From a virus, in IMG/VR virus record IMGVR_UViG_3300030060_002738, positions 1-64,000 of that record: a stretch of DNA of 64,000 bases; one strand, 5' to 3'. Positions 1 through 64,000 of the stretch are shown piece after piece. Each line of letters starts with the position of its first letter. Positions within the stretch are counted from its first letter, which is position 1. The notes beneath the pieces are model-generated. The model was given only the letters and a program-made list of their open reading frames with translations. It was not told the origin of the DNA and did not search any database. Both the position numbers and the translations under genes were made by a program.

Positions 1-2262
1 GGAACACTAACACTTGCCTCCACAGATACCAACACTCAACTCAGCACGGAAGAGGTGCAGGACATCGTTGGGGCAATGGTGTCTAGCAACACGGAAACGA
101 ATATTGCTGTCACATACGATGACACAGGTGGCAAGTTGAATTTTGTTTCAACTAACACGCAACTGACTCTTCTCGATGAGGATGACTTTACATCTAATAG
201 TGCTACTGCCGCCGCCTCTCAGCAATCCATTAAGGCATATGTAGATGGCAAAACCGCATCCATAGTCGATTCTGCCCCTGCCGCCTTAGATACTCTGAAT
301 GAGTTGGCCGCAGCTCTCAACGATGATGCTAGTTTCTCGACCACTACTGCAACCTCGCTTGGCAACAGGTTGAGAATTGACGACAACCAATCCCTTACTA
401 GCACACAACAAGCACAAGGTCTAACTAACCTGGGTTTTACTGCATCCTTAGCAGAAATCAATATTCTTGATGGCGGGTTATCCGCATCCGACATTCCTAG
501 TTTGGCTACTTCAAAAATCACAAGTGGAACTTTCGCTGATGCTAGGATAGCACAGAGCAACGTCACTCAACACCAAGCCGCCCTTTCCATAACAGAATCA
601 CAAATTAGTGATCTTGGCTCATACATTACTGCACCTAGAACAGTCACCGCAGGTGGCAATACATTAGCCAATGGTGAAACGCTTGCATTTACCGCAGGTA
701 GCAATGTCACAATTACAGAAAGCGCAGGTGCGGTGACAATTGCCGCTACTAACACTACATACGGAGTGGGTAATGGTATTGGATTATCTTCAACAACTTT
801 CTTTGTAAATGCAGGTAATGGACTAGCACAAACAAGTAATGGGTTGCAGATAGCAGACCCTGATAATTTAGACCAACTAACCGAATCAACAGATGCCACC
901 GATGACAAGATTCTGCTTTGGGATGAGTCTGCGAGCTTGTGGAAATACATGACGCTCGATGATCTTCAGGATTCAATCGACACCACTGGTGGTGGTAGTA
1001 GCGGTATCTCTGACATAGTAGATGATACATCACCACAGTTAGGTGCTAATTTAGATGTCAATGGAAATAAAATTGTATCTGCTTCAAATACAGATATCAC
1101 AATAGAACCTCATGGTACTGGTGATATTCTACTCTATGCTGACACGGTAATCGCAGGTGATGCTTCTACTGACTTCAAGATGCAGCACAGGACAAAAACA
1201 AACTCGTTCATTAAGTTCTTAAATTCAGGTAATAATCAATTTACTGCTGATGCGAATATATATCTTAATGCAGATGAAGCGGGCAATGGTGGTAGTTTAA
1301 TTAGATTGAACGCCATTACAAGCCAACTTGGAAAGTCCAATACAAATGCTGTTCTAACTACACAGGGAACGGGCGACTTAACCCTAAGCACGAATGGAGG
1401 TACAAACTCTGGAACGATTGTTATTGCTGATGGTGCAAATAACGATATATCAATTACACCAAATGGTTCAGGTAATATTGTATTGGATGGTTTAACCTTC
1501 CCAAATTCAGATGGAAGCAATGGTCAAGTATTACAGACGAATGGTAGCGGTACACTTTCTTTCGTAACAGTAAGCAGTGGTAGCGGAGATATTACAGGCG
1601 TTACTGCTGGAACTGGTCTTTCAGGCGGTGGTTCTAGCGGTGGAGTTACACTTGCTGTTGATTTATCAGAATTAACAGACATGACTGCTGATGTTAATTC
1701 AAGTCAAGATGAGTTAATTATATTAGATAATGGTGCAGATAGAAGGAAATTAATCTCAGAGATACCATTATCAGCGTTTAACAATGATAGTGGATTTACT
1801 ACTTCAGATACCAATACCTTCGTTATTGTCGGTGAAGAATCAGACCAATATGTATCTTCTGAAGCGGGTGCGGGCAATGCAAATGGATTCTTTATCTCAT
1901 ATGGTAATGGTGGAAGAAACATCAGCAACAGTTCTTCTGGACTAGACCACGGCGTAGTGTTGCCTGTTGGTTGCACATTATCAAGAGTAGACTTTAATTT
2001 TGGTAATGTAGGTAGTGAGACTAATAGCAGTAATCAAACAATAACCGTCTTCAAGAATGAATCTGCAAGCACTACAACTATGGTCTACAATGCTAGTGGT
2101 AGTGGTGGAAATGTGTTCCAAAAGTCATTTACATCATTAAGTGGCAATGGTACATCATATTCAGCAGGTGACAGATTTAACGTAAGAGCAACAGGGTTAG
2201 CAGGGTATGGCGATACACAGGTTGGCCCTGTAAGAATGACAGCATACTTTACGGTAGCATGA
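1..2262 (+). CDS. Tail fibre / receptor-binding protein, 5'-truncated at the window edge
   Basis: Frame is open from base 1. Ser/Thr/Gly-rich, with fibre-type segments (SAPAALDTLNELAAALNDD, TSPQLGANLDVNG, GQVLQTNGSGTLSF, GDITGVTAGTGLSGG). Followed by a chaperone-like gene. Confidence 0.85.
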   Translation, partial: GTLTLASTDTNTQLSTEEVQDIVGAMVSSNTETNIAVTYDDTGGKLNFVSTNTQLTLLDEDDFTSNSATAAASQQSIKAYVDGKTASIVDSAPAALDTLNELAAALNDDASFSTTTATSLGNRLRIDDNQSLTSTQQAQGLTNLGFTASLAEINILDGGLSASDIPSLATSKITSGTFADARIAQSNVTQHQAALSITESQISDLGSYITAPRTVTAGGNTLANGETLAFTAGSNVTITESAGAVTIAATNTTYGVGNGIGLSSTTFFVNAGNGLAQTSNGLQIADPDNLDQLTESTDATDDKILLWDESASLWKYMTLDDLQDSIDTTGGGSSGISDIVDDTSPQLGANLDVNGNKIVSASNTDITIEPHGTGDILLYADTVIAGDASTDFKMQHRTKTNSFIKFLNSGNNQFTADANIYLNADEAGNGGSLIRLNAITSQLGKSNTNAVLTTQGTGDLTLSTNGGTNSGTIVIADGANNDISITPNGSGNIVLDGLTFPNSDGSNGQVLQTNGSGTLSFVTVSSGSGDITGVTAGTGLSGGGSSGGVTLAVDLSELTDMTADVNSSQDELIILDNGADRRKLISEIPLSAFNNDSGFTTSDTNTFVIVGEESDQYVSSEAGAGNANGFFISYGNGGRNISNSSSGLDHGVVLPVGCTLSRVDFNFGNVGSETNSSNQTITVFKNESASTTTMVYNASGSGGNVFQKSFTSLSGNGTSYSAGDRFNVRATGLAGYGDTQVGPVRMTAYFTVA

Positions 2263-2263
2263 G

Positions 2264-2617
2264 GTGAATGAAATGGCAATAGGAGAACACGGAGAAGAAA
2301 TAACAATCAGCATGGAAGAAGCAATGGCGAAGGTTAGAGCGTCTAGGAACTGGATGCTAGAGACCTATGTAGACTACTATCAAACTAAACCTATGCTTTG
2401 GAACTCATTGACAGATAATGAAAAACAACAGTTAACTGATTATAGACAAGCACTTCTTGATTGGCCTGAAGAGATACAACAGATATACGGTGATACACCG
2501 CCTAACTCATACTCTAGGTATCAGCCATACCAACCTGATTTCTTTCAGAATCATCCAAGAGGTATAATGTTCATAGACCCACAATCACCCTTGGGTAGAA
2601 CACTAAATGGAAACTAA
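2264..2617 (+). CDS. Tail fibre assembly chaperone-like protein
   Basis: R..RN.LL...D and YRQALLDWP motifs typical of phage fibre chaperones; directly downstream of the fibre gene. Confidence 0.7.
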   Translation: MNEMAIGEHGEEITISMEEAMAKVRASRNWMLETYVDYYQTKPMLWNSLTDNEKQQLTDYRQALLDWPEEIQQIYGDTPPNSYSRYQPYQPDFFQNHPRGIMFIDPQSPLGRTLNGN

Positions 2618-2717
2618 ATCAAACCGAAGGTCTTGATAAGAAGATAAGTAAAGTAAGCAGTTCCTGTCAGATAGAAACTCAGCCTAGCAAGGAACAGAAA
2701 ATCCTCTGCATCTAACA

Positions 2718-2996
2718 TTACTTCTTTCTTCCTTTCTTCTTAGGTGTCAGGATGTTCCTAGCAGTCTGCGAACAGAAACGAATCTTCTGAGTTGATTCCA
2801 ATGTCCAAAAGGAATCTCTCTCTAATCCAAACTTATCTTCGATGTGACAACACAACTCATACCTGCTCATCTTAGCGAAGTCATCGTCAATTTTCAACCC
2901 TAGAACTGGCCCTTCGGGATGGTCTAGTTTCTTATCCAACCAAACATAGGTATTCCCCATGAAGGAAATCAACTTTCTAATCATCCACTGTTTCAT
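2718..2996 (-). CDS. Hypothetical protein
   Basis: 92-aa ORF preceded by a GTGA SD-like motif; basic C-terminus. Confidence 0.6.
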   Translation of the reverse strand: MKQWMIRKLISFMGNTYVWLDKKLDHPEGPVLGLKIDDDFAKMSRYELCCHIEDKFGLERDSFWTLESTQKIRFCSQTARNILTPKKKGRKK

Positions 2997-3002
2997 ACTA
3001 AA

Positions 3003-3710
3003 TCACTTTCCCGACTCTTCCCAATCTCTTATCCAATCAAAAGCCTCACCATCAATTTCACTACCTATATTTTTAAAGAAACTAGTCATTCGACTATTAT
3101 AACCACCTAAATCTCTAACAGATTGTAAGAGTATACTGTTACCGGGATTAGTATTAGTTGAACCAGTATTAGTTCCCGATAGTAGGGATTGATTCAATGC
3201 GTTGACTTCTTCATCTATGAATCTGTTTAGTGCAGACGCAATTTTTGTGGCTGCGCTTTTACGCAGAGAATTAAGTTCTTGGGATGGATAATAAGAAACG
3301 GCTACAATAGGCAAAATGTTATCCCTAAACTCCTTAGTTTGCATGAACTCGTATACTATGGGTTGTGAATGCCCATATAGATTAAGTGGCTTTTCTCTAG
3401 TAGAACCATAATTTGCATATTGCGTTTTGTAGTCTTTATTTGCATTCCAATATGTAGCAGTGCTTCTAAAATTATCATCACCAAAATCTGCAAGAGTCAC
3501 ATATCCATGTTTAGTTATCTCTTCACCTATCACGGTGTATAACTTATCAGTTTTTCCATGTGCCATTCGATGTTTTGCTCCGTAGTCTCCCATCATTCCT
3601 CGCATTCCATTAACAGGAAACTCAGGGTTATTCTCATCTCTTACATTGTATACATCAAGTATGAAATCAGCAGTTATTGTTGAAATTTTCAGTATAGAAA
3701 ACCAACTCAT
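3003..3710 (-). CDS. Hypothetical protein with MSWFSILK leader (candidate virion cargo)
   Basis: Start re-assigned to ATG 3710, after GGGGAG. The N-terminus matches the W-x-x-I-L-K leader seen in the head module. Confidence 0.65.
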   Translation of the reverse strand: MSWFSILKISTITADFILDVYNVRDENNPEFPVNGMRGMMGDYGAKHRMAHGKTDKLYTVIGEEITKHGYVTLADFGDDNFRSTATYWNANKDYKTQYANYGSTREKPLNLYGHSQPIVYEFMQTKEFRDNILPIVAVSYYPSQELNSLRKSAATKIASALNRFIDEEVNALNQSLLSGTNTGSTNTNPGNSILLQSVRDLGGYNSRMTSFFKNIGSEIDGEAFDWIRDWEESGK

Positions 3711-3940
3711 ACATACTCCCCACAGTATGTGCAGAAACATCCTTGCTTTGAAAATACAATTGGTCTAATCCATTCGCAGGTGATACATACACCCAAGTCG
3801 AACTCACTTTTCATAGTCTCAGTCTACTCCAACACCATAGACCGTGAAGCAGTTCCCAAATAATCATTCCTTAAATCAACATTCCTATCTTCTTTGCAAC
3901 CCAATGCCAAAAGCGAGATAGTTCTACACCACCTATGTCA

Positions 3941-4084
3941 TCATCTATCAATCAAATCATCCTCCACATCAAAAATTGAATTTATCCCACCAAGACCTTG
4001 CAGCCAATAATACTCTCTCATAACTTGAGAGACAAAGAGACTTACTACACCAATCAAAACAGCAATTAAGATTAACTCAATCAC
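3941..4084 (-). CDS. Small single-TM protein (47 aa, MIELILIAVLIGVVSLFVS...)
   Basis: Manually translated. GTG start overlaps the upstream stop; hydrophobic N-terminal helix. Confidence 0.5.
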   Translation of the reverse strand: MIELILIAVLIGVVSLFVSQVMREYYWLQGLGGINSIFDVEDDLIDR

Positions 4085-4221
4085 TACTCATCCCAATCCT
4101 CAAACATTTCTGCTAAACAATTGATGAACATCTTACATGTGGAAAACGGCCTACTCATATGGTGTAGAATGCACACTAGAAGGTAAAAATAAATTCCGTC
4201 TTTAAGTGCGCTGCTGTTGCA

Positions 4222-4290
4222 TGAAAAAAATTGCAAAAATAAAAAGCCGAAAAAAACGAAGTGGCCTAGTAAAATTAATTACTAGACCAC
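4222..4290 (-). terminator. Hairpin plus oligo-T terminator of the - strand replication operon
   Basis: Inverted repeat GTGG-C-CTAGTAA/TTACTAG-A-CCAC (4261-4290), followed on the - strand by several T5-T7 runs. Confidence 0.6.
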
Positions 4291-4412
4291 AACGCTTTAC
4301 ATTCTCTGCACTGCCATATGTGCAAAGTCTCAGAAGAACCAACGACTCTACCTTCTATTCTTCTAGGGATAGTCTCCCTAGAACATTGAAAGCATATCTT
4401 AGCCAGTGCCAC
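4275..4412 (-). CDS. Zn-ribbon microprotein (45 aa, CxxC-x24-CxxC...W), TFS/RPB9 C-ribbon-like spacing
   Basis: Manually translated: MALAKICFQCSRETIPRRIEGRVVGSSETLHIWQCRECKALWSSN. Confidence 0.55.
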   Translation of the reverse strand: MALAKICFQCSRETIPRRIEGRVVGSSETLHIWQCRECKALWSSN

Positions 4413-4557
4413 TGCGACCACGTTCGTCTTCAATCAGATTCTCCATATACTCTTCGATGCTGGATTCAGTGTACTTACTGTTACCAAATGCAGCGAAGAA
4501 CAATAGAGAGATTATGATGACAAAGACAAACCATCCGAACCATTCCCAAGGACTCAT
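4399..4557 (-). CDS. Small single-TM protein (52 aa)
   Basis: Manually translated MSPWEWFGWFVFVIIISLLFFAAFG...; abuts the exonuclease stop codon. Confidence 0.6.
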   Translation of the reverse strand: MSPWEWFGWFVFVIIISLLFFAAFGNSKYTESSIEEYMENLIEDERGRSGTG

Positions 4558-5151
4558 CTACCACTTCACCTCCAACTCTTTTGCTTCTTCATCTTTTATG
4601 GAAAATCCCTTTACTAGATTGTTCTCCTTGCCGTATACCCACAGGTCATAGACTATCTCGCAATCCTTGAGACAGTAATCTGCTACTTCAGTGTATCTGC
4701 CGTCTTTCCAAACCATAGGAGCATCAGCACTAGCCATTAGTTTCTCTGTGCCTAGAGTATGATGTGCTAGATTGTCAAGTGGGTATCTCTCTCCATACTC
4801 TTTGCTTAGAACTGCACTTGTATCGATATAGGCTCTCTTATCCAAGTATTCCTTAATGCAATAGATGTCCATAGCATTCTTCAACACCGCTAAATCAAAG
4901 GCAACGATATTATGTCCTAAAAGAATCCCATCATTCTGTCGATGTTTATCCAAGTCAAACTTCAACTCAGATAGCGGTTTGACAACAGTATTTGACTTTC
5001 TTAAAGAGCCAATTGGCTTGTCAATATACACTGTTCCAACGTTTCCATCATATGTGCATACAGTGGACACTTGAAACAAATGTGTGTTGTTCCACCCACC
5101 TATTTCGTGTGAGTAGTTCTTTGTTTCAATGTCAAGGGCTAAGACGTTCAC
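4558..5151 (-). CDS. DEDD / RNase H-like 3'-5' exonuclease
   Basis: LALDIET (ExoI), GHNIVAFD (ExoII), YCLKD (ExoIII). Confidence 0.85.
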   Translation of the reverse strand: MNVLALDIETKNYSHEIGGWNNTHLFQVSTVCTYDGNVGTVYIDKPIGSLRKSNTVVKPLSELKFDLDKHRQNDGILLGHNIVAFDLAVLKNAMDIYCIKEYLDKRAYIDTSAVLSKEYGERYPLDNLAHHTLGTEKLMASADAPMVWKDGRYTEVADYCLKDCEIVYDLWVYGKENNLVKGFSIKDEEAKELEVKW

Positions 5152-5399
5152 TCGTCACCACTTTCCCCTGTCCAAAGATTTGCCAGTTTCTTAGCCTGAG
5201 CCTCTGCTGGATTGGGTGCTTGGATTAAATTTGGTTTACACATCCATGCTACTAGGTGTTCTCCACCGCCAACTGTTATCATTGTCGATAGATACCATCC
5301 ATCCTTCCCATATGTATTCAGGGATTCATTTATCACTTTCGGGCCATCACTAACGTTAAACACCAAGAACTGATGTTCGTATGTATCTTTTTTTGTCAT
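5148..5399 (-). CDS. Small DUF4177-like protein
   Basis: YE...LNTYGKDGWYL pattern. Confidence 0.5.
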   Translation of the reverse strand: MTKKDTYEHQFLVFNVSDGPKVINESLNTYGKDGWYLSTMITVGGGEHLVAWMCKPNLIQAPNPAEAQAKKLANLWTGESGDE

Positions 5400-6874
5400 T
5401 CTTTTTCCTCCTTATTTTTCATTCTCACATATGCCCGTATACCTATCTTCTTGTTATCAAACATATCTGAAATTTCCTTAAACTGCCTGTATATGGTTGC
5501 TTGTCCTTTTTTCGTATCTTTCCTTACTTTTTCTAACAGTAATGCTTTATTCACCCAACCATCATCGTCTTCTCTTAGCAACTTAGTGTACGCTATTCTA
5601 AAAGCATTAACATTCACTTTCTCATGTAAAGCAGTTGCCTTCACCTTCAAGGCTACATCAAGCCACGTTACCAGCGATTTATAGCATTGTCGAATCACTG
5701 AAGAGGCTTGACGTACATGCCTTTCAGTTACAATGAACCTTTTGTCCTTGTCTTTTATGTTAGGTGCTTCAGCGATACAACATAGCACTGCAAGCCTAGT
5801 CATAGTCTGATTCAGTCTTGTGATGAAGTTACCAGCAATCTCAAACACTTCAGGTCTACTGCTTGATACATAATTCCTCATCTTATTGGATTCGTTCTTC
5901 AAAGAATCAGTGAATCCCCTACCAAACCTGATAGTGTGAAGTGGGTCATTACCTGCATCTTCATACCTCTCTCTAAGAGCATCATAAATCAGAGCAATGT
6001 TGTTCGCATGTTTCTGAATAGGAGCATTCTTTGGTTTGATTGTCCCTATCTCATCTAGAATCATCTCTCTCAATTCATCCTGTATTTCCTGTGGAACTTC
6101 AGAGATGAAAATCAGTGTTCTCTGAATAACTCCCTTCTCTGCTATGATGCTTGTTAGCATCTTAGGAATATAGGTAGTAGCATACAGACTCCTCTGACTC
6201 CTGCACTCAATCATGTCACCCTGTCGTAGTTTCTTTTGTATAATCCAGTTCTCACCATAGATGGTGTTCATCATCTTGTTAAGATACATGATTACATTCT
6301 CTTTGTGCTGTGAAGCCTTGAATACACCTGAGTATTCAAACTCGTCATAAGCGACTAATCCACTGCCTTCAAAGCCACCATCAATCTGAACTAGTTGTTC
6401 TTCCCAAGTGGTGTTTCCATTCTCATCCTCTACTGCTACACGTTCCTTCTCAATAGAACCAATCAGCGCGGCATCAGTGGCATCATCAACCGAGAACACA
6501 TCAAAGTTAGTACCAAACTTAGCATTGATTAAACGCATTGTTTCCTTAGCAACAGGGCCAAAGAAATCATACAGAACAGTCTTTCCAGTTCCTGATGTTT
6601 GCATCCACAAGAAATGTATCCTTGTGTCATCTCTTCTTGTCCCACTCGGTATGGAAACCATGTCCTTGCATATTTGTCCTAAAATAACAAAGAAACCAAT
6701 CGTTGCTGGTATCTCATTGTACTTCGACATATCTGCTGCGTCTTTCACATACTGTTCTACTACCTTCGGTAAACTGTTCTTCTTTTGAACAGGAACTACA
6801 TTGCTATCACTCAGTCCCTCGTAGTATAGGCGGTCATCGTTATATTCATCATTTTCATTTGTATTTGTGTCCAT
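5396..6874 (-). CDS. mcm: MCM-like AAA+ replicative helicase (N-terminal OB/Zn domains apparently absent)
   Basis: Walker A TSGTGKT, TDAALIGS, Walker B AYDEFE, ITR...RLA, VTERHVRQA, C-terminal winged-helix-like region. Confidence 0.7.
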   Translation of the reverse strand: MDTNTNENDEYNDDRLYYEGLSDSNVVPVQKKNSLPKVVEQYVKDAADMSKYNEIPATIGFFVILGQICKDMVSIPSGTRRDDTRIHFLWMQTSGTGKTVLYDFFGPVAKETMRLINAKFGTNFDVFSVDDATDAALIGSIEKERVAVEDENGNTTWEEQLVQIDGGFEGSGLVAYDEFEYSGVFKASQHKENVIMYLNKMMNTIYGENWIIQKKLRQGDMIECRSQRSLYATTYIPKMLTSIIAEKGVIQRTLIFISEVPQEIQDELREMILDEIGTIKPKNAPIQKHANNIALIYDALRERYEDAGNDPLHTIRFGRGFTDSLKNESNKMRNYVSSSRPEVFEIAGNFITRLNQTMTRLAVLCCIAEAPNIKDKDKRFIVTERHVRQASSVIRQCYKSLVTWLDVALKVKATALHEKVNVNAFRIAYTKLLREDDDGWVNKALLLEKVRKDTKKGQATIYRQFKEISDMFDNKKIGIRAYVRMKNKEEKE

Positions 6875-7564
6875 TCATATCACCATTTTGTCCTCTTTGT
6901 TCAGCACATCGATTACCCTCTTGGCAATCACCTTTCCAAATCCATCTAATTCACATATCTCCTCGATGGATGCTTCTCCTATCTCCATGATAGAGCCGAA
7001 CTTTTCTATCAGGAGTTTTGCTTTCTTCGGGCTTATGCCCTTTACTGTGCATAGCACATCTATTCTCAAATCAGTAGTCGCTATACGCTTTCTGATTATA
7101 CTAGGAGTGTGTATCTCTCTATCTATCGGATGCATCTTACAGACAACAGCGATTAGTCTCGCTGCTTGTCTAGCAGATGATACCCAAATGATGTTAGCGT
7201 CAGTATCTAGTATTATCTTACCAAACGCACCGTCAAACTTGTTTCTCAACATCCTCGCTTGTCCTGCCTTGTTGTTGACATAATGCAAGTGATTCTCCAA
7301 CGCATCATTGAAACTGCCATATACAATTACAATGTTATTGACGAACTTCGCATCCATGTTATCTAATTGATTCCAAAGCCTCTTGTTTATTACAGAGGAT
7401 AAGAAATCAAAGGTTGACTTCGCTTCAAAGCAGACATCAGCAAAGGTATAATCCCCAATATCTAACCATTCTTTCTCATATGGTATGGTCATCTCTTTAC
7501 AGTAGGTTTCCACTAAGTCGGAGAGTTCTGAAGACTCTCTACTGTCAATCTTCAGTTTATCCAT
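6875..7564 (-). CDS. ERCC4/XPF (Hef-like) structure-specific nuclease with HhH motifs
   Basis: IDSRE, GDY..., FEAKS..D, tandem HhH (KGISPKKA, DGFGKVIA). Confidence 0.85.
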   Translation of the reverse strand: MDKLKIDSRESSELSDLVETYCKEMTIPYEKEWLDIGDYTFADVCFEAKSTFDFLSSVINKRLWNQLDNMDAKFVNNIVIVYGSFNDALENHLHYVNNKAGQARMLRNKFDGAFGKIILDTDANIIWVSSARQAARLIAVVCKMHPIDREIHTPSIIRKRIATTDLRIDVLCTVKGISPKKAKLLIEKFGSIMEIGEASIEEICELDGFGKVIAKRVIDVLNKEDKMVI

Positions 7565-8567
7565 CGTGATACCTCCAACACTTTCCTACACAGTAGCCTT
7601 GTGGAATCAAAACGCTGTTACAGCCCGGAGCGTTGTATCCTTTGTCTACGATTCCCCTAACATACCTCTCAGTAGTAGGTGCATTCCAATCGAGCCATAC
7701 GTCAGTCTTTGATGCTATTGCTTCAAGTTCATTCATTATACTAGTAGTAATTTGCTTGTTCTGCTCAGGAGTAGGGTTTCTATTTCCCATGCTCAGTAAA
7801 TCACGATACCATTGAACAAGATAGACTCTAGCATAGTGACTAGGGTTCTCGACCATTATCGCATTATGTAGACATGGAAGAATAGGTATTTTACCTACTG
7901 GTGTTGGTATTTCTACCTCTATGTCACTCATCTCTATTGGTTTCATCTCAGGGAATACAACGAGTTTAGTACCTACATCGGATACTACCTTCCTTGGTTT
8001 CTTAGCCATTTCCAAGACAGAACTTAACTTTCCTTGCAGGTCTTCTGCTAACAAAGGAATGCAGTAGTAGGGGTTGCCGTTCTCATCTGAACTACTAAGG
8101 TTCATTGAATTAGGCACTCTTCTTAGCCTATTCGTTTGTATGCCCGTTCTATCCAGTGTATCAATACCATCGCTGATTTCGGAATAATACTGTTGAATGC
8201 TTCGGATATCATCAACGGGTTCTCCATAAACAAAAACATGGAAACCCTTGCCACTAAAATACATTTTGAAACGAATGTCGTCTTTCAGTAGTTTATCTGT
8301 GACAACTAGCAGGTCTCGCCATGCATCTTCCAATGGTTCATCGTGAGCATCAAAATCCAAGAAAGCCCTATCTAAGATAACGGAGTCTTCCATCTTCACC
8401 TCATTCTTGAAGTTAGCAAAGTCATAGACTGTCGTATAGCAGTTCATCTTCCCGTTGAAGGAATTGAACCAGTTAACAAATTCACTCTTCGTCTTGACTA
8501 CTCTTCTTTTCATCTGTGGTGCGTTTCTTAGATGACTTCCCGCCCACACTTCTCTTGGCATTTCCAT
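7557..8567 (-). CDS. Archaeo-eukaryotic primase, PriS-PriL(Fe-S) fusion
   Basis: AEP motifs FLDFD, FSGKGFH, RLRRVPNS. C-terminal LPCL...H..R...GC...GYC.G.C cluster-binding region. Confidence 0.85.
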   Translation of the reverse strand: MEMPREVWAGSHLRNAPQMKRRVVKTKSEFVNWFNSFNGKMNCYTTVYDFANFKNEVKMEDSVILDRAFLDFDAHDEPLEDAWRDLLVVTDKLLKDDIRFKMYFSGKGFHVFVYGEPVDDIRSIQQYYSEISDGIDTLDRTGIQTNRLRRVPNSMNLSSSDENGNPYYCIPLLAEDLQGKLSSVLEMAKKPRKVVSDVGTKLVVFPEMKPIEMSDIEVEIPTPVGKIPILPCLHNAIMVENPSHYARVYLVQWYRDLLSMGNRNPTPEQNKQITTSIMNELEAIASKTDVWLDWNAPTTERYVRGIVDKGYNAPGCNSVLIPQGYCVGKCWRYHDG

Positions 8568-8856
8568 TTTTATTATCCTCCTTAAACGAGACTTTCGCTT
8601 CAAGCAATTCTGCTCTGACGACTTCTGCTATTTTTATTCTTAATTCTGTCATCACTGTGTTCATGTATATTTGACCAAAGGGAGTTCTTTCTTCTGCAAA
8701 AATATCAGTCTCCCAAATCATTTTCAGTTTATCAGTTGTGGGCATTTTCTCATACAATGTCTCTGCTAGATTGTTTACCGTATCAGATACGTTTGCAATC
8801 TCCGAGAAACTCCACACCTTTTGATTCAATTCTTCTTTTACCATTTTATCTATCAT
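8482..8856 (-). CDS. Hypothetical protein
   Basis: 124-aa ORF in operon context. Confidence 0.55.
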   Translation of the reverse strand: MIDKMVKEELNQKVWSFSEIANVSDTVNNLAETLYEKMPTTDKLKMIWETDIFAEERTPFGQIYMNTVMTELRIKIAEVVRAELLEAKVSFKEDNKNGNAKRSVGGKSSKKRTTDEKKSSQDEE

Positions 8857-8952
8857 TTTTCTTCCTCTTTACTTTATTCTTGTTTTCGTGATACTGCTCC
8901 CAAGTCATTCCATTACTTTCTGTTATGAAAGCCCATAGTCTGCTTAGAAGTT

Positions 8953-9681
8953 TCATTCATTATTCTCTCCTTGTAGTCTCTGTTGTTGCATTCTTATGTA
9001 CTTCGCTGATACGAAGCCCTCTTCCATATCTCGTTGTCTGATGAAGTTCTTGCCTCCATGTGGCACTACTAGGTCATTCGCTGCTGCTACATGTTCTGCC
9101 TCTTGTTGAGACTGAAGTATAGCACCATTCTTCCATCCTATTTTCATAGGGTTATCTTCCATGAAGACCCACAGGTGATACTGATTGCTTGTATCTACCA
9201 TTCTTGACATGGCAGGATACAGTTCTATCGCTTCCTTCTCTTCACCACATATCTCGTTCTTTATCCTTTGAAGGTCTCTCCAATCGTGAGCCATGTGATT
9301 GTTATCGTTGTTCTTGATTGACAAATGCTTCATTGGTATTCCCAATTGGTCTGAAGCGTCATACACCTGAACAACGTATCTACTGTTAGCATACACTGCT
9401 TCAGGTATCTTGAGAGCCTTTTGTGATAAAGGAGAGACGTTGGTATGTTCATTCATCTTTGTAGTATTCTCCATCTGCATCTTGAGTATATGTTCATCCT
9501 TCTCTAGTGTAGTCCAAGCAGGGCGATGCTTCAGATATATGTCTATCACATCATCAAGGTTTGATGCATGTATGATTTTCTCTTTGGGTTTACTAGGAGG
9601 CATACGATTACCTTTGGAAGTCTTACTTCTCAGATATCTCAACCTTCTGTTTCTTGCATCATTTCTAGGCATTAGAACCAA
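8953..9681 (-). CDS. Conserved phage-type hypothetical protein
   Basis: HLSIK...HDWRDLQRIKNEICG...AIELYP...VDTSNQYHLW motif, recognisable from phage proteins of unknown function. Confidence 0.6.
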   Translation of the reverse strand: MVLMPRNDARNRRLRYLRSKTSKGNRMPPSKPKEKIIHASNLDDVIDIYLKHRPAWTTLEKDEHILKMQMENTTKMNEHTNVSPLSQKALKIPEAVYANSRYVVQVYDASDQLGIPMKHLSIKNNDNNHMAHDWRDLQRIKNEICGEEKEAIELYPAMSRMVDTSNQYHLWVFMEDNPMKIGWKNGAILQSQQEAEHVAAANDLVVPHGGKNFIRQRDMEEGFVSAKYIRMQQQRLQGENNE

Positions 9682-10553
9682 CTCTCCGTATTAGCAGCAT
9701 CACATATTCCAAAGAAACTACAATTAGAGCAGGTCTTTGCAAAATACTTTGTTGGGAATATTCCCGTCTCATAGGAATGAATCATCTCTGCTATTCCTTT
9801 CTTAACAGCAGTCATACTACTCTTCTTTGCATCTTCAACGTAGATGTAGTTAGCAGCAGGATAATACCAACCCCAATGGGATATAGGAATCTCAGGGTCT
9901 AGACCCATCTCCTCTAACTCTGCGTTTGGTGTATTCTCAAAGAGAATCTTGTAGAAGGCCATCTCCTTACGCATCATAGTCTTCTTCCAATCTTTCCATC
10001 CACCAGTCTTCAACTCCATAGGAATGTATCTATCTCCTTCCCTGAACATCCTGTCAATGATTCCTTGTAGATGAACATTGTAATCCTGAGATAATTCATA
10101 CTTAGGATTCTCATCACTCCTGATGGTTATACGAGCATCTAGCATTGCCTCATTCACAACAGGAACAAAATTCTCAGTTGTTCCTTCTGCTAATGATTCC
10201 TTGAATCTGTTAGCCTCAAAGATGGACATTGCCTCATACATCTCGGTATAGTCATCGATAGGATGAAGACTCAAGCAGTAGTTTACTAGTTCCTCATGGG
10301 ATAGATTCTCTGCTTTCTTTACATCGAAGGCATTGAAGAACGCCTCTCTAGCATTGTGTATGATACTTCCCTTAATCATAACTTCAGTGGTTTCTATCGG
10401 TCTCTTCTCGACATATTGAAACTCATATCTCTTAGGACACCATTGATAAGAACCGAGAGAAGACTTCGATATCTTCAGTATTGGTTCTCCTTCTTGTCCA
10501 TAATTTTCAGGCTTCCATTGGTATGTGTATTCATTTGTATTACTTTGTCTCAT
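9672..10553 (-). CDS. Cas4-like PD-(D/E)XK exonuclease with Fe-S cysteines
   Basis: YQWCPKRY, G.IIH, GIIDR, ELKTG, C-terminal CSNCSFFGIC. Confidence 0.85.
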   Translation of the reverse strand: MRQSNTNEYTYQWKPENYGQEGEPILKISKSSLGSYQWCPKRYEFQYVEKRPIETTEVMIKGSIIHNAREAFFNAFDVKKAENLSHEELVNYCLSLHPIDDYTEMYEAMSIFEANRFKESLAEGTTENFVPVVNEAMLDARITIRSDENPKYELSQDYNVHLQGIIDRMFREGDRYIPMELKTGGWKDWKKTMMRKEMAFYKILFENTPNAELEEMGLDPEIPISHWGWYYPAANYIYVEDAKKSSMTAVKKGIAEMIHSYETGIFPTKYFAKTCSNCSFFGICDAANTESWF

Positions 10554-10911
10554 GTGTCTTCACCTTTCTTCTACTCATGATTTCATCCCCTAATTTATCC
10601 ATGCATTCTCTGCATGTGCATTCTGTCGGGTGTGGGGGTTCTTGTATCATGACAATCTTATCACCCTTAGAATGTTTTTCTATTCTATATCCGATGAACG
10701 TGTGGTCATCAGGAAATATTTCTGTTACTACCTCTACTTCCTTTTCCTTTGTTAGTTTAGGAATCTCTATCTTTGGTATCTCCACTTCTGATACTATCTT
10801 CTTTGCTTTAGGAGTGAACCATTTTTTGAATTTATTCCATCTAACTAGAATGGAATCTATTCTTCTCTTGTTAGTCCAAGAGAGACTGTTATAGAAACTT
10901 CTCAAAACCAT
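10540..10911 (-). CDS. Hypothetical protein with C-terminal H-x3-C-x-C-x2-C
   Basis: Start re-assigned to ATG 10911, after GGAGG. Confidence 0.5.
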   Translation of the reverse strand: MVLRSFYNSLSWTNKRRIDSILVRWNKFKKWFTPKAKKIVSEVEIPKIEIPKLTKEKEVEVVTEIFPDDHTFIGYRIEKHSKGDKIVMIQEPPHPTECTCRECMDKLGDEIMSRRKVKTHETK

Positions 10912-11840
10912 TCCTCCAAGGATGATTGCTTCGTGTCTTTCTTTATCTGCATTACATCCCAATCCATCGCTCGGAATATTGGCTCTGCTTTCTTCACGAC
11001 TGACTCTGCATAATGAGACCAATCAGGTGTAAACTCGTCAAACTCGTCAGCAGTCAATCTAGACACATAGTTTGGTTTGACGAATGTTCGTGTTAACGGA
11101 TGTCTGTATGTTTGTGTGCAATCCTTAATTCTAAGATACAGATAGGTATCATCTATCGTTTGATATCCCTGAGAATAACTAAACAATACACCCTCGACTC
11201 CTGCACCAAAGGTTGGTCTCTTACCACCCATTGTGACAAAGTTGTTGCAAACCATCAACTCACCACTGTCATCTAGACAACCCCCATTATCCATGAGGTC
11301 AAATACACTTATTCCTTTGACATTAGACCATGCTTTATCGAATCTAGCATGTGGATTACATCTCTTACATACTACCTTGAATCGTTCTTCACGATATCTG
11401 CTTCTTTGTAGGATATCTGTAAGTGATATTTGACCGTTCATCACATCATTGTACTTCTTATTCAGAAAAGATACTATCTTTTGCTCAGATTTTCCTTCTA
11501 TCCACATCCTTAGCACAGTAAGTTGAACATCTTTTGCTAGTTTAGTTAAAGAAACCCTCTTTGCAGTGAATCCAGTCATCACGAACTCCTCTTCATCTAG
11601 AAATTCACCGTCTTTCCAAGTAATTAGACCTGCATTTCTGTTCTTCGTTGCCCCAACACCTAAAGTTCTGAAGTATTTCTCAAACTCTAGTGTTACAGGA
11701 TGTTCTTTCAGTCCCATAACGTTAGGAAACGCTTCTCTGACATGCTCATTCAGTATTTTTAACGTCTTTTCAGCAGTTTCGATGCTATTATCCTCAATAT
11801 CAACATAAATTGAGTCAGTATGACCGTAAACTACCTTCAT
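10902..11840 (-). CDS. polB: Family B DNA polymerase, C-terminal subunit (palm motif C and thumb, PIP box)
   Basis: YGHTDS, LEFEK, KNRNAG, C-terminal QSSLEEWF PIP box. Confidence 0.9.
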   Translation of the reverse strand: MKVVYGHTDSIYVDIEDNSIETAEKTLKILNEHVREAFPNVMGLKEHPVTLEFEKYFRTLGVGATKNRNAGLITWKDGEFLDEEEFVMTGFTAKRVSLTKLAKDVQLTVLRMWIEGKSEQKIVSFLNKKYNDVMNGQISLTDILQRSRYREERFKVVCKRCNPHARFDKAWSNVKGISVFDLMDNGGCLDDSGELMVCNNFVTMGGKRPTFGAGVEGVLFSYSQGYQTIDDTYLYLRIKDCTQTYRHPLTRTFVKPNYVSRLTADEFDEFTPDWSHYAESVVKKAEPIFRAMDWDVMQIKKDTKQSSLEEWF

Positions 11841-11953
11841 GTTAACAACTCCACTGCTATAATCATAGCAATAATGACCTTTATGAGACTAAACACTGTT
11901 CTTAGCAGTGCTAGTGTTGCAAATCGGTCTTGTGACCACTGTTCTAAGTTCAT
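11837..11953 (-). CDS. Hydrophobic microprotein (38 aa) between the PolB halves
   Basis: MNLEQWSQDRFATLALLRTVFSLIKVIIAMIIAVELLT; ATGA overlaps at both ends. Confidence 0.6.
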   Translation of the reverse strand: MNLEQWSQDRFATLALLRTVFSLIKVIIAMIIAVELLT

Positions 11954-12156
11954 ATTAGATTCACATCCTGTAATATTGATATTATTCCATAAATGAACAC
12001 AATAGCGAATAAAACTCGACCTGCTACTCTAATGGCAAGCCTACTGTCCTTGAGAATCTGACTTATCGCCTGTTTTCTCAATTCAGTCTCTGATTTAGGC
12101 TCTTCCTTTATCTTTACCTTTGTAAAATCTACATCTGCACTCTTGATTGGCATCAT
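11950..12156 (-). CDS. Small C-terminally anchored membrane protein between the PolB halves
   Basis: 68 aa, C-terminal TM segment VLFAIVFIYGIISIL; ATGA overlaps. Confidence 0.65.
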   Translation of the reverse strand: MMPIKSADVDFTKVKIKEEPKSETELRKQAISQILKDSRLAIRVAGRVLFAIVFIYGIISILQDVNLI

Positions 12157-13850
12157 AACTCCCTCACTTTGAATGCTGCAATACGAATTGCTTCTCTAGC
12201 ACTAGCAGTAATGCTTGCTGCTAAATCAACATCAGCCCAACCAAATCCCTGATACGCAATGATACCATAGAAGGATGCCATCAATCTCTTGACCGCTAGT
12301 TGGTTGTTGTTCCACTTTACATATTCACTTTCACTTTCACTTTCTTTCATTTTCACTTTGTATTCATTTCTCAACTGCTTCAGTTCTAGAACTGCTTTTG
12401 GTAGCAATCCTAGTTCCTTAGTCTTGTAGTATCTCATATCATAGTTGATAATCTTAGAGAAGTCTTTAGGTGTTGCTAGATTTACACCAAATTGTGTTGG
12501 TAGTTTTGACTTGGTTTCCCAAGAGATATTTCTAGCAATCATCATGCTTGGATACAGACCTGCAAAGTCAAAGGCTGCAACACCCAAATGAAGACCATTT
12601 GTAGCCTCACTGAGCGGGTCATAGACCATCGCCCCATCATACTCTACCCTGTCTCCTTTGCGCCCCGTAGGAGCCTTCCATGAGGCATTTCGCATGAAGT
12701 ATATTCCACCCATGTTTGATGCATAGAAACATGCATCGAATGGTGCAATCAGTAAACGCTGTAACGAGAGTATCGCTTCAGTTGTGAAGTTCTCTTCGTC
12801 TATCCTCTTGATTAACTCAACGTCTTTCTTAGCATACTCTAGATAGGTTTCAGTGTCTTCCTGCCAACCTCTTCTGAAGAACTCGTTCTTATCAGGAAAC
12901 TTCTCGCTGACTAACTTCTTCTCTCCTAAGACATTCTCTGATACATAGTCTAGAGATAGAGAAGGTAGAGTTCCTCGTTGTGCATCATTCCATTGTCTCT
13001 CAAATGCCAAGTCAAGAGGGACACATATCCTACCCTTGATTGGCTGTGCTATTGGAGAGTAGTTCTCTATCTGCTTTGTCTTTAGAATATGCCTTCTCTC
13101 CTTGATGTTCCACTCTACTCCTGTAACCTCTTGAACAGGAGACAGTAAAGTAGGAGTAATGCCATTCACATACAGTCTCTCAATCAACTTAGGTAAGTCG
13201 AACTTCCATCCGAACCAAGAGATAAGCATGTCCGGGTCTTTCTCATCTAACATCAATAGGAATCTTTCTAGTATTGTCCTCTCGTTCTCATTGCCATCTT
13301 CAGTATAGCCTTCCTTCTTTGGTTGCCAAGTCAGTGTGTAGTATTCATCATCGTAGTTGTCATACACAACAATAGCAGTAATAGCACCATCATGTTCACC
13401 ACCTTGCATCCACTCCATGTCCCAATACCACTTTCTTAGATTGTACTCAGGAAGTTCATCTAACTCATCAACAGCATATCTGTAATGATGTTGAACATCT
13501 GCTTCATAGGTCTCAATATCTCTATCATGGTAGAACGTTCTTACTTTAGCAGTCATTCCACCTAAACTAGTCTTTCCAGTCTTACAAGGAGTCCAAGTCA
13601 CTTTGAGAAGTGATTCTCCTTCTAAGTTCACCCAATCGCCCTCTTCATAAGTCACAGTGACAACAAACTTCTCTTTGCCTCTGAACCCTTCAGACATCGC
13701 TATCCTTGCTGGCTCTGCTTGTGTAATATCATTAGCACGAATGAAGAAATATGGAGAGAACTCTCGGTAGGTCACAGTCTTCTCGACTCTCTCGTTGTTC
13801 TCATCCCTCCATCTTAGAAGAACGCCTTCTGTTGTATTTGCTATTATCAT
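12153..13850 (-). CDS. polB: Family B DNA polymerase, N-terminal subunit (3'-5' exonuclease, motifs A and B)
   Basis: WDMEW, FDLPKL, YAKKDV, DFAGLYPSMM, QLAVKRLMASFYG, ITASARE. Confidence 0.9.
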   Translation of the reverse strand: MIIANTTEGVLLRWRDENNERVEKTVTYREFSPYFFIRANDITQAEPARIAMSEGFRGKEKFVVTVTYEEGDWVNLEGESLLKVTWTPCKTGKTSLGGMTAKVRTFYHDRDIETYEADVQHHYRYAVDELDELPEYNLRKWYWDMEWMQGGEHDGAITAIVVYDNYDDEYYTLTWQPKKEGYTEDGNENERTILERFLLMLDEKDPDMLISWFGWKFDLPKLIERLYVNGITPTLLSPVQEVTGVEWNIKERRHILKTKQIENYSPIAQPIKGRICVPLDLAFERQWNDAQRGTLPSLSLDYVSENVLGEKKLVSEKFPDKNEFFRRGWQEDTETYLEYAKKDVELIKRIDEENFTTEAILSLQRLLIAPFDACFYASNMGGIYFMRNASWKAPTGRKGDRVEYDGAMVYDPLSEATNGLHLGVAAFDFAGLYPSMMIARNISWETKSKLPTQFGVNLATPKDFSKIINYDMRYYKTKELGLLPKAVLELKQLRNEYKVKMKESESESEYVKWNNNQLAVKRLMASFYGIIAYQGFGWADVDLAASITASAREAIRIAAFKVREL

Positions 13851-13857
13851 AATATAA

Positions 13858-14625
13858 TCACCTAGTTAGATATGGTGCTTTAATCAGTAATCTGTCCTCC
13901 CCTGCCCAAACAACAGGAGACTCGTCTTTCAGATAGATAGTCACAGGGACCGAACCACGAAAGAACTTGTGGAACTGACCTGTTACTTCTACTGTTGCTG
14001 ATTCACCATTTGTATAGACAGTAGGAACAACGACATCTACTTTATCGATATCAGTTCTCCTGCTTGATATGGTGAAGTTATCTTCATCCGTATTCAACAG
14101 ATACTTTGCATTGTTGATGACATCACAGGTCTTGATTGCATCTGTTAGAATAGTAGACCCTGTTGTGATGATTGACTCAAAGACGACACTGCTGAATACT
14201 GCATTCTCAGGTGTAATAGTGTATCCTTGAAGTCTAGCAATCATAGCCACGTTTGGGTGACTGACTACTAATGGAACACTAGCCCTCTTACCTCCTCCTT
14301 CATCTTGTAATAGGATAAAGTCGCCTACGTCAAGTAGAACGGTATCTCCTGTAAATGTCTTAAGATACTTCAGCATCTTATCTATCTCTACAACCGCCAT
14401 GTTGCTACCATCTTCATCTATCTGCCTAATGATAGGAACAGACACACGACAGATGGTTTGGTTGTCGGCATTGTATAGATTCAGTATATTGTCCTCAATG
14501 AGTTCTAGCATAGCATAGTCAGTAAGTTGACTATTCTTTGCTGAATCTCCATTGTGATACTTTCCTTTCATCCATACATCTTCTATTGCGTTTGTTAATA
14601 CTCTATTTGTTATTTCTATTTTCAT
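13858..14625 (-). CDS. pcn: PCNA-like sliding clamp
   Basis: 255 aa, two-domain beta/alpha pattern, C-terminal LIKAP; lies next to polB. Confidence 0.7.
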   Translation of the reverse strand: MKIEITNRVLTNAIEDVWMKGKYHNGDSAKNSQLTDYAMLELIEDNILNLYNADNQTICRVSVPIIRQIDEDGSNMAVVEIDKMLKYLKTFTGDTVLLDVGDFILLQDEGGGKRASVPLVVSHPNVAMIARLQGYTITPENAVFSSVVFESIITTGSTILTDAIKTCDVINNAKYLLNTDEDNFTISSRRTDIDKVDVVVPTVYTNGESATVEVTGQFHKFFRGSVPVTIYLKDESPVVWAGEDRLLIKAPYLTR

Positions 14626-14697
14626 TTCTATTCCTCCTTCGTTGGGTAGATGGGATGGGTGTTACCCCACCCCACCTACTTCTACGTCATTTCTTTC

Positions 14698-15561
14698 TCA
14701 AAGTTCTCCTGATTTTATCTCAGGGAAGCCCGACCAGTCTACCTTTCCATCATCGATGGATAAGACCTTTAGCCTCTTACCAATCAACTCAGGCTTTCTA
14801 GCACTTGCCTCAACGATAGCCGTAAAGGTAGCACCATTCTTCCTGATGTCTCTTGTCATCCTCACTGTCGAAGTAAAGATGTCCTCTGTTGAAGAATGCC
14901 AGTTAGCCTCAACCCCGATAGGGTTAGGGTTTCCAGCATACTTGTCTTTAGAGTGAGCAATCACTATTCGATGACAAGGCATCTCTAGTATCTGCTTGTG
15001 CAGGAAGTTCCTGTAAGGTGTATTCCTGTCACCCCAAACATAGGGTGCAGCCTTCATTACCGTATCAGCATCAAGACCATGCTTGTTTCTCATGTAGGTT
15101 TCACAGACATCTGTTAGTAGTTTATCTGCTCCATCTACTATTACTGCCTTCAACTTGCCATCTGCAAGATACTCTTTCGCCATTTCATAGAACGCTCTAG
15201 CGTTACTCATCGTTTCCTCAAAGTTCACAAGACTCTCATCATGTCTTACAATAGGATTGTAGACAATTAGATTCTCGATGTTACCGTAGTGGTTACGCTT
15301 TACATCTATCGCTCTGTTGTCAAAATCAAGCACAAGAACGTACATGTCATTCTTTACGTCTTCCTCAGTTAGCAAGTCTAGTGCGACTGCTGACTTCGCT
15401 GATTTGGGTTCTCCCCAAATACCAAGACACAGGAATGACTTATCATTCTCCTGTGATTCCTTAATCTGCTGAAGCATTGCCTCCTTTCGGAGAGCATACT
15501 GCCCCTTTGCAGACTCTTTCGTTGTTACTGCTTCTGTTTTCTTACCTGTTGTCCAACTCAT
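14698..15561 (-). CDS. RecA/RadA-superfamily (Sak4/RadB-like) ATPase
   Basis: Variant Walker A GEPKSAKS, LDFD, Walker B VIVDG, IVIAH. Start re-assigned to MSWTTG. Confidence 0.7.
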   Translation of the reverse strand: MSWTTGKKTEAVTTKESAKGQYALRKEAMLQQIKESQENDKSFLCLGIWGEPKSAKSAVALDLLTEEDVKNDMYVLVLDFDNRAIDVKRNHYGNIENLIVYNPIVRHDESLVNFEETMSNARAFYEMAKEYLADGKLKAVIVDGADKLLTDVCETYMRNKHGLDADTVMKAAPYVWGDRNTPYRNFLHKQILEMPCHRIVIAHSKDKYAGNPNPIGVEANWHSSTEDIFTSTVRMTRDIRKNGATFTAIVEASARKPELIGKRLKVLSIDDGKVDWSGFPEIKSGEL

Positions 15562-15811
15562 GTTTATCACCATTTTTATATTCATTAGGGTCAAATGTAA
15601 TACCCTTCCATTGTTCCAATAATTCATTAAGTTCTGTGAGAGATAACTTAACCCTCACATCCTTTGATATGAAATGGAACTTAGTCCAATAGTCTCCCGT
15701 ATCGGGATTGTACTTCCATGTTAGGAAGTCTACGTCATCCATAAGAAAAGCGAAACTCCTCCCATGAACGACGAGACCTCCATTGGAATCAGCACTCATA
15801 CTGTATTCCAT
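15542..15811 (-). CDS. Hypothetical protein
   Basis: ORF preceded by an AGGTGA SD. Confidence 0.55.
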   Translation of the reverse strand: MEYSMSADSNGGLVVHGRSFAFLMDDVDFLTWKYNPDTGDYWTKFHFISKDVRVKLSLTELNELLEQWKGITFDPNEYKNGDKHELDNR

Positions 15812-15820
15812 TTACATCAC

Positions 15821-17047
15821 CTACTCAAAGAACCAGTCTTCTGACTCCTCTACGAAGTCTACTTCTTCAGCACTGCCACCTCTACTGTTGATAACATACA
15901 ATCCAGTAACATTGATGCTAACTGGTCTGATATTGCCATCTTGGTCTGTTCCTTGTGAGGTTCTTCCTACCACCAGTATCTGAGAACCGATACCGAAGTC
16001 GATTGTCATACTAGGTGGTATCCAACATGTAGTTCCACTCCAACCATCATTATCAAAGTCGAAGTCGGTGTTCAGGTCATCAAGGTTGACTATCCTGTTA
16101 CCGTTTGCTGTTGGGGTTGCATTGATGCTGTTAACAGTCCCGTCTGTGAAGACGAACCTATCATCCCAATTCGCTTTGTTGTTAGATTGGCTATGATACT
16201 TGTCAAGAGCAATCAGTGGACTGTAATTACCTTCACAATGCCCCATCATTGTATCAGCAATGTCTATCTGACTAACATCTTGCTTTAGTTCCGAGTCATC
16301 AGCCAAATCAATATTGTATACTAACGACTCAACAGTGGCATTTGCTCCACCGTGTATCATATCATCCCTGTTAGAGTTAGGTATCACATCGAAGTGAATA
16401 AACTCAAACGTCTTGGGAGAGAAGTTTACACATCCATCTCCCTTGTAGGAGAAGAACCACTTCTTCATCTGTCCGTCTACTTCACCAACAAATACACCCT
16501 TCCTCTGAAACTCAGAGAACGGTTGTGGCTTTCCATAGTTCTTGTTCCAATCGCCCGGTCTAGTGTCTAGTGGTACAATGTATCTACCACTGTCTACTTC
16601 TACGTTGTTCTCAGGAAGTTTGCCCATTGTCTTGACAATCTCTTCACCGTCACGCATCATTCTTGCTTCATAGCCGTCACCATCTTCGGTGAAGACTGCT
16701 ACTCTACCTAGAGAGTAGGTCATGTCACTGTCACGCATGTACTCGTTAGTTAGTCTGTCACGGCTTCGTGCAGACATATCTATCGCATCGTTAAGAGATA
16801 CAAAGAAGCCGAAGGCTTTCTTGTATAGACTGTTGGACTGACTACTTGTTGTTTGTGTCTGTCTCTTCAGTGCGTTCCTTGCACTGCTAAAGTATTGTCT
16901 CCAAAGACTACGAGCCAGTAAAGGCTCTTCATCAGCGTCAACGTTGTTCTTGGAACAGATTTCCTCAAACCTCGCTGTCGCATCTTCTAGGGACATCCCT
17001 AGCAGTTCTGCTGCTTTCTCAATTTCATTTTTTATTTCATCATTCAT
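15821..17047 (-). CDS. RPA-like single-stranded DNA-binding protein (OB folds)
   Basis: Helical N-terminus, OB-like C-terminal region (GTVNSI...LDD...TTCW...GSQILVVG), acidic/aromatic tail EESEDWFFE. Confidence 0.65.
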   Translation of the reverse strand: MNDEIKNEIEKAAELLGMSLEDATARFEEICSKNNVDADEEPLLARSLWRQYFSSARNALKRQTQTTSSQSNSLYKKAFGFFVSLNDAIDMSARSRDRLTNEYMRDSDMTYSLGRVAVFTEDGDGYEARMMRDGEEIVKTMGKLPENNVEVDSGRYIVPLDTRPGDWNKNYGKPQPFSEFQRKGVFVGEVDGQMKKWFFSYKGDGCVNFSPKTFEFIHFDVIPNSNRDDMIHGGANATVESLVYNIDLADDSELKQDVSQIDIADTMMGHCEGNYSPLIALDKYHSQSNNKANWDDRFVFTDGTVNSINATPTANGNRIVNLDDLNTDFDFDNDGWSGTTCWIPPSMTIDFGIGSQILVVGRTSQGTDQDGNIRPVSINVTGLYVINSRGGSAEEVDFVEESEDWFFE

Positions 17048-17300
17048 TTTTATTTTCCTCCTTTGTTTTCATTCTTTTTCTTTCATGTCTTATTTCCACT
17101 AGTCCTTCTGTCAGCATGACTATGCCACACAATATCCAAAAGAAATTGGAATCTACGCTGATGTAACCTAGCGTGTTTAGTATCGGCAGTACAATCAGCA
17201 ATGCACCGCCTATCGCTATTATCTCATACCGGAGTAGTAGATGTTTAACATCTTCAATATCTACTACACCGTCTTTGTTCAAATCCATTTTCATATTCAT
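17040..17300 (-). CDS. Small 2-TM membrane protein with N-terminal EF-hand/dockerin-like loop
   Basis: DLNKDGVVDIED followed by two hydrophobic helices. Confidence 0.6.
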   Translation of the reverse strand: MNMKMDLNKDGVVDIEDVKHLLLRYEIIAIGGALLIVLPILNTLGYISVDSNFFWILCGIVMLTEGLVEIRHERKRMKTKEENKNE

Positions 17301-17385
17301 ACCTCATTCTAAAATCTCCTTCTAGGTGAATCTAACCATCTTATTATTTGTCTTAATATTACTATACCTATAAGGAACTCAATCA

Positions 17386-18312
17386 TCAAATCATCTGTCC
17401 TATCATCCAAGATGCAAGTAACTTCGGAGTCATATTGCTACTCCTCCATTCTGCCTCTCCGACAACCCTTAACATTTTGAACTTCTTGGCTGCTGGCATA
17501 TCCGTTTTTATGATAACATCATGTAGATTAACACAAATAGTATTCATATCAACTGAATTATACAACAAATCATGCACCTTTCCTAAACAATTCTCATAGT
17601 TATTATCATCAATCATTTGCAATATTTCAGTATAGGGTTCAAGATTTTTGTCAATCTGATTCAATAGTGAGGACTTACCGTAGATAGCAGCCTGAAGTTC
17701 AGTAAGCCCTCTCCTCAAGTCTCCATGTAAGGAGTCTATGAAGGTTTCCAAGTCTTCACTCGATACGTGGGTAATATCCTCATTTTCCAAAACATTCGTC
17801 AATAGAGTGTGCATAGTACGGGGGTTCACTCGTTGAAACCCATAGTTGGCACATCTTGATTGCAACGGATGTATAATCCTGTGACGCTCGTTGCAAGTAA
17901 TAATGAATCTAACATTCTCAGCATACCTCTCCATAATTCTCTTCAAAGCATTCTGAGCATCCTTTGTCATCCCATCCATCTCATCAAGAAGTATAATCTT
18001 GAAAGGAGCATTACCTATCTTTCTAGTGGAAGCAATCTCCTTGATTTGATTTCTTACTGTCTCTAGTCTTCTATCATCAGATGCGTTAATTTCAAAGAAG
18101 TTATTGTCTTTGTCTTCCTTCAACATATCATTAGCAAGCGCAATTCCAGCAGCCGTCTTTCCAACACCTGCTACTCCATACAATAGAACATTGGGCATAT
18201 TGTTCTGCTCTACCCAACTCTCTGCATCTATCGTGAAGTTATACTGTCCTACCACATCAGCGATTCTCTTCGGTCTGTATTTTTCTGTCCATAACATTTT
18301 CATTCTCTCCAT
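17386..18312 (-). CDS. rfcS: Replication factor C small subunit (clamp loader)
   Basis: LWTEKYRP, GVAGVGKT, EINASDDR, LLDEMD, AQNALKR, LQSRC, GDLR. Confidence 0.95.
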   Translation of the reverse strand: MERMKMLWTEKYRPKRIADVVGQYNFTIDAESWVEQNNMPNVLLYGVAGVGKTAAGIALANDMLKEDKDNNFFEINASDDRRLETVRNQIKEIASTRKIGNAPFKIILLDEMDGMTKDAQNALKRIMERYAENVRFIITCNERHRIIHPLQSRCANYGFQRVNPRTMHTLLTNVLENEDITHVSSEDLETFIDSLHGDLRRGLTELQAAIYGKSSLLNQIDKNLEPYTEILQMIDDNNYENCLGKVHDLLYNSVDMNTICVNLHDVIIKTDMPAAKKFKMLRVVGEAEWRSSNMTPKLLASWMIGQMI

Positions 18313-18445
18313 TTTTATTCCATATTTCTAAGATATCAATAACAGATATCCATTTGTTACAAGTTTTACATCTTCCATAGTGGAAGTCATGAATATTCCA
18401 TTCACTTTTATCACACTTGCAGTGATATTCACTCAGTCTAACCAC
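18257..18445 (-). CDS. Small Zn-binding protein
   Basis: CKC...CKTC. Confidence 0.45.
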   Translation of the reverse strand: MVRLSEYHCKCDKSEWNIHDFHYGRCKTCNKWISVIDILEIWNKNGENENVMDRKIQTEENR

Positions 18446-19284
18446 CTCGATAATCCAACAGTTGGTGTGACTGGTGTTGTCTTCGTTCTTCTCTTTTTCT
18501 CTCCGAGACCTAACGTTCTAGTTTCGGAGGAAGATAACGTCTTTCTACAATGTTCTCTAAAATCAGCGTTTTTTAGTAAGTCTCTGAAAAGATAAACATC
18601 AGAATGTCGCATTTTTAACTTCCTCAAGATTTTCGGTATTGTAGAATATGCCTTTCTTTGTGGTGGTGTCATCTTCCTTTGCATTCTCCCGTCATGGGAA
18701 TAAGCAAGCATTTCGTAAAAGTAGTCTGTACTCCACCTTCTCTTCACCTTGGCATCGACAAACATCAACTTGTTAGGATGGATGTTCGGTGCTAACCAAG
18801 AAACAAACTGAGTGTCTGATGGTTTGCTAATCTTCAGGCTCTCCATGATTATATCTCTGTCAGGATTCCTTAGATAATCACCAACCAAAGTAAAGATGTC
18901 AGTGTCAAAGTTGTGAGGTTCATCAGAACGAGGTGCTAGTTGCTTTATCTCATCAATCTCTAGTTTCTTTCCACGCTTCAACTTACATAGATTAAACAAT
19001 TTCTTAGGTACATCTTTTTGATTCAGTGATGTTAGAACTACCTGTCCTCTATACTCTAGTATTGTCTTGCGTATCAACTCGACATTAGGCTTGTAGTTGC
19101 ACTCTCGGATAATGATGCCTACATCAGCAGGGATACTGTAATTATCCTCAATGTCAAACTCATTAGCATATTGAATAATAGGTTCATCAGATACAAGTTT
19201 CATTGCCTTTTGCATCTTGTCTGTTCCATCTTTGCCAACTATTATTATCGTTCTATTCTGATTCTGCATATTCAATAGGCTCAT
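18433..19284 (-). CDS. Degenerate AAA+ protein, probable RFC large-subunit analogue
   Basis: Decayed Walker A (VGKDGTDK), located near rfcS, PIP-like C-terminus (GLSRWLD). Confidence 0.5.
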   Translation of the reverse strand: MSLLNMQNQNRTIIIVGKDGTDKMQKAMKLVSDEPIIQYANEFDIEDNYSIPADVGIIIRECNYKPNVELIRKTILEYRGQVVLTSLNQKDVPKKLFNLCKLKRGKKLEIDEIKQLAPRSDEPHNFDTDIFTLVGDYLRNPDRDIIMESLKISKPSDTQFVSWLAPNIHPNKLMFVDAKVKRRWSTDYFYEMLAYSHDGRMQRKMTPPQRKAYSTIPKILRKLKMRHSDVYLFRDLLKNADFREHCRKTLSSSETRTLGLGEKKRRTKTTPVTPTVGLSRWLD

Positions 19285-19564
19285 CTACCCTCACTTCCAT
19301 TATTTCTTCGTAGGCTTTTCCACAAACCCCACAATCAACTAAAATGACATACCACTTTAGTTCGTTTTCTTCTTGTACTCCTGCTTCATAAGCAAAGGAG
19401 TGACTACCACATTCTCTGCAACCTTGCTTTATCCGTTGCATTACATGGTAATTTGTTATTTCATCATCTGTTGTATGTTCAGGTTTGTTCATTTGAACCT
19501 TTAACATACAAACAGAACACAGGGATGCCTCTGTTTCCCTGAGATTACATCTCGGACATAACAT
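19253..19564 (-). CDS. Double Zn-ribbon protein
   Basis: Four CxxC pairs. Confidence 0.6.
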   Translation of the reverse strand: MLCPRCNLRETEASLCSVCMLKVQMNKPEHTTDDEITNYHVMQRIKQGCRECGSHSFAYEAGVQEENELKWYVILVDCGVCGKAYEEIMEVRVDEPIEYAESE

Positions 19565-19959
19565 CAGACAAGCCCCTTCATCTTGAGTATCTTCTCAAGT
19601 CCTTCGGCTCTCAGATGTTCTTTCTCTGTTATCATATTGAGAGACTTGTTGAATGTCTCCCAATCATTGTTTGTGATTAGTTTACTGTCCATCATCTCTA
19701 CTAGTCTAGTTAGGTTATCCAACCCACTGATAACTAGTATTGGTTTTGGTCTTCCACTATGTTCCTTGTCTTTGTAGTTAGACTCGATTTCATGTTGTAG
19801 TAGTGAACGCTTGATACCCCAAAGGAAAGTACCTTCACCTCGTATGCAAACTCTTAGCCTAACACGATAGCCTAACTTTGACTTACTACTGTTAACTATG
19901 TTCACTTCAGGGTTGCCTATTGAGATAAGAATCCCATTCAACACATCCCTGCCATACAT
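19564..19959 (-). CDS. Single-domain LAGLIDADG-fold protein, probably catalytically inactive
   Basis: VLNGILISIG helix, GYRVRLRVCI strand, KEHL..EGLEKI tail; no acidic residue in the LAGLIDADG helix. Confidence 0.6.
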   Translation of the reverse strand: MYGRDVLNGILISIGNPEVNIVNSSKSKLGYRVRLRVCIRGEGTFLWGIKRSLLQHEIESNYKDKEHSGRPKPILVISGLDNLTRLVEMMDSKLITNNDWETFNKSLNMITEKEHLRAEGLEKILKMKGLV

Positions 19960-19980
19960 GGCACTGCGACATCACAAGAG

Positions 19981-21528
19981 TCAATATATGTTGCTACACA
20001 ATTCCTCTACGTCATCAAGAGTATTGCAGTCAGCAGGATACTTGTCATCTCTTATTCTGACTATCCTTGGAAATCTCATTCCATAAGTTCCATCTTGATT
20101 CTGACTAATTAAGTCACAAGTGACCTCAAGGACTATTCTAGGCAAGAAGTGGTATGTCCCTCCATTGAAACCATCAACTATTCTTTTCAACTGAGTATCT
20201 AGTGAGTACATCTCTTCCTCTGATATACCACTACCAACCTTACCGATGTTCACATAGTCTGAACCATCTCTAACACTAACACCGTATGTGCCTATCACAC
20301 CTGCTCTCTTTCCCTTTCCATATTCACCTGATGTTATAACAACATCAAGTTCTACTCTTGGTGGTTTGTACTTCAGTAGTGCAACTGTTCTCTTAGACTC
20401 GTACCGTGCATTCAAGTCCTTTATCATCACACCCTCAAAACCACTATTGATTGCTACATTGTAAGCAGCCTCAACATTCCCATGTGTAAACGCCTGAGCA
20501 ACATACTCGGATGGTACAATCGTTTCTAGATACTCTAGCCTGTCGCCATATGTGTCACTGAGTATTGATTGTCCCTGATATAGAAGACAGTCAAACACCA
20601 CTAGTTGAACAGGACACTTGGATATTGCTAGTTGCTTATCCTTTGAATGCACTCTAGTTGCTAATGTCTGATGCGGAGCAGGAGTTCCATCGTTTGTTAT
20701 TGGGTATATCTCAGTATCCAGTATGAAGTTGTTAGACTCCCACTGACTTATAATCGCTACAATATCAGCATACTGCTCTGTGACAATCTTTCCCTTGCGA
20801 TTGAAGATGATAACATCAGTATCCTTCTTGTGTATCTGATACCTATTACCATCATACTTGATATCCATAACGAACTGCTCAGGAAGTTTGCCTAAGTATT
20901 TCTTAGCAAGCATTGGCTTTACAAAGTTACCATGCACCAACTCAGGTGGTTCTAGGTCATTCTCTAGATAGTCAACTAGACTGGTTAGAGAGTGTCCTAC
21001 TGAATACCTCTTGATGTCTCTTTGATAATAGTCAGTCATGGCCTTCTCGACAGTGCTTTTGTTGACACCGTTTCTAGGAGTTCTCAACCAATAGCGGATA
21101 AACCACTTTACTTCTAAAGCAGACATTCTTCCTATTGCATCTCTAATCGTCTCATAACTACCACTGTTGCTCATCGATGAACAATCTAGTTCCAGTAGCC
21201 TTACCATGTCTGAAAGAGAGAAGGTTGAATCAGGTCTATTCGCACTCAGAAACTCTTTCATTCCTTCTCCTAAGTCCATCCAACTATGAGCAGCATCTGC
21301 TATCTCATCCTCAAACACACCTAGAATCTTAGCCATCCACTTGATAGCCTTCTTCTCGCCTATGTTATTCATCTCATACTCAAGTGACAGTATCTTAATC
21401 GCTGCCTTTCTATCCTCAAAGTGAGATAAGGTAGCACAAATCCTGTGTCTCTTTTCTGATGGTGTTCTGTCCTCTAAGGATTCACACATCCTGCTCATTC
21501 GTATCATTGTCATTTTTATTCCTCTCAA
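19981..21528 (-). CDS. lig: ATP-dependent DNA ligase (replication module)
   Basis: KPMLA, KYDG, LDTEI, FDCL, EGVMIK, LKYK, RFPR..R.R.DK. Confidence 0.95.
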   Translation of the reverse strand: MRGIKMTMIRMSRMCESLEDRTPSEKRHRICATLSHFEDRKAAIKILSLEYEMNNIGEKKAIKWMAKILGVFEDEIADAAHSWMDLGEGMKEFLSANRPDSTFSLSDMVRLLELDCSSMSNSGSYETIRDAIGRMSALEVKWFIRYWLRTPRNGVNKSTVEKAMTDYYQRDIKRYSVGHSLTSLVDYLENDLEPPELVHGNFVKPMLAKKYLGKLPEQFVMDIKYDGNRYQIHKKDTDVIIFNRKGKIVTEQYADIVAIISQWESNNFILDTEIYPITNDGTPAPHQTLATRVHSKDKQLAISKCPVQLVVFDCLLYQGQSILSDTYGDRLEYLETIVPSEYVAQAFTHGNVEAAYNVAINSGFEGVMIKDLNARYESKRTVALLKYKPPRVELDVVITSGEYGKGKRAGVIGTYGVSVRDGSDYVNIGKVGSGISEEEMYSLDTQLKRIVDGFNGGTYHFLPRIVLEVTCDLISQNQDGTYGMRFPRIVRIRDDKYPADCNTLDDVEELCSNIY

Positions 21529-21784
21529 TTATCTTATTCAGTGCCTTAGCGACATCTTTCATTTCTTCTATATTCATTCTAACGCCTTTCTTTGTTGGTG
21601 TTCCGTTAGCATACCAACGAATGTCAACGATGTCAACATTCCAATAATTACCTGTTCTCACTGTTAATTCTTCATTCCCGTTTCTTGGGACTCTTACTAT
21701 TATTTTTTCACCCTTCAAGCCAACCACCCTTAAACTGCTGTAAGTTCTTCCACGACTTAAAGTATCGTGGAGACTCTTGTTCAT
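21482..21784 (-). CDS. PC4-like ssDNA-binding protein
   Basis: VDIRWY...PTKKGV motif; the true start is probably downstream. Confidence 0.7.
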   Translation of the reverse strand: MNKSLHDTLSRGRTYSSLRVVGLKGEKIIVRVPRNGNEELTVRTGNYWNVDIVDIRWYANGTPTKKGVRMNIEEMKDVAKALNKIIERNKNDNDTNEQDV

Positions 21785-22121
21785 CTATTCTGTGTGCTAC
21801 CCATACAACACCACCAAGACTGCTAATCTTAACCAACTCGTATGTTTTCCCTTCAACTTCAAACATGTCTTCTGTCTCTATATCAGGAACTAGACCAAAC
21901 TTTTGAGATAATTCATTTGCTATTTCATCCATGTGTTCAGCAATGTATTGAACGATTAGATGTCGTTGTATTGGCACTTTAGCATCAACTGTGACCTTTA
22001 TCTTACCTGACATCTCACATACTACACACTTGTTGCCTAAACAAATAGGACATTCTATCTCAGCAGGTAGCGGAGCAGGAAAGCGAATAGTCACTGCTTT
22101 CTTCATTGTCTGCCATCCCAT
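21708..22121 (-). CDS. Hypothetical protein with CxxC...CxxC..G Zn motif
   Basis: CPICLGNKCVVCEMSG. Confidence 0.6.
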   Translation of the reverse strand: MGWQTMKKAVTIRFPAPLPAEIECPICLGNKCVVCEMSGKIKVTVDAKVPIQRHLIVQYIAEHMDEIANELSQKFGLVPDIETEDMFEVEGKTYELVKISSLGGVVWVAHRIDEQESPRYFKSWKNLQQFKGGWLEG

Positions 22122-22624
22122 ACTCTGTATATCAGTTCATATTCAACTGTTACATCGAATGGGAACGATGCGAAGTGCAACGTTGCATTACCAAACTCAG
22201 GAGCAAAACCACTTGACCAATATTTATCCTCTTGAACCAAGTAGCCTTGCCAACCTACCCAACTGTAATTACTGAATATGACAGAGTTATTCACTACCTC
22301 AAAGGATAGGTGTGTTATATTGTATGTGAGGGATTGGAGTTCAATTGCTCCATAACTAGTGTTAACATCTACCCAAATTGTAGGGGCGTGTATGAATGAT
22401 TCATTACTAGTATTATCCATAACAAGAGTGAACTCTCCTGTCATAGACACCCAATCTGCTTGTGCTGTCTGTCCTTCAAACTCCTCTTCCGGTGGGCTAG
22501 GTAATCCATCTGTGCATCCTGCTAGGAGTGCTACTGCTATCATCAAAACTATTGCTTTACTGATGCTGGTCTTCATCGTCATCATCCTCTCGCAAACACA
22601 GGAAGGATAAATAAGTTGCTTCAC
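22103..22624 (-). CDS. Putative lipoprotein
   Basis: Signal-like segment ending in lipobox LLAG|C. Confidence 0.65.
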   Translation of the reverse strand: MKQLIYPSCVCERMMTMKTSISKAIVLMIAVALLAGCTDGLPSPPEEEFEGQTAQADWVSMTGEFTLVMDNTSNESFIHAPTIWVDVNTSYGAIELQSLTYNITHLSFEVVNNSVIFSNYSWVGWQGYLVQEDKYWSSGFAPEFGNATLHFASFPFDVTVEYELIYRVWDGRQ

Positions 22625-22710
22625 TCAAAGGAAAACCCAAACTCTGTTAGTTTGGACTGTCTATGTCCGAATCCAGTAAAGCCAAACTCCGGTAATCTTG
22701 TCTGTCTCAT
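22621..22710 (-). CDS. 29-aa tandem PIP-box-like micropeptide
   Basis: MRQTRLPEFGFTGFGHRQSKLTEFGFSFE; GGAGG SD, ATGA overlap upstream and GTGA overlap downstream. Confidence 0.65.
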   Translation of the reverse strand: MRQTRLPEFGFTGFGHRQSKLTEFGFSFE

Positions 22711-22841
22711 TGTTCATCCTCCATCATTTCCATAACTGCTAAACCAGTTAACACCTTTGTCTGTATCGTAAGTAACTCGATTATCTCATCTAGTTTTCTT
22801 TCGACTGCTCTTGCATGTCTATCATATCTTCCATTCTTCAT
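22707..22841 (-). CDS. Small helical protein (44 aa)
   Basis: Manually translated; fills the gap, and its stop overlaps the next ATG. Confidence 0.5.
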   Translation of the reverse strand: MKNGRYDRHARAVERKLDEIIELLTIQTKVLTGLAVMEMMEDEQ

Positions 22842-23082
22842 TCTTATCCCCCGCTATTCCTAATTCATCTTTCAGTTGCTCTACATGGTCTTTCAGCCAT
22901 CTCAAAGCACCTTTTGCTTGCATTCCATCTGTCAGTGCATCCTCATCTTTCAACGCACTATCCATTATGGAAATGGCTAACTGTAAACCACTTAGTTTAC
23001 CAGCCATATGACCACCTTGGTAGCCATCCATAAATGAGTTACTGAAGTATTTCAGCGAATCTCCATTATATCTTCTCTTCAT
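22822..23082 (-). CDS. Hypothetical protein
   Basis: Overlapping ORF in operon. Confidence 0.55.
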   Translation of the reverse strand: MKRRYNGDSLKYFSNSFMDGYQGGHMAGKLSGLQLAISIMDSALKDEDALTDGMQAKGALRWLKDHVEQLKDELGIAGDKNEEWKI

Positions 23083-23468
23083 ACTTGTTGCCCCCTTACA
23101 ATTACAATTATCTCTTTATGTGGAAAGAGACTTTTCATTACACTCTTGGCGTTCTTGATTGCTCTTCTCATATCCTTGTTGAACAAAACAAGACCATGCC
23201 ATGTTCCTGCAATTGTAATACCGATGAAGTTAGGTCTTTCAATACCGTTAGATGACCAACCTGACCAACCTGCCTCGTATTTTTGCCATTCTTTACCTTG
23301 ACCTTCACCCCATGACTCAGGGTTTTCATAACCATGAGATATTCTCTCTATTGTACCCTCTGCTAATGCCTCTTGTATTGTTTCTTCAATCGCAAAATCT
23401 TTCACGGCATTTCTTACATTCCTGTCGGGGTATTCAACACCCACATACACCATTGTTGGGTCACTCAT
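23079..23468 (-). CDS. Hypothetical protein
   Basis: ATGA-coupled ORF. Confidence 0.6.
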   Translation of the reverse strand: MSDPTMVYVGVEYPDRNVRNAVKDFAIEETIQEALAEGTIERISHGYENPESWGEGQGKEWQKYEAGWSGWSSNGIERPNFIGITIAGTWHGLVLFNKDMRRAIKNAKSVMKSLFPHKEIIVIVRGQQV

Positions 23469-23710
23469 TCTTTCACCACCGACTTAGGGAAGAATACATC
23501 TTCCCAAACTGTCATCTGTGCTTCTGTCATCTTGGTGGTGAGGGTAGTACCACTTCGTAGATGTATTTCCACTTCGTAGGTATTCTTCTTCAGCATACCT
23601 TCTTGTATCTCAACGACTGAATAGGCAGAAACCTCTGCCATATTCAATGTCGTTTGTGCTACTTCACCATCCACATATGTCGTTGTTATTTTGTAAAATC
23701 TTTCTTTCAT
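23465..23710 (-). CDS. Hypothetical protein
   Basis: ATGA-coupled ORF. Confidence 0.6.
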   Translation of the reverse strand: MKERFYKITTTYVDGEVAQTTLNMAEVSAYSVVEIQEGMLKKNTYEVEIHLRSGTTLTTKMTEAQMTVWEDVFFPKSVVKE

Positions 23711-24519
23711 TCGTTTTCCTCCTGTTCTCGTAATCTGCTAAGATGTACTTCCTTTGCTCTCTTTGTCCATGCCGTTGTTAACTCACCATGCTCATCGAAG
23801 ATTAGATTTGATTCAGGCCCACCATTCGCTATTCTCCTGTTAGTTCTCTGAGTAGGGTTGTCATCCTTACATGCTAGACAATACGGTTGATTCGCTAACC
23901 TTCTTCTGTTGATAGTGTGGCAACATGAAGAGCGATGTGGCCCTTTTGCGTTCTTGTTGCCCTTGGTCTTCCTCTCCTCTGCGTAGTTGTCACTCCACAT
24001 TTGCCAAAGGTCAGTCTTCATGTACCACTTAGCCCAATACTCGTTGTCTGTCTGCCACTCACGCAATAGGTACAACGAGCCATCGATGTGCCTGACGACT
24101 GAGAAACTGATTCCTATCATATCCTTGTCTTCTACTTCCACAACTCTTCCTATCGCTGTCTCTCTAGCGAGTTTGTTAGCATATCTTTGCTCCGCAGACA
24201 CTGGAACGTGAACTGGCTTTGTCAAGCCTCCTGCTCTTATCTCAGGTCTCACTGGAACAGCGTCTTTCTTCCTGCGTCTCTTAGTCTCCTTCTCATCACG
24301 ATGTTTTTTCACTTTCTCTTCAGTGTTCTTAACTTCCTCAATCTTAGCCTTCGGTAATGTCACGTTAGTCTGTGGTACTGCCGATACGCCTAATCCTGAA
24401 TACACATCGTATCTAAGATGCTCACCAAGTAGGTAAACACTCTCAATGTCCTTGCAATTTATTAGTATGTCTTTTCCTTCTTTTATCTCAAATGCCCAAT
24501 ATTTCATTGTCATCACCAT
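23707..24519 (-). CDS. Hypothetical basic protein with Cys/His cluster
   Basis: 270-aa ORF; HRSSCCH...YCLAC. Confidence 0.6.
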   Translation of the reverse strand: MVMTMKYWAFEIKEGKDILINCKDIESVYLLGEHLRYDVYSGLGVSAVPQTNVTLPKAKIEEVKNTEEKVKKHRDEKETKRRRKKDAVPVRPEIRAGGLTKPVHVPVSAEQRYANKLARETAIGRVVEVEDKDMIGISFSVVRHIDGSLYLLREWQTDNEYWAKWYMKTDLWQMWSDNYAEERKTKGNKNAKGPHRSSCCHTINRRRLANQPYCLACKDDNPTQRTNRRIANGGPESNLIFDEHGELTTAWTKRAKEVHLSRLREQEENE

Positions 24520-24554
24520 TATTATAATTATGATAGTATTTATAGTAACAAATA

Positions 24555-24962
24555 CTACTCTTCTTCTCCATGCAGGTAAACACCTGCCTTTATTTTGTCT
24601 AACATTTGTTGAGCAGAAGTAGGCTCATGATAGGAACTTCCCCAATAGGGGTCTAGTCTATCATCAGGAATCATATCCCAACTATCCGACATTGAATCCT
24701 CAAACGAAACGCTATCCACAAAGTCAGGATTCTTCAAAAGGAGAAGAGGCTCATGCCAATCTCCATCTTCCTGTGCTTGTTTGATTGCTTCATGCATCTC
24801 TTCTGCTTTATCATCAGGTAGTTCGACCCAATAGACCATAGCATGTCTCTGCCTGTTCAAACCTGCTCTCATTGAGATAGTCGCAGGAGCAGCACCTATC
24901 TCTTCGCATTCCATGAACGATTCTAATCCATGAGCATCTACTATTCCACAATAAGTCTTCAT
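24555..24962 (-). CDS. Hypothetical acidic protein
   Basis: ATGA-coupled to the JAB gene. Confidence 0.6.
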   Translation of the reverse strand: MKTYCGIVDAHGLESFMECEEIGAAPATISMRAGLNRQRHAMVYWVELPDDKAEEMHEAIKQAQEDGDWHEPLLLLKNPDFVDSVSFEDSMSDSWDMIPDDRLDPYWGSSYHEPTSAQQMLDKIKAGVYLHGEEE

Positions 24963-25507
24963 TCCTCTTCACCGCCCAATACACCTTCTGCTGCTTTGAC
25001 CCACTCAGGTTTAGAAGGCTCTTGTTGATATATCGCATACTGAACTCTCTTTGCTATCTCACTATTGCAATCGTAGCAGATAAACTGGTTATCTCCAAGA
25101 ACCGTTGCACTCTCCATCATTCCCTTCCATGAATGAATAGTCTTCCAATCAGTGCCACTGAAGAAAGCCTGTCCAAACGGATGTGTGTGTATCCAGCATT
25201 TCAGTGGTATCTTCATACCACCTAGTTGCTCCTCTTGGTCTTTGAAACTCACAAAGCCAAACGTTCCCACACTAACATACAAGTCATCCTTGGCATCAAC
25301 AATCACTTGTACCTCTCTAGGAGAATCGAATGCATTCAGAGACTTGTTCCATATCACTGTGTAGAACGCCTCTGTATGATTGTTTGGGAAAGGATACTCA
25401 AACGGTATCTTACTGAACACCGTCTTGATATCCTCAATCCAATTCTCATCTACTATCTCTAGTCCTTCTATTCCTTTATTTTCATATTCTGTTTCATCTG
25501 TTTTCAT
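24959..25507 (-). CDS. JAB/MPN+ metalloprotease (deubiquitinase-like)
   Basis: Catalytic E (PREVQV) plus WIHTHP...FFSGTD, i.e. E-xn-H-x-H-x7-S-x2-D. Confidence 0.85.
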   Translation of the reverse strand: MKTDETEYENKGIEGLEIVDENWIEDIKTVFSKIPFEYPFPNNHTEAFYTVIWNKSLNAFDSPREVQVIVDAKDDLYVSVGTFGFVSFKDQEEQLGGMKIPLKCWIHTHPFGQAFFSGTDWKTIHSWKGMMESATVLGDNQFICYDCNSEIAKRVQYAIYQQEPSKPEWVKAAEGVLGGEEE

Positions 25508-25509
25508 TT

Positions 25510-25752
25510 TTATATTCCTCCCATTTGTTCTACTCTCATGTCTTGTTCGTTCTCAAACTCATGGTATGCTCTGTGTCCTGCTATGAACCCACCAGCATGT
25601 CTTTTCGTTCCTAAGAACTCCTCACCACAAACTGGACAAACGACCTTTACAATCATCGCCTGTTTGTAGTATCCATCTGTCGATATTATCGTCAGCATAT
25701 TTCCTATGTCTTCTTCGCTTATGTCGTCTATGTTTGCATCTTCTTTACTCAT
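25510..25752 (-). CDS. C2H2 Zn-finger microprotein
   Basis: CPVCGEEF...HRAYH. Confidence 0.65.
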   Translation of the reverse strand: MSKEDANIDDISEEDIGNMLTIISTDGYYKQAMIVKVVCPVCGEEFLGTKRHAGGFIAGHRAYHEFENEQDMRVEQMGGI

Positions 25753-26033
25753 GTTTTCACCACCATGTAATGTCGAAGTGATTTGATTGGTCTTGGTGGG
25801 ACTAACCGAGGTTCTTCGACTACAACCTCTACTTCTTCTATTTCCTTCTGTACCTCTTTGATGTCCATTCCCTTTTGCATGGGAAGAAGTACACTCCTTC
25901 TATACTGTTCCTTCCACATCACTTGAATACAGTCATTGCATAACCTTCTGCTATCTGCCAAGTGTTCAGGAACAGGCTCATCCTCTTTACCACAAAGAGT
26001 CTTTCCTAAAATCGAGAAATGAATATACTTCAT
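25749..26033 (-). CDS. Small Zn-finger protein
   Basis: H...LCG...LCNDC. Confidence 0.55.
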   Translation of the reverse strand: MKYIHFSILGKTLCGKEDEPVPEHLADSRRLCNDCIQVMWKEQYRRSVLLPMQKGMDIKEVQKEIEEVEVVVEEPRLVPPRPIKSLRHYMVVKT

Positions 26034-26275
26034 TCCCCTTTCTCCTTGTATGCAGGATGCTTCTTCGGCAACCTGTGCAGTCTCTTCTCTATCTTGTTGT
26101 TAACAAATGATGCAATCTCATTAACACCATTCTTCCAACGCTTCTCTAACTCGCTATAATACTGGTCGCCTTTGTGTTGTAGCACCATCTTTTCTTCTAA
26201 TTCTGTTAAGTCTATTTTATCCATTATATATTTCAATACTTCATATTCAACATGTACCTTTGAACTCGCTCTCAT
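26030..26275 (-). CDS. Hypothetical protein
   Basis: ATGA-coupled ORF. Confidence 0.55.
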   Translation of the reverse strand: MRASSKVHVEYEVLKYIMDKIDLTELEEKMVLQHKGDQYYSELEKRWKNGVNEIASFVNNKIEKRLHRLPKKHPAYKEKGE

Positions 26276-26439
26276 TCATCTTCACCTCTACATTTTTTAC
26301 ATGATAGATTTGTTTTACATCTACCACAAATCACTAATGCATCCTTCAGTGGAAGAGCAGCACCTGCACTATTCATATGACCTAAGAAGGTCTCAATTGG
26401 ATAGTGACAGGAACACTCTTCACAATCGCATTCTTTCAT
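26272..26439 (-). CDS. Cys-rich microprotein (55 aa, 8 Cys and 2 His) coupled to E1
   Basis: MKECDCEECSCHYPIETFLGHMNSAGAALPLKDALVICGRCKTNLSCKKCRGEDE; ATGA overlaps at both ends. Confidence 0.6.
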   Translation of the reverse strand: MKECDCEECSCHYPIETFLGHMNSAGAALPLKDALVICGRCKTNLSCKKCRGEDE

Positions 26440-27041
26440 ATGTTTAACACCATCTTATCGATGACATCATCATTGTCGTTGAACCACTTCTGTATCCACT
26501 GTGACGCTACACCTGCAATCACGATGTTCATACAGTCAATTCCCTTTGGACTTCCATCCCAATCAGTCGCCTGACATGAGAAAGAACCCTCTTGACCAGC
26601 AAGAAAGGCATCCATGAGATTAGGGTCTATCTTGTAGGAAATTAATGCTGCATTTCGCCCCTGCGCTCGCAAATCTAGCCACTTAATCTTGGCTTCTGAC
26701 CCAAACCCCTGCCGATACAACAAACGCCTCACAGCAAGGTTATCCGCACAGCAGATTACCAAATGATAACCCTGTAACTGCTTCTCGGTTAGAACCCTGA
26801 ATGGCTCATCTCTTACTGTTCCACGATTATTAGTGTCGTAAACTTTGACAGCAAGAGTGGTTGCCTTGTTCTCCCCAATATCAGAGACATTAAAGTTCTG
26901 ATATCCTATGTTCTTTCTCTCAACACCATCGTCATCCCATAGTGTTATCTTGTATCCTAGTCTTTGGAGAAACTGAGTTAGAAAACTCCCTATTCCTCCT
27001 GCTCCAATTATCATTACTCTTCTATTTATCATTTTCATCAC
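26436..27041 (-). CDS. ThiF/MoeB/E1-family ubiquitin-like activating enzyme
   Basis: IIGAGGIGS, DDDGVERKNIGYQ, IGENKA, CCADN...RR, candidate catalytic Cys in SFSCQ. Confidence 0.85.
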   Translation of the reverse strand: MMKMINRRVMIIGAGGIGSFLTQFLQRLGYKITLWDDDGVERKNIGYQNFNVSDIGENKATTLAVKVYDTNNRGTVRDEPFRVLTEKQLQGYHLVICCADNLAVRRLLYRQGFGSEAKIKWLDLRAQGRNAALISYKIDPNLMDAFLAGQEGSFSCQATDWDGSPKGIDCMNIVIAGVASQWIQKWFNDNDDVIDKMVLNI

Positions 27042-27261
27042 CTATATCTATTATCCCATCTATTTGTTGTTGTTGATACTCATGCCAAGCATCGACTATC
27101 TCATGTGTTATTCCATCCATTGTCGCTCCGACAACGGAGATTGCGTCTTCTAGCACAGTTCTTCTTACTATATTCTTCAACTGTGGTAGACTTTCATACT
27201 CTTCAATGAACTTACTGAAGTGGTATTGCATTTTCTTTAGTGTGTCAATTACATCTTCCAT
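27022..27261 (-). CDS. Hypothetical protein
   Basis: 79-aa ORF between tfb and E1. Confidence 0.55.
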   Translation of the reverse strand: MEDVIDTLKKMQYHFSKFIEEYESLPQLKNIVRRTVLEDAISVVGATMDGITHEIVDAWHEYQQQQIDGIIDIGDENDK

Positions 27262-27262
27262 C

Positions 27263-28180
27263 TTAATACGCTCCTGCTACAAAATCACTCACCGATAGAC
27301 TACACATGTCTTCCTTAGTCAAACCGAAGACCTCACACAATGCATGAAGGCTTACTCTCACTCCACTCGTTGATGCTGAACTTCCTGATGCATCGACTAA
27401 CTCTGCCTGTGTGACTTTGATATTCTCCATCTTTCCTGCAACCCAAAGACTCGCTATGATTAGGTTAGGAGAGAGACGCATTTGCTTAACTTTGTAGCAC
27501 TGCTCTATATGTTTTATCAACCGCAGTGCTTTCATTCTATACTCAGGGTCAATTCTTCTGTGTGATTCCAGTCTATCTATGATAGATATTGCTTCAGCCA
27601 TGATATTTCTATGAGTAAAGACTGAAGCGTTTCTGAAATGCTTTGCAATCCTCTTTGCCCAACGTGAGACATACTTACTCTCAACATACGAGAATTTGCT
27701 GTGTGTCTTTAGATTGACAGGTATCTGACTCTCCTTTAGTATGTAATAAGTCAAGGATGCTGCTCTTTGCTCAACTGTGCATCCTCTTAACACATGCTCT
27801 TCTTTCAATGACTTCAGGTATGTCTCAACCTTGTCCATGATACTCTTACTTGCTTTGTAGTTTGACATAATCATCCTTGACCTCGTAATTGTCTCTCTAT
27901 CTGCTTCGGTAAGAGAAGATGCCCAAACGTGCTGTCTTTTCATACGGCTAAACTGTGAGTTAGTGGGAGAGTATTGCCGAGGATAGCCCATGTATGAACC
28001 AAGTCTGTTTGTCACCTCATGTGTCTGTTGACCATCTCTGATTATAGATGTGGTCTCTTCAAACGGCCTGTGGTATAGAACTAAACCGCAGTCTCGACAT
28101 ATCATCTCGCCTATTGCATCGTTGAAGTAACTACTTTCACACTCACATTCGGGACACTTCATGTGCGCTTCTACTTCCAT
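27263..28180 (-). CDS. tfb: Transcription factor B (TFIIB-like)
   Basis: N-terminal Zn ribbon CPEC...GEMICRDCGLVL, followed by two cyclin-like repeats (LRG...AASLTY; P...IASLW...TQAEL). Confidence 0.8.
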   Translation of the reverse strand: MEVEAHMKCPECECESSYFNDAIGEMICRDCGLVLYHRPFEETTSIIRDGQQTHEVTNRLGSYMGYPRQYSPTNSQFSRMKRQHVWASSLTEADRETITRSRMIMSNYKASKSIMDKVETYLKSLKEEHVLRGCTVEQRAASLTYYILKESQIPVNLKTHSKFSYVESKYVSRWAKRIAKHFRNASVFTHRNIMAEAISIIDRLESHRRIDPEYRMKALRLIKHIEQCYKVKQMRLSPNLIIASLWVAGKMENIKVTQAELVDASGSSASTSGVRVSLHALCEVFGLTKEDMCSLSVSDFVAGAY

Positions 28181-29403
28181 ACCATCTTCTCCGTAAACTT
28201 AGCATTCTTGATATCCTTCTTCGGTATTCGGAAGGATGTCTTCTTTACATTCCTCAAAGTAGAGACCATCTTGGAAGCGTGTTTGTCGTTCTTCACCAAC
28301 ATCGCCCTTGTTGCTATTTGGTCTCCTGTTACGTTCTTGCTGTTGATGTCATCTATGCAGAACGGGCCTTCAGTCTTATCCATTGAACCATTGAAGAACA
28401 ATACCTTGCATCTTTGAGTACCTGCACTATTGTTGTTAGGATAAACCAACCAATCTCCTAGTTCTCCACTAACATGCATAGCAAAGTGGTATTTTCTTGA
28501 CTTTTCTGATACACTTGTTGTAGAAAACGGTGGTTTTCTTAAGTCTACTAGTGTAAACTCATCATAATTCTTATCCATGTCTTGAAGCAACTCAAATGCT
28601 CGCTCTTCTACAATCACACTCGTTCTGTTCTGCATCAACCATGATTTCATCAGTGCCTCTTCAGCATCTGTGATATGAGTATTGAACATATTATACCAAA
28701 GGTTGGCAGGACTGATATCAGCCCACTTCTTTGACCTCTTTGCTCCGTTTCTATAACAGTCAATGAACGTGTTAGCATCATCAAGAGGCAAAGAACCCCA
28801 AACATGCTCTGAAACCTCAAACGCAACTTCATCTCTACCAATCAAGGTAGTGTTAATCTTAACTTCAGTCTTGACACCGCCCTTGAAGAACCAATAAGGA
28901 CAACGGTTCTCAATAGCATACAAAATGTTGCTTGAGTAAGTCACGTTCCTGTCAATGTAGTTCTCCATTGCTTCACAGTCACGGTTCTGTCCCCCGAATG
29001 CTATAATTTTAGCAAGGGCCATTGCGACATCCACTTGATTCTTCTTTACTCCGTTCATATACAATGAAGAGCCATCCTTCCGCAACATTACAGAAGCATC
29101 ACCATTCTTGTATCGAAACGTAATCCAAGTCATCTCATTAGAATGAGAAGTTGGTGTTGTCTGAACAAACAGACGATACATGTTGTTTGCAAACTTGTTC
29201 CAGTATCTATTCTCATGGAACTTCTTCTTTGTTTCTTCGTTTTTCATCGAGAATTCTCTTTCACCATATTGGTTCGGGCTTCTAGTTAGTCTCGTAATAG
29301 CCCTACGATTTGACTTACAAAGGAATGTACTGTGGTCTGCCTCTATTTCTCTATCACTTCTTACTGTTGGTAAGTTTACTTTCATTTTCATTTTTATCAC
29401 CAT
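28171..29403 (-). CDS. 410-aa protein; C-terminal domain is a candidate E2-like (Cys) domain
   Basis: Beta-rich C-terminus with EGPFCIDD (compare UBC G.ICLD); located between the Ubl and E1 genes. Function tentative. Confidence 0.4.
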   Translation of the reverse strand: MVIKMKMKVNLPTVRSDREIEADHSTFLCKSNRRAITRLTRSPNQYGEREFSMKNEETKKKFHENRYWNKFANNMYRLFVQTTPTSHSNEMTWITFRYKNGDASVMLRKDGSSLYMNGVKKNQVDVAMALAKIIAFGGQNRDCEAMENYIDRNVTYSSNILYAIENRCPYWFFKGGVKTEVKINTTLIGRDEVAFEVSEHVWGSLPLDDANTFIDCYRNGAKRSKKWADISPANLWYNMFNTHITDAEEALMKSWLMQNRTSVIVEERAFELLQDMDKNYDEFTLVDLRKPPFSTTSVSEKSRKYHFAMHVSGELGDWLVYPNNNSAGTQRCKVLFFNGSMDKTEGPFCIDDINSKNVTGDQIATRAMLVKNDKHASKMVSTLRNVKKTSFRIPKKDIKNAKFTEKMVWK

Positions 29404-29632
29404 TTCTTTCTAAATATAGCCTGTAATCGTACAGGTCTTTCAATGTTGCATCAGTTTGGATATCCGAATAACCCAAACGAATGTAGTATCTTATGTGTTT
29501 GATGAGGGAGGGAGTTCTACGACTCCCATCCCTTACTTCACCAAACATTCTTTTTGTTGTTTCCTTTGCCCCACTGTTAATCATTGATTCAACAACTTCA
29601 TCCTCAATCTTCAACAGTTGCGCCTTGTTCAT
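29354..29632 (-). CDS. Hypothetical protein
   Basis: ATGA-coupled to the RNR gene. Confidence 0.55.
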   Translation of the reverse strand: MNKAQLLKIEDEVVESMINSGAKETTKRMFGEVRDGSRRTPSLIKHIRYYIRLGYSDIQTDATLKDLYDYRLYLERNGDKNENESKLTNSKK

Positions 29633-31515
29633 ATTTCACATACTCCGCCAGCACAGGCAAGTTCGCCCTGCAAGTCAGTATTATCTTCTGTCTCGATAAC
29701 TTCTTCCAAGTTTATCTCGGTTAGAAGGTTCAGCATAGTTTCATAATGCTTCTTGCTTATCGGTTCGTGTGGTGCTTGTTCATATGCACCACCATCATAG
29801 GGCAATACGGATAGACCATTGTAGAAGTCTCTGTTCTTCCACATCCAGTTCCTTACGTCATTCCACTCATCATCACGAATGTTAACTGTCGCAGATACAT
29901 TGTGAGTGTTGACTCCTCTGTTATGTCCTGAGACAACCCAATCTACTGAGACTTTCTTCACTCTCTCAAGCATCTCCAATGCTGACTCGTCTCTTGTTAT
30001 TGAGTCACCAGCAGGTGTCTTCTGTGGTATTGAGATGACTGCCTGTGTAGGACTCATCTTATCATCCTCTACCAAATCAGGGAACTTCTCAATGAGGTAT
30101 CGATAGATAGCCTCAGTCTTGAGAACTCTTATTCTCCTGATGTAGTATTGAGACCACCAAGCATGAATGCCTGATGATGTTCCCATAACTAGACTGGTAG
30201 TTCCAGCAGGTTTGACACAAGTGATTCTCGCTGCCGTCTTGATACCTAATGCACTAGCAATAACCTCATTGGTCTTCCTTGCTTTCTCAGCAGCGAGTTC
30301 CATATCCAAGTCTAGAACTCCACCACTTGCTATGCCTGTCATTGACACACCAAGTAGAGCATCCTTCTCTGAAGTCTTCTTCCATACTTCCCTTAGATAG
30401 TGAAAGTCAGTGTAAGATGCTTGTAGTGTTCCTAAGAAGGCTGCTGCCTTCACTCTCTGATTAAGTTCCCTCTGTGTTCTAACATCGGAAACATTTACCT
30501 CTGTCAAGTTACAGAACTGATAGGGTCTAAGTGCTATCTCGCAGCAGGGGTTTGTTCCCCAATCCTTGTCATTCGTGAAGTAGAAACCGGGTTCTCCTGT
30601 TCCCGATTTCCGAACTCTCTTCCATAGATTGTTGAAGAAGTCCCTCTTAATTCTGTGTCGTAGTAGAACCACTGAGTTGTTTGCTCTTGACCTCTGAGCA
30701 TTTCTCTCCCAAAAGTGACCTGACTTGCAGGTTATCATCTCGTCATCATCTGCACTGAACAACGAAATCATCGCTGCTCTTCTTATTCCACCTGCTAATA
30801 CTGCATCAGCAATGTGACACAGAATGTCGTGGACTTCTATTGGTCGAAGTTTGTCACCATTATGCTTGTTAGATAGTATTCCCTCTACCTTCACCAAGCA
30901 TTCCTTCAATGGTTGAGGGCCGGGTGCTTTACCACCACTAGTCTTCAATGGTGTTCCCTTTGGTCTAATGTCTGAGTAGTCAAATCTGACTGTTGTTGCT
31001 CTCTTACCTATGTAGGACTCAAACAATACCTTGACTGCATCAGCCCATCCCTCAATAGAATCACCTATCAAATGTCGATAGGTTCTCTTTGGGTTTGGTA
31101 GTCTAATCTCAGGCAGTTGCTCAACGTGATGATACTGCACTGAGTATCCTACGCCTGTGCCTCCTAGCAATAGGAACATTGCCTCTGAGAATGATAGATA
31201 GTGATTGATTGGCATGTAAGCACAATTGTAAACACGGTTAGGTGATAGTTCAATCGGCTTACCTGCAAACTGCATAGACCTCATTGAAGGTAGTACCTTC
31301 TTCGGGATAACGAAGTTGTCATAGACATCATTGATTCTATCAACTAATACGGACTTGTCATACGACAGGTCAGACTTCTCAATAGTATTGAGATGCATCT
31401 GCCTGTTTCTCTCACAAATTTCTTCCCAAGTCTCTTTTCTTTGTTCTGCTTCTTTCCACTTTGCATACTTCATATGCACAGTGATATCTGATAATATCTC
31501 TTGTTGTATTTCCAT
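29629..31515 (-). CDS. nrdJ: Class II (B12-dependent, monomeric-type) ribonucleotide reductase
   Basis: NCAY, GGIRRAA, TNPCCEI, CNLTE, VKPAGT, C-terminal CAGGVC. Confidence 0.92.
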   Translation of the reverse strand: MEIQQEILSDITVHMKYAKWKEAEQRKETWEEICERNRQMHLNTIEKSDLSYDKSVLVDRINDVYDNFVIPKKVLPSMRSMQFAGKPIELSPNRVYNCAYMPINHYLSFSEAMFLLLGGTGVGYSVQYHHVEQLPEIRLPNPKRTYRHLIGDSIEGWADAVKVLFESYIGKRATTVRFDYSDIRPKGTPLKTSGGKAPGPQPLKECLVKVEGILSNKHNGDKLRPIEVHDILCHIADAVLAGGIRRAAMISLFSADDDEMITCKSGHFWERNAQRSRANNSVVLLRHRIKRDFFNNLWKRVRKSGTGEPGFYFTNDKDWGTNPCCEIALRPYQFCNLTEVNVSDVRTQRELNQRVKAAAFLGTLQASYTDFHYLREVWKKTSEKDALLGVSMTGIASGGVLDLDMELAAEKARKTNEVIASALGIKTAARITCVKPAGTTSLVMGTSSGIHAWWSQYYIRRIRVLKTEAIYRYLIEKFPDLVEDDKMSPTQAVISIPQKTPAGDSITRDESALEMLERVKKVSVDWVVSGHNRGVNTHNVSATVNIRDDEWNDVRNWMWKNRDFYNGLSVLPYDGGAYEQAPHEPISKKHYETMLNLLTEINLEEVIETEDNTDLQGELACAGGVCEI

Positions 31516-31597
31516 AAATTCATCTCCTTACGAGTTAAACATGGGCATTGCACCCACTCGGCAGTCAATCTAACCACTGCTAAGACTATCTACGATT

Positions 31598-31804
31598 TCA
31601 GACTCCGCCAACAACGGCTTCTTGCAATCGAACTTCGTTGACTGTATCCCAATCAACATCAGGGATGTTCTCCCTCATTACCATGTCGCCATCGATGAAC
31701 ACCCAATGTGTAGGGTGGTCAGTTATCTGCTCAATGACGCTGGCTGCGTTCACTTCCATTTCTGTGTGTCCTCTTTCATTTGCTATATACAATTTCATTT
31801 TCAT
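31598..31804 (-). CDS. Ubiquitin-like (beta-grasp, SAMP/ThiS-like) protein with masked C-terminal GG-V
   Basis: 68 aa after a GGAGG SD; WVFIDG strand, EVRLQEAVVGG|V end. Confidence 0.75.
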   Translation of the reverse strand: MKMKLYIANERGHTEMEVNAASVIEQITDHPTHWVFIDGDMVMRENIPDVDWDTVNEVRLQEAVVGGV

Positions 31805-31828
31805 TTGCCTCCTTTTTTTCATTCATTC

Positions 31829-32038
31829 TTATTCGCTGTTCAATTCTTGGATTCTTCCAGAAAGAAGAGCGATTGTTCTTTCGTATTGCTTGGTTAGTCC
31901 AATGTGGTTATTAGCCAGTTGAACTACGGTTTGCAATTGACCGTTCAGGGTGACGATTTGCTGTTCTAGTTCAGCAATCCTCTCATCCTTCGGGTCTACT
32001 TTTTCTGTCTTCTTGGTTTCTTTCTTTTCTTTTGTCAT
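31829..32038 (-). CDS. Small coiled-coil protein
   Basis: Heptad pattern. Confidence 0.6.
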   Translation of the reverse strand: MTKEKKETKKTEKVDPKDERIAELEQQIVTLNGQLQTVVQLANNHIGLTKQYERTIALLSGRIQELNSE

Positions 32039-33171
32039 TCCTTTACCTCCTTTAATTCATCAATCAACGCCGAGATTTCTCCTTTTGTTAATGACTCTGT
32101 TTCTCCTTCGTAGCCGAGAACCCGCAGGTAATTCACCTGACGCTCAGTTGGCTTATCATTGTAACGATTCACTATATCTATGAGTTTAGATATTTGTCGT
32201 TCTGACAGTTCTCTCCGTCTTATGATACGACTCTCCATGTCAGTCAAGAATCTCTTCTCCCAACTGTTTATTCCCATGTCCGGTTTGAACACAGGGATGT
32301 CCATGTACTCACATGCTTCTCTGAACTCATGTTCTTTCTTCTCACGAAGAACACTATTCCTAAGTGCAATCTGCTTGCGATAGTTTTCGTTGTGGAGTCT
32401 GTCTTTCTCCATCTTCTCGTCTTCAAGCCTGACAGTTTCTTTGTGTCGTTCTATCAGCATATGAAAGATATCCAAATCAGTCATCAGTTTCTCATTCGGA
32501 TATCCCTTAGTGTGTATCTGAGCCTTCGGATTGTCAGGATGATTCCATCGCCAAACAATAGAAGCCATCTCATAATCCATAGTTCCGGGGTTGCCCTTTC
32601 CTTTCTTGCGAACCATCGTCTCAGGCACAGTAATGCCTAGTGTTCGGTCATAGATGTGCTTACCACTTCTACGAACATTGATTCTCAAATCAAGTTCCTT
32701 TATCTCATTGAATCTCTTTGTGAAGTCCTCGCCGTTATGTCTCCACCAAGCATCCTTGATTAGTGCGGAGACCCTGACATCAATCCATTCTTGAATCATG
32801 TCTTCGGTAATTGCTTCAGCGTTCATACCTGTTTCTTCAACAATAGCCCTGAGAATCATGTAGGAGTTAATGTGGTCTGAACCAACACACTCTCTAACAT
32901 CAGTCTCGGTATTGTGAATCTCAAAGTGGTAAACTATGTGATGCTCGCACAGGCACTTGTTAGGATGGTTCAATGCCCAATCAGGTCTTGGAGTTCCAAT
33001 CCCTTCCCACCAAACTTCTCCTGTCGCAATCCACTCATGCTTCGCATCATCGTAGTTGTCAGCAACTGAAAGAGTAACCATGTTCTCTCTCAGTTTCCTA
33101 TCCCATCTACCATTTCCTAGTTCTCTCTTTGCTCTAACTCTATCTTCTATTTCCATTGTCATTTTATTCAC
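32035..33171 (-). CDS. Hypothetical protein with Zn motif (CLCEHHI...CVGSDHI)
   Basis: 378-aa ORF. Confidence 0.65.
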   Translation of the reverse strand: MNKMTMEIEDRVRAKRELGNGRWDRKLRENMVTLSVADNYDDAKHEWIATGEVWWEGIGTPRPDWALNHPNKCLCEHHIVYHFEIHNTETDVRECVGSDHINSYMILRAIVEETGMNAEAITEDMIQEWIDVRVSALIKDAWWRHNGEDFTKRFNEIKELDLRINVRRSGKHIYDRTLGITVPETMVRKKGKGNPGTMDYEMASIVWRWNHPDNPKAQIHTKGYPNEKLMTDLDIFHMLIERHKETVRLEDEKMEKDRLHNENYRKQIALRNSVLREKKEHEFREACEYMDIPVFKPDMGINSWEKRFLTDMESRIIRRRELSERQISKLIDIVNRYNDKPTERQVNYLRVLGYEGETESLTKGEISALIDELKEVKE

Positions 33172-33283
33172 CTACATATTCTTTCTTGGAACATGCCTTG
33201 CAGAAGATTCCTCTTCCAGTGAAGGAACTCCACAATACTCCCATCCTTCCACATTTGGCACATCTTCCAACTTCTTTACTCAT
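33164..33283 (-). CDS. Zn-ribbon microprotein (39 aa)
   Basis: CAKC...CKAC; manually translated. Confidence 0.5.
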   Translation of the reverse strand: MSKEVGRCAKCGRMGVLWSSFTGRGIFCKACSKKEYVGE

Positions 33284-33575
33284 GCTCATCTTCGCCAATT
33301 ATTTCAACATCTGAAGCAGCCTGAAGGTCTCTTACCTCTTGCTGTTCCATTAACACATACGCTCTTTGTTCTGCTAAGAACTCGGTTAAGATTTCGTTAA
33401 TCTTACCAAACAGTGCTTCAGCACTACCGCCAATGGTCTTCCTGTGTAGGGATAGCCATATCCTGTGTGCTACATTTATCACAACTTTCGGTCTGTCAAA
33501 CTCATCCATCGTAATAATTATCGGTGGCATTGTTACGTCATTCACTTTCCTAAATTCTACTATTTCTTCTTTCAT
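33276..33575 (-). CDS. Hypothetical protein
   Basis: ORF in operon. Confidence 0.55.
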   Translation of the reverse strand: MKEEIVEFRKVNDVTMPPIIITMDEFDRPKVVINVAHRIWLSLHRKTIGGSAEALFGKINEILTEFLAEQRAYVLMEQQEVRDLQAASDVEIIGEDEHE

Positions 33576-33877
33576 TGTTTATACCTCCCATCAAATTCAT
33601 CTTTGGGAATTAATGTGTAATACACCTTCCATAGTGCATTCTTAATTTTAGTCAATCTTTCTTTTCTTTCTAACCATCTATCATATGCCTTCTCTTGCAT
33701 GTATAGATGTTCTATATTCAAATCAGTCATGTAATCTACAAGACCGTCAAACCCTGATTGTGAGTAGACTTCATTGTAGGATTTTTCCCATTTATTAGGG
33801 TAGTCACTGAAATCATTGAACATATCTAGTTCATGTTTCTTTGTTATCAATTTCATTACTATATTCATATCTTTCAC
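33572..33877 (-). CDS. Hypothetical protein
   Basis: ORF in operon. Confidence 0.5.
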   Translation of the reverse strand: MKDMNIVMKLITKKHELDMFNDFSDYPNKWEKSYNEVYSQSGFDGLVDYMTDLNIEHLYMQEKAYDRWLERKERLTKIKNALWKVYYTLIPKDEFDGRYKQ

Positions 33878-34118
33878 CTTTATTCTTATTTTTGAATCTC
33901 TTAATCATATCATTCAAGTTATTCTTAGTTGTGGCAGTCATAAACTTCTGACCACCACGAAGGAAAATCAGGATGCTAAAGAACTTCTCAATGTGTTCGT
34001 GTTCTTTGTTCCTGAATCTATCCATCAAGGGGTCATCCTCATCTAACGGTCTCCAAGTAAATGCTTGCATCTCTTCAATAGATACAATACCGTTAGTAAA
34101 TCGGATGTAGCCTTTCAT
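33831..34118 (-). CDS. Hypothetical protein
   Basis: ORF in operon. Confidence 0.55.
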   Translation of the reverse strand: MKGYIRFTNGIVSIEEMQAFTWRPLDEDDPLMDRFRNKEHEHIEKFFSILIFLRGGQKFMTATTKNNLNDMIKRFKNKNKGERYEYSNEIDNKET

Positions 34119-34285
34119 TCTTCTTCAATTCCATGCATTGCCAACCACTCACCATAGTCAGGCTCACACCTACATAGACAAGGGACAGGTTCTTTCTCCC
34201 CATCTGCGGTTTGTAAAACTGCCGTTCCAGTTCCGTGACACACACTGCATATCTCTTCTTCTCTAGTTATCTTTACAATTCTCAT
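34115..34285 (-). CDS. Small DnaJ-type Zn (CxxCxGxG) protein, 56 aa
   Basis: CSVCHGTG...PCLC; ATGA overlaps at both ends. Confidence 0.55.
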   Translation of the reverse strand: MRIVKITREEEICSVCHGTGTAVLQTADGEKEPVPCLCRCEPDYGEWLAMHGIEEE

Positions 34286-34854
34286 ATTAATCCCAACCTC
34301 GTTAGGAAAGCATTGCTTTCTTGTTTATATTCAAACGACTTTCTCAAGTAGTGGTCTTCAGGCCACCAACTCGGTTCTTCTCTTCTCTTCCAAGTAGCGA
34401 ATCTCCACTTGTCATCAAGATAGTATTGACGATACTTCTCGATAGTCGTCATGTCATCAAATCCATCTGCCTTTCTACACTCCATGTGAGGAGAGATAGC
34501 GATGGCGAATGTCGTCAACCCATCATCAGGAAGAAGCATCTCTGCCTCATCCATCTGAGCGGAATAACGATTCATCTGAACTTCGACTTGATGGATTCGG
34601 TCATACCTGAGTGTATACTCACGACACAAAGCGTAAGTGTGATTACGCAACCATCGGAAGTTCTGTCTTGTCTCCCTAGCCCAAATAGTGCAAGGGTGAT
34701 TCAACATCACAGGTCTCCAACCTGCTTCCAAACCAAGGTAGTCCACGATGGTAAACAGCATCTGCAAACTCTCAGTCGGCATCTTGACTACATGCTTATC
34801 CAACATCATCTCAGCACTCTTGGTAGGGCAATCATCTAAACAGAATATGTTCAT
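34282..34854 (-). CDS. Pyrimidine-dimer DNA glycosylase (DenV-like family)
   Basis: MNIF.LD...DKHVVKM..E..QML...HPCTIW...YRQYY pattern. Confidence 0.75.
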   Translation of the reverse strand: MNIFCLDDCPTKSAEMMLDKHVVKMPTESLQMLFTIVDYLGLEAGWRPVMLNHPCTIWARETRQNFRWLRNHTYALCREYTLRYDRIHQVEVQMNRYSAQMDEAEMLLPDDGLTTFAIAISPHMECRKADGFDDMTTIEKYRQYYLDDKWRFATWKRREEPSWWPEDHYLRKSFEYKQESNAFLTRLGLI

Positions 34855-35138
34855 TGTTCTCTCCTTCCTGCATGTGGTAGGTCAACCTCGTTAATCTCCC
34901 AAACCTTCCAACCCAATGAGTCAAGTTCGACTTGTGAGAAAGTTCCCCATTCATCATACATGCCCTGTACGAAACCATACCAAAGTGGCGCACCACCGTA
35001 GTCTCTTCTTTCCATCTTGGTTGCAAACCAATACCAACCACTGTAAGATTCCCAACCTCTGAGAACTTCTCTCTTCGTTCCATCTGTCATTTCTATCATT
35101 AACTTGTTTTCTTCAGTTACCAGTTTTGTCATTTTCAA
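34851..35138 (-). CDS. DUF2958-like protein
   Basis: WYWFAT...YGFVQG...EWGTFS..EL. Confidence 0.55.
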   Translation of the reverse strand: MKMTKLVTEENKLMIEMTDGTKREVLRGWESYSGWYWFATKMERRDYGGAPLWYGFVQGMYDEWGTFSQVELDSLGWKVWEINEVDLPHAGRREQ

Positions 35139-35149
35139 TCACCTATTAT

Positions 35150-35850
35150 TATTGTAGGAATGTAAACGCAGAGAAAGACATAGACTGCGAAATCTATACT
35201 ACTAGAGTGTGAAGCATACGATACCGAACAATTCCAGCATGTTTCGGATATCGCTTCTGTCTTTTTTATTTCATAGTAAAACTCTGCTCTTTGTGAGTGT
35301 GATTAGTAAGGTGAAAACTTTGTACCGCAACTGGTTTTCTCTTCATTAAGTTCTTATTGCCTCGTCAGGACTTACACAATTGAACGCCTTACTCTTGCGA
35401 GTGTGATATCGGATAAAAGCATGGGGGAGATGAGTCCCATCACTGCTATTGATTTGCTTTTTTTACCGCAGTAAACCGATGTTTGAATAGAAAGGGGAAA
35501 CGAGTAAGTGCTGTGCCTATACCAACGGGTAGGGAACAGCAACGTGGTAGAACACATTGCCAATATTAATTACTAGACCGGATTATCCTGCTTTATTTTT
35601 TATAGCGCAAAGCCACTCAATTGTTCCCCGGATGGAATTTGACACACCGCTTCCCAATGGGTACAGTGAACCATCCTTATCTGAGCGAACCCGTTTTCCA
35701 CAACTACTAATCTCATCGCTAGATTTGACGTTGGTTGCTTCTATCATAACCCTAGTATCTTTCTCGTTTTTTACTTCGGAAACCCCAAGTTTCTCCATGC
35801 TCGCCGTCATCCCGCTAAAGATTCATGGCTCTACGAGCATTGGTGGAGTG
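35150..35850. ncRNA. Candidate structured non-coding RNA region
   Basis: About 700 bp without a convincing ORF; nested helices and a possible pseudoknot (see findings). Confidence 0.4.
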
Positions 35851-35856
35851 TTATGT

Positions 35857-36189
35857 TTACTCTTGACTCCTGTAAACAAGGAGCAGAGTCAGATATCCTA
35901 TCAAGTCCTTGATGATATCATCATCTGATTCAAGTGAGTCATTACCTTGAACAAGTCTATTCAACTTGTCATCGATTCTGACTTTGATTTGTTCTTCTTG
36001 GTCTGCATGAGAAAAGAACCTTGTTGGATTCAATACTGAATCTCCATACTGCCTGTTCTTCTGAAGTAGCATGTCCCTCATCTCTTCACACATTGATGAA
36101 ATCTGCAACTGTGATTCAGTCATCTCATCAACTAATTCTTCGTTATTGCTTGGTGTTTTTACACCCCATTTGTTCTTTTCTTCTGTCAT
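35857..36189 (-). CDS. DUF1599 / all-alpha NTP-pyrophosphohydrolase-like (nucleotide-modification-associated) protein
   Basis: KNRQYGDS...RIDDKLNRL...DLIGY. Confidence 0.65.
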   Translation of the reverse strand: MTEEKNKWGVKTPSNNEELVDEMTESQLQISSMCEEMRDMLLQKNRQYGDSVLNPTRFFSHADQEEQIKVRIDDKLNRLVQGNDSLESDDDIIKDLIGYLTLLLVYRSQE

Positions 36190-36209
36190 GTTATTTCCAA
36201 CCTGTTTGT

Positions 36210-36570
36210 GCTTTTATCATTTATTATCATATATTATCAGTAGATGATAAAATACAACTTTAGAGCAGTGTTGCGTTTTTCGCATATTTTATCATTTTCT
36301 CAATTTTATCATGGTCTCCATAGGAGAGAGAGAGTAGTATATGTGACATATAGTAGTAGTATAGATGATGATAATAATGATAAAATGATAATATTCAATA
36401 AAATCAACAATTCTAGCAAGTATTCGCACATTTTAATTTTCTCACTCAATGATAAAATCAAGAAAATATGAGAATATCGGAATAGTTGTAAATGACACTA
36501 AGATATGCGATATGAATATACGTCATAAGATATCCATATGACATATATGATATAATATACATATAGGGAG
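36210..36570. repeat. AT-rich iteron-like ATGATAAAA/TTTTATCAT cluster, candidate replication origin
   Basis: TTTTATCAT at 36212, 36287, 36304; ATGATAAAA at 36244, 36377, 36449; located at the divergent strand switch. Confidence 0.5.
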
Positions 36571-36805
36571 TGTCATTCACACCCTATTGCTCGTTAGTAG
36601 ATTTAGGTATCAATAATTACGGACAACTAGCGATTGTCAACTAAAAGCGGATATGGAATCTACTGTGCAAAAGAGAAGTTTCTCTTGAAAGTCCTCAGAT
36701 GATTCTGAGCAACCTTCTACCCAAACATCACTACTTAAAGCGTCATCCACCCCACCTTACCACGCAAAAAAACTGCTGTTATGTGTAAAGTCAGACTTTA
36801 TCACA

Positions 36806-36828
36806 ACCATATGGTTAGACAACTTTGC
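36806..36828. repeat. Cassette junction site 1 (core plus right arm only)
   Basis: ACCATATGGT-TAGACA-ACTTTGC. Confidence 0.8.
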
Positions 36829-36881
36829 TCGCTCTAACCTCATAAAGCGATGATTTTTTGTAAGGCTACATGGAATATGAT

Positions 36882-36992
36882 ATGGAATGTGAAGGTTGTA
36901 AAGAGATAGTGACAATAACAGGTGCTTACCTCGGAGTTATCGAAGACGCATGGTGCGAGTGCTGTGGTTGGGAAGGTGAGAATCTTGAGTGA
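36882..36992 (+). CDS. Zn-ribbon microprotein (cassette 1)
   Basis: MECEGC...WCECCGW, 36 aa. Confidence 0.5.
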   Translation: MECEGCKEIVTITGAYLGVIEDAWCECCGWEGENLE

Positions 36993-37242
36993 TGTTTACG
37001 AATATACAATAGATGAGTGGTCAGTAGATACGAGGAAGTGGTTAGTCACTTCACCAAAGAAACTGACTTACGAACAAGTTGTAGGCTTGGCCTGTGACTT
37101 ACCTGAACAGTCAATCGAGGTTCTTCTTGGTGATTCTGAGATGCCCGGTCTTGAGGGAGTTGTTGTAAACTTCCTTGGAACAGAATATGGTGATGACTCA
37201 CAACATGAGGTACTTGGAGATTTCAAGGGGGAAGAAGAATGA
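36985..37242 (+). CDS. Acidic hypothetical protein (cassette 1)
   Basis: TTG start after an AGGTGA SD. Confidence 0.55.
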   Translation: MSDVYEYTIDEWSVDTRKWLVTSPKKLTYEQVVGLACDLPEQSIEVLLGDSEMPGLEGVVVNFLGTEYGDDSQHEVLGDFKGEEE

Positions 37243-37466
37243 TTCTTACAAACACAATGGATGAAGGTCAACAGGAGGATACAGATAAACTCAAGCAACG
37301 TGCCGTTCATCCAAGCGTTGCTGACTTTATTCAATCTCTTGCTGAATGGGGCTTCAACCATGTAGACCATACGATGCTATGGGAAGCCATGTGTGCAGTT
37401 ATTGAAGCGGGTGAGCGTGGCGACCTTGACGATATCATAGATTATTATGAAGGTGATGAAGAATGA
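37239..37466 (+). CDS. Acidic hypothetical protein (cassette 1)
   Basis: ATGA-coupled. Confidence 0.55.
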   Translation: MILTNTMDEGQQEDTDKLKQRAVHPSVADFIQSLAEWGFNHVDHTMLWEAMCAVIEAGERGDLDDIIDYYEGDEE

Positions 37467-37576
37467 GATGTAAAGTATGTCAAGAAGAACACCACGACAC
37501 TTGCCCTTTGGTAGAGGGTTGTTCATGTTGTGAATGGACAATGAAACAAGCACAAGGAGGAGAACTAGATGTATGA
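37463..37576 (+). CDS. Cys/His-rich microprotein (cassette 1)
   Basis: MRCKVCQEEHHDTCPLVEGCSCCEW... Confidence 0.45.
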   Translation: MRCKVCQEEHHDTCPLVEGCSCCEWTMKQAQGGELDV

Positions 37577-37745
37577 GATAATTAGATTTAGATTTGATGG
37601 AAATCATAGAGTAATCAAGAGAGGGTTAACTCTTGAAGAAGCACAAGAACACTGCCTAGACCCCGAATCAAGTGGGAAAACCTGTTCGGATTTGAGTAAG
37701 CGTGGTAAGTGGTTTGATAAATATACGAAGGAGGAAGGAGAATGA
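37569..37745 (+). CDS. Small phage-type protein (cassette 1)
   Basis: GGAGG SD; GLTLEEAQEHC.DPESS..WFD motif. Confidence 0.6.
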   Translation: MYEIIRFRFDGNHRVIKRGLTLEEAQEHCLDPESSGKTCSDLSKRGKWFDKYTKEEGE

Positions 37746-37951
37746 GAGACATAGAGAATCACATGGTAGCCCTACCACAACCGGAGTTGGAGTACGAACC
37801 TGAGTGCGACCATTCAGACATTCAACATCTAAATGTTGAGTGCTTTGGTGATGGAACATATATTGACTTCAGAATCAGATGTTGTGACTGTGGAGCCGAG
37901 GGTTATCGACTCTACACTATCAAAGAATGGTCAGATGACTTTGACAACTGA
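37742..37951 (+). CDS. Zn-ribbon protein (cassette 1)
   Basis: CDH...CCDCG. Confidence 0.55.
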   Translation: MRDIENHMVALPQPELEYEPECDHSDIQHLNVECFGDGTYIDFRIRCCDCGAEGYRLYTIKEWSDDFDN

Positions 37952-37953
37952 AA

Positions 37954-37978
37954 GCCACCCTTCGGGGTGCGCCGTTTT
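37954..37978 (+). terminator. UUCG hairpin terminator closing cassette 1
   Basis: CACCC-TTCG-GGGTG followed by TTTT. Confidence 0.7.
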
Positions 37979-37983
37979 ACTCT

Positions 37984-38017
37984 ACAAAGTTCTTACCATA
38001 TGGTAGGGAAACTTTGT
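37984..38017. repeat. Cassette junction site 2 (full palindrome)
   Basis: ACAAAGT-TCTT-ACCATATGGT-AGGGAA-ACTTTGT. Confidence 0.9.
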
Positions 38018-38028
38018 GGCGAAGCATC

Positions 38029-38046
38029 TACCCTATATAGTGATGG
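38029..38046 (+). promoter_or_regulatory. Conserved TATA-type promoter of cassette 2
   Basis: TACCCTATATAGTGATGG, identical to 38702-38719. Confidence 0.65.
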
Positions 38047-38102
38047 AAACGTGTATGGTTGTAGTCGTAGGGATGCGACACACTATAATGGAGATGAAAT
38101 GA

Positions 38103-38576
38103 ATGGCGATGGAAAATTGGAATGAATTTAGCGAAACCGTAGTCGCATACTGCGACTCACCGAACGCCCAAGTGGATGAGTTCACTGCTGGAATGGCGAA
38201 GAACTTCATCGTAAAGGGAACTGAAGAGCCGAGGTCACAAGTAAGGCTATCGAGGACAATCAAGGATATCCTCTCTGCGTTTACTGACTCCCCTCTGAAT
38301 GGTCGTGCATCCGGTAGCAGAAAGACCGGAGTACAGAGACTATCCGAGAAAGCACAGGCACTTTGGGCAGACACTGTAAGCATGGAGACCGTTGACGGTA
38401 TTACTACCATCACTCTCGATGCTGAAGCATATGAGTATCACACAACCTTCGCAGGAAGGAAAGACGAAAACGGCGACCCCCTAACATCATGGGGTAGCAA
38501 CGAAAATATGGTCGCTCACACCTTAATGAGCAAACTTGAGAGCGGATTCGTATCCGCCCACAAGGAGGACAACTGA
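38103..38576 (+). CDS. Hypothetical protein (cassette 2)
   Basis: 157-aa ORF after GGAGATGA. Confidence 0.7.
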   Translation: MAMENWNEFSETVVAYCDSPNAQVDEFTAGMAKNFIVKGTEEPRSQVRLSRTIKDILSAFTDSPLNGRASGSRKTGVQRLSEKAQALWADTVSMETVDGITTITLDAEAYEYHTTFAGRKDENGDPLTSWGSNENMVAHTLMSKLESGFVSAHKEDN

Positions 38577-38603
38577 TTAGGTAGTCCTTGCATCCCTGCG
38601 ACT

Positions 38604-38638
38604 GCACTCTTAGGCCGATTTATCGGTCTTTGAGGTGC
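38604..38638 (+). terminator. Hairpin closing cassette 2
   Basis: GCAC-TC..AGGCCGA-TTTA-TCGGTCT..GA-G-GTGC. Confidence 0.55.
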
Positions 38639-38650
38639 ATCGTTCCGAAT

Positions 38651-38687
38651 ACAAAGTAATTACCACCATATGGTAGGGAAACTTTGT
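38651..38687. repeat. Cassette junction site 3 (full palindrome)
   Basis: ACAAAGT-AATTACC-ACCATATGGT-AGGGAA-ACTTTGT. Confidence 0.9.
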
Positions 38688-38701
38688 GCAATAAAATGGC
38701 G

Positions 38702-38719
38702 TACCCTATATAGTGATGG
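38702..38719 (+). promoter_or_regulatory. Conserved TATA-type promoter of cassette 3
   Basis: TACCCTATATAGTGATGG; ATG 38734 lies about 25 bp downstream of the TATA, which is leaderless archaeal spacing. Confidence 0.65.
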
Positions 38720-38733
38720 GCAAAGTGAGGGGT

Positions 38734-38910
38734 ATGGAACCACAATTAATGCCCACTAAGGTATATCAATACGAGATTGAACTAGGTCATGCTAAATCAG
38801 GTTCTGACCATGTTCTAATCATCAAGAGTCTCAAGGTTCGTGGTGATGACTTATCACTAGTCATGGCTGAACTCAAGGCAGGATTACAAAACATGCAGGA
38901 GGTGCTTTGA
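38734..38910 (+). CDS. Small hypothetical protein (cassette 3)
   Basis: MEPQLMPTK... Confidence 0.55.
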   Translation: MEPQLMPTKVYQYEIELGHAKSGSDHVLIIKSLKVRGDDLSLVMAELKAGLQNMQEVL

Positions 38911-39167
38911 TGGGAGCAAAACATGAAGTTGAATATGGTGATTTCGTTTATTCTGATGGTACAATAGAAAGAAGCACAAAAGTCTACTTCGATACTGATA
39001 AAGAATGGAGAGACTTCATCGAGGGATTGAACGGCGAGTATCCTGAAGGATTCTGTGGAGGTACATCAACAACATTCACTAAATGTTGGGTTGTAATCGA
39101 AAGTAAGCGTGTGCCTGTCTCAGAGATGTTCGCTTATCAGCGAAGCCAAGAACAAGAAGAAGAGTAA
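38907..39167 (+). CDS. Small hypothetical protein (cassette 3)
   Basis: GGAGGTG SD; coupled to the previous gene. Confidence 0.6.
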   Translation: MMGAKHEVEYGDFVYSDGTIERSTKVYFDTDKEWRDFIEGLNGEYPEGFCGGTSTTFTKCWVVIESKRVPVSEMFAYQRSQEQEEE

Positions 39168-39169
39168 TA

Positions 39170-39470
39170 CATAACAGGCATTCACAAGGCTACTTGGGAT
39201 GTAAGCCCTGACCACTCCACCCTTAAGGGGAAAGCGAGGTTTCACCAGCGAAGGTGATTCATGAGAATAGTTCGCAGTCTCAGCCTTGTTTGAACAATGG
39301 GGATGATGGACAAACAGTTCGTTCGACATGCAAATATGTGCAGCAGCGTAATTAGTCTTAGATGAAGCCGGAATACACTCTAAGCAATGAATCGGGTATG
39401 AATCCTTATCCATGCAACAACTGTCACTGTCCTGACTCCTCTCTGTTGATGAGGTAGCAGTCGTTTCACT
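39170..39470 (+). ncRNA. Candidate structured RNA inside cassette 3
   Basis: 300 bp lacking a + strand ORF, with multiple helices. Confidence 0.35.
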
Positions 39471-39471
39471 C

Positions 39472-39506
39472 ACAAAGTCCTACTACCATATGGTAACTAA
39501 CTTTGT
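39472..39506. repeat. Cassette junction site 4 (full palindrome)
   Basis: ACAAAGT-CCTACT-ACCATATGGT-AACTA-ACTTTGT. Confidence 0.9.
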
Positions 39507-39558
39507 ATGTTCACCTCATAGTGTGATGGTTTTTCATAAGGTCATGCGAGTACAGCAC

Positions 39559-39801
39559 ATGATAACCAAGAGCGGAAACCAAGCAATGAATCAATTTGAG
39601 GTATTTGATGAAAAGGGAAAGCACTTTCTTTCATATGGGGTTGAGGTAGCAACTATTAACGGCGATGAAGTCACCCTTAACGCTCCTTATTGGGACATGT
39701 ATTCAACGACAACTAATTATTATCTTCTTCAGTTCCTGAATGAACCCTCAATCAAGGACATAAGGCAAAAGGTCAACGATGGCCTTTATCAAACTCGATA
39801 G
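39559..39801 (+). CDS. Small phage-type protein (cassette 4)
   Basis: NQF....F.SY..VA...WD.YS.TT..YL..FL motif; ATG about 25 bp after TTTTCATAAG. Confidence 0.65.
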   Translation: MITKSGNQAMNQFEVFDEKGKHFLSYGVEVATINGDEVTLNAPYWDMYSTTTNYYLLQFLNEPSIKDIRQKVNDGLYQTR

Positions 39802-39883
39802 GCTCAATAATCGAGTATAATGGGCAGGTTAAGAACGGCAGATTTGAAAGAAGCCTCTCATTATTGAGTTAATTGAATGAGGG

Positions 39884-39915
39884 GGCAGCCCCTACACCTT
39901 CAGGGGCTGTCTTCT
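39884..39915 (+). terminator. Hairpin closing cassette 4
   Basis: GCAGCCCCT-ACACCTTC-AGGGGCTGT. Confidence 0.6.
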
Positions 39916-39938
39916 CTACCCTCAAGGTGTTTGTTTAT

Positions 39939-39961
39939 ACAAAGTTCTACCACCATATGGT
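39939..39961. repeat. Cassette junction site 5 (left arm plus core only)
   Basis: ACAAAGT-TCTACC-ACCATATGGT; no right arm. Confidence 0.8.
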
Positions 39962-40350
39962 AATACAACAAACATGGATTGTAAAATATGAGACTATATA
40001 AACTTCCGAACGTTTAATATTTTTACACCCTTAACAGAAACTCCAACCATATGCCAAAATTTTTTTCCTGTTGTTTTTTAATCTCGTTAGTTAAAATAAA
40101 CTACTAGGGTGTTATCCGCTCATACGTTATGTCCCGTAATAACCAACTTAAACGAAAATTTGTAAATTCGGGCGTTATACAAAAAGCGGCTTTTTATGCA
40201 TTAACAGATACAAGTAAAAATGCATTATTTTGTAACAACAGACGATTTACAATTCCTTATCTTGGGAATAGAAAGAAAAAGACGAAAATAAATTCGCTAG
40301 TAGCGAAAAAATTCCGGGCCATTTTTTGAAAAAAGAAGGGGATAAACATA

Positions 40351-40824
40351 TTGCTACCTGTAAGAACCAACGAGAAGGGTGAATGGTTCTCAGGTTTTTT
40401 GAGAGAGAACGAAATTCAGGTCCGGTGGGGAGATGACTTCCTGACTGCTTTGGAAAAGGGATATCCTGAGCATGTCTGTGAGCGGTTGTTCGTTATTGGA
40501 AAGTTCGTAGATGACGAAGTTGTGGCCCACACATCGTTTGCTGATATGGGAAACTGGTACTTTATCGGTAACAACTACGTCAAACCGGGCCACAGGAAGA
40601 AGGGAATCCTGAAGGAAATGGTTTATCGAAGAAATCAGCGTTTGGCTCACTATCCTAAGATTGCAATCTTGAGACCGATAGAAGAAACAGTCCTAACTGA
40701 GTTAATTGGCTTCCTGCTGACCCTTGGATATTCAGAAGTATTATCGTATGCCGATGTGTCGGATGTCATGCTAGAGTCCGAGTATGAGTTAATCTCAGAC
40801 GAAGAACTATGGAGATGCGACTGA
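40351..40824 (+). CDS. GNAT-family acetyltransferase-like protein
   Basis: YVKPGHRKKGI (GNAT motif A). Confidence 0.65.
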   Translation: MLPVRTNEKGEWFSGFLRENEIQVRWGDDFLTALEKGYPEHVCERLFVIGKFVDDEVVAHTSFADMGNWYFIGNNYVKPGHRKKGILKEMVYRRNQRLAHYPKIAILRPIEETVLTELIGFLLTLGYSEVLSYADVSDVMLESEYELISDEELWRCD

Positions 40825-40885
40825 TGTATTACACGACTTCTTTTGATTTTGAGTTGCTATACAATCAGGGAGAGGTGTATCGAAA

Positions 40886-41164
40886 ATGAGTTGGGAAGAT
40901 GTATTGAAGAAACCACTTATTCCATCAGAAGAAGAGGTTGAAGAGATGCTCGATTTTATGAACGTCAGTCCTAGAATGAAGATGGCGAAGTTAGAACGTC
41001 AGATTCTAAGAGAGATTGAGAAGGAAGGAGGTGCTTTGGGAATGAAGAACCTGAAGCAGTTTGCTGATGAGGATAAGTTGAAAGAAGTTCTATCTAGCAT
41101 GGAGAAAGAAGGCAAGATATTCATGCACAAGGATGGAGACATCTACACACATGAACCGAAGTGA
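40886..41164 (+). CDS. Small winged-helix-like protein with WxxVLK leader
   Basis: MSWEDVLKK; ..LSSMEKEGKIF. Confidence 0.6.
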   Translation: MSWEDVLKKPLIPSEEEVEEMLDFMNVSPRMKMAKLERQILREIEKEGGALGMKNLKQFADEDKLKEVLSSMEKEGKIFMHKDGDIYTHEPK

Positions 41165-41169
41165 TTTAG

Positions 41170-41484
41170 ATGAGTTGGGAAAAGATATTGAAAGGAAATG
41201 GTAAAGACCCGCAAAACCATACGTTTGCATTTGTTGTTGAATGTGATGTTTACGATATGGATTCAGATGTTGTTGACTTTCATATGGAACAGGGCAGTGA
41301 TTTGATAGAAAATATAGAAGATGCGATTGTTAAAGCATTAGACAAGAAGATAGGTGATGCCATATTTGACCTTCCTGTGGATATCAGTGGAATCGAAAGT
41401 GACATGGAAGAGTTAGAGATGGAAGGGTTTGACACTCTAGAAAACAGGGTTACCGTTTCTATTAGGGCTGTCGCAAAGAAGTGA
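41170..41484 (+). CDS. Acidic protein with WxxILK leader
   Basis: MSWEKILKG. Confidence 0.65.
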   Translation: MSWEKILKGNGKDPQNHTFAFVVECDVYDMDSDVVDFHMEQGSDLIENIEDAIVKALDKKIGDAIFDLPVDISGIESDMEELEMEGFDTLENRVTVSIRAVAKK

Positions 41485-41489
41485 TTGAA

Positions 41490-41732
41490 ATGACATGGTT
41501 CGATGTTCTGAAACTCGACCCTTTGGAATACAACATGCGAATGCGAGACAGGTTGGCTACCAAGCCTCCTTCAAAGCCAACAGCAGAGCCTTCACAAACC
41601 ACTCCTACAAAACAACAGTGTGATGTCTGTGGGAGGATGAAACTAAACGTGAAGGAACGTGCTGATGGCTCTACTATCTGTTCAGTCTGTGAAGCAATGC
41701 AAAGGCGAAAAGATACTGAAGCAACAAGTTAA
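41490..41732 (+). CDS. Zn-finger protein with WxxVLK leader
   Basis: MTWFDVLKL; CDVC...CSVC. Confidence 0.65.
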   Translation: MTWFDVLKLDPLEYNMRMRDRLATKPPSKPTAEPSQTTPTKQQCDVCGRMKLNVKERADGSTICSVCEAMQRRKDTEATS

Positions 41733-41778
41733 TTAGAACAATGTTTATTGTCCACAGTATATTCAGGAGGTTCAGGTT

Positions 41779-41973
41779 GTGTCATCAGCATACGATTCAT
41801 CTTGGTTTAATATCCTGCGAGCGGAGGGCGCAGTTACATCAACCTCCCCCGGAACACAGGCACTATTCAATATAAGATTCGGGGGAAAAAGGAAGCATGG
41901 GAAAAAGAAAAGAAAGAAATCTAAAACCCATAAAGAAGGCAGAGATAGCACCCGGCTTGCCCGTAGACTTTGA
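41779..41973 (+). CDS. Small basic protein with WxxILR motif
   Basis: SSWFNILRA; GGAGG SD. Confidence 0.55.
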   Translation: MSSAYDSSWFNILRAEGAVTSTSPGTQALFNIRFGGKRKHGKKKRKKSKTHKEGRDSTRLARRL

Positions 41974-42985
41974 AGGCGAGATTCCTAACTTCGCTGCTCT
42001 TTACAATCGATGGGAGAAAAAGGCGGAGCAGTTCAAGATTGACTACACTGGTAGAACGAACACCAACGTTTTAGATTGGATTGGAAATATCGGACAGAAG
42101 GGAAGGGCCAAGCCTGATGGTTCGACTGGCACAGCAGTAGCCCCTCCTCAAGAGTACATCGACAGAGCCAAAGATGCTGGAACGAAGGATGAGTATTCTT
42201 CTGAGCAGATATCAGCGATAAAGCAACTTCAACAGTACCTCATAGAGAACAAGAACTCAACGACATCAGAGGTTAATCCTGCCAATATCAAATTCAACGA
42301 CATTCGCTCTTTTGATAAGAGCGGGAAGATACTTTCTAGAAGGGATGTGTATGGTGATTTCAGAACCAAACAGTTTGTGAAGTATCAAGCAAGGCACAAG
42401 AAGAAGACCTTCGCACCTGCGGATACTCACTATCTTTCTAGACAGCCCGGTAAGGCAAGACCCCCTACTTGGCAAGCATTGTTTGGGAATACCAAAGATG
42501 TCGCTTTGGACTTCAATAGTCCTAGTCTTCTGATGATAGCCACTTTCACTCTCGATGCCTTTGCTAGTGGAAAGGCGAAGGGAAAAAACACCAAGGCAAG
42601 ACCATTCAACCTAACTAGGGTTAGGCCAAGCATCAGGGGAGAGGCAGCGAAGTGGGCTTACGAGAACATAAGCGATTTGAAAACTTGGTTCGATAGCAAG
42701 ATGAAGGACTCTTCATACCTTTACACGACTGGTAATCTGAATGACAGAAAATTACACAGAGACATCAAGGAGAGACCCTTCAAGTTGACAGATAATGAAT
42801 CCAAGAAATTGCTAGAGTGGGTAGGGGCAGATGTGAATGTCGATTTGGATAAGGTCTTCATCAATCTATCAAGAAGGCAACTTAGGAATATGGCAGAAAT
42901 TGCTGGTTTTGAGAATCAAAAAGAAAAAGAGGAAGTGAAAAAGCACGATTCCTCGGATTGGAGAGAAATTGTAAAGGCGGTATAG
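41897..42985 (+). CDS. Basic hypothetical protein with C-terminal WREIVK motif
   Basis: 362-aa ORF. Confidence 0.7.
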   Translation: MGKRKERNLKPIKKAEIAPGLPVDFEGEIPNFAALYNRWEKKAEQFKIDYTGRTNTNVLDWIGNIGQKGRAKPDGSTGTAVAPPQEYIDRAKDAGTKDEYSSEQISAIKQLQQYLIENKNSTTSEVNPANIKFNDIRSFDKSGKILSRRDVYGDFRTKQFVKYQARHKKKTFAPADTHYLSRQPGKARPPTWQALFGNTKDVALDFNSPSLLMIATFTLDAFASGKAKGKNTKARPFNLTRVRPSIRGEAAKWAYENISDLKTWFDSKMKDSSYLYTTGNLNDRKLHRDIKERPFKLTDNESKKLLEWVGADVNVDLDKVFINLSRRQLRNMAEIAGFENQKEKEEVKKHDSSDWREIVKAV

Positions 42986-43082
42986 AAAATGAAGTGTAGA
43001 GGAATAAAGGAAGTACACCATGATAATATGGCAATAACGACATGTTGCCCGTATTGTTACACAAATTGTTGGGGTGGTTGAA

Positions 43083-43268
43083 ATGGATTGGAAAAAAATT
43101 CTGAAAGAAGAGATGACTGAGGAAGAGAGAAAGAAGTACATGAAGAGATTAGCAGAGTTGCAGCGATTGGAGGAAAACATGAAGCGAGACGTAGAAGGAA
43201 CTGCTGAAGCATTCAGAGAAGGAGAATCTCTTGAACAGTATAAGAAAAGAATGGGATACAACTTCTAG
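43083..43268 (+). CDS. Small coiled-coil protein with WxxILK leader
   Basis: MDWKKILKE. Confidence 0.6.
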   Translation: MDWKKILKEEMTEEERKKYMKRLAELQRLEENMKRDVEGTAEAFREGESLEQYKKRMGYNF

Positions 43269-43276
43269 GTGATTGG

Positions 43277-43933
43277 ATGATTACGAGAAAGCGGTGTCCT
43301 CTCTGTATGCATGAGGATAGAGCCATGTTTGAGAGTGACTTAGAGGAGATGAGTTACACCGCAGATGCTCTTGACCAACAAATGGGTTGGAAAAGTGGCA
43401 CAACAGCAAAGCATCAGAGGAATCACATGGGAGGATATGTCGATTCTGCCAATCCAAGTTGTAATATCTGCACAAGTCCAATGAGAAACGAGTTAGAAGC
43501 CCAACTTCATGCCGGAGAACTTACTCCTTCGCAGGTTGGAGAGATGGTTGAGAGTTCAGAGGTGCAAGTAATGCGTCATATGGAGAAACATCTTAAGCCA
43601 ATCGTGCAACAATCTGCGGCAAATCTGATTGCAGCGAGAGAAGTCGATGAAATTCAGACCTTGAGCGTCAACGTTCAGCGATTGGAGCAAAAAATTGATA
43701 CACTTTTCTCTGAAGATTCGACAGACCCGAAATATATCGACTCATTGACTAAATTAGCGAAGGAAGTTCGTGAATCTCTGAAGTATTTGCTAGAGTTCAA
43801 GGGCAAACTAGTGCATAAGAGACAAGATACCATCATCGTTCATCAGATGCAGGTCATCAAAGAGGTTCTAGCACAGAATCATCCTGAAGTTTGGTTGGAT
43901 GTAAGAGACAAAATGCAGGAGAAGATGCAATGA
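43277..43933 (+). CDS. Duplicated Zn/HTH protein, candidate terminase small subunit
   Basis: Two CxxC-HTH-HxxxH repeats plus a helical oligomerisation region; upstream of TerL. Confidence 0.5.
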   Translation: MITRKRCPLCMHEDRAMFESDLEEMSYTADALDQQMGWKSGTTAKHQRNHMGGYVDSANPSCNICTSPMRNELEAQLHAGELTPSQVGEMVESSEVQVMRHMEKHLKPIVQQSAANLIAAREVDEIQTLSVNVQRLEQKIDTLFSEDSTDPKYIDSLTKLAKEVRESLKYLLEFKGKLVHKRQDTIIVHQMQVIKEVLAQNHPEVWLDVRDKMQEKMQ

Positions 43934-45687
43934 GTTGGCAAGAGGTTCTCAAAGAAAAGAAGGTTGAAGCAAAACCTGTTGCTGAACCAATAAAGAAACA
44001 GGAAGTCAAGGACTTTCCAATAAAACCCGATTCAGCCACATTCAAGATTTGGCAAGCAGCGTCTAAGGATGATACATGGGCGGATTACACAAAAGACGGT
44101 TTGACTTCTTCCCAAGTCCAATCTGTTCAGAAGGCAAAGAGACTTCTTCAAGGGGAAGTTGTGAACATCGGAGGAACTGACTTTCAGTTAAAGGACAGAG
44201 ATGCGGTAGGTAATGTCAATGCGATTATTTCTAGATTGGATAACATAACACCAAAGAAAACTAGTCTTACTGCGAAGAGAAGAAAGGTTAATGCCGATGT
44301 AAAACACTTCATTCAGAATGAGAAGTATGATGAACTTCTCAATCTACTAGAAGGTAGAGGACAAGACAAGTATGCAGGGAAGTTATCGAATGTTGCTCAA
44401 AGGGCAAGAAAAATAATTCAAGAGTCTAAGATACTGAAGAACAAGATACTCAGTGGTGCTGAAGACAAGCATCCTGAGTTGGTTAGGATAAAGGAAATTC
44501 TAAAGATAGGAGGAGTTCCTCAGATTGAGATAAATCAGACAATTCCCGAACCCACTGTTGTTTCTTACATCAAGAAGATAATGGCACTTAACTTCAGTAA
44601 GAACTCAAGGAACAAGACGGACTTCATCTATGAGGATGCAAACGACCAACTTGCTAGGAATATATTCGGACACACCAAGATTCTTCCTTCATTGGAGTTC
44701 ATCTTGGATAACGAGGGACTGAATGAGAGCAACATACCAACAGCCTACAAGAAGAGAAACGTGATTGAGAACATCGCTTTGCAGAAGTTGATTGCTGGTG
44801 TTCTATCAGAGGAGAACAAGGATGCTCAGAAATCCATCAACAGTATCTACGACAAGTACAAGGAAGACATCGAGGCATTCTACGGGAGAGAGGGGGAGAC
44901 TCCTGAAGAGGCAGAGAAAAGGCAGAAACTTCGTAATGAGAGCAGGGGGAAGTGGGATGCCATATCAAGGAAGGGCAACAAAGCAAGAAGGGACTTCTTC
45001 GCAGAGATTAGGGAAGATGATGACACCAATGCTTACTTTGAGGACTTGATGGCCGAAGTGACAGAGGACAAGACAAACAAGATGACATCGGAGATTAGAG
45101 ATGAACTCGTAGAGGCGTTGCAGAACAGTGACCCCGATGACTTCACAGCCTCTCTCAAAAAACTAGGAATCCAAGACACGTTTGATGACATGGAAGAGAT
45201 TGATGAAAAGTTAGACGTTGACAAGACAATAGATGCTTTAGTGCAAATGAAGACATTGCCTAATGGTCTAGTAAGACCTGTTGCGGGAACAGAGGAGACT
45301 CTCAGATACTTTGACGAGCAGGAGATTGATGCTTGGTCTATCTTAGAGGATGTGATAGATGATGACATCACAACTTTCGATGCAGGACAGACTGGAACAC
45401 TAGACAAGATTGTTATCATACAGAAGAGACTTGGGGAACTGTATGATGTTGAGCCTGAGATAGATGAGGAGGATGTCGAGAACGGAGACATGACCAGCGA
45501 GGAGTTCAAGCAGTTGATTCTAGATACTTACAGCCCGATTCGTAAAGCGTTCCTTGAGGGCGTTGCAAAGAGGATGAAGGACATTAGTGCAGAAGGGAAG
45601 GTTCTAGGAAAGAAGATAAAGAGTTCACAAGGCGGTTTCGTTGAACCTGCCATTTGGATTCAGATACAATTAGGGGTGAGCGAGTGA
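43930..45687 (+). CDS. Large helical virion/internal protein with WxxVLK leader
   Basis: Start re-assigned to MSWQEVLKE (ATGA overlap). Confidence 0.7.
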   Translation: MSWQEVLKEKKVEAKPVAEPIKKQEVKDFPIKPDSATFKIWQAASKDDTWADYTKDGLTSSQVQSVQKAKRLLQGEVVNIGGTDFQLKDRDAVGNVNAIISRLDNITPKKTSLTAKRRKVNADVKHFIQNEKYDELLNLLEGRGQDKYAGKLSNVAQRARKIIQESKILKNKILSGAEDKHPELVRIKEILKIGGVPQIEINQTIPEPTVVSYIKKIMALNFSKNSRNKTDFIYEDANDQLARNIFGHTKILPSLEFILDNEGLNESNIPTAYKKRNVIENIALQKLIAGVLSEENKDAQKSINSIYDKYKEDIEAFYGREGETPEEAEKRQKLRNESRGKWDAISRKGNKARRDFFAEIREDDDTNAYFEDLMAEVTEDKTNKMTSEIRDELVEALQNSDPDDFTASLKKLGIQDTFDDMEEIDEKLDVDKTIDALVQMKTLPNGLVRPVAGTEETLRYFDEQEIDAWSILEDVIDDDITTFDAGQTGTLDKIVIIQKRLGELYDVEPEIDEEDVENGDMTSEEFKQLILDTYSPIRKAFLEGVAKRMKDISAEGKVLGKKIKSSQGGFVEPAIWIQIQLGVSE

Positions 45688-48545
45688 AACCAAGCGTAGA
45701 TTTGAACAGGGCATTTGAGATTTTTATCAAAGAGGGGAATGCTGGCCTGAAGGAATACATGAAGCGGTTGAACGACCAATACTTAGATGAAGAGGGCAAT
45801 CCTACGACTCCTGACTCCAAAGTTGCAGAGCAACTGAATCCTGATGAGATGACATATGAAGCACTCATAGCAGAACTGAAGAGAAGGGGAATAGACAAGT
45901 ATGTTCCAAAGAAAAAGAAAGTCAAGAGAAAGGACTACAACCCTGATACTGGAAAATTGCAAGAGAAAGAAGTCGAGATAGAAGAGCCAGTACCTGCTAA
46001 GTTCAACAAGGAGGAGGCGATTGCTAGGCTCAAACAGGAGATAGGAGAAGCCCCTGCACCAAAGGAGAGAGTGACTGAGAAACTGAAACTCATAGATATG
46101 AAAGAGTTCCCTGATGATGTTCTCTATACCTACTTGAGAAAGAACTTCAACTCAGAATCAGAGAACAAGACTGCAATCATGCAGGGAGAGACCTTCCAAG
46201 GAAGGCTTCTAGTCAACCCTGATGGCACTCCTAGAAGTGGAGCGGAAATCAGAAACAAGGTAGAAGACGAGTTGAGAGACAAGTTCCCAATCATCTTCAG
46301 ACAAGACAGACCAAAGCAGTACATAGACGAACTAGTTCGATTGGGATTGAGAAGTTTCACTAGCAGAGTCGCTGAAGATGCTTCTGCTCTAACTAGGATG
46401 TCGTCTACTCAAATCATAGATGAGGCCAAGGAAGACAGCGACGTAAATGATATTCTAGGCATGTTCACTGAGAAGGGAAGGAAACTGAACTACAAGGTGT
46501 TTGAGTTATACTTCAGGCAGTTTGCCCCGAAGAGGGAAACGAGAAGGAACATCAAATGGAACAACTACGTCAACAGGACATACAGGTTAGGCTTCACTAG
46601 AGAGAAAGTCGATGAGGCCATAGACATCTTGGAGAACAAGATACCTGACTACTTCGTTCCGATTCTGTTTCCTTTCAAGGCAATGCTCGTAAGTCTGAAG
46701 GATAAGAAGGAAACAGGACAGGGACAATATAGAGTGTCAAGATTGAGAGCATCTCAGATTATCGGAAGAGTGGATACTAAACAGATAAAGAAGAGAGCGG
46801 AGATATACGGGTATTGGAAGGAGAAGTCAAAGGAGTTTGAGGAGTTCAAGACTGCTCACAATAATTTCATGGATGCTATGGACAAGTTGGATGGCGAGTA
46901 TTCACCTGAGTTGGAGTCCACTTTCAAGGAATTCAAGGCTATCAAGATTGACAATCTGAATTACATCCAACGACATGACAGGGTTGACTTTGAGGATATA
47001 GACAACATAGAGCAGAAGTCAGTCGCACTTCTTCGCAGTTTCCTGAGTGATATCAGACAGATGCCACCTAACAGGGTAATCTTCACTGATGAGGAAACAG
47101 GCAAGGATGATGTCAGTAGATACGGAGAGTTGGAAACCGACAACGAACTAATCGATGAGGAGAGTGAGTTGAGGGCTAAGATTAATTCCCTATCGAACAA
47201 GAAGGTAGACCCTCTTTACGCATACGCATTGAAGGAGGGATTCACAAACGAACTGTCTGCTGGTGCAGTTGCCTCCAAGCAACTTGGTGAAATAAAGAGA
47301 AGATTGAAGACTGGTCTAGTATTGATAGAGATGGAGAATCTCATACCTAGAATAGACTCCTTCATCAAAAACTTAGAGAAGATGGAATCAGGAAACCTGA
47401 AGGATTTGTTTCTTCCAGTGTCAGATGCTATTGAAGGATATGAGGGTAGCAAGAAGATAAATGATGATGTTGCAGAGTACCTGAGTCTGTTTGCTGAGTT
47501 TATTGAATATGGTGATGACTTCGATAGACGTTCAAAGGATGCATCATCAGTCGTTGGACAAGGAGAGAGAAAGGTAGGTGGCAAGACCGTCAGGGAAGCA
47601 GCCTCCCCTAGAGTAGCATTAGGTAGAAGAGGAAAAAGAAAGACGCATCTAACTGAATTCAAGGAGTTGGATATCGCTACTAAGTTCAACAGCCTACTAG
47701 AGCAGATAGTCAACTTCTTCATCGAGCCGAGTAGAAGCAAGTACAAACCAACTGATGAAGCACTCCCCTACATCAAGAAGGTTGGTAGTCGTAAGATTGA
47801 GAACATCGTAAGAGAACCCAAGGCTGGTGACAGTCCATTCATACATCTCCTTAGAATGGAGAGCGATGATTGGAGACTATCGATGTCCGATTTGAAAAAC
47901 ATATCCAAGTTCATGCAACTTCTAACTTCGCTCAATGTCGGGTCAAAGCAGAAGGAACTAGTGAGCGAGACATTTGACTTGGCTGATATGATAGACGATT
48001 TGTTTGAGGGAGAAATGACAGAGATGGTCAATGTGGAATTTGGGAATTTCTTGAGTGGTCTCTTTGAGGATGCTAATCTAGGTGATGTGAAGTTCGGACT
48101 AGGAGGCAAGAAGAAAGATACGAAGGAGTGGGCAGAGGACTACAAGGCATCTAAACTGTATCCGTTTGAGTCCATCTTCAATCACTTGGTTATGAACAAG
48201 GAGAAGTATAAGGAAATGCAGGGAGCAACCCAACTCATCGATAGGATTCTAACAGCAGAGAATGACCTGAACATAACCAAGTCTGCTGAACAGCGACTCG
48301 TATTGAAGGCACATGATGAGATTAGAAAGATGATGGGCAAACCAACTTACTATGGTCTTTCCAAAGTCGAAGATTACAATGCAGTATCAGAGGCGATTAA
48401 CATAATGAATAGCAAATACAATGTTGATATTACTGCAATGGATGTAGAGAATATTGTCAAGGAGTTTGATTCGATGACTAGCATCGGAACAAAGTACGGC
48501 ATTCCACAAGAGGGGGTCTATTTCCTCAAAGCGAACTTCAGGTGA
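45654..48545 (+). CDS. Large hypothetical (probable virion) protein
   Basis: About 950 aa, charged; ITKS/VLKA sites near the C-terminus. Confidence 0.7.
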   Translation: MDSDTIRGERVKPSVDLNRAFEIFIKEGNAGLKEYMKRLNDQYLDEEGNPTTPDSKVAEQLNPDEMTYEALIAELKRRGIDKYVPKKKKVKRKDYNPDTGKLQEKEVEIEEPVPAKFNKEEAIARLKQEIGEAPAPKERVTEKLKLIDMKEFPDDVLYTYLRKNFNSESENKTAIMQGETFQGRLLVNPDGTPRSGAEIRNKVEDELRDKFPIIFRQDRPKQYIDELVRLGLRSFTSRVAEDASALTRMSSTQIIDEAKEDSDVNDILGMFTEKGRKLNYKVFELYFRQFAPKRETRRNIKWNNYVNRTYRLGFTREKVDEAIDILENKIPDYFVPILFPFKAMLVSLKDKKETGQGQYRVSRLRASQIIGRVDTKQIKKRAEIYGYWKEKSKEFEEFKTAHNNFMDAMDKLDGEYSPELESTFKEFKAIKIDNLNYIQRHDRVDFEDIDNIEQKSVALLRSFLSDIRQMPPNRVIFTDEETGKDDVSRYGELETDNELIDEESELRAKINSLSNKKVDPLYAYALKEGFTNELSAGAVASKQLGEIKRRLKTGLVLIEMENLIPRIDSFIKNLEKMESGNLKDLFLPVSDAIEGYEGSKKINDDVAEYLSLFAEFIEYGDDFDRRSKDASSVVGQGERKVGGKTVREAASPRVALGRRGKRKTHLTEFKELDIATKFNSLLEQIVNFFIEPSRSKYKPTDEALPYIKKVGSRKIENIVREPKAGDSPFIHLLRMESDDWRLSMSDLKNISKFMQLLTSLNVGSKQKELVSETFDLADMIDDLFEGEMTEMVNVEFGNFLSGLFEDANLGDVKFGLGGKKKDTKEWAEDYKASKLYPFESIFNHLVMNKEKYKEMQGATQLIDRILTAENDLNITKSAEQRLVLKAHDEIRKMMGKPTYYGLSKVEDYNAVSEAINIMNSKYNVDITAMDVENIVKEFDSMTSIGTKYGIPQEGVYFLKANFR

Positions 48546-48549
48546 GGAA

Positions 48550-49035
48550 ATGGCAGACATACAAATCAAGGAAGTTTCTGAAGCAGAAGCAATCCGCATG
48601 TGGAACAGGGATAACCCCGATGACCCATTCTCAAGACAAGCACCTTCATGGTATGACATACGCAATTGGATAGTGAGAACCAATGATGGAGAAGTAGTCG
48701 CAATAGCAGGTTATACTGACATGGGAGACTATGCCATACTTGGAGGCATGAAGGCTAGGAGTAAAGACAAACCAAAAGGCGGAGGAAACTGGAAGGCTTT
48801 GTTGAACTATCGAAAGAACATACTTGGCAACAAGCCGAAGATAGCAGGGTTTCGTGCAACGAAGATGCCACAGGCAAAATGGACTGCTATGAATGAGAGG
48901 GCAGGTTATCAGCGAAAGGACATGATGGGCATCCCACAGGAACTCACTGACAAGTTCACTGAACGCTATGGAGATGATTGGGGCATAATGAAGAACACAT
49001 CATGGTTCTTCCCAATGATGAGGGGGCTAATTTAG
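48550..49035 (+). CDS. Second GNAT-like protein
   Basis: VVAIAGYTDMGDYAILGG and PKIAG parallel VVAHTSFADMGNWYFIG and PKIAI of 40351. Confidence 0.5.
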   Translation: MADIQIKEVSEAEAIRMWNRDNPDDPFSRQAPSWYDIRNWIVRTNDGEVVAIAGYTDMGDYAILGGMKARSKDKPKGGGNWKALLNYRKNILGNKPKIAGFRATKMPQAKWTAMNERAGYQRKDMMGIPQELTDKFTERYGDDWGIMKNTSWFFPMMRGLI

Positions 49036-50471
49036 TGCCTGAAATAGACAACTTAGATTTTGTATCTAGTATGGATATGGAGTTATCTAGAAACTCATTC
49101 CCATATTTCTTTCAGAACGTATTGGGTATGATGTATCCTGAATATATGAAAGAGTGGCTAGAGTCTATGGAGAAGACAGACAGGACAGTTATCGTTTGTA
49201 GCAGAGACCACGGAAAGTCCGTCTTCATGCATTGTTGGGTTGTATGGAATCTAGTATTCCAAGAGCCTCCCTTTCAGATGCTATACATATCATCGAACCA
49301 AAAGCAGACACTTGTTCACATGAGGGAGATTGACAGATACTTCAATCTACCAGCGTTGAAACAATTCAAGCCTAGTCGTGGATGGGCAATTGGGAACATT
49401 CAACTTACCAACGGCAATGCGATTCTAGAGCGTTCCGTTGGTTCTCAGATTCGTGGTCTTCACCCACAGGAGATTATTATTGACGACCCCCTGAAGGAGT
49501 TCAGTCTCGCTGGTATTCAGAGAGTAACAGACTGGTTCTTCGGTGACATGATTCCGACTTTGCATCACACTTCCAAACTCAGGATGATTGGAACCCCGTT
49601 TACCTACACTGATATTTTTGCACAATTGGAAGAGAACGAGGCATATACTGTCACGAAATATCCATGTCTCAATGCATTGAATGAACCCCTTTGGGCTGAA
49701 CGTTGGGACTTCGATGCACTCATGCAGAGGAAGGCAGAGATAGGTTCTCTGAAGTTCACAAGAGAGTATCTGTGTGTTCCAATCTCCACCGGAACTGCTC
49801 TCTTCAATCCTGAGTTTATCGAGAAGTGTAAGAACAAGGACTACATTTTGAAACTAGGTAATAGAAAAGACAAGGGCTACAAATACTATGTTGGTGTTGA
49901 CCCTGCTATCTCAACTGATGGTGACTACAACGTAATCACGGTTTTAGAGGTGGATGAGAATAAGAACAAGGCAATCGTTCATGTTGATAGAGCGAAGAAC
50001 ATACAGTTCAGAGAGAACATAGAGAAGATACGTTTGATTGGTAAGGTGTTTGAGCCGGAGGAGATTCTGTTTGAGACCAACACCTTCGCAAAGGCATTCA
50101 CACAGGAACTCAAGAATATGACAGATTTGAATGTCAGAGACTTCAACACAACGAGAAAGAAGAAACAGGAGATAATTCTAAATCTTCAGATGAATATAGA
50201 GAATCAGAAGATAATTATGCCGTATGGTGATAATGCGAGTAGAAGGTTGACTGGTGCTTTGATTGAGGAACTGTCGATGTTCTCAATCACTACCAGTGGT
50301 AGGTTTGAGGGTGTCGGCGCACATGACGATTTAGTGATGAGTTTAGCATTGGCAAATGCTGCTGCACAGGGAACAGGAGAACAGTTCGTTTTACTTGATG
50401 ACTTGGACATCTTTGATGAACCTACCACTACTCGGCGTAGTGTGTCAGGCGTGATGGGTATCAATTTCTGA
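48978..50471 (+). CDS. terL: Terminase large subunit
   Basis: SRDHGKS, IRGLHP..IIIDD, IGTP, GVDPA, HDDLVMS. The likely start is GTG 49035 or later. Confidence 0.92.
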   Translation: MGHNEEHIMVLPNDEGANLVPEIDNLDFVSSMDMELSRNSFPYFFQNVLGMMYPEYMKEWLESMEKTDRTVIVCSRDHGKSVFMHCWVVWNLVFQEPPFQMLYISSNQKQTLVHMREIDRYFNLPALKQFKPSRGWAIGNIQLTNGNAILERSVGSQIRGLHPQEIIIDDPLKEFSLAGIQRVTDWFFGDMIPTLHHTSKLRMIGTPFTYTDIFAQLEENEAYTVTKYPCLNALNEPLWAERWDFDALMQRKAEIGSLKFTREYLCVPISTGTALFNPEFIEKCKNKDYILKLGNRKDKGYKYYVGVDPAISTDGDYNVITVLEVDENKNKAIVHVDRAKNIQFRENIEKIRLIGKVFEPEEILFETNTFAKAFTQELKNMTDLNVRDFNTTRKKKQEIILNLQMNIENQKIIMPYGDNASRRLTGALIEELSMFSITTSGRFEGVGAHDDLVMSLALANAAAQGTGEQFVLLDDLDIFDEPTTTRRSVSGVMGINF

Positions 50472-50480
50472 GGTGACGAT

Positions 50481-51848
50481 ATGAGCGAAAAAGGAGACAA
50501 ACTCAGGGAACAGGCGGCACTTTCTGAAGAAGCAGCAGAACTCGCTGACCGAGAAGAAGAAGTCCAAGGGAGACAGCAGACTCTTACTGCTGAACTTGAG
50601 GTAACAAAGTATCAATGGTTAGAGGAGCAACCAATCAGCAGTCACTTTGAGATAGAAAAGAAATTCGCAGAGGAACACAACATCGGACTCTCGGAGGCTC
50701 GTAAAGCCATAAGAAACGACTTGAAGAAATATGAGATAGAGGGGAAGGACATCCCACTTATGATTAAGGAACTCAAGATGTATCGAAGAACTCTGAAGGG
50801 AGACCCGAAAGTAGCAGTGACGAAATCCATAGACAATCTCATCAACGCATACTCATCACATTTGGATGAGAGCATCAACAAAATATACTGGATTAGAAAA
50901 TACAAACCCGCTCTGAAGGACATGACATTATCAGAGGAGAATATTATCAAACTCTCATTGATTCACGATGAGACAACACGCAGGGAAATTATAGATTCCC
51001 TGTGTAAGTATTGGGAGTGCAGATTGGATATTGACGGCATGGCCTATGGTCAGGAGTTTGCTAAGTTGTCAAAGGAGATGACTAGCAGCAAGAGAGCAGT
51101 CAATAGCAAAATAAGAAAATACATTGTAAACATAGGGCCGAAGGAACTCATCAAGAGGCACATAGTAAAACTAGTCAGTGAAGAACAGGGAATCTCTGCA
51201 AGACAGGTACATGAGAGACTACCTGAGAATCTATTCAAGAAATCTTCTCCTTCTATGATTTCAAAGATGGCACGTTCTGCAAACGTAACGATAGTCGATG
51301 GTGCATTATACAAGATGAGTGATGACATCAAGAAAGACATCTATGCTTACACTGCTGCATTCATTGATTCGGATGGATACATTACAATGGACAAGAATCA
51401 CAACCCAAGAGTAGGATTAGTTGCAACGGGAGAAAGAGGAAAGGCATTCATGTTGGAGATGCATAAGTCTCTTGGATGTGGCAGACTACACTTAGACCAA
51501 AAATCACCACAGGATACCAAACCAATAAACAGATTAAACTTCTACTCTCGTAATGATGTCTCTGAAATACTAAGCAAGTGTATGCCCTTCTTCAAACTCA
51601 AGAAGAAGAACGCAGAAATATTGGTGGAACTGCTTCGCATGAAGAAGAGTCACAAGAAAGCAACTTGGTATAATGCTCGTAAGGAAGAACTGTTCAAACT
51701 TATGAAGTACGAGAATCACAAAGATGACAAGAACTACGATTTTGGCAAGTATAACATTGACATAGATACTGTTGCTAAATACTATGAGAATGACAAGACA
51801 ACCGAGATGGATAAGTTAGAGGCCATCATTAAGAACGAGGTAGAATAA
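50481..51848 (+). CDS. Multidomain protein with C-terminal LAGLIDADG endonuclease domain
   Basis: YTAAFIDSDGYI motif, preceded by a helical and wHTH-like region. Confidence 0.75.
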   Translation: MSEKGDKLREQAALSEEAAELADREEEVQGRQQTLTAELEVTKYQWLEEQPISSHFEIEKKFAEEHNIGLSEARKAIRNDLKKYEIEGKDIPLMIKELKMYRRTLKGDPKVAVTKSIDNLINAYSSHLDESINKIYWIRKYKPALKDMTLSEENIIKLSLIHDETTRREIIDSLCKYWECRLDIDGMAYGQEFAKLSKEMTSSKRAVNSKIRKYIVNIGPKELIKRHIVKLVSEEQGISARQVHERLPENLFKKSSPSMISKMARSANVTIVDGALYKMSDDIKKDIYAYTAAFIDSDGYITMDKNHNPRVGLVATGERGKAFMLEMHKSLGCGRLHLDQKSPQDTKPINRLNFYSRNDVSEILSKCMPFFKLKKKNAEILVELLRMKKSHKKATWYNARKEELFKLMKYENHKDDKNYDFGKYNIDIDTVAKYYENDKTTEMDKLEAIIKNEVE

Positions 51849-51849
51849 A

Positions 51850-53484
51850 ATGGTAGAAGAAAAAAGACCCACCTTGTTTCAGCGTTTAACCCGCAGAACA
51901 ACCCCGAAGCCCCAAGACAGAACGATATACAATCCGGGTATACAAGAGAAGGACACATCCTATCTGATAACCGCCCCAATAATCTATCATGTCACATATC
52001 AATCTGTGATTGCTAGAACTTGTATCACCCAATTAAAGAATGAGATATTCAGAAGAGGATATACTTGGGAGGAGAAGTTTACCGCTAAATGTGGTGATTG
52101 TGGAAAGGAACACAAGCGAGCAGTAACAGAGTGTGTGGAATGTGAAAGTACAAATCTCATAAAACCTGATAGAGAACAACTAAAGTACATACAGAAATTA
52201 CTGGATGGCTATGTGAACAAAGGCGAGCAGATGTTCGTTGATGTTCTGAAAGAAATGGAAGACGACCTGAACATCATGGATGATGCATACATGGTCATGG
52301 TCAAGGAATACTTCGTTGATGGAAACGGAGATATCCGTATGCATCGAATCAAAGAGGTCTATCGTGGAGACCCTGTTAGTATGCACATATACGCTGATGA
52401 GAATGGTGAAAGAGGACATGAAGGATTCACCTGTCTAAATCATCGAAACTTCATCAGCAAGTCGATGACTGATTCATGCGAGATATGTGGTTCTGAGTTG
52501 CATCCTGTGCATTATGTCAACAGGGCAAATGGAAAGGAGCAGTATTTCATTGATGGAGAGGTTCTACATTTCAGCAAGTATGCACCATCGAGACTCTACG
52601 GCCAGTCTCCGATAATGACTCTATGGAATCACATCACCACGCTCATCGCTATGGAGAACTACGTCAACTCGTCATACACCAAGGCTAGAATGCCAAGGGG
52701 AATACTAGCAGTTCAAACTAGAAACATGGAATCAATGAAGTCCTTTTGGCGTGGTGTCAAAGAGAAGATGGAGCAAGACCCGCACTTCATTCCAGTAATG
52801 GGTATAGAGGGTGATGGAAAATCAGGAGCAGTCGAATGGGTCAAGTTCATGGACAGTCTCAAAGAGATGGACTACATACAAGTCAAGGAAGACTTGAGAG
52901 ATAGAATCGCTGCCTTCTATGGAGTTAGTAAAATCTTCATGGCAGATAACTCTGCCAGTGGCGGTCTCAACAACGAGGGTATGCAGATACTTGTAACCAA
53001 CAGAGCAGTTGAGATGGCACAGACGATTTGGAACGAGTATGTTTTCCCCTTTATGACGAAGGAGTTTGGGATAACGGATTGGCAGTTGAAACTACCGCCT
53101 TCTGAAGAAGAGGATGAGATTGCCAAACTACGAAAGAGAGAAATTGAAGTTAACGTAGCAGCATCAATCAAGAATCTAGGCTTTGAAGTTGACATGGATG
53201 ACGAGGGAAGATTCACTTTCAAGAAGCCTGAACCAAAGCCTGAGCAACAAGGGCCGAAAAAAGAGGGAGAGGAGAAAGTAGAAACTGACCCATACGCAGG
53301 AACAGATATCGATGCAAGTCAATTAGGTCAGTTGCAAGAACAGCAATTGATGGGAGGTCAAGGTGGTGGAGAGACTAGAAACAAACCATCTATGGAGACT
53401 GGCCCTGATAAGAGATTCACAGGATTACCTAGAGAAGCAGGTAATGAGAATGTTGATTCACGGACAGAGAGGAGAGTAGGTTGA
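51850..53484 (+). CDS. Portal protein with Zn-ribbon insertions
   Basis: Lies after TerL; EVLHF...LYGQSPI, P.GIL, IAAFYGV; extra CxxC clusters. Confidence 0.85.
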   Translation: MVEEKRPTLFQRLTRRTTPKPQDRTIYNPGIQEKDTSYLITAPIIYHVTYQSVIARTCITQLKNEIFRRGYTWEEKFTAKCGDCGKEHKRAVTECVECESTNLIKPDREQLKYIQKLLDGYVNKGEQMFVDVLKEMEDDLNIMDDAYMVMVKEYFVDGNGDIRMHRIKEVYRGDPVSMHIYADENGERGHEGFTCLNHRNFISKSMTDSCEICGSELHPVHYVNRANGKEQYFIDGEVLHFSKYAPSRLYGQSPIMTLWNHITTLIAMENYVNSSYTKARMPRGILAVQTRNMESMKSFWRGVKEKMEQDPHFIPVMGIEGDGKSGAVEWVKFMDSLKEMDYIQVKEDLRDRIAAFYGVSKIFMADNSASGGLNNEGMQILVTNRAVEMAQTIWNEYVFPFMTKEFGITDWQLKLPPSEEEDEIAKLRKREIEVNVAASIKNLGFEVDMDDEGRFTFKKPEPKPEQQGPKKEGEEKVETDPYAGTDIDASQLGQLQEQQLMGGQGGGETRNKPSMETGPDKRFTGLPREAGNENVDSRTERRVG

Positions 53485-53581
53485 GCGACATACTTGAGTT
53501 TGTCAGGAAGTGGAAAGAAGAGATAGACAGACTCAATGCAGAAACAGATGAGAGACTAAAGAAATACTTGGAGGGAGAGAA

Positions 53582-54382
53582 GTGAGTTGGTTTGACGCTA
53601 TCAAGGAAGAATCAAAGTTCACTCCTGAGAATCTATCCGAAGAGAAGAGAAGACTGTTTGAGTCTGAGCCATCCTTTGAGGTAGACTTCCCTGATTATGA
53701 GCATCCTGATAATGAAGAGGAACTGCCAAAAGTCATCGCCATGATGAAGAATAATGGTATTGACGAGGATGAGATGGAGGACTTAGACCAAAACAATATC
53801 GAGATGATGTTGGAGATTGTCGGTGAGGAGAAGGAAGACAGGGAGGATTTGATTGAAGATATTGATATTCACACAATCAAACTCAAAGTCAAGTATGGCA
53901 GACCAAGACCATACGAAATATCAGATGAGATAGAATCCACAACTGATACGGATGACAGTCCATCTTTTCCAAGCGGTCATGCGATGGAGGCTTATGCTTT
54001 AGCGAAGATTCTAGGAAAACAGTATCCTGATAAGGAAGAGGAGTTGATGAAACTTGCCGGAAAGATATCACTATCTAGAGTAAGAATGGGAAATCATTAT
54101 CCAAGTGACATAGAGGTTGGGAAGAAAGCAGGACTTCTAATTGCTGATGCGTATCTATCTGAGTCAAAGATTGAGAAGTGGCAAGATATCCTGCACAAGA
54201 AAAGGAAAAGCAAGTCCAAGGTAAATCAGGCAGGAAACTACACAAAGCCCGGTATGAGAAAGAGGATGTTTCAGAGAATCAAAGCGGGTAGCAAAGGTGG
54301 CCCTGCTGGTAAGTGGTCAGCGAGGAAGGCACAGTTGCTTGCTCAAAGATACAAGAAAGCAGGTGGTGGTTATCGTGGCTGA
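53582..54382 (+). CDS. PAP2-superfamily phosphatase fused to a basic C-terminal domain
   Basis: K..YGRPRP, SFPSGH, SR...GNHYPSD; C-terminal NYTKP...GKWSARKAQLLA..YKKAGGGY. Confidence 0.8.
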   Translation: MSWFDAIKEESKFTPENLSEEKRRLFESEPSFEVDFPDYEHPDNEEELPKVIAMMKNNGIDEDEMEDLDQNNIEMMLEIVGEEKEDREDLIEDIDIHTIKLKVKYGRPRPYEISDEIESTTDTDDSPSFPSGHAMEAYALAKILGKQYPDKEEELMKLAGKISLSRVRMGNHYPSDIEVGKKAGLLIADAYLSESKIEKWQDILHKKRKSKSKVNQAGNYTKPGMRKRMFQRIKAGSKGGPAGKWSARKAQLLAQRYKKAGGGYRG

Positions 54383-54647
54383 TTGGTTTGATTTTCTAAA
54401 GGCCAAGTCAAAGTCTCAGAGGTCTCTGTCAACTTGGACAGATGAGGAGTGGGGGAGTCAAGAACAGCATCGTGCAAAAGAGAAGGGAAAAAAAGCACCT
54501 TCCAAAACCAAAGGAAGATACATGCCAAAGGCCACATACAAAAGAACCCCAAAGAAGACATTGGACTATCAAGACAGAAAGAAAAGGAAGGGTCGTAAGA
54601 AAGGAAAGCAACATGTCCCAACAGGAAGGAAGTTCTCTCAGAAGTGA
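54375..54647 (+). CDS. Basic protein (DUF5872-like second half) with WxxFLK leader
   Basis: GTG start MADWFDFLKA; QRSL..WT.EEW...GRYMPK...KQHV. Confidence 0.6.
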   Translation: MADWFDFLKAKSKSQRSLSTWTDEEWGSQEQHRAKEKGKKAPSKTKGRYMPKATYKRTPKKTLDYQDRKKRKGRKKGKQHVPTGRKFSQK

Positions 54648-55060
54648 TTATCATGCCAATTCGTAAAGTCAAAGGAGGATACAAGTGGGGCAAGAAGGGC
54701 AAGGTCTATCGAAGTCGTAAAGGTGCTGAGAGACAAGCAGCCGCCGCTTATGCTTCAGGCTACAAGAAGTCAATGAATTGGTTTGATACTCTAAAGAGAG
54801 ACAAGAAAGACATGAGAGTTGGTACTGTTTATCCTTCAGATAGAGAAGGTAAGAAAATTATGATGCTAACCCATGAAGGAAAGAAGATTCATGCTGGTGC
54901 TAAAGGCTACGGTAATTACAAGAGAAAGGGTAAGAATCGTGGAGGTGGAACACACAAAGACCCTGCTAGGAGAAAGAATTTCAGAGCAAGGCATAACTGT
55001 GACCAATGTAAAGGTAGAATTACTACCCCTAAGTGCCTAGCATGTAAAAAACTGTGGTGA
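54644..55060 (+). CDS. Basic two-domain protein with internal MNWFDTLK
   Basis: GGYKWG.KGK domain plus HKD..RR.NFRARH domain (DUF5754-like). Confidence 0.6.
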   Translation: MIIMPIRKVKGGYKWGKKGKVYRSRKGAERQAAAAYASGYKKSMNWFDTLKRDKKDMRVGTVYPSDREGKKIMMLTHEGKKIHAGAKGYGNYKRKGKNRGGGTHKDPARRKNFRARHNCDQCKGRITTPKCLACKKLW

Positions 55061-55065
55061 GAGAG

Positions 55066-55242
55066 ATGAATTGGAAAGAGACATTGAAGAAACAAACAGA
55101 GAACGAACCTAAAATGGTTGACCCTGCTCAACAAGAGGAGATGGACAAGGCACTTGTTGGAGGTCAGAAGGAACTCGACAAAGACAAGGATGGAGACATT
55201 GATGCTAAAGATTTCAAACAACTAAGGGAGGAAAGGAAATGA
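55066..55242 (+). CDS. Small EF-hand-loop protein with WxxTLK leader
   Basis: MNWKETLKK; LDKDKDGDIDAKDF. Confidence 0.6.
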   Translation: MNWKETLKKQTENEPKMVDPAQQEEMDKALVGGQKELDKDKDGDIDAKDFKQLREERK

Positions 55243-55469
55243 CAGAGAAAAAGAAAGGAGTAAGAGAATTGGAAAGAGAACTAGCAGAAGCAAGAGCAGA
55301 GCAATACGCTCACCACAGTAGAAGTGTGACAAAGAACAGGGACTTCTCTGTTGGGGGTGTTGACCCTAATGCTGTGAAGAAGGAGAGACCTGATACAGCA
55401 GATGTTCCTGATGCAATCCTACTACCTAAGAAAAAGAGGTCAAGAACACCGAACAACCCTTGGGGATGA
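55239..55469 (+). CDS. Hypothetical protein
   Basis: ATGA-coupled. Confidence 0.6.
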   Translation: MTEKKKGVRELERELAEARAEQYAHHSRSVTKNRDFSVGGVDPNAVKKERPDTADVPDAILLPKKKRSRTPNNPWG

Positions 55470-56557
55470 TTCAGATGGCGCAGGATTTCATGGATATCTT
55501 GCGTAAGAAGAAGGATGAAGATTTCTTTACTGGCGAGGAGGATATCACTGATTTCCAAAGAGATGTCGAACAGGACACTGATGAGGGAACGACTGACACC
55601 ATGATGGGCAGGTTGGATAGAGATACTAGACAAGGGATAAGCGGTGCAGAGGCAGCAGACGAACTAGATGCGAAGAGAAAGAAGAAGTTGCAGGAAAAGG
55701 CAGTTAGTGCGAAGAACCTACAAATGTGGGGAAGGATACTAGAAACCTTCAGTAAAAACCCTGACATCACGGCTAATGAAATACGGGATGCAGTAAAGGA
55801 GTTCAGTAAATCTTTCTTGATTCCAAGAAATAGAAGCAAAGATAAGATAAACAGATTCTATCAGAGTATAATAACACAACAAGCAGACCCTAAACTCTTG
55901 AACTTGTTTTTTGCCAAGCCTGAAGATAAAGGCATACAAGTTTCAGGAGATGTAGAAGCACTTGGCTTCGACCTCTCAGAAGTAGAAAGGGAATATAATG
56001 GACAAGAATCGCTTGATATTCTAAGAGAGTTCTTTGAAGCAACTGCTGATATGCCTAGAGATTTGCTTACTGGTAAGAAGATGACGAGGAGTAAATTGGA
56101 CAGGTTAGAAGCCATGCTCATAAACACAGCAAAAATGGATACCGATAATCTCCCTAAAGACCCTAAGCAGATACTGAAACTTTTCAGAGAAATAGTATTG
56201 ACTCTTGATAGATACAAGGAAAATGAACAGTCTAAACTTAGCAAAGAAGACTCGACTATTGATAGTAAGGATAGAAATTGGGAAATGAAAGTCGAACCCG
56301 GTGAGTTTTCCTATCAAACAGAGACAGAAGTATTCGATATAAATCCCTCTGTTCTAGGTAGTGTAGAGGTTCTACTAGACAATCTTGAGAACATGATGAA
56401 CGATGTAACACAAAGAAAAACTAACTCTGATGATACAGATGAAGTAGATAGTTTGGATAAACTGCTGAAGCAGATGAAGAGTTTAATTAAAGTAACAATA
56501 GGAGATTACAAATTCAAACTCTCAGATGATGAAACAAGGGCAATTAAAATTAACTGA
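55460..56557 (+). CDS. Hypothetical (probable virion) protein
   Basis: Leader variant DFMDILRK. Confidence 0.65.
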   Translation: MGMIQMAQDFMDILRKKKDEDFFTGEEDITDFQRDVEQDTDEGTTDTMMGRLDRDTRQGISGAEAADELDAKRKKKLQEKAVSAKNLQMWGRILETFSKNPDITANEIRDAVKEFSKSFLIPRNRSKDKINRFYQSIITQQADPKLLNLFFAKPEDKGIQVSGDVEALGFDLSEVEREYNGQESLDILREFFEATADMPRDLLTGKKMTRSKLDRLEAMLINTAKMDTDNLPKDPKQILKLFREIVLTLDRYKENEQSKLSKEDSTIDSKDRNWEMKVEPGEFSYQTETEVFDINPSVLGSVEVLLDNLENMMNDVTQRKTNSDDTDEVDSLDKLLKQMKSLIKVTIGDYKFKLSDDETRAIKIN

Positions 56558-56578
56558 GCATACACAGGAGGCAACCAC

Positions 56579-56908
56579 ATGACATGGCAGGAGATACTGA
56601 AAGCCTCCGAGTTTCTAGAGAAACTAGAGCCAAAACAGAAGAAGAAGATAAAGAAACTTCTTCAGTCAACACAGCCAACTGAGTACATGGGACAAGAGAT
56701 GACGAAGTTAGAAGATGTCATTAAGGAGATGGAAGACCTCGATTTAGTAAAAACAGACAAACTACTCACAAAGAAGATGAAGTCCTTCCGTGAGAAGAAT
56801 CTAGACATACTCGCAAGTGCTGCTGAACTTCGCAAAGATTATCAAACGCTCTATGACCAAATCAGGAGCGTAGCATACCCAAAGGGTGACAAGGAGGAAA
56901 AGAAATGA
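56579..56908 (+). CDS. Helical protein with WxxILK leader
   Basis: MTWQEILKA. Confidence 0.7.
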   Translation: MTWQEILKASEFLEKLEPKQKKKIKKLLQSTQPTEYMGQEMTKLEDVIKEMEDLDLVKTDKLLTKKMKSFREKNLDILASAAELRKDYQTLYDQIRSVAYPKGDKEEKK

Positions 56909-57231
56909 ATTGGTTTGACATAATGAAAATATACGGCAATGAAGAGGAGAATAATCTACCTAGAGAAATACTTGACCTTCTTGAGAAGTTAGAAGAAATA
57001 GAAACAGACTACAATGCTAAGGTGGATGAATTTGATTACGAGTTAAGCGAAACATGTGAAAAGATACTTGACTTTGTACAGAATGATGCAAATTTGGAAG
57101 GTAAGAATAAAAATGTCCTAATAAACATAACTAGAGAACATCAGAGGAAGTCAGTTTCAGAAAGTGACTATGAAACAGTATATCACTATTTCACAGATAT
57201 CTATACCGAATTAAACGAGGTGGAAGAGTGA
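56905..57231 (+). CDS. Acidic protein with WxxIMK leader
   Basis: MNWFDIMKI. Confidence 0.65.
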   Translation: MNWFDIMKIYGNEEENNLPREILDLLEKLEEIETDYNAKVDEFDYELSETCEKILDFVQNDANLEGKNKNVLINITREHQRKSVSESDYETVYHYFTDIYTELNEVEE

Positions 57232-57407
57232 GTTGGTTTGAAACACTAAAGGGAGATTGTGGCACAGAGAAGTCAGATGAGATGGCAAGAGTTACAACAA
57301 CAGCCTCCACCGGACAAGACAAAGAAGCGGCCAAGAGGACTGAGGATAAAGAAGCAGAACTATTGGCTATGATACGTGAGAGAAACAAGAAAGCGAGGGG
57401 AAATTAA
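57228..57407 (+). CDS. 59-aa protein with WxxTLK leader (not in the ORF track)
   Basis: GTG start, MSWFETLKGDC...; GTGA overlap. Confidence 0.65.
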   Translation: MSWFETLKGDCGTEKSDEMARVTTTASTGQDKEAAKRTEDKEAELLAMIRERNKKARGN

Positions 57408-57725
57408 ATGACATGGCATGACATACTAAAAGCACCTCCAATAAGAAACCCTAGAGAATCAGAGTTTGATGATAGAAGTAATGACAATCTATCATTGCCT
57501 GAGTATGTTGATTTGTTCAGAGAGAAAGTAGACCCAATAATAAGAGAAGCAGGTGAAAGGGAAGAAAAGTATGCAACCATTAAACTCACTGACTTGAAAA
57601 TGACACGGACAAAGGCACAAGAAATAGCAAGGGAACTATATAGGGACAAAGGCTACGCCGCAATATTTGCTGGTTCAGATGGTGAATTAACATTCAAACT
57701 AGAAGGGGAACAAAGGAAGTATTAA
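57408..57725 (+). CDS. Protein with WxxILK leader
   Basis: MTWHDILKA. Confidence 0.7.
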   Translation: MTWHDILKAPPIRNPRESEFDDRSNDNLSLPEYVDLFREKVDPIIREAGEREEKYATIKLTDLKMTRTKAQEIARELYRDKGYAAIFAGSDGELTFKLEGEQRKY

Positions 57726-57727
57726 AG

Positions 57728-57952
57728 ATGAGCAAAAAAGAAGAAAAAGACGAAATGTTACTATTAATGAAAGAACTTGTGAACAAGGTCAACGCCTTGG
57801 AGCAAGCAGTATACAACAAGGACAACCTACTGATGAAGTCAGGATATGTTGTTCGTGAGACTCCAACACCAGTTATGAACAATACACAAGTTCCTGATGG
57901 TGGTCAAATGTCTTGGGATGAGATTCGCAAGATGACGGAGAAAATGGGGTGA
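57728..57952 (+). CDS. Small scaffold-like protein
   Basis: Coiled coil, LMKS site; C-terminal MSWDEIRKM resembles the protease/scaffold C-terminus. Confidence 0.6.
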   Translation: MSKKEEKDEMLLLMKELVNKVNALEQAVYNKDNLLMKSGYVVRETPTPVMNNTQVPDGGQMSWDEIRKMTEKMG

Positions 57953-57957
57953 GATGA

Positions 57958-58449
57958 ATGCCTGAGAGAGTTACGAAAGAAGAGAAAATAGTTGAATTAG
58001 CAATACTGAAAGCCAAAGAGATTCTACAAGAGGCAGGACATCTTGGAAGATTGAAACTCGATGAGGATGTCATGGGAGAGGAGATGAAAGTCAAGAAACC
58101 CAAGAAGAACCCATCAGAGGTTAAGATGGGAGATATGAGCAACATCGATGGCAAGGAGGATAAGACCAATGATGGAACTATGAAAAAGTTCGATGCTCTA
58201 TGTGATGAGATTAGAAAACAGTTTGCTGAAGGAAGTATAGAGCAACGGCAATCTGATGCATTATCAGGACATAAAAATATGCTAGAAGAACTACTTAATG
58301 AACTACAAGAAAAGTTCCGCCAAGCACCCCCTGACAAGAGAACTAAGATAGAAAATGATATGCGAGCAATGATTAGGGAAATGAAGACTGTTAGAGATGT
58401 TCAACCTGCTGACCTTGCAAAACCCCCTATGGCACGAAGGTTTGGATAA
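57958..58449 (+). CDS. Hypothetical helical protein
   Basis: AILKA site near the N-terminus. Confidence 0.6.
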   Translation: MPERVTKEEKIVELAILKAKEILQEAGHLGRLKLDEDVMGEEMKVKKPKKNPSEVKMGDMSNIDGKEDKTNDGTMKKFDALCDEIRKQFAEGSIEQRQSDALSGHKNMLEELLNELQEKFRQAPPDKRTKIENDMRAMIREMKTVRDVQPADLAKPPMARRFG

Positions 58450-58452
58450 GGG

Positions 58453-61017
58453 ATGAAAACATCAGGCGTATCCTTTGAAAAGGAAACTAAGGCTCTATCA
58501 AAAAGAGTTCTAGATTTCTTTGAGAGGGTGCGTTACGCATACCTATCTGCAAAGGAGAACCCGAAGGAGTACGGTAAGAACTGGAAGGCAACCGTCAAAT
58601 CCATCCGTGAAGAGTATGATGGGCTAGGAGAGTTCGCTAGTGAACTGAAAGAGAACGTCAAGGAGAAGGAACTCTTTGACGACAAGGTGTATGATGCTGA
58701 GAGTCTACTTGCTAGAAGGGTGTATGAAGACATAAAGAGAATGCGATTTGAGTCAAAGGGAGCGGCAGACCCGTTTTCAGAACAACTAGGAAATAAGGTC
58801 TTAGAAGTCCTATTAGACGACAAGGCTACTTTCGCTGCATTCATTCACTATGCTTTGAGAAGTCACTCCAACCCACTGCCTAAGAAAGCATGGAAAGAGA
58901 GCAAACTAAAGCCTGACGAAATAACTCAGGGATACATGGGATTGGACTTAGAAGAGAGAGATATTCCTCTATACATCATTGAGCATTATGGTGATGATAA
59001 GGACTCTAGGAGAGTGCAAGGAAAGTTCAAAGAAGCACTTGGTATTTTAGAGGAAGTATACAACAGCAGTTATACAGAAGACAAGTGGGAAGCCTTGAGA
59101 GATATCGATATCGCAAAGTCCGAGGAAATGAAAGAGGACATTGATTTCATCATACCCAACAAACCGATGTATAGAATCTTTGAGTTAGATGACATGAAAG
59201 ACATCAAGGGGCTGAGTGGAGAGTATGTCGTACAAGAGAAGTATGATGGAATGAGAATACAAATCCAAAAGGTCAACAAGGACATCAAGATATACTCATA
59301 CAATGAAAAGGACATCACGGATAAATGTCCTGAGATTGTAGAGAAGATGCAGAAAAAGGGGATTGGTGACTGCGTTCTAGATGGCGAACTACTACTGTTT
59401 CAAGGAGACGATGCACTACACAGAGCGAGTGTGATAACTCACATCTTCAAGAAGAAGATACCCGATACAAGACTAAGAGCGCATGTCTTTGATGTTATGA
59501 AGCACGAAGGTAAGGACTTGATGGATGAACCTCTAAGAGAAAGGATAAACATTCTATTCTATCAATACTCGCAACACTCATCAGATGAATTGGCTTTCCC
59601 TTCCAAGAAGGATACAAGGATTGCTGACTCTATGGAGGAAGTCGGAGAGTATGCAGAGAAGATAATGGAGATGCCAACCTCGGAAGGTGTTGTCATCAAG
59701 GACATCGAATCTACATACTACATGGGTAGGAAGAAGAACCCTAAGTGGATTAAGTGGAAGAAGTTCGTGGATTTAGATGTCATAGTCCTAGAAGACAGGA
59801 AGACCAAAAGCGGTTTGCATTCATACACTATGGGAATAGGGCCATTGACTGCTGAACAGACTAGAGAGATGAAGACAATTGAACTCGATGATAAGAACTA
59901 CCTCCCTGTTGGTAAGGCATTGAATACCAAAGTAGAGGTTGATATTGGAGATATCATTCGTGTCAAGGTTGATGAGGTTACTAAGAAGGGCAAGGGATTC
60001 AGTCTCTACTCTGCTAAAGTCATAGAGTTGCCTGAAGTAGAAGAGTCAGACAAGTTGGAGACATTGGAGCAACTAGCCACTAAGACGAAGAAAGCCCTGA
60101 TACCGAAACATCCTTTCATCAGACCATCTGATTTGACTAGCCCTCTCACAGTCATATCAGAATTACAGAGAGAAAAGAAGAACAAGAGGAGGATAAAGAA
60201 ATATCTTGTTACCGATTATGTTCATGGTGAAGCAGAGATAATCTGTAAGCATGAACTAGAGGGGTTCACAATCTATGGGTTCGATGGTGATTCCCTAATG
60301 CAGAAGAATGCACTTTACAATATGGATGAATGGAGAGGACAACTAGAGAAACTAATGAAGTCTCGGAAGTCCAAACTCAGAGTTGCAATTAGAAAAATCA
60401 TAGAGGAGAATCAGAAACCCGTAGATTTCGATGAGTTAGATGAGAAACTGAGAATTACCGAGGAAGATGCATATGATGAAATCTTTGAGGGCAAACCAAA
60501 GAACCTCTTGGCATGGATGAAGAATCAAGATGCTTTCATCTTTATTTCTCCTGACAAGTTTGATGTTTCTCCTGAGAATATAGAGAAGGATGAGGATAAG
60601 GAATTAACAGGAGAGTTTGAAGTCAGACAGCGTGAGGATGGAAACTTAGATTTCATAATAGAGACTGATAACAAGAGAATGGCTTGGTTAATTGACCTAG
60701 AAAAGCCTGAAGATATCTTTGATTTATTTGGTAAGTCAGGAAAGTTCCCTGCTATGGTATCAGAGAAGATAGACAGCACAAAAGTCATTGATAGCGGAGA
60801 ACTGTTGTTTGGTGTTCAACGAGATGGTTATCATGAATATCGAATGGAAGGAGATAAGTTCCAAACTAGAATACACTTCAGAGTTGTTCCACTAGATGAG
60901 AAAAAGTCTTGGATAGTATTTACAGGCAAGAAACAGGACATGTTAGAAGATACTTCTGATGAAGGAATCATCGATATTAGAAAAGACAAGTTTAGTAATT
61001 TACAACTACCTGAATAA
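58453..61017 (+). CDS. Second ATP-dependent DNA ligase with N- and C-terminal extensions, in the head module
   Basis: EKYDGMR, LDGEL, FDVM, EGVVIK, WIKWK, OB domain. Confidence 0.85.
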   Translation: MKTSGVSFEKETKALSKRVLDFFERVRYAYLSAKENPKEYGKNWKATVKSIREEYDGLGEFASELKENVKEKELFDDKVYDAESLLARRVYEDIKRMRFESKGAADPFSEQLGNKVLEVLLDDKATFAAFIHYALRSHSNPLPKKAWKESKLKPDEITQGYMGLDLEERDIPLYIIEHYGDDKDSRRVQGKFKEALGILEEVYNSSYTEDKWEALRDIDIAKSEEMKEDIDFIIPNKPMYRIFELDDMKDIKGLSGEYVVQEKYDGMRIQIQKVNKDIKIYSYNEKDITDKCPEIVEKMQKKGIGDCVLDGELLLFQGDDALHRASVITHIFKKKIPDTRLRAHVFDVMKHEGKDLMDEPLRERINILFYQYSQHSSDELAFPSKKDTRIADSMEEVGEYAEKIMEMPTSEGVVIKDIESTYYMGRKKNPKWIKWKKFVDLDVIVLEDRKTKSGLHSYTMGIGPLTAEQTREMKTIELDDKNYLPVGKALNTKVEVDIGDIIRVKVDEVTKKGKGFSLYSAKVIELPEVEESDKLETLEQLATKTKKALIPKHPFIRPSDLTSPLTVISELQREKKNKRRIKKYLVTDYVHGEAEIICKHELEGFTIYGFDGDSLMQKNALYNMDEWRGQLEKLMKSRKSKLRVAIRKIIEENQKPVDFDELDEKLRITEEDAYDEIFEGKPKNLLAWMKNQDAFIFISPDKFDVSPENIEKDEDKELTGEFEVRQREDGNLDFIIETDNKRMAWLIDLEKPEDIFDLFGKSGKFPAMVSEKIDSTKVIDSGELLFGVQRDGYHEYRMEGDKFQTRIHFRVVPLDEKKSWIVFTGKKQDMLEDTSDEGIIDIRKDKFSNLQLPE

Positions 61018-61055
61018 CCACCTACTTCTTATAGTAAGAGAAATAGGTGCAGTGA

Positions 61056-62297
61056 GTGTTTGCTGAACAGGAGGTATTGATTAGACAAGAGAGTGCTAGT
61101 GATTTTACTATTCTCAAGTCAGATAATCTAGTAATTGGAGGATATGCTTCAATAGAAATAGTAGATAAACAGAATGACTTGATTACACTAGAAGCACTTG
61201 AAAAAGCCGTTAAAGATTTCATGAGTGAGAAGTCTTACAGAAACGTCATGTCAAATCATTCCAACGTTCAGGTAGGAGAGGTGATAGAGCAATACCGTGA
61301 TTCCAATGGTACATTACACAAGACAGGTGTAGATGGTGTCGGATTCTATGTGGTTATCAAAATGAGAGATGACATAGAAAAGGCAAAAGAGATTAACAGA
61401 GGAATCAGAAAAGGCTCACTACGCTCTTTCAGTATTGGTGGACAAGCGATATCAAAGAGAGAGAGAAAATCGGAGGAATACGGGGAATACAACGAGATTG
61501 ACAACTTAGAGTTGCATGAAGTTACTATATGTGAGAAAGGAATAAACCCTGAAGCGAAATTCGACATTTTAAAAGCGAAAGGAGGTAAAGAAATGACGGA
61601 AAAATTGACGAAAGCATTGGAAGAACTCAACGGTCTGCTAACACAGGTTCGTGAAGTTACTGGTGAAACAGTCGCAAAAGAAGATGAATTGGAGACAATG
61701 GAAATGAAAGAAGATGAAAAAATGATGACCGAAAAGGAAGAAGTTGAGAGTATGGACATGGATGAAGATAAAATGTCTATGAAGGAAGACGAAGTTGAGA
61801 GCATGGATATGGAAGAGAAGGCTCTTGATGAAGACTCGACTAGAGACTATGAGGCTGGCGAGAACGTTGTAGTAAACGGAAAGCCAGTGGCAGCACCTGC
61901 TGCACTATCAGTCTCTAAGGGTCTAGAAGGTACTGACTTCACGACTCTCGACCTAAGTGCCGAGAATGTAGAGAAGGCTTACGAGGCTTACAAAGCAGAG
62001 CAACTAGAGGCAATGGCTTACGATAACCTATCGAAGCAATTTGCTGACAGATTTGCTGCTGAACTTGAAGTCAAGAAATCAGCCGCAGAGAGAGCAGAAT
62101 ACGATGCTTCAACAGAAGTAGCCGCTCTCAAAGAGGAGTTTGCAGAACTACGCAAGTCTCTTACTGCAAAGGATGATGAGATAAGGAAAGCAACAGAAGT
62201 CGCTTTCTCTCTACCTGAAGGATTCCCAACCACTGCTGACGCAATGGCTGAGATGTCATGGGGAGACATACACAACCTCGCAAGGAAGGTGAACTAA
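61056..62297 (+). CDS. Prohead maturation protease fused to scaffold
   Basis: GYAS...DKQND, HSN..VG, SFSIGG, LHEVTICEKGINPEA; acidic/coiled-coil C-terminus. Confidence 0.88.
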   Translation: MFAEQEVLIRQESASDFTILKSDNLVIGGYASIEIVDKQNDLITLEALEKAVKDFMSEKSYRNVMSNHSNVQVGEVIEQYRDSNGTLHKTGVDGVGFYVVIKMRDDIEKAKEINRGIRKGSLRSFSIGGQAISKRERKSEEYGEYNEIDNLELHEVTICEKGINPEAKFDILKAKGGKEMTEKLTKALEELNGLLTQVREVTGETVAKEDELETMEMKEDEKMMTEKEEVESMDMDEDKMSMKEDEVESMDMEEKALDEDSTRDYEAGENVVVNGKPVAAPAALSVSKGLEGTDFTTLDLSAENVEKAYEAYKAEQLEAMAYDNLSKQFADRFAAELEVKKSAAERAEYDASTEVAALKEEFAELRKSLTAKDDEIRKATEVAFSLPEGFPTTADAMAEMSWGDIHNLARKVN

Positions 62298-62298
62298 A

Positions 62299-63660
62299 AT
62301 GAGTGGATATATTAACACAGTAAAAGACTTAGAAGCAGCCACCTACGGCTATGCTGGCGCATCAGGTAACGCCCTGTTGAAAGCGGCTGGTGTCGTTGGT
62401 GGTTTCGGAACGCCCCACGATGCAGGAAGCAACCCGTTTTCTGCTGCTAGTGGGTTGGGAGACCTATACAATGTTCTCTATGGACAGAAAGTATGGTCTA
62501 TGCTAAACCAAGAGGTTAACCCTCTTGCTATGCTTGCAAAGAGACCCTACACATCCAGTGGATGGAGAGTCCTAAAGAGCAGAGCGCAGGGTGGCTCAGG
62601 TTCTGCATTCGGTATTGGAACTGGTTCAGAGGGTTCAGACACACCAAGAGCAGACAAGATTGGTGGTGTTGGTGAGAACGCAACTCTAGGAACTGGAAAC
62701 GATATCCCACCGATTGCACCTCAGTATGAGAAACTATACGTCAGTCCAAAGACGATTGCTCACTTGTTTGAGTTCTCGGAACTTGGTATGGAACTTGCTG
62801 CTATTGATGACGGTGTTGGTGACATTCGTGCAATCGTTAGAGAGGACATGGGTAAACTACACGCAGAGACTCAGAGCAAGATGCTAGTAATGCCTCTTGA
62901 GAGGTATGATGACGGAACTGCAACAACCATCGAGCGCAACTACACTTCTCTACTGAAGATAGTTTCCTCTGCTGGTGAGATTGCTGCTATGTATAACGCA
63001 AACCTATTGGACACTGGTGCTAACAACGGAGACAACTCCGCAGTTGTTGCAGATGTAGTAAGGCTATTCGGTACTTCCCGAACTGTCTCTGTATCGAGCA
63101 ACGCCGCAACTGGAACTGCTTCCTTCTTGGATGCAGAGGTTGACTTCGGTGCAGGATATGCTTCCGGTGATGCTAGGGTTCTAACCCTGACCATGCTTAA
63201 TGACATGATTAGGAGAATCAGGCAGAACGGCGGAAACCCCAAGGTTATCTTAACTGGCTACGACACTGTTCAGCACCTTGCTGACCTTCTACAAAGCCAA
63301 GAGAGATTCATGGACAGGAAGGAGATTGTGCCTACCCACAACGGAGTTCGTGGAGTTAAGGGACAGGAAGTTGGATTCAGAGTTGCAACATACTACGACA
63401 TCCCAATTATCCCAACCAAGGACATGCCATCCACTGGTGCAAACACAACCAACACTCTGAGTGACTTGCTCATCCTAGACACAGACCATCTGTGGCTATC
63501 AGTGATGAAGCCTACTCAATACTTTGAGGATGGTATCACTAGCGGAAACCCATTCGGTGTTGGCAAACTTGGAAACCAAGGGATGTACCGAACGATGGGT
63601 GAAACCGGATGTTCGTTCTTCAAGGGACAAGGAAAGATAACCAACATCAAGAGTGCTTGA
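62299..63660 (+). CDS. Major capsid protein (HK97 fold)
   Basis: 453 aa directly after the protease; GGNPKVILTG, G....TY..IPII, D...L, QGKIT. Confidence 0.88.
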   Translation: MSGYINTVKDLEAATYGYAGASGNALLKAAGVVGGFGTPHDAGSNPFSAASGLGDLYNVLYGQKVWSMLNQEVNPLAMLAKRPYTSSGWRVLKSRAQGGSGSAFGIGTGSEGSDTPRADKIGGVGENATLGTGNDIPPIAPQYEKLYVSPKTIAHLFEFSELGMELAAIDDGVGDIRAIVREDMGKLHAETQSKMLVMPLERYDDGTATTIERNYTSLLKIVSSAGEIAAMYNANLLDTGANNGDNSAVVADVVRLFGTSRTVSVSSNAATGTASFLDAEVDFGAGYASGDARVLTLTMLNDMIRRIRQNGGNPKVILTGYDTVQHLADLLQSQERFMDRKEIVPTHNGVRGVKGQEVGFRVATYYDIPIIPTKDMPSTGANTTNTLSDLLILDTDHLWLSVMKPTQYFEDGITSGNPFGVGKLGNQGMYRTMGETGCSFFKGQGKITNIKSA

Positions 63661-63671
63661 GGTGATTAGAG

Positions 63672-64000
63672 TTGACACACGCAGTTACTCTAGTTGCTGA
63701 CCATAAGGGCGTAACTGCCCCAAAGGTCGCAGGTGACGAGTATGTAGTTGATGCAATAGTCAACATAACTGCATACGTTCAGGGTGGAATAACCCTGACT
63801 GCTGCTGAATTGGGTCTGTCTTCCCTACACTGTGTTCTAATAACAGGTGTAGAGGAGATTGGACACAGTGCAAGGGCCGTCATCAGTACCGCAGGAGCAT
63901 ACGAGTCAGGAACAAGTGTCAAACTTATCCTGTCAACTGGCTCTGCACAACAATCAGGTACATCGGATGAAGGCATGGTGAGAGTCCGTGCCTACGGTAA
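63672..64000 (+). CDS. Probable capsid decoration/head protein (3'-truncated)
   Basis: TTG start after GAGGTGA; beta-rich MTHAVTLVADHKG... running to the window end. Confidence 0.55.
   Translation, partial: MTHAVTLVADHKGVTAPKVAGDEYVVDAIVNITAYVQGGITLTAAELGLSSLHCVLITGVEEIGHSARAVISTAGAYESGTSVKLILSTGSAQQSGTSDEGMVRVRAYG

What the first reader, a model, noticed from the sequence alone, without database searches (positions are those of the whole stretch)
24959..31804. Virus-encoded ubiquitin-like conjugation/deconjugation system (Ubl-GG|V, E1, JAB, E2 candidate) wrapped around RNR and TFB
Seen in sequence: one - strand gene run holds a 68-aa protein ending ...EVRLQEAVVGG-V (31598-31804), a ThiF/E1 with GAGGIG, D.D.VE..N..Q and a lone Cys in SFSCQ (26436-27041), and a JAB/MPN+ protease with E...HTH...S..D (24959-25507). 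The single Val masking the di-Gly is not explained by an SD overlap, because about 80 bp of non-coding DNA follows it. Established: E1 adenylates exposed C-terminal GG, and JAB proteases mature and deconjugate Ubls (SAMP/UbaA/JAMM1 in haloarchaea; E1-E2-JAB operons in bacterial Bil and CBASS Cap2/Cap3 systems). No ThiG, MoaE or thiouridylase is present in the window, which argues against a sulfur-relay role. Inference: an archaeal virus carries its own protein-tagging pathway, perhaps to degrade or redirect host proteins, to control its own TFB/RNR, or to counter host Ubl-based defence.
Basis: partly seen in the sequence, partly recalled or inferred. Interest (0 to 1): 0.9.

Follow-up and report, generated by a model that had tools for sequence, protein, structure and literature searches.

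The report
Virus-encoded ubiquitin-like tagging gene set
This 98-kb ocean virus of archaea carries a small ubiquitin-fold protein ending in Gly-Gly-Val, a stripped-down enzyme that activates it, a protease that trims or removes it and a large conserved partner with one invariant cysteine; the same four genes form a tight operon in many uncultured bacteriophages and sit in the chromosome of the likely host, so viruses probably tag proteins themselves, on unknown targets.

Summary
The window, a complete tailed archaeal virus that looks like a magrovirus, encodes four linked proteins on the minus strand.

- **Ubl (31598-31804):** a 68-aa beta-grasp protein. Its Gly-Gly is invariant despite synonymous codon changes and is followed by 0-4 variable residues.
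- **E1 (26436-27041):** a 201-aa ThiF-type enzyme with an invariant Ser-Cys-Gln cysteine.
- **JAB (24959-25507):** a JAMM protease with the exact E...HxHx7SxxD motif.
- **X (28171-29403):** a 410-aa protein of an uncatalogued family with one invariant Cys (C349).

X-Ubl-JAB-E1 is a tight operon in about 40 phage-type contigs, and 73 of 103 viral loci hold all four genes. A compact X-Ubl-E1-JAB operon also lies in Poseidoniales chromosomes. A complex model puts the Ubl tail in the E1 active site (ipSAE 0.76, best control 0.33).

The most likely function is Ubl conjugation (0.6). A sulfur-carrier role is not excluded. X could not be shown to be an E2. Recurrent neighbours are a class II RNR and the virus's own transcription initiation factor (TFB here, sigma-70 in phages).

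The scan has found this module before on other magroviruses and phages. No paper I could search describes it.

The parts
31598..31804 (-). Ubl precursor, 68 aa (the ORF extends to 31822). Gly66-Gly67 are at 31604-31609, the masking Val68 at 31601-31603 and the stop at 31598-31600.
29629..31515 (-). Class II (B12-type) ribonucleotide reductase, 628 aa, ending in a CxxxxC tail. It is a recurrent neighbour, not shown to be part of the system.
   Evidence: Pfam hits are Ribonuc_red_lgC 6e-10 and RNR-II_ins_dom 1.5e-7. An RNR homologue lies near the set in 48 of 63 magro-type loci and 25 of 40 phage-type loci. It also lies beside the host operon.
28171..29403 (-). Partner X, 410 aa, of an uncatalogued family. 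The invariant Cys349 (28357-28359) sits in ..PFCIDD.., followed by GDQ..R....ND......T. It is a candidate carrier (E2-like) or a client.
   Evidence: X is conserved in all related loci. The invariant residues are shown. hhalign against the roughly 700-aa proteins directly upstream of Ubl-JAB-E1 in phage-type contigs gives probability 94.6%, E 6.6e-8, with residues 101-393 aligned. X is found in 98 of 103 loci. Of the 141 or more database homologues, none of the 120 listed has a Pfam domain or an informative name.
27263..28180 (-). Virus-encoded TFB/TFIIB-like transcription initiation factor, 305 aa. It is a recurrent neighbour.
   Evidence: Pfam TFIIB Zn-ribbon scores 3.6e-6 and is just below the cut-off, and the TFIIB repeat hit is weak. 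TFB lies directly upstream of E1 in 58 of 63 magro-type loci. A sigma-70 gene lies downstream of E1 in 31 of 40 phage-type loci.
26436..27041 (-). Minimal E1 (ThiF-type adenylation domain only), 201 aa. GAGGIGS is at 26985-27005, CCADN at 26739-26753 and Cys156 at 26574-26576.
   Evidence: Pfam ThiF scores 1e-18. PDB relatives are ThiF-type proteins, MoeB, Cap2, MccB, Uba4 and Uba1. PADLOC matches Cap2 E1 regions at 4.5e-12. The wider family has 765 representatives at E<1e-10, all with S-C-Q. There are no CxxC pairs. The complex model with the Ubl scores ipSAE 0.76 against 0.33 for the best control.
25510..25752 (-). Conserved 80-aa Zn-finger-like protein (C39, C42, H60, H64) that always accompanies E1 or JAB in magro-type loci. 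Its role is unknown, and its terminal GG-x is probably a Shine-Dalgarno overlap.
   Evidence: Conservation is shown. The GG codons are mostly GGA GGA, with the next ATG 1-6 nt after the stop. The AF2 model has pLDDT 68 and is not beta-grasp.
24959..25507 (-). JAMM/MPN+ metalloprotease, 182 aa. The motif HTHPFGQAFFSGTD is at 25148-25189 and the upstream catalytic Glu46 lies at 25364-25378.
   Evidence: The motif residues are invariant. A family profile hits AMSH-LP at E 7e-5. Pfam Prok-JAB scores only E 0.01. The phage-type counterpart matches Prok-JAB at 1.4e-13.

Best explanation
The virus encodes a self-contained ubiquitin-like modification module of four proteins.

1. The JAMM protease removes the single residue (Val68) that masks the Gly-Gly end of the 68-aa beta-grasp protein. 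This step is inferred.
2. The minimal E1, probably a homodimer, binds the Ubl with its tail in the ATP site and adenylates Gly67. The binding geometry is modelled and the chemistry is inferred from the ThiF/E1 superfamily.
3. The invariant Cys156, which lies beside the tail in the model, takes the Ubl as a thioester. This step is inferred.
4. The Ubl then passes either to the invariant Cys349 of partner X, acting as a carrier, or directly to lysines of targets, as in E2-free archaeal sampylation. This step is inferred.
5. The JAMM protease can also reverse the tag.

The targets are unknown. The recurrent neighbours (a class II RNR and the virus's own TFB, or sigma-70 in phages) are the first candidates as clients or co-workers. 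The module is one branch of a family shared by magroviruses, a lineage of uncultured bacteriophages and Poseidoniales cells.
For: - **Ubl:** beta-grasp fold with an invariant C-terminal GG under protein-level selection.
- **E1:** the adenylation motifs and one family-wide invariant Cys.
- **JAB:** exact, invariant JAMM motif.
- **Complex model of the E1 dimer plus Ubl:** ipSAE 0.76, against 0.33 for the best of 3 controls. This mark was reached by 58 of 80 solved complexes and 2 of 110 mismatched pairs. The three runs share at least 97% of contacts and the partner pLDDT is at least 87. Ubl residues 61-68 touch E1 residues 13, 15-17 (the GAGGIG loop), 98-100 (CAD), 124-132 and 153-156 (SFSC). 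The pass may partly reflect memory of solved E1-Ubl complexes.
- **Gene linkage in independent contexts:**
  - X-Ubl-JAB-E1 forms tight operons in phage-type contigs that carry sigma-70 and PolA.
  - The set is dispersed but always present in magro-type loci.
  - A chromosomal X-Ubl-E1-JAB operon lies in Poseidoniales MAGs, flanked by enolase and an aminotransferase.
  - 73 of 103 viral loci hold all four genes. Most of the rest are cut off or limited by the flank fetched.
- **Tails track the protease:** extra residues after GG occur only where a JAB is present. All 6 loci without a JAB have a Ubl ending exactly in GG, against 34 of 55 with tails where a JAB is present. This fits JAB-dependent maturation, as shown for BilC removing one residue from BilA (PMC10557695).
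- **No sulfur partners:** the 98-kb genome has no sulfur-acceptor or sulfur-donor enzyme.
- **E1 type:** it lacks the CxxC Zn motifs and the rhodanese domain of the MoeB/ThiF/UbaA/Uba4 type.
- **Partner X:** it carries a single invariant Cys.
Against: - No conjugate, thioester or target has been observed. Every chemical step is inferred.
- X shows no detectable sequence similarity to any E2 family: Pfam, UQ_con in the genome, PADLOC, a PDB profile, and hhalign against Prok-E2_A at probability 0.3%, the same as the negative controls.
- Ubl+E1+JAB triads exist in sulfur-transfer pathways (PMC1779556).
- The Arg of the canonical NLxRQ motif is Tyr in this E1.
- The loci within each clade are related, so co-occurrence rests on about four independent contexts, not 103.
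Confidence: 0.6

Rival explanations
1. Sulfur-carrier system. The E1 adenylates the Ubl, a host persulfide donor converts it to a thiocarboxylate, and X (or a host enzyme) uses that sulfur to make a thio-compound, for example a modified nucleotide linked to the neighbouring RNR. The JAB only matures the carrier, as QbsD does, or releases an adduct, as Mec+ does.
Against: The viral genome has no ThiG, MoaE, TtuA/NcsA-type PP-loop, rhodanese or cysteine desulfurase. X has no recognisable sulfurtransferase or Fe-S motif and only one invariant Cys. The invariant Cys next to the Ubl tail in the E1 model fits a thioester-forming E1. The four-gene layout (Ubl, JAB, E1 and a Cys-bearing partner) parallels BilABCD.
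Confidence: 0.22
2. Interference with the host's own system. The likely host carries a homologous X-Ubl-E1-JAB operon. The viral copies may act as decoys or hijackers: the viral JAB may strip host Ubl tags from viral proteins, or the viral E1 and Ubl may compete with or redirect the host pathway. On this reading they do not run an independent tagging pathway.
For: A chromosomal operon with all four genes lies in Poseidoniales MAGs. The magrovirus JAB profile hits the host JABs at E 1e-17 to 1e-21, and the E1s are 26-37% identical. Bacterial Bil systems are anti-phage and tag phage proteins (PMC10557695 and the works cited there).
Against: The virus keeps all four components under purifying selection, including the Ubl with its GG, which a pure decoy or deconjugase strategy would not need. 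The phage-type lineage keeps the same full operon. Whether the host operon is defensive is unknown.
Confidence: 0.1
3. Another ThiF-type chemistry on the Ubl C-terminus, MccB- or PaaA-like: cyclisation, amidation or nucleotide capping. The product would be a small modified protein effector, not a tag.
For: MccB appears among the E1's PDB relatives (E 9e-5). ThiF-like enzymes perform varied C-terminal chemistry (PMC12596934 and PMC12250964, listed).
Against: The substrate is a folded beta-grasp protein with a canonical GG, not a short peptide. A JAMM protease and a Cys-bearing partner are conserved with it. No RiPP-type tailoring or export genes were seen.
Confidence: 0.05

Closest known systems
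Bacterial BilABCD systems, Types I and II (BilA Ubl, BilB E2, BilC JAB, BilD E1; PMC10557695)
   Same: Both are four-gene sets with a beta-grasp Ubl ending in Gly, often masked by one or a few residues. Both have a JAB protease; BilC is shown to remove a single residue after the Gly and to cleave conjugates. Both have an E1 and a partner with a catalytic-looking Cys. The operon is tight in the phage-type relatives.
   Different: BilD is a large E1 with tandem inactive and active adenylation domains, a mobile CYS domain and a Zn site. This E1 is 201 aa, a single adenylation domain with no CxxC and its Cys in a short SCQ loop. X is 410-790 aa, belongs to an uncatalogued family and has no detectable similarity to BilB or Prok-E2 families. 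The carrier here is a virus or an archaeon, not a bacterial defence island.
Haloarchaeal sampylation (SAMP1-3, E1 UbaA, HvJAMM1; PMC4443979, PMC4895103)
   Same: Both work in an archaeal setting with small beta-grasp GG proteins, a single E1 that may work without an E2, and a JAMM protease that removes the tag. Transcription factors are known targets there (TBP2).
   Different: UbaA is a MoeB-type E1 with CxxC Zn motifs that also serves sulfur transfer. SAMP genes are not in an operon with a large Cys-bearing partner. The viral E1 matches PDB MoeB only at E 4e-5, and its closest cellular relatives found here are Poseidoniales E1s at 26-37% identity.
ThiS/ThiF, MoaD/MoeB, CysO/Mec+ and QbsE/QbsD sulfur-carrier systems (class 4 of PMC1779556)
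   Same: Both use a beta-grasp GG carrier and a bare adenylating E1, in some cases with a JAB that trims residues after GG. MoaD is the best structural match by VIA.
   Different: No sulfur-acceptor or sulfur-donor enzyme is encoded here. The E1 lacks the Zn motifs and a rhodanese domain. A conserved unknown partner X takes the place of the acceptor enzyme.
Type II CBASS Cap2/Cap3
   Same: The E1 adenylation domain matches PADLOC Cap2 models (4.5e-12), and a JAB partner is present.
   Different: Cap2 is an E2-E1 fusion that conjugates the CD-NTase C-terminus. This window has no CD-NTase, no fusion and a separate beta-grasp Ubl.
Lambda/T1 tail assembly proteins I (Ubl) and K (JAB+NlpC/P60) (PMC1779556)
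   Same: This is the only phage-borne pairing of a Ubl and a JAB that I found described in the papers I could search.
   Different: It has no E1, lies in the tail gene cluster, and its Ubl is fused to another domain. The set described here lies in the replication and transcription region and includes an E1.

Membership tests
Ubiquitin-like beta-grasp proteins (ThiS/MoaD/Ub superfamily) | beta-grasp fold | tested here: met
Ubiquitin-like beta-grasp proteins (ThiS/MoaD/Ub superfamily) | conserved C-terminal Gly-Gly that can be activated | tested here: met
   GG is invariant in the orthologues examined and present in 118 of 120 homologues. The codons vary synonymously and 0-4 residue tails follow.
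E1/ThiF adenylation superfamily | Rossmann GxGxxG ATP loop, catalytic Asp (..DN), conserved Arg/Lys, and a Pfam ThiF score above the cut-off | tested here: met
   ThiF scores 67.8 bits against a cut-off of 28.1. GAGGIGS, D..D.VE..N..YQ, K59, CCADN and R105 are conserved. The Arg of NLxRQ is Tyr here.
MoeB/ThiF/UbaA-type E1 | two CxxC pairs that bind structural Zn | tested here: not met
   Cys occurs only at positions 97, 98, 156 and 170, so there is no CxxC.
JAMM/MPN+ metalloproteases | E...HxHx7Sx2D metal and catalytic motif | tested here: met
   E46, H107, H109, S117 and D120 are invariant with exact spacing. A family profile hits AMSH-LP, AMSH, Sst2 and Rpn11-like chains at E 7e-5 to 1e-3 over the motif region.
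JAMM/MPN+ metalloproteases | Pfam Prok-JAB or JAB score above the gathering cut-off | tested here: not met
   Prok-JAB scores 16.2 bits against a cut-off of 25. The phage-type counterpart passes at 51 bits.
BilABCD | E1 (BilD) with tandem IAD+AAD domains, a mobile CYS domain and a Zn site | tested here: not met
   The protein is 201 aa with one adenylation domain and no CxxC. The BilD features are taken from PMC10557695.
BilABCD | E2 (BilB) of the UBC fold with a catalytic Cys and an adjacent His | tested here: inconclusive
   X has an invariant Cys349. It has no sequence match to UQ_con, Prok-E2_A, PADLOC models or PDB chains.
BilABCD | the JAB pre-processes the Ubl to expose Gly and cleaves conjugates | not testable with these tools
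   There is only indirect support: tails after GG occur only in loci with a JAB.
Sulfur-carrier pathways (thiamin, Moco, tRNA thiolation, CysO, Qbs) | a cognate acceptor or donor enzyme encoded with the carrier (ThiG, MoaE, TtuA/NcsA, rhodanese, IscS) | tested here: not met
   None was found in the 98-kb genome, while the control genomes matched. Host enzymes could still serve.
Type II CBASS (Cap2/Cap3) | an E2-E1 fusion acting on a CD-NTase | tested here: not met
   Only the adenylation domain matches the Cap2 models. There is no fusion, and no Cap2-type E2 region or other CBASS model matched the ten neighbouring proteins scanned with PADLOC.

The most novel reading that the evidence does not exclude
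X-Ubl-JAB-E1 is a portable protein-tagging cassette that travels with a class II RNR and sits beside the virus's own transcription initiation factor, in viruses of both bacteria (sigma-70) and archaea (TFB). On this reading X is a new family of Ubl carrier or ligase. The virus uses the cassette to tag and re-program host or viral replication and transcription proteins (RNR, TFB/TBP, sigma/RNAP), or to subvert the homologous host system. That would be the first virus-owned ubiquitin-like conjugation pathway in prokaryotic viruses.
Probability: 0.3. Interest if true: 0.9.

Novelty: new variant of a known kind. Interest (0 to 1): 0.78.

Why it matters
Ubiquitin-like conjugation in prokaryotes has so far been studied as a cellular function, in archaeal sampylation and in bacterial Bil and CBASS defence. 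Here the machinery belongs to viruses, including one of the most abundant groups of ocean archaeal viruses.

It comes in a much reduced form: a roughly 200-aa E1 and a partner family that no catalogue describes. It occurs in at least 395 viral contigs and in no cultured phage genome of the collection searched.

If it conjugates, this would be a minimal and tractable E1 system. It would also offer a new candidate carrier fold and a new way for viruses to take over host cells. It would bear on how E1-E2 cascades arose. The conserved links to RNR and to initiation factors give concrete, testable target hypotheses.

Tried and rejected
- **A second Ubl?** The conserved 80-aa protein (25510-25752) also ends in GG plus one residue in every orthologue. 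I rejected it as a second Ubl. Its GG codons are mostly GGA GGA, with the next ATG 1-6 nt after the stop, so they form the next gene's Shine-Dalgarno site. The model is Zn-finger-like, not beta-grasp (pLDDT 68). Many genes here end in G-E-E-E for the same reason.
- **E2 identity of X.** No support came from Pfam, UQ_con in the genome, PADLOC, a PDB profile, two ESM Atlas look-ups or hhalign against six Prok-E2_A domains (probability 0.3%, like the negative controls). The positive control in that test (phage JAB against magrovirus JAB) reached only 23%, so the test is weak.
- **Sequence profiles against PDB.** Profiles of the Ubl and of the 80-aa protein gave nothing meaningful.
- **RNA elements.** Rfam found no family in 24000-33000. 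The Ubl-RNR spacer fold is not unusual (z -1.0).
- **Expression.** No RNA holder was listed.
- **Cultured phages.** There is no close relative of the mini-E1; the only hits were distant ThiF genes in two jumbo phages. A DNA search found no named magrovirus record.
- **Tools.** The first complex-prediction run failed and was repeated unchanged.
- **PDB codes.** The 9EGB-9EGD chains, the best E1 match, could not be traced to a paper.
- **Literature.** Papers on magroviruses and archaeal tailed viruses do not mention ubiquitin, ThiF or JAB. Phrase searches for virus- or phage-encoded Ubl systems found nothing.

Full report
**What the window is.** The window is the first 64 kb of a 98,040-bp IMG/VR virus record rated complete. 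It encodes a terminase, a portal, a family B DNA polymerase and two ATP-dependent ligases. It also encodes a TFB-like factor, so the host is an archaeon. The closest cellular relatives of its E1 and JAB are in Poseidoniales (Marine Group II) MAGs. RNR-bearing magroviruses are described as group B (PMC5434244). I therefore treat it as a magrovirus by inference. No named magrovirus record was available for comparison.

**The observation.**
- **Ubl (31598-31804):** the ORF ends VVGG-V, followed by 82 nt of spacer.
- **E1 (26436-27041):** a clear ThiF-family protein (E 1e-18).
- **JAB (24959-25507):** only a sub-threshold Pfam hit (E 0.01). It carries the exact JAMM motif with all five residues invariant in 15 aligned orthologues. 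A family profile finds AMSH-LP, AMSH, Sst2 and an archaeal Rpn11-like protein (E 7e-5 to 1e-3).

**Is the small protein a Ubl?** It has no Pfam family.
- An AF2 model built on 14 orthologues is confident (pLDDT 87) and has the b-b-a-b-b-a-b order of a beta-grasp.
- The first 50 Foldseek matches are all ubiquitin, ISG15, SUMO or NEDD8, though with modest scores.

The fold is therefore ThiS/MoaD/Ub-like, but it cannot tell a tag from a sulfur carrier.
- In 22 related viral loci the GG is invariant. It is followed by nothing or by V, F, Y, C, L, IR, TE, LQ or GNQ.
- Among 120 database homologues, 118 keep GG within the last eight residues.
- The Gly codons vary synonymously and no gene starts nearby, so selection acts on the protein.

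The conserved 80-aa protein next to the JAB also ends in GG plus one residue. There the codons are GGA GGA immediately before the next ATG, which makes them a Shine-Dalgarno overlap. Its model is Zn-finger-like. I do not count it as a second Ubl.

**The E1.** It is a bare adenylation domain.
- It has no CxxC pairs, no rhodanese domain and no inserted Cys domain.
- A profile search of 1.8 billion representatives finds 765 relatives at E<1e-10. Most are 185-205 aa.
- In 104 of these, aligned together, the ATP loop, D..D.VE, K, DN...R, DLR..G and an S-C-Q motif are conserved. The Cys is invariant.
- In a complex model of two E1 chains and one Ubl, the Ubl tail (residues 61-68) lies against the GAGGIG loop, the CAD of CCADN, residues 124-132 and SFSC (153-156).
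- That model scores ipSAE 0.76, against 0.33 for the best of three controls. The mark was reached by 58 of 80 solved complexes and 2 of 110 mismatched pairs. The runs share at least 97% of contacts and the partner pLDDT is at least 87.
- This is the canonical E1-Ubl pose, so part of the score may be memory of solved complexes.

**A fourth member, and the wider family.** With the distant mini-E1s as query, 395 viral contigs encode a relative.
- In about 40 of the 80 fetched loci the E1 sits in a tight same-strand operon. The order is a 550-800-aa protein (X), a 65-85-aa protein ending ..LVGG, usually a 140-200-aa JAMM protein, then the E1.
- In those loci the JAB matches Pfam Prok-JAB at 1.4e-13. 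The next genes are a sigma-70 family factor and a family A DNA polymerase, so these are bacteriophages.
- The magrovirus Ubl profile recognises these small proteins (E 4e-7 to 8e-3).
- The C-terminal part of phage X aligns with the magrovirus 410-aa protein (28171-29403) by BLAST (best E 4e-6, always the same region).
- A joint alignment shows an invariant Cys-Ile, Asp, Arg, Asn-Asp and Thr.
- hhalign gives probability 94.6%, E 6.6e-8, with magrovirus residues 101-393 aligned to phage residues 456-717.
- X has 141 or more database homologues. None of the 120 listed has a Pfam domain or an informative name.

Tally over 103 viral loci:

| Content of locus | Loci | Comment |
|---|---|---|
| All four genes | 73 | |
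| No Ubl within the flank | 18 | Magro-type, where the Ubl lies about 5 kb away |
| Cut short | 5 | |
| No JAB | 7 | One of these is cut off just after E1 |

The six complete loci without a JAB all have a Ubl that ends exactly in GG. Tails occur only where a JAB is present (34 of 55 distinct Ubls). This is the pattern expected if the JAB matures the precursor.

**The host.** Earlier notes of this scan say the host has a related set, so I scanned species genomes.
- Three closely related Poseidoniales MAGs carry a compact X-Ubl-E1-JAB operon. Its Ubl ends ..GLVGG-N and shares the TGHT motif.
- The operon is flanked by enolase and an aminotransferase, so it is chromosomal.
- Other Poseidoniaceae MAGs have an adjacent E1-JAB pair with no Ubl detected nearby.
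- A Methanoperedens contig has JAB, X and E1.

**Recurrent neighbours.**
- TFB lies directly upstream of E1 in 58 of 63 magro-type loci. A sigma-70 gene lies 1-4 kb downstream of E1 in 31 of 40 phage-type loci.
- A class II RNR homologue follows the Ubl by 43-498 nt in all but one of the 34 magro-type loci that hold both (there the two ORFs overlap by 25 nt), and it is present in 48 of 63 magro-type loci. It precedes X by one small gene in 25 of 40 phage-type loci.
- The RNR gene is convergent with the host operon in two lineages whose RNRs are 64% identical.

Within each clade the loci are related, so these are a few independent observations. Both genes also belong to replication and expression modules. 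I report them as leads to the targets, not as findings.

**Conjugation or sulfur transfer?**

For conjugation:
- The four-part layout parallels BilABCD, where the JAB removes a single residue after Gly and the E1 and E2 cysteines are needed for conjugates (PMC10557695).
- The E1 has an invariant Cys beside the tail.
- The partner has a single invariant Cys.
- The genome has no sulfur donor or acceptor.
- The E1 lacks MoeB/UbaA-type Zn motifs.

Against conjugation:
- X shows no similarity to any E2.
- MoaD is the best structural match.
- Ubl+E1+JAB triads serve sulfur chemistry elsewhere (PMC1779556).
- Nothing has been measured.

I put conjugation at 0.6, a sulfur carrier at about 0.2, and interference with the host system at about 0.1.

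**Novelty.** None of the papers I could search mentions these genes. That covers papers on magroviruses and Poseidoniales viruses and on archaeal tailed viruses. Phrase searches for virus- or phage-encoded Ubl systems also found nothing. The only phage Ubl-JAB pair described is the lambda/T1 tail-assembly pair, which has no E1. No cultured phage in the collection has this E1.

This scan has reported the same module several times on other magroviruses and phages. My results agree with those notes on the four genes, the phage operon and the host relative. I reached the phage operon and X independently before reading the notes. One note says the tail of a phage X was predicted to be E2-like, and I could not test that.

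I class the finding as a new variant of a known kind of system.

Noticed in passing
window 25510-25752 (-): A conserved 80-aa protein has invariant C39, C42, H52, H60, H64 and the motif GTKRHAGGF. It sits directly before the JAB in some magro-type loci and directly after E1 in others. It is Zn-finger-like with a long C-terminal helix, and its function is unknown. It could be an adaptor or a target of the system.
   Followed up: partly
window 31516-31597 (-), and the same spacer in L002-L011: The spacer between the Ubl and RNR genes holds a motif conserved across close relatives (AGTCTTAGCAGT.GT.AGATTGACTGCC). No Rfam family matches, and the fold is no more stable than shuffled sequence (z -1.0). 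It may be a promoter or terminator element.
   Followed up: partly
window 22000-35000, many minus-strand genes: Many genes end in ..G-E-E-E or ..GG-x because their last codons double as the GGAGG-type Shine-Dalgarno site of the next, tightly coupled gene. This can fake Gly-rich C-termini in this genome.
   Followed up: partly
L025-L061, between the RNR and X genes (for example L039:1961-2389): Phage-type loci carry a conserved protein of about 120-145 aa between RNR and X; most copies end ..LF[DE/N], while L030 and L044 do not. It is not related to the 92-aa protein at the same place in magroviruses (29354-29632).
   Followed up: no
proteins P0222, P0247, P0249 (relatives of the mini-E1): Some relatives are tandem fusions of two ThiF domains (427-468 aa). 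This pseudo-dimeric layout recalls the inactive-plus-active adenylation domains of BilD and eukaryotic E1s. P0198 has an HRDC domain within a ThiF-family protein, and P0189 has an N-terminal HTH.
   Followed up: no
L161 (Thalassarchaeum MAG contig, 8.2 kb): This locus shows two X-like ORFs and two Ubl-like ORFs around a TFB-like gene. It is either a duplicated set or a binned viral fragment.
   Followed up: no
L105 (contig binned as Altibacter sp.): A 43-kb contig in a Flavobacteriaceae MAG carries the magro-type set (Ubl, RNR, X, E1 at 48% identity, JAB and the 80-aa protein). It is most likely a magrovirus contig placed in the wrong bin.
   Followed up: no
window 12153-13850 (-) and 19981-21528 (-), 58453-61017 (+): The family B polymerase hit covers only part of the Pfam model within a 565-aa ORF, which may mean a split PolB. 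The window also holds two separate ATP-dependent ligase genes.
   Followed up: no

Follow-up and report, generated by a model that had tools for sequence, protein, structure and literature searches.

A palindromic element with hairpin arms bounds the shuffled accessory-gene units of a magrovirus-like genome

Results

The window analysed here is the 64,000-nt stretch covering positions 1 to 64,000 of IMG/VR record IMGVR_UViG_3300030060_002738, a record of 98,040 bp that is taken as a complete 98-kb genome. At a strand switch in this window lies an array of four small units of accessory genes, every one behind a predicted promoter of its own (Table 1). The units are bounded by five exact copies of the palindrome ACCATATGGT (at 36806, 37995, 38665, 39485 and 39952), the sole five in the whole record and all confined to one 3.2-kb block, 36806-39961. 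The palindromic core is accompanied by left arms (ACAAAGT, starting at 37984, 38651, 39472 and 39939) and right arms (ACTTTG, at 36822, 38011, 38681 and 39500). The first-pass annotation had described five such sites, the first without its left arm and the last without its right; both descriptions are confirmed, its later start coordinates being those of the left arms, and the missing outer arm proves to be a general pattern (see below). A canonical TATATAAA is found downstream of site 5, at 39995-40002.

Table 1. Coordinates of the sites, boxes, genes and structured ends of the array (positions in the window)
Feature	Position	Strand	Remarks
Site 1 core	36806-36815		ACCATATGGT; left arm absent; backbone side of array
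Site 1 right hairpin	36813-36839	+	GGTTAGA (36813-36819) pairs with TCTAACC (36833-36839); loop includes arm ACTTTG 36822-36827
Unit 1 BRE/TATA-like box	36837-36852	+	ACCTCATAAAGCGATG; 33 nt upstream of ATG 36870
Unit 1 genes	36870-37951	+	six tightly packed small ORFs
Unit 1 closing hairpin	37954-37972	+	GCCACCCTTCGGGGTGCGC, then TTTT; -11 kcal/mol, z -1, weak
Site 2	37984-38017		ACAAAGT-tctt-ACCATATGGT-agggaa-ACTTTGT
Unit 2 box	38030-38046	+	sequence ACCCTATATAGTGATGG
Unit 2 gene	38103-38576	+	157 aa; has 5' leader
Unit 2 structured 3' end	38577-38650	+	hairpin 38612-38629 within larger fold; -29 kcal/mol, z -4.2
Site 3	38651-38687		ACAAAGT-aattacc-ACCATATGGT-agggaa-ACTTTGT
Unit 3 box	38703-38719	+	ACCCTATATAGTGATGG; 31 nt upstream of ATG 38734
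Unit 3 genes	38734-39167	+	ORFs 38734-38910 and 38910-39167
Unit 3 ORF-less tail	39168-39471	+	nucleotide-level conservation in relatives
Site 4	39472-39506		ACAAAGT-cctact-ACCATATGGT-aacta-ACTTTGT
Unit 4 box	39513-39529	+	ACCTCATAGTGTGATGG; 31 nt upstream of ATG 39544
Unit 4 gene	39544-39801	+	85 aa from ATG 39544
Unit 4 closing hairpin	39879-39916	+	15-bp G+C-rich stem; -35 kcal/mol, z -3.4
Site 5	39939-39961		ACAAAGT-tctacc-ACCATATGGT; right arm and box both absent

The unit 1 ORFs (36870-36992, 36922/36985-37242, 37239-37466, 37463-37576, 37569-37745 and 37742-37951) include only one that is conserved in relatives, the first, whose 40-aa product has a CxxC...CxCC pattern. The cassette family most often seen, at 73 of 112 loci, includes the unit 2 protein; Pfam gave no match for this protein, and its AlphaFold model (pLDDT 84) has no PDB fold match. 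The unit ORFs sit in a plastic region, 119 of the 171 cassette families among relatives being singletons. Because all ten lack a match to any Pfam family, the proposal that they are early host-takeover genes is without supporting evidence. The gene adjoining site 1 (35857-36189) likewise encodes a protein, of 110 aa, with no significant Pfam match.

The upstream unit usually closes with a hairpin and a T-run ahead of the element. Clear closing hairpins had been proposed for units 1, 2 and 4 and a structured tract for unit 3; those of units 2 and 4 stand, that of unit 1 is weak, and the last 85 nt of unit 3 have no significant fold. In two studies, contigs from RNA libraries overlap units 2 and 3 in part, one of them (38898-39340) spanning a unit 3 ORF into the ORF-less tail. 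None of these assembled Logan contigs, which are the only read-derived evidence, crosses a site, but such a gap in cover carries no weight, and assembled contigs would not reveal rare circle junctions.

The genome carries a terminase gene and an archaeal-type replication set (RFC, split PolB, ATP-dependent ligase and RNR), together with a TFIIB zinc ribbon encoded by ORF 27263-28180. Its PolB is spread over two ORFs (12153-13850 and 10902-11840), and a split PolB is the feature by which group B magroviruses are recognised (PMC5434244). Judging from this gene content, from a tailed-virus genome size within the ~65-100 kb of magroviruses and from its presence in marine metagenome runs, the virus is most probably a tailed, magrovirus-like, group B-like virus of the marine group II archaea (Poseidoniales). 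A nucleotide search of a phage collection gave no match, and the collection contains only distant relatives of the terminase. No PHROG, Pfam or PDB sequence match was obtained for the 2376-aa ORF, the DxDGD motif is absent from every ORF >150 aa, and a search with PF00940 (T7-like RNA polymerase) found nothing in this genome, nor in the control genomes.

The promoter-like motif that had been noticed at the opening of each unit is real and, the host being archaeal, would be an archaeal BRE/TATA box and not a bacterial promoter. Sigma-70 -35/-10 elements do not fit, since the arm-to-box spacing is variable, and neither do Bacteroidetes-type promoters. We treat the box as a predicted promoter whose activity we infer from its geometry: it stands ~31 nt before the first ATG in three of the four units, which implies leaderless or short-leader transcripts, and overall the box-to-ATG distance is 30-31 nt (SD 1.3). 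The distance from palindrome to box is variable (SD 3.1). The core is tightly linked to this promoter class. The 60 nt downstream of the cores amount to 3.7% of the sequence and contain 163 of the 301 box-plus-ATG motifs, and a box follows 357 of 709 arms against 57 of 415 arm-less halves. In some arrays one site is common to divergent promoters.

Each arm sits in the loop of a covarying hairpin, in which the GGT of the core and the adjoining spacer pair with a second spacer and the ACC of the promoter box. The hairpin is ~30 nt long, with GGT plus 2-5 variable bases set against their complement plus ACC, and a loop that contains (A/G)CTTTG. A contiguous Watson-Crick stem of ≥5 bp is present in 41% of halves (9% in a swapped control) and one of ≥7 bp in 10.7% (0.3% in the control), with 88 distinct stem strings. 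The arm lies inside the hairpin loop in 299 of 300 cases, and in 208 of 217 the ACC of the box is precisely where the stem stops. At site 1 the unit 1 box opens with the 3' ACC of the right-hand hairpin; at site 2 GGTAG (38002-38006) pairs with CTACC (38028-38032) of unit 2, and to the left of site 4 GGTAGCAG (39455-39462) pairs with CTACTACC (39480-39487). Stem mismatches are skewed to G.T and G.A on one strand (16 G.T against 3 A.C). A single long hairpin joining left arm to right arm was ruled out, because the two show no covariation and the spacer lengths are uncorrelated. Covariation in the stems presupposes a single-stranded form, of which an ordinary double-stranded operator would have no need, and the arms are in all probability something other than simple operator half-sites. 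Such hairpin loops were foreseen neither by the integron model of the first-pass annotation nor by its alternative, an operator for a dimeric regulator.

Five relatives, found via protein similarity and not via the motif, nevertheless have five sites each with the same anatomy (25 of 25 exact), so that chance is excluded. Across IMG/VR the element recurs in no fewer than 119 stretches, which together contain 611 cores in 1.04 Mb. At the 79 array ends the outward arm is present in 16 cases and missing in 63; internal halves carry an arm in 502 of 718 cases, and arms are as common on terminator sides as on promoter sides. On both counts we regard the arms as unit-end repeats and not as components of an operator.

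Among these IMG/VR relatives the units differ in order, in orientation and in whether they are present: of 166 locus pairs, 25 are permuted and 43 inverted. Individual cases include the translocation of one unit, an inversion in place and a precise 95-bp core-to-core indel. Units have changed position and direction and have been acquired and dropped, and in most cases homology breaks off inside the 10-bp core, right after ATGGT in 30 of 43 cases, with flanks 91-97% identical up to the core breakpoints. Some breakpoints fall at arms, not at the core, and strain variation also occurs within units, away from the sites (a skip of 38851-39234; loose ends at 36990, 38806 and 39214). A fixed gene order, or breakpoints away from the sites, had been named as grounds for abandoning the capture-and-shuffling model; what the relatives show instead speaks in its favour. 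A query for the empty site, CAACCATATGGTAGCAG, gave no match, this query being too narrow to carry weight.

Six-frame searches of the complete genome found no tyrosine or serine recombinase, no DDE or HUH transposase and no Hjc resolvase. PF00589, PF00239, PF01797, PF00665 and PF01870 are all absent from it, while the control genomes gave matches; PF00589, the IntI-type tyrosine recombinase, was found in 14 of 14. The postulated site-specific recombinase driving the array is thus not encoded by this genome in any of the families searched. As no such enzyme was found, the term integron-like holds for the evolutionary pattern, in which order varies with breakpoints at the sites, but not for the mechanism. 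No binding protein or regulator was identified: Pfam searches of 40 small ORFs gave only sub-threshold hints, wHTH-like in 40886-41164 (E 0.013) and PC4-like in 21482-21784. The genome does encode a RecA-like AAA_24 ATPase and a PD-(D/E)XK nuclease.

An Rfam search of 35500-41000 found nothing, a literature search for CCATATGG returned unrelated primer-type matches only, and the element is unmentioned in the magrovirus literature that was searched. A pattern scan of genome contigs gave scattered single matches in unrelated bacteria, in about the number expected by chance, and no set of host operators. A restriction-site role was set aside, as CATATG is not avoided (42 observed, ~33 expected).

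Discussion

The explanation that we favour, at roughly even odds, is that the element is a regulatory and boundary signal that doubles as a preferred crossover point for PeSL-like shuffling, with no dedicated recombinase. The block consists of accessory genes, most probably of a magrovirus, in self-contained units, and each unit boundary is a composite cis element with an invariant ACCATATGGT centre and a hairpin-capable arm toward each adjoining unit. Transcription would be by the host RNA polymerase with TBP and TFB from the BRE/TATA box. The element may be primarily a signal read by some protein, and its secondary structure may gate the promoter. Being palindromic, prone to form structure and the same at each boundary, it would also be the preferred crossover point, with exchange proceeding by general recombination or template switching; the AAA_24 ATPase and the nuclease are candidate viral participants. 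One difficulty is that 10 bp of identity offers very little to RecA/RadA-type exchange, and still ~70% of the resolvable breakpoints lie there; a focus of this kind is more in keeping with targeted cutting or strand exchange than with diffuse homologous recombination. Other points against this reading are the behaviour of the arms as unit-end repeats, the single-stranded form that the stems presuppose, the variable palindrome-to-box distance, which is awkward for a face-of-helix activator, and the failure of the searches to find a binding protein.

Among known elements, the nearest are the PeSL (promoter-early stem-loop) cassettes of T4-type phages (Arbiol et al. 2010, PMC2839356; Comeau et al. 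2014, PMC4122927) and a motif of the haloarchaeal myovirus HGTV-1. As in the PeSL system, a repeated motif of a (here predicted) promoter plus stem-loop precedes small homolog-less ORFs in a plastic region and marks the points of insertion, deletion and replacement between related viruses, and neither system has a recognised dedicated recombinase; the magrovirus element would be the archaeal-virus counterpart of such modular shuffling. However, PeSLs are sigma-70 promoters without an invariant palindrome, whereas the magrovirus joint combines a BRE/TATA box with an exact 10-bp palindrome and covarying hairpins, and its units also invert in place. PeSL exchange has been ascribed to homologous recombination over the whole motif, while magrovirus crossovers map to the core; moreover, mini-circles have been demonstrated for PeSLs, and the magrovirus element is known here from assembled sequence. 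In the left arm of HGTV-1, according to the account in PMC3950731, a conserved TATA-plus-inverted-repeat motif stands before ORFs (Sencilo et al. 2013), and its authors themselves drew the parallel with PeSLs and suggested that it acts in regulation and shuffling. As described there, this is likewise an archaeal tailed virus with a TATA-like box joined to an inverted repeat before many small ORFs. The host lineage and the sequence differ, the two motifs being compared by description only, and shuffling is suggested there but documented across many relatives for the magroviruses.

A dedicated site- or structure-specific system with integron-like logic, its enzyme a viral ORF without family match or a host protein, is a possibility to which we give distinctly less credence. 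Units would be excised as circles with one full site (arm-core-arm) and reinserted into any core, with strand exchange in the palindromic CATATG overlap in either orientation and with the hairpin arms as accessory or recognition structures, like attC hairpins for IntI. The clustering of breakpoints in the core between near-identical flanks speaks for such a system, as do the occurrence of deletion, inversion and translocation alike, which a symmetric overlap predicts, the missing outward arms, expected for units entering a bare backbone core, and arms conserved in structure over sequence; the mismatch bias is a weak hint of strand-specific folding. We entertain, just as tentatively, a structure-guided form in which a viral or Poseidoniales recombinase or nuclease of an unrecognised kind acts on twin hairpins that present CCAT|ATGG for cutting and rejoining, the promoter-bearing units circling out and re-entering any core in either orientation, those of co-infecting viruses included. 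Integrons share with the array head-to-tail small units of variable content and a first site unlike the internal ones; the hairpin-forming boundaries, conserved in structure more than in sequence, may be a further likeness. But this genome lacks an IntI-type enzyme, and every unit has its own promoter welded to a hairpin, whereas integron cassettes are promoter-less and depend on a common Pc promoter; the magrovirus core is also invariant and palindromic, with two hairpins per joint in place of one attC per cassette. The breakpoints at arms and the variation within units also count against dedicated recombination.

It is improbable that the element acts purely in transcription, as an operator or upstream activating sequence bound by a dimeric regulator, and plays no special part in recombination, breakpoints at the sites then reflecting selection for whole transcription units. 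A perfect 10-bp palindrome ~55 nt upstream of the inferred start, tied to one promoter class, sometimes serving divergent promoters and accompanied by a box homogenised within each genome (as co-evolution with a trans factor would have it), is what such an operator might look like. Exchange anywhere in the intergenic spacers would keep units whole, however, and it maps to the core; the loss of outward arms and the terminator-side arms would go unexplained, covarying stems would be superfluous, and the Pfam searches found no regulator. Very unlikely indeed is a replication-linked element (iterons, or priming or fork-pausing sites at an adjacent origin, recombination being a by-product of fork stalling), for although the array starts next to a strongly conserved, AT-rich stretch of non-coding DNA that bears GATAA-type repeats and lies at the strand switch and the GC-skew minimum, and replication provides the single-stranded DNA that hairpins require, the sites recur once in each gene unit across as much as 8 kb and track promoters, not the AT-rich stretch.

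Magroviruses are among the most abundant archaeal viruses in the surface ocean. To our knowledge, they and their hosts are uncultured, and their gene control and exchange are almost wholly uncharted. For marine group II archaea and the viruses that infect them, the element offers a predicted, sequence-defined class of promoter, in which an ACC(Y)NATA box stands ~31 nt ahead of a leaderless ATG, and ACCATATGGT with its CTTTG-loop hairpins is a simple marker for the accessory-gene block in any magrovirus contig. The hundreds of swapped, flipped and lost units, with junctions at base-pair level, form a natural data set, so that passive exchange at regulatory repeats and the action of a dedicated enzyme can now be tested against each other in an archaeal system. 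An enzyme acting on the core, if there is one, would add a new tool for recombination; and if the structure-guided form is true, these viruses would possess an archaeal-virus equivalent of the integron that differs from it in chemistry and in site design.

Structure of the cassette array

The exact palindrome ACCATATGGT is confined to five positions in the complete 98,040-bp record, and these sites delimit four units whose small ORFs all lie on the plus strand and gave no match in a Pfam search. The first-pass annotation had described an array of five sites with arms (lacking on the left of site 1 and on the right of site 5), a related box at the start of each unit, and closing hairpins in units 1, 2 and 4; since the positions of cores, arms, boxes and hairpins were all checked in the sequence, we judge this description to be correct. 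At the end of unit 3, a folding test gave no significant fold.

Coordinates of the core, arms and promoter box at each site of the array, with the hairpin stems discussed in the text
Site	Core	Left arm (ACAAAGT)	Right arm (ACTTTG)	Box of the following unit	Stem
1	36806		36822	36837	GGTTAGA/TCTAACC
2	37995	37984	38011	38030	GGTAG/CTACC
3	38665	38651	38681	38703	
4	39485	39472	39500	39513	GGTAGCAG/CTACTACC (left side)
5	39952	39939			

Some features lie within or just beyond the units. In unit 2, the 5' leader (38060-38078) of the gene encoding a 157-aa protein is complementary over 19 nt to its 3' trailer (38588-38606), with three non-Watson-Crick positions, all G-U compatible, and the 5' arm of this pairing (GGTTGTAGTCGTAG...) is kept in relatives. 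The tail of unit 3 (39168-39471) is an ORF-less stretch of about 300 nt that has no Rfam match, shows nucleotide-level conservation in the related locus L007, and is entered by an RNA-library contig (38898-39340) extending from the unit 3 ORF; it could be a small RNA or an extended 3' UTR. Between site 5 and the next convincing ORF, at 40351, lie about 390 bp of intergenic sequence (39962-40350). A degenerate core copy, AACCATATGCC, lies there at about 40045, within a motif common to L008 (CTCCAACCATATGC...AAAAATTTTTTTCC).

Exchange of units at the core

The gene-shuffling part of the first-pass interpretation is borne out by comparison with related IMG/VR loci, in which order and content vary with breakpoints mostly at the core. 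The order A-B-C-D of the window recurs in L008 and L009, and L005-L007 have A-D-B-C. The 166 locus pairs having at least two units in common comprise 98 colinear pairs, 25 permuted ones and 43 with a relative inversion; in L032 versus L075, for example, the inversion spans site to site and the neighbours are colinear. The flanks of one joint are about 97% identical in L067 and L099, and the two loci differ there by a 95-bp unit that has been removed exactly from core to core. High-identity alignments end within 20 nt of a core at four times the expected frequency. Of 45 cases in which both partners have a site at the alignment end, 34 continue into unrelated sequence. At finer resolution, similarity halts 5-6 nt beyond the core centre (30 of 43 cases), the near side frequently being identical right up to the core; a few breaks fall at an arm instead.

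The missing outer arms of the window also recur: across 79 array ends, an arm is found on only 20% of outward halves (a half being one side of a core), versus 65% of inward halves and 70% of internal ones. The arms therefore travel with the units.

The public-run evidence consists of assembled contigs. Parts of units 2 and 3 are covered by RNA-library contigs from two studies, and DNA contigs span the sites and also carry strain differences inside units. One DNA contig from X2, a marine metagenome run containing the virus, omits 38851-39234, a gap of 384 bases that takes out most of unit 3's second ORF; as neither end of this skip coincides with a palindrome, strain-level variation is not restricted to the sites.

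Hairpins within the halves of the site

Pairing of the left arm with the right arm was rejected, there being zero covariation and no correlation between spacer lengths. The pairing lies inside the halves: one side of the stem is made of the core GGT and the variable spacer, the other of a variable stretch ending in ACC, and in 299 of 300 cases the loop contains the arm (A/G)CTTTG. Uninterrupted Watson-Crick stems reach at least 5 bp in 41% of halves versus 9% in a swapped control, and at least 7 bp in 10.7% versus 0.3%. As 88 distinct stem strings covary in this way within halves, the variable "spacers" are in fact compensating stem halves. Of 217 promoter-side halves, 208 have a stem that ends precisely with the opening ACC of the box. 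Read on the outward-reading strand, most stem mismatches are G.T, G.A or T.T (G.T 16 versus A.C 3), which weakly suggests that one strand folds.

Association with an archaeal promoter

Box geometry was taken from 559 unique sites in IMG/VR relatives, among the matches listed. Measured from the core centre, the box, ACC(C/T)NA(T/A), begins at 22-26 nt; from the box to the first ATG there are 30-31 nt (SD 1.3). A textbook archaeal BRE/TATA element has this spacing when transcription starts on or close to the ATG and yields a leaderless mRNA, and we infer a start of this kind. The window fits this pattern, with offsets of 33 nt in unit 1 and 31 nt in both units 3 and 4; unit 2 differs in having a leader. 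The 60 nt downstream of cores make up 3.7% of the 1.04 Mb of sequence, yet contain 54% of all box-plus-ATG motifs. Site 5 has a canonical TATATAAA at 39995 in place of the box, and this is conserved in relatives. The boxes are similar inside one genome and different between genomes. Strong Shine-Dalgarno sites precede internal genes but not first genes, a pattern seen in many Euryarchaeota.

Distribution among relatives

Five exact sites are present in each of five relatives that were retrieved via the 157-aa protein, independently of the motif. Scanning IMG/VR for the pattern found the element in at least 119 stretches; the matches listed contain 611 cores in 1.04 Mb and include arrays of up to 14 sites, and the median unit length is 537 bp. 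A search for this pattern in 596 Gb of cellular genomes returned just scattered single matches, approximately the number expected by chance. The 157-aa gene is the most widespread unit gene (73 of 112 loci), and the confident structure model of its product has no fold match in the PDB. Locus L024 (IMGVR_UViG_3300030333_003061, 42705-45332) packs 14 cores into 2.6 kb, 117-364 bp apart, most of them armless and without space for genes; it is apparently a denser, non-coding form of the array.

Genome setting and host

The array sits where minus-strand replication genes give way to plus-strand genes, the latter including the terminase and structural genes, and the GC-skew minimum falls at this switch. 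Upstream lies an AT-rich non-coding stretch (36190-36560) with repeated GATAA/TATCAT motifs and one GAGAGAGAG run, near-identical in five relatives and followed by a conserved TATACATATAGGGAGTG and further conserved non-coding sequence up to site 1. Given its position at the strand switch and skew minimum, this stretch is likely the replication origin.

The genome encodes a TFB homologue with a TFIIB zinc ribbon (27263-28180), RFC, an ATP-dependent ligase, RNR and a PD-(D/E)XK nuclease, and its gene matches support an archaeal host. Its family-B DNA polymerase is split across two ORFs, a mark of the group B magroviruses (PMC5434244), and the sequence is present in marine metagenomes. Neither of the palindromes CCATGG and CCTAGG occurs anywhere in the 98 kb, whereas CATATG and GATATC are frequent, a pattern that may stem from avoiding host restriction sites. 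Outside the window, the structural block of the complete record (G000) contains a 2376-aa ORF (G000:C1:78430-85560) with no sequence match in PHROG, Pfam or PDB, followed by tail-fibre-like ORFs of 2120 and >1900 aa.

Nature of the element

It is firmly established that a composite boundary element is present at the unit joints, that it is tied to one archaeal promoter class and that it is the place of unit exchange. With respect to what may drive this exchange, six-frame searches of the complete genome, positive on control genomes, were negative for tyrosine and serine recombinases, rve-type DDE and Y1-HUH transposases, and the Hjc resolvase. Nor was a DNA-binding regulator identified among 40 small ORFs. 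A 92-aa protein (40886-41164), beginning MSWEDVLKK, has a weak winged-helix match (GMT-wHTH, E 0.013); with DNA binding and a tag that possibly targets the capsid, it would make a candidate for a delivered regulator.

A dedicated recombination system guided by structure is the less likely reading; breakpoints precise within the 10-bp core, arms behaving as unit ends and covarying hairpins speak for it. With moderate confidence, we favour a regulatory and boundary element that doubles as a hot spot of recombination, given that the enzyme searches were negative and that precedents exist: the promoter-early stem-loops (PeSLs) of T4-type phages (PMC2839356, PMC4122927) and a TATA-plus-inverted-repeat motif of the haloarchaeal virus HGTV-1, for which its authors drew the PeSL parallel (described in PMC3950731). 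The general kind of element is thus already known. Neither promoters nor palindromes nor repeats are mentioned in the published magrovirus descriptions searched. The new features are a palindrome that does not vary, twin hairpins fused to a BRE/TATA box, and junctions precise to the core.

What the first reader, a model, noticed from the sequence alone, without database searches (positions are those of the whole stretch)
40886..62297. Shared W-x-x-(I/V/T)-L-K peptide at about 20 sites: candidate capsid cargo-loading signal that mimics the scaffold C-terminus
Seen at N-termini: MSWEDVLK (40886), MSWEKILK (41170), MTWFDVLK (41490), SSWFNILR (41779), MDWKKILK (43083), MSWQEVLK (43930), MSWFDAIK (53582), MADWFDFLK (54375), MNWKETLK (55066), DFMDILRK (55475), MTWQEILK (56579), MNWFDIMK (56905), MSWFETLK (57228), MTWHDILK (57408). 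Seen internally at domain junctions: KWQDILHK, MNWFDTLK. Seen at C-termini: DWREIVK (gene ending 42985), MSWDEIRK (gene ending 57952) and MSWGDIHN at the very end of the protease-scaffold. The rest of these proteins is unrelated, and codons differ, so the conservation is at protein level. Established: scaffold C-terminal helices bind the capsid interior, and T4 internal proteins use a cleavable N-terminal capsid-targeting sequence. Inference: a modular zip-code packages many enzymes and DNA-binding proteins into the head, analogous to encapsulin cargo peptides.
Basis: partly seen in the sequence, partly recalled or inferred. Interest (0 to 1): 0.85.

Follow-up and report, generated by a model that had tools for sequence, protein, structure and literature searches.

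The report
Address tag on archaeal virus proteins
About fifteen otherwise unrelated small proteins of this ocean archaeal virus carry the same eight-residue end peptide, most likely an address label that loads them into the virus head, though no experiment has yet shown loading.

Summary
In this complete 98-kb magrovirus, 13-14 genes between 40.9 and 57.7 kb, plus one at 3.7 kb, start with M-[STND]-W-x-[DE]-[IVT]-[LIV]-K (8 strict DNA matches against 0.03 expected). Nothing beyond residue 8-10 is shared, and Leu, Ile, Val and Lys codons vary.

Related viruses carry 13-24 tagged genes per genome, in more than 117 cargo families. These are small, soluble and mostly acidic. Almost all lie in the gene string that runs into terminase, portal, protease-scaffold and capsid genes.

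- One core protein family carries the tag at its C-terminus, so it works at either end.
- A sister lineage uses a second dialect, M-x-A-F-[ED]-x-A-W-x-[ILV]-L-K. At least four cargo families carry type 1 in one lineage and type 2 in the other, so the tag follows the virus, not the cargo.
- Cell genomes hold it only at about the chance level, and no Poseidoniales record is among the hits.

The best reading is a T4-like capsid-targeting label on a fast-changing payload (about 0.5). "Mimics the scaffold C-terminus" is weak: the likeness is partial, and the scaffold helix stays the same while the tag changes.

The scan noted this tag before on another genome (e1-5996401). I found no paper describing it.

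The parts
40886..41164 (+). tagged gene, 92 aa, starts MSWEDVLK
41170..41484 (+). tagged gene, 104 aa, starts MSWEKILK
41490..41732 (+). tagged gene, 80 aa, starts MTWFDVLK; has two CxxC pairs
41779..41973 (+). doubtful 64-aa ORF with SSWFNILR at residues 8-15; it overlaps the start of p362 in another frame across an A-rich run
41897..42985 (+). p362, a core protein with the tag at its C-terminus (DWREIVKAV, 42956-42982); the C-terminal tag is kept in orthologues down to 23-28% identity
43083..43268 (+). tagged gene, 61 aa, starts MDWKKILK
43277..43933 (+). p218, an untagged Cys-rich core protein that always sits beside the tagged arrays in both tag lineages (context)
43930..45687 (+). p585, a core tagged protein (MSWQEVLK). 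In a family alignment at 16-20% pair identity, three of the five invariant columns are M1, W3 and L7. Residues 1-24 are of low confidence in the model
48978..50471 (+). terminase large subunit (context)
51850..53484 (+). portal protein (context)
53582..54382 (+). tagged gene, 266 aa (GTG start, SWFDAIK): acidic region, PAP2 phosphatase domain, a second internal tag KWQDILHK (54176-54199), then a basic tail
54375..54647 (+). tagged gene, 90 aa, very basic, starts M-A-D-W-F-D-F-L-K (GTG start)
54773..55060 (+). tagged reading frame, 95 aa, basic, starts MNWFDTLK; in frame within ORF 54644-55060, so the tag is either a start or internal
55066..55242 (+). tagged gene, 58 aa, starts MNWKETLK
55475..56557 (+). 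360-aa gene with a degenerate tag (MAQDFMDILRK, no W, 2.3 bits); membership doubtful
56579..56908 (+). p109, a core tagged protein (MTWQEILK); all-helical model with the tag as helix 3-9 at lower confidence
56905..57231 (+). tagged gene, 108 aa, starts MNWFDIMK
57228..57407 (+). tagged gene, 59 aa, GTG start, SWFETLK
57408..57725 (+). tagged gene, 105 aa, starts MTWHDILK
57728..57952 (+). p74, a small coiled-coil protein ending in the scaffold-type helix MSWDEIRKMTEKMG (57908-57949); paralogous to the scaffold C-terminus and present in both tag lineages
61056..62297 (+). S78 prohead protease fused to a scaffold, ending MSWGDIHNLARKVN (62253-62294); this C-terminal helix is conserved in all relatives and in distant S78-scaffold fusions
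62299..63660 (+). major capsid protein (HK97-type family match); candidate receptor, untested

Best explanation
The eight-residue peptide M-[STND]-W-x-[DE]-[IVT]-[LIV]-K is a portable address label. It forms a short, self-capped amphipathic helix: S2 and D5 fit a helix capping box, M1 and I6 a hydrophobic staple, and W3, I6 and L7 make up the binding face. A flexible linker joins it to the cargo. A partner matched to the virus lineage reads it, most likely the inside of the assembling head (capsid protein or scaffold core).

On this reading, a large and fast-changing set of small proteins is enclosed in the prohead and delivered with the DNA, as phage T4 does with its internal proteins. The invariant Lys at position 8 may also be the site where the S78 head protease clips the label off.

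Shown: the tag exists, is under protein-level selection, is modular, works at either terminus, is specific to the virus lineage, and sits in the head-gene string. Inferred: the destination (capsid), the partner, and any cleavage.
For: 1. Non-random and at the protein level: 8 strict matches against 0.03 expected; 419 against 1 by strand in relatives; six Leu codons in use.
2. The tag is the only shared part of more than 117 cargo families. In the p585 family at 16-20% identity, three of the five invariant columns are M1, W3 and L7.
3. Placement: in five complete genomes, 65 of 184 genes in the co-oriented string ending at the capsid gene are tagged, against 4 of 485 elsewhere. None lie in the tail or replication modules. 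The string from 40886 to the capsid gene is tightly packed, and tagged genes sit between portal and scaffold.
4. Either terminus: the p362 family keeps the tag at its C-terminus.
5. Modularity and lineage specificity: a sister lineage has no type-1 tags but has a type-2 dialect in the same genomic place. At least four cargo families carry type 1 in one lineage and type 2 in the other at 63-81% body identity.
6. Not a cellular signal: 75 scattered single hits in 596 Gb of cell genomes, about the chance level (my estimate is roughly 50), with no Poseidoniales record among them.
7. A tethered peptide: p585 residues 1-24 have pLDDT below 50, and the p109 tag is helix 3-9.
8. Cargo is small and soluble, with no membrane-spanning stretch. 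It is mostly acidic with a very basic minority, as with T4 internal proteins.
9. Precedents: the T4 targeting sequence MKTYQEFIAE on diverse internal proteins; the P1 DarB N-terminal signal; the partial likeness to this virus's own scaffold and p74 C-terminal helix.
Against: - There are no virion data, no binding data and no complex prediction.
- The likeness to the scaffold helix is modest (0.4 and 6.6 bits), and the scaffold helix does not co-vary with the tag dialect. The tag need not use the scaffold's site.
- 13-24 carriers per genome (about 10-20% of genes) is a very large payload for a 95-kb virus.
- Much of the tagged array lies upstream of the terminase, next to an accessory-gene cassette region, and could be early rather than late.
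- One carrier is in the opposite-strand module (3710).
- Only PAP2 has a recognisable domain, and Foldseek gave nothing for p585. No cargo is a known virion protein.
- Ser2 is almost always AGT, which points to some DNA-level history or start-site constraint as well.
Confidence: 0.5

Rival explanations
1. The tag docks the proteins onto a hub other than the capsid. Candidates are a virus-encoded machine (replication or transcription complex, the viral ubiquitin-like tagging system, a chaperonin) or a host protein. The arrays would then be early host-takeover or anti-defence effectors that act in the cytoplasm.
For: The carriers are small, acidic, hypervariable proteins with no known family, which is typical of early phage effectors. 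The largest array lies at the start of the rightward gene string, next to the promoter-cassette region at 36.8-40 kb. The tag dialect changes with lineage while the scaffold helix does not.
Against: Tagged genes also sit between portal and scaffold, in the core of the head operon. None lie in the replication module. Cell genomes hold the tag only at about the chance level, so it does not copy a common host motif. Chaperonins are present in only 12 of 26 magroviruses (PMC5434244), whereas tags were present in every complete genome examined here.
Confidence: 0.25
2. The tag is a recognition or cleavage signal only: a degron or a site for the S78 head protease or a host protease. It would time the removal of these proteins without addressing them anywhere.
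For: Position 8 is Lys in 389 of 419 tags. The S78 protease of HK97 cuts its capsid protein after Lys103 (sequence FNK|S; the cut site itself is from my own knowledge). The scaffold is a known protease substrate and carries a related helix.
Against: A cut eight residues from the N-terminus would change little unless the peptide had another role. The same tag at the C-terminus of p362 does not fit an N-degron. A head protease acts inside proheads, which again requires packaging.
Confidence: 0.08
3. The tag is a membrane-targeting amphipathic helix, like those of MinD, FtsA or SepF, that brings many viral proteins to the host membrane.
For: It is a short terminal amphipathic helix with W, F, I, L and K that can sit at either terminus. 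This is a comparison from my own knowledge.
Against: Membrane-binding helices are defined by amphipathicity and tolerate wide sequence change. Here W is invariant and K nearly so across more than 117 families, and an acidic residue (Asp/Glu) predominates within the helix (260 of 419 type-1 tags, Asn/Ser in most others; 59 of 66 type-2 tags). Eight residues is shorter than known examples. Lineage-specific dialects on the same cargo point to a protein partner.
Confidence: 0.07
4. The tag has no function as a peptide. On this view it is a relic of a shared 5' gene-start module spread by recombination, or a translation-initiation optimum.
For: Ser2 is AGT in 79 of 80 families, and the third base of codon 4 is A rather than G. 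Second codons in general prefer a purine first base.
Against: Leu7 uses six codons, and Ile, Val, Lys and Asp vary. AGC-TGG is excluded by genome-wide AGCT avoidance. The tag also occurs at C-termini and internally, where initiation is irrelevant. W3 and L7 are invariant in a family that has otherwise diverged to 16% identity.
Confidence: 0.03

Closest known systems
Capsid targeting sequence (CTS, MKTYQEFIAE) of phage T4 internal proteins IPI-III (PMC8442874; PMC3012670; Mullaney and Black 1996)
   Same: Both are short N-terminal peptides shared by otherwise unrelated, fast-changing small proteins, some very basic, encoded by a tailed virus. In T4 the peptide alone loads foreign proteins into the prohead. 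The patterns are alike: hydroxyl residue, aromatic, x, acidic, two hydrophobics (T-Y-Q-E-F-I against S-W-x-D-I-L).
   Different: There is no sequence homology. The head protease belongs to family S78 here, which from my own knowledge differs from the family of the T4 protease gp21. The carriers make up 10-20% of genes rather than a handful. The tag also works at a C-terminus. There are two lineage dialects. The host is an archaeon. Packaging and clipping are untested here.
N-terminal capsid-targeting signal of phage P1 DarB (PMC9024508)
   Same: An N-terminal signal of 30 residues or fewer directs a protein, and a reporter, into the capsid for delivery into the host, as part of an anti-restriction payload.
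   Different: In P1 no consensus is shared among the Dar proteins. Here a strict consensus is shared by more than 100 families.
C-terminal capsid-binding ends of scaffolds and head proteases (HK97 gp4: Duda, Oh and Hendrix 2013, PMID 23688818, listed in PMC12749128; details from my own knowledge)
   Same: The virus's own protease-scaffold and p74 end in a conserved helix. That helix is kept in distant S78-scaffold fusions and shares M-S-W-x-[DE]-I with the tag.
   Different: The tag's strongest residues (L7, K8) are absent from the scaffold helix. The scaffold helix is constant across lineages whose tags differ. The tag is mostly N-terminal.
Targeting peptides of Family 1 encapsulins (PMC11664910)
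   Same: A terminal peptide of about 10 residues on cargo binds the inside of an HK97-fold shell during assembly.
   Different: Encapsulin peptides are almost always C-terminal, and each shell usually has one cargo. Here the shell is a true virus capsid with portal and terminase, and there are dozens of cargo families.
Encapsulation peptides of bacterial microcompartments (my own knowledge)
   Same: An amphipathic helix at either terminus, joined to unrelated enzymes by a poorly conserved linker.
   Different: Those are about 18 residues long and defined by amphipathicity rather than a strict consensus. The shell is unrelated.

Membership tests
T4-type capsid targeting sequence system | A short conserved terminal peptide shared by otherwise unrelated proteins of one virus | tested here: met
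T4-type capsid targeting sequence system | Carrier genes are hypervariable between related viruses while the peptide is kept | tested here: met
   117 type-1 and 58 type-2 cargo clusters, many of them singletons
T4-type capsid targeting sequence system | Carriers are present inside the capsid | not testable with these tools
   No isolate and no virion proteome. The nearest isolates (haloviruses HVTV-1, HCTV-1 and HCTV-5) are distant; in the head-region genes of HVTV-1, the only one inspected, I saw no such tag
T4-type capsid targeting sequence system | The peptide is sufficient to load a foreign protein | not testable with these tools
   The nearest natural evidence is that at least four cargo families carry either dialect according to lineage
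T4-type capsid targeting sequence system | The peptide is removed by the head protease at a defined site | tested here: inconclusive
   K8 is nearly invariant, and the HK97 S78 protease cuts after Lys. There is no conserved residue after position 8 and no cleavage data
T4-type capsid targeting sequence system | Sequence homology to MKTYQEFIAE and a T4-type head protease | tested here: not met
   Pattern likeness only. The protease matches Pfam S78
Scaffold C-terminal capsid-binding helix (mimicry claim) | The tag matches the scaffold's C-terminal helix beyond chance | tested here: inconclusive
   The scaffold scores 0.4 bits (about rank 27 of 17,028 positions) and p74 6.6 bits (rank 9). The two are paralogues, so they do not count as independent
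Scaffold C-terminal capsid-binding helix (mimicry claim) | Tag and scaffold helix change together across lineages | tested here: not met
   The sister lineage keeps M-[ST]-W-[DE]-E-[IV]-H in both scaffold and p74, but its tags read A-F-x-x-A-W-x-x-L-K
Encapsulin Family 1 targeting peptide | A C-terminal peptide of about 10 residues on cargo encoded next to a non-viral HK97-fold shell gene | tested here: not met
   The tag is mostly N-terminal. The locus has terminase, portal, head protease and tail genes

The most novel reading that the evidence does not exclude
Magroviruses, among the most abundant viruses of ocean archaea, devote 10-20% of their genes to a swappable arsenal of small proteins. 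Each is labelled with a lineage-specific eight- to twelve-residue address tag that loads it into the capsid for co-injection with the DNA. This would be an archaeal-virus counterpart of the T4 internal proteins on a much larger scale, with at least two tag dialects that keep payloads matched to their own capsid.
Probability: 0.45. Interest if true: 0.85.

Novelty: new variant of a known kind. Interest (0 to 1): 0.72.

Why it matters
No protein-sorting signal is known for any archaeal tailed virus, and most magrovirus genes have no assigned function. A single peptide rule would assign a common fate to 13-24 genes per genome and to hundreds of orphan families in ocean viromes.

If that fate is the capsid, these proteins are the first things the host cell meets, which makes them the obvious place to look for archaeal anti-defence factors. 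The two dialects on shared cargo form a natural swap experiment. The idea is directly testable without a cultured host: co-express capsid protein, protease-scaffold and p74 with tagged reporters. The tag could also serve as a loading handle for HK97-type protein cages.

Tried and rejected
- Paralogy of the carriers: rejected. blastp finds only the first 8-10 residues in common.
- A pure DNA or translation signal: rejected, given synonymous variation and the C-terminal and internal copies. The AGT and AGC bias is partly explained by AGCT avoidance and a purine preference at the second codon.
- A host-type signal: only chance-level hits in 596 Gb of cell genomes.
- Function from domains: Pfam and PHROGs were blank for 19 of 20 large cargo representatives, with PAP2 the only hit. 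The protein atlas gave nothing for p585. Foldseek against PDB and viral models gave no usable match.
- Haloviruses as an experimental proxy: in the head-region genes of HVTV-1 I saw no tag, and its protease has no W helix at its C-terminus.
- Cargo carrying the scaffold-type C-terminal helix: none. That helix occurs only in scaffold and p74.
- Conservation of the tag within the p109 family: uninformative, because the whole protein is equally conserved.
- Single-protein searches for distant protease-scaffolds in viral contigs: found nothing. An alignment query did work.
- My first look at the sister lineage wrongly suggested 'no tag'. The arrays lie more than 20 kb from the protease, and the dialect differs.
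Metagenome records could not be extended. Duda et al. 2013 is not held. No multimer prediction was available, so no peptide-capsid docking was done.

Full report
**What the window is.** The window is the first 64 kb of a complete 98,040-bp IMG/VR virus record. Composition and ORFs show a leftward block (4-36 kb) and a rightward block from 36 kb.

Pfam and PHROGs identify these genes:
- terminase large subunit, 48978-50471
- an HNH-like protein, 50481-51848
- portal, 51850-53484
- an ATP-dependent DNA ligase, 58453-61017
- an S78 prohead protease fused to an acidic scaffold region, 61056-62297
- major capsid protein, 62299-63660

Tail genes fill 64-98 kb. Earlier notes call the record a magrovirus. 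The nearest isolates by protease similarity are haloarchaeal siphoviruses, as the magrovirus literature describes (PMC5434244).

- A six-frame search finds W-x-x-[IVT]-[LIV]-K directly after a start codon and one residue at 40886, 41170, 41490, 43083, 43930, 53582, 55066, 56579, 56905, 57228 and 57408. It lies one residue further in at 54375, and at 54773 in frame inside ORF 54644-55060.
- A strict DNA form of the motif gives 8 matches in the window against 0.03 expected from shuffles.
- blastp among the carriers aligns only the first 8-10 residues.
- Two listed sites are doubtful: 41779 is a short overlapping ORF with the tag at residues 8-15, and 55475 has no W.
- No gene in 64-98 kb carries the tag.

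**Protein-level selection, with a DNA footnote.** I took one representative from each of 117 cargo families.
- Leu7 uses all six codons, and Ile, Val, Lys and Asp vary.
- Ser2, however, is AGT in 79 of 80 cases, and codon 4 ends in A rather than G.
- Part of this bias is general: second codons in untagged genes start with a purine in 78% of cases.
- Part is restriction-site avoidance. AGCT occurs twice against 312 expected, which forbids AGC-TGG.
- The same Ser in the scaffold-type helix uses TCT, TCA, TCG and AGT. The AGT monopoly is therefore peculiar to the N-terminal tags. It hints that the tags share DNA ancestry or face an especially strict start context.
- It does not undo the protein-level argument, because the tag also occurs away from start codons.

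**Breadth.**
- The portal protein retrieved 80 related loci. They hold 419 tagged starts on the coding strand and 1 on the other. The logo is M, S, W, [FQEK], [DENS], [IVT], [LIV], K, with nothing conserved after it.
- The carriers fall into 117 blast clusters, many of them singletons. Median length is 101 aa. Eighty-four clusters have pI below 6 and 20 have pI of 9 or more. None has a membrane-spanning stretch.
- Only the PAP2 family has a Pfam match.
- A DNA pattern for M-x-W-F-D-I-L-K found 63 stretches in IMG/VR, most of them magrovirus-like, with up to 15 tagged genes in 14 kb.
- The same pattern found 75 scattered single hits in 596 Gb of bacterial and archaeal genomes. That is about the number I estimate from chance (roughly 50). 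No Poseidoniales record is among them.

**Where the tagged genes lie.**
- I examined five complete genomes whose protease-scaffolds are 49-68% identical. In all five, tagged genes are co-oriented with the head genes and fall into two blocks.
- One block lies upstream of the conserved run p362, p218, p585, p963 and terminase. The other lies between portal and p109.
- By a crude gene call, 65 of 184 genes inside this string are tagged, against 4 of 485 outside. The block limits were set after seeing the data, so the p-value is only indicative.
- In this window the string from 40886 to the capsid gene is tightly packed. Many starts and stops overlap, and only four gaps exceed 30 nt.
- The palindrome-bounded accessory cassettes noted by others stop at 40 kb and carry no tags.

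**The tag works at either end and is the best-kept part of its carriers.**
- The p362 family has no N-terminal tag. It ends in D-W-R-E-I-V-K-A-V, and its orthologues keep a tag-like C-terminus down to 23-28% identity.
- In the p585 family, with pairs at 16-20% identity, the only invariant columns are M1, W3, L7 and two tyrosines.
- AlphaFold2 places p585 residues 1-24 below pLDDT 50, ahead of a helical body. It models the p109 tag as helix 3-9 with lower confidence than the rest.
- From established helix-capping rules, S/T/D/N at position 2 with D/E at position 5 is a capping box, and M1 with I6 is a hydrophobic staple. The peptide therefore reads as a self-starting two-turn helix presenting W3, I6 and L7. 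This is inference.

**The scaffold comparison.**
- All relatives' protease-scaffolds end in [MLIV]-[SD]-W-x-[DE]-[IL]-[HNA]-x-hydrophobic, six to nine residues from the end.
- A whole-library HMMER search shows the same kind of C-terminus in many distant S78-scaffold fusions. This fits a capsid-binding end, as known for scaffolds and for the HK97 protease (my own knowledge; Duda et al. 2013).
- The 74-aa protein p74 ends in the same helix and clusters with the scaffold C-terminus.
- On a matrix built from N-terminal tags, however, the scaffold site scores 0.4 bits and p74 scores 6.6 bits. These rank about 27th and 9th of 17,028 positions. That is suggestive but not compelling, and the two are paralogues.
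- No cargo carries the scaffold-type helix.

**A second dialect, and the same cargo with different tags.**
- A more distant group of about 100-kb viruses has a protease-scaffold that aligns full-length at 33-37% identity, and capsid protein at 37-39%. It keeps M-[ST]-W-[DE]-E-[IV]-H at the ends of both scaffold and p74.
- This group has no type-1 tag anywhere in four large records.
- Reading the genes upstream of its p218 and terminase revealed another shared start, M-x(1-3)-[AP]-F-[ED]-x-A-W-x-[ILV]-L-K.
- A pattern scan found 42 stretches in IMG/VR, with up to 13 such genes in 13.5 kb. In all, 84 proteins fall into 58 clusters. The two dialects almost never share a contig.
- A 90-aa protein with the type-2 tag is 63% identical over 75 residues to proteins with the type-1 tag. 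The alignment sets A-W-(gap)-D-I-L-K against S-W-F-D-I-V-K, so the dialects are variants of one tag.
- Further families behave the same way, at 65%, 75% and 81% body identity.
- The tag therefore follows the virus lineage and not the cargo. An address read by a lineage-matched partner predicts exactly this.
- Because the scaffold helix did not change with the tag, the partner's site need not be the scaffold's.

**Interpretation.** The layered conclusion is as follows.
- With high confidence, this is a modular docking peptide.
- With moderate confidence (about 0.5), its destination is the prohead. The grounds are its position in the head-gene string, the partial likeness to the virus's own head-internal helices, the nature of the cargo, and close precedents.
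- Those precedents are the T4 capsid-targeting sequence MKTYQEFIAE, shared by diverse internal proteins and sufficient to load foreign proteins (PMC8442874, PMC3012670), and the N-terminal signal of P1 DarB (PMC9024508). Encapsulin targeting peptides are a further analogue in HK97-fold shells (PMC11664910).
- The near-invariant Lys8 and the fact that HK97's S78 protease cuts after Lys103 suggest clipping after the tag. That is conjecture.
- The rivals are a non-capsid hub for early effectors, a processing signal, a membrane-binding helix, and a functionless relic. Each is set out in the rival explanations with what would refute it.

**Novelty.** The magrovirus papers I could search do not mention any shared terminal motif or targeting signal. 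The scan's own notes record the same tag on another genome (e1-5996401) and analogous tags in many phages. Those are unchecked AI notes, not independent evidence.

Noticed in passing
whole record G000 (window 1-64000 and beyond): Near-total avoidance of three short palindromes: AGCT 2 observed against 312 expected, GATC 2 against 480, CGCG 1 against 48. GTAC and CATG are moderately depleted. This looks like escape from host restriction enzymes.
   Followed up: partly
window 41779-41973 and 41897-42985: A 64-aa ORF carrying a tag overlaps the start of p362 in another frame across an A-rich run (GGGGGAAAAAGGAAG...). It could be a frameshift, programmed or an assembly error, that would give p362 a tag at both ends.
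   Followed up: no
window 61551-61571: The S78 protease domain ends with A-K-F-D-I-L-K, close to the tag's W-F-D-I-L-K. Similar F-x-[IV]-L endings are seen in distant S78 proteases. This may be coincidence or a pseudo-substrate.
   Followed up: no
window 53582-54382: A PAP2-family phosphatase domain sits in the head operation string, flanked by an acidic N-region and a Lys/Arg-rich tail, with a tag at the start and another between the domain and the tail.
   Followed up: partly
window 58453-61017: An 854-aa protein with an ATP-dependent DNA ligase core (residues about 216-543) lies between the small head proteins and the protease-scaffold. The sister lineage has a 1694-1789-aa protein in the same place.
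   Followed up: no
window 50481-51848: A 455-aa protein with an HNH-endonuclease-like C-terminal part is inserted between terminase and portal. In another complete genome this slot holds tagged genes instead.
   Followed up: no
L417 (IMGVR_UViG_3300030117_005706, 103 kb): This is the only contig seen with both dialects: three type-2 tags and one type-1 tag (MSWFEILK).
   Followed up: no
L088, L103, L104, L113, L136: A single protein starting MAWFDILK recurs in viral contigs with no similarity to this virus. It is probably an unrelated conserved protein rather than a tag system.
   Followed up: no
five complete genomes (G000-G004): Second codons of untagged genes begin with a purine in 78% of cases, a general start-context preference in these viruses.
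   Followed up: partly
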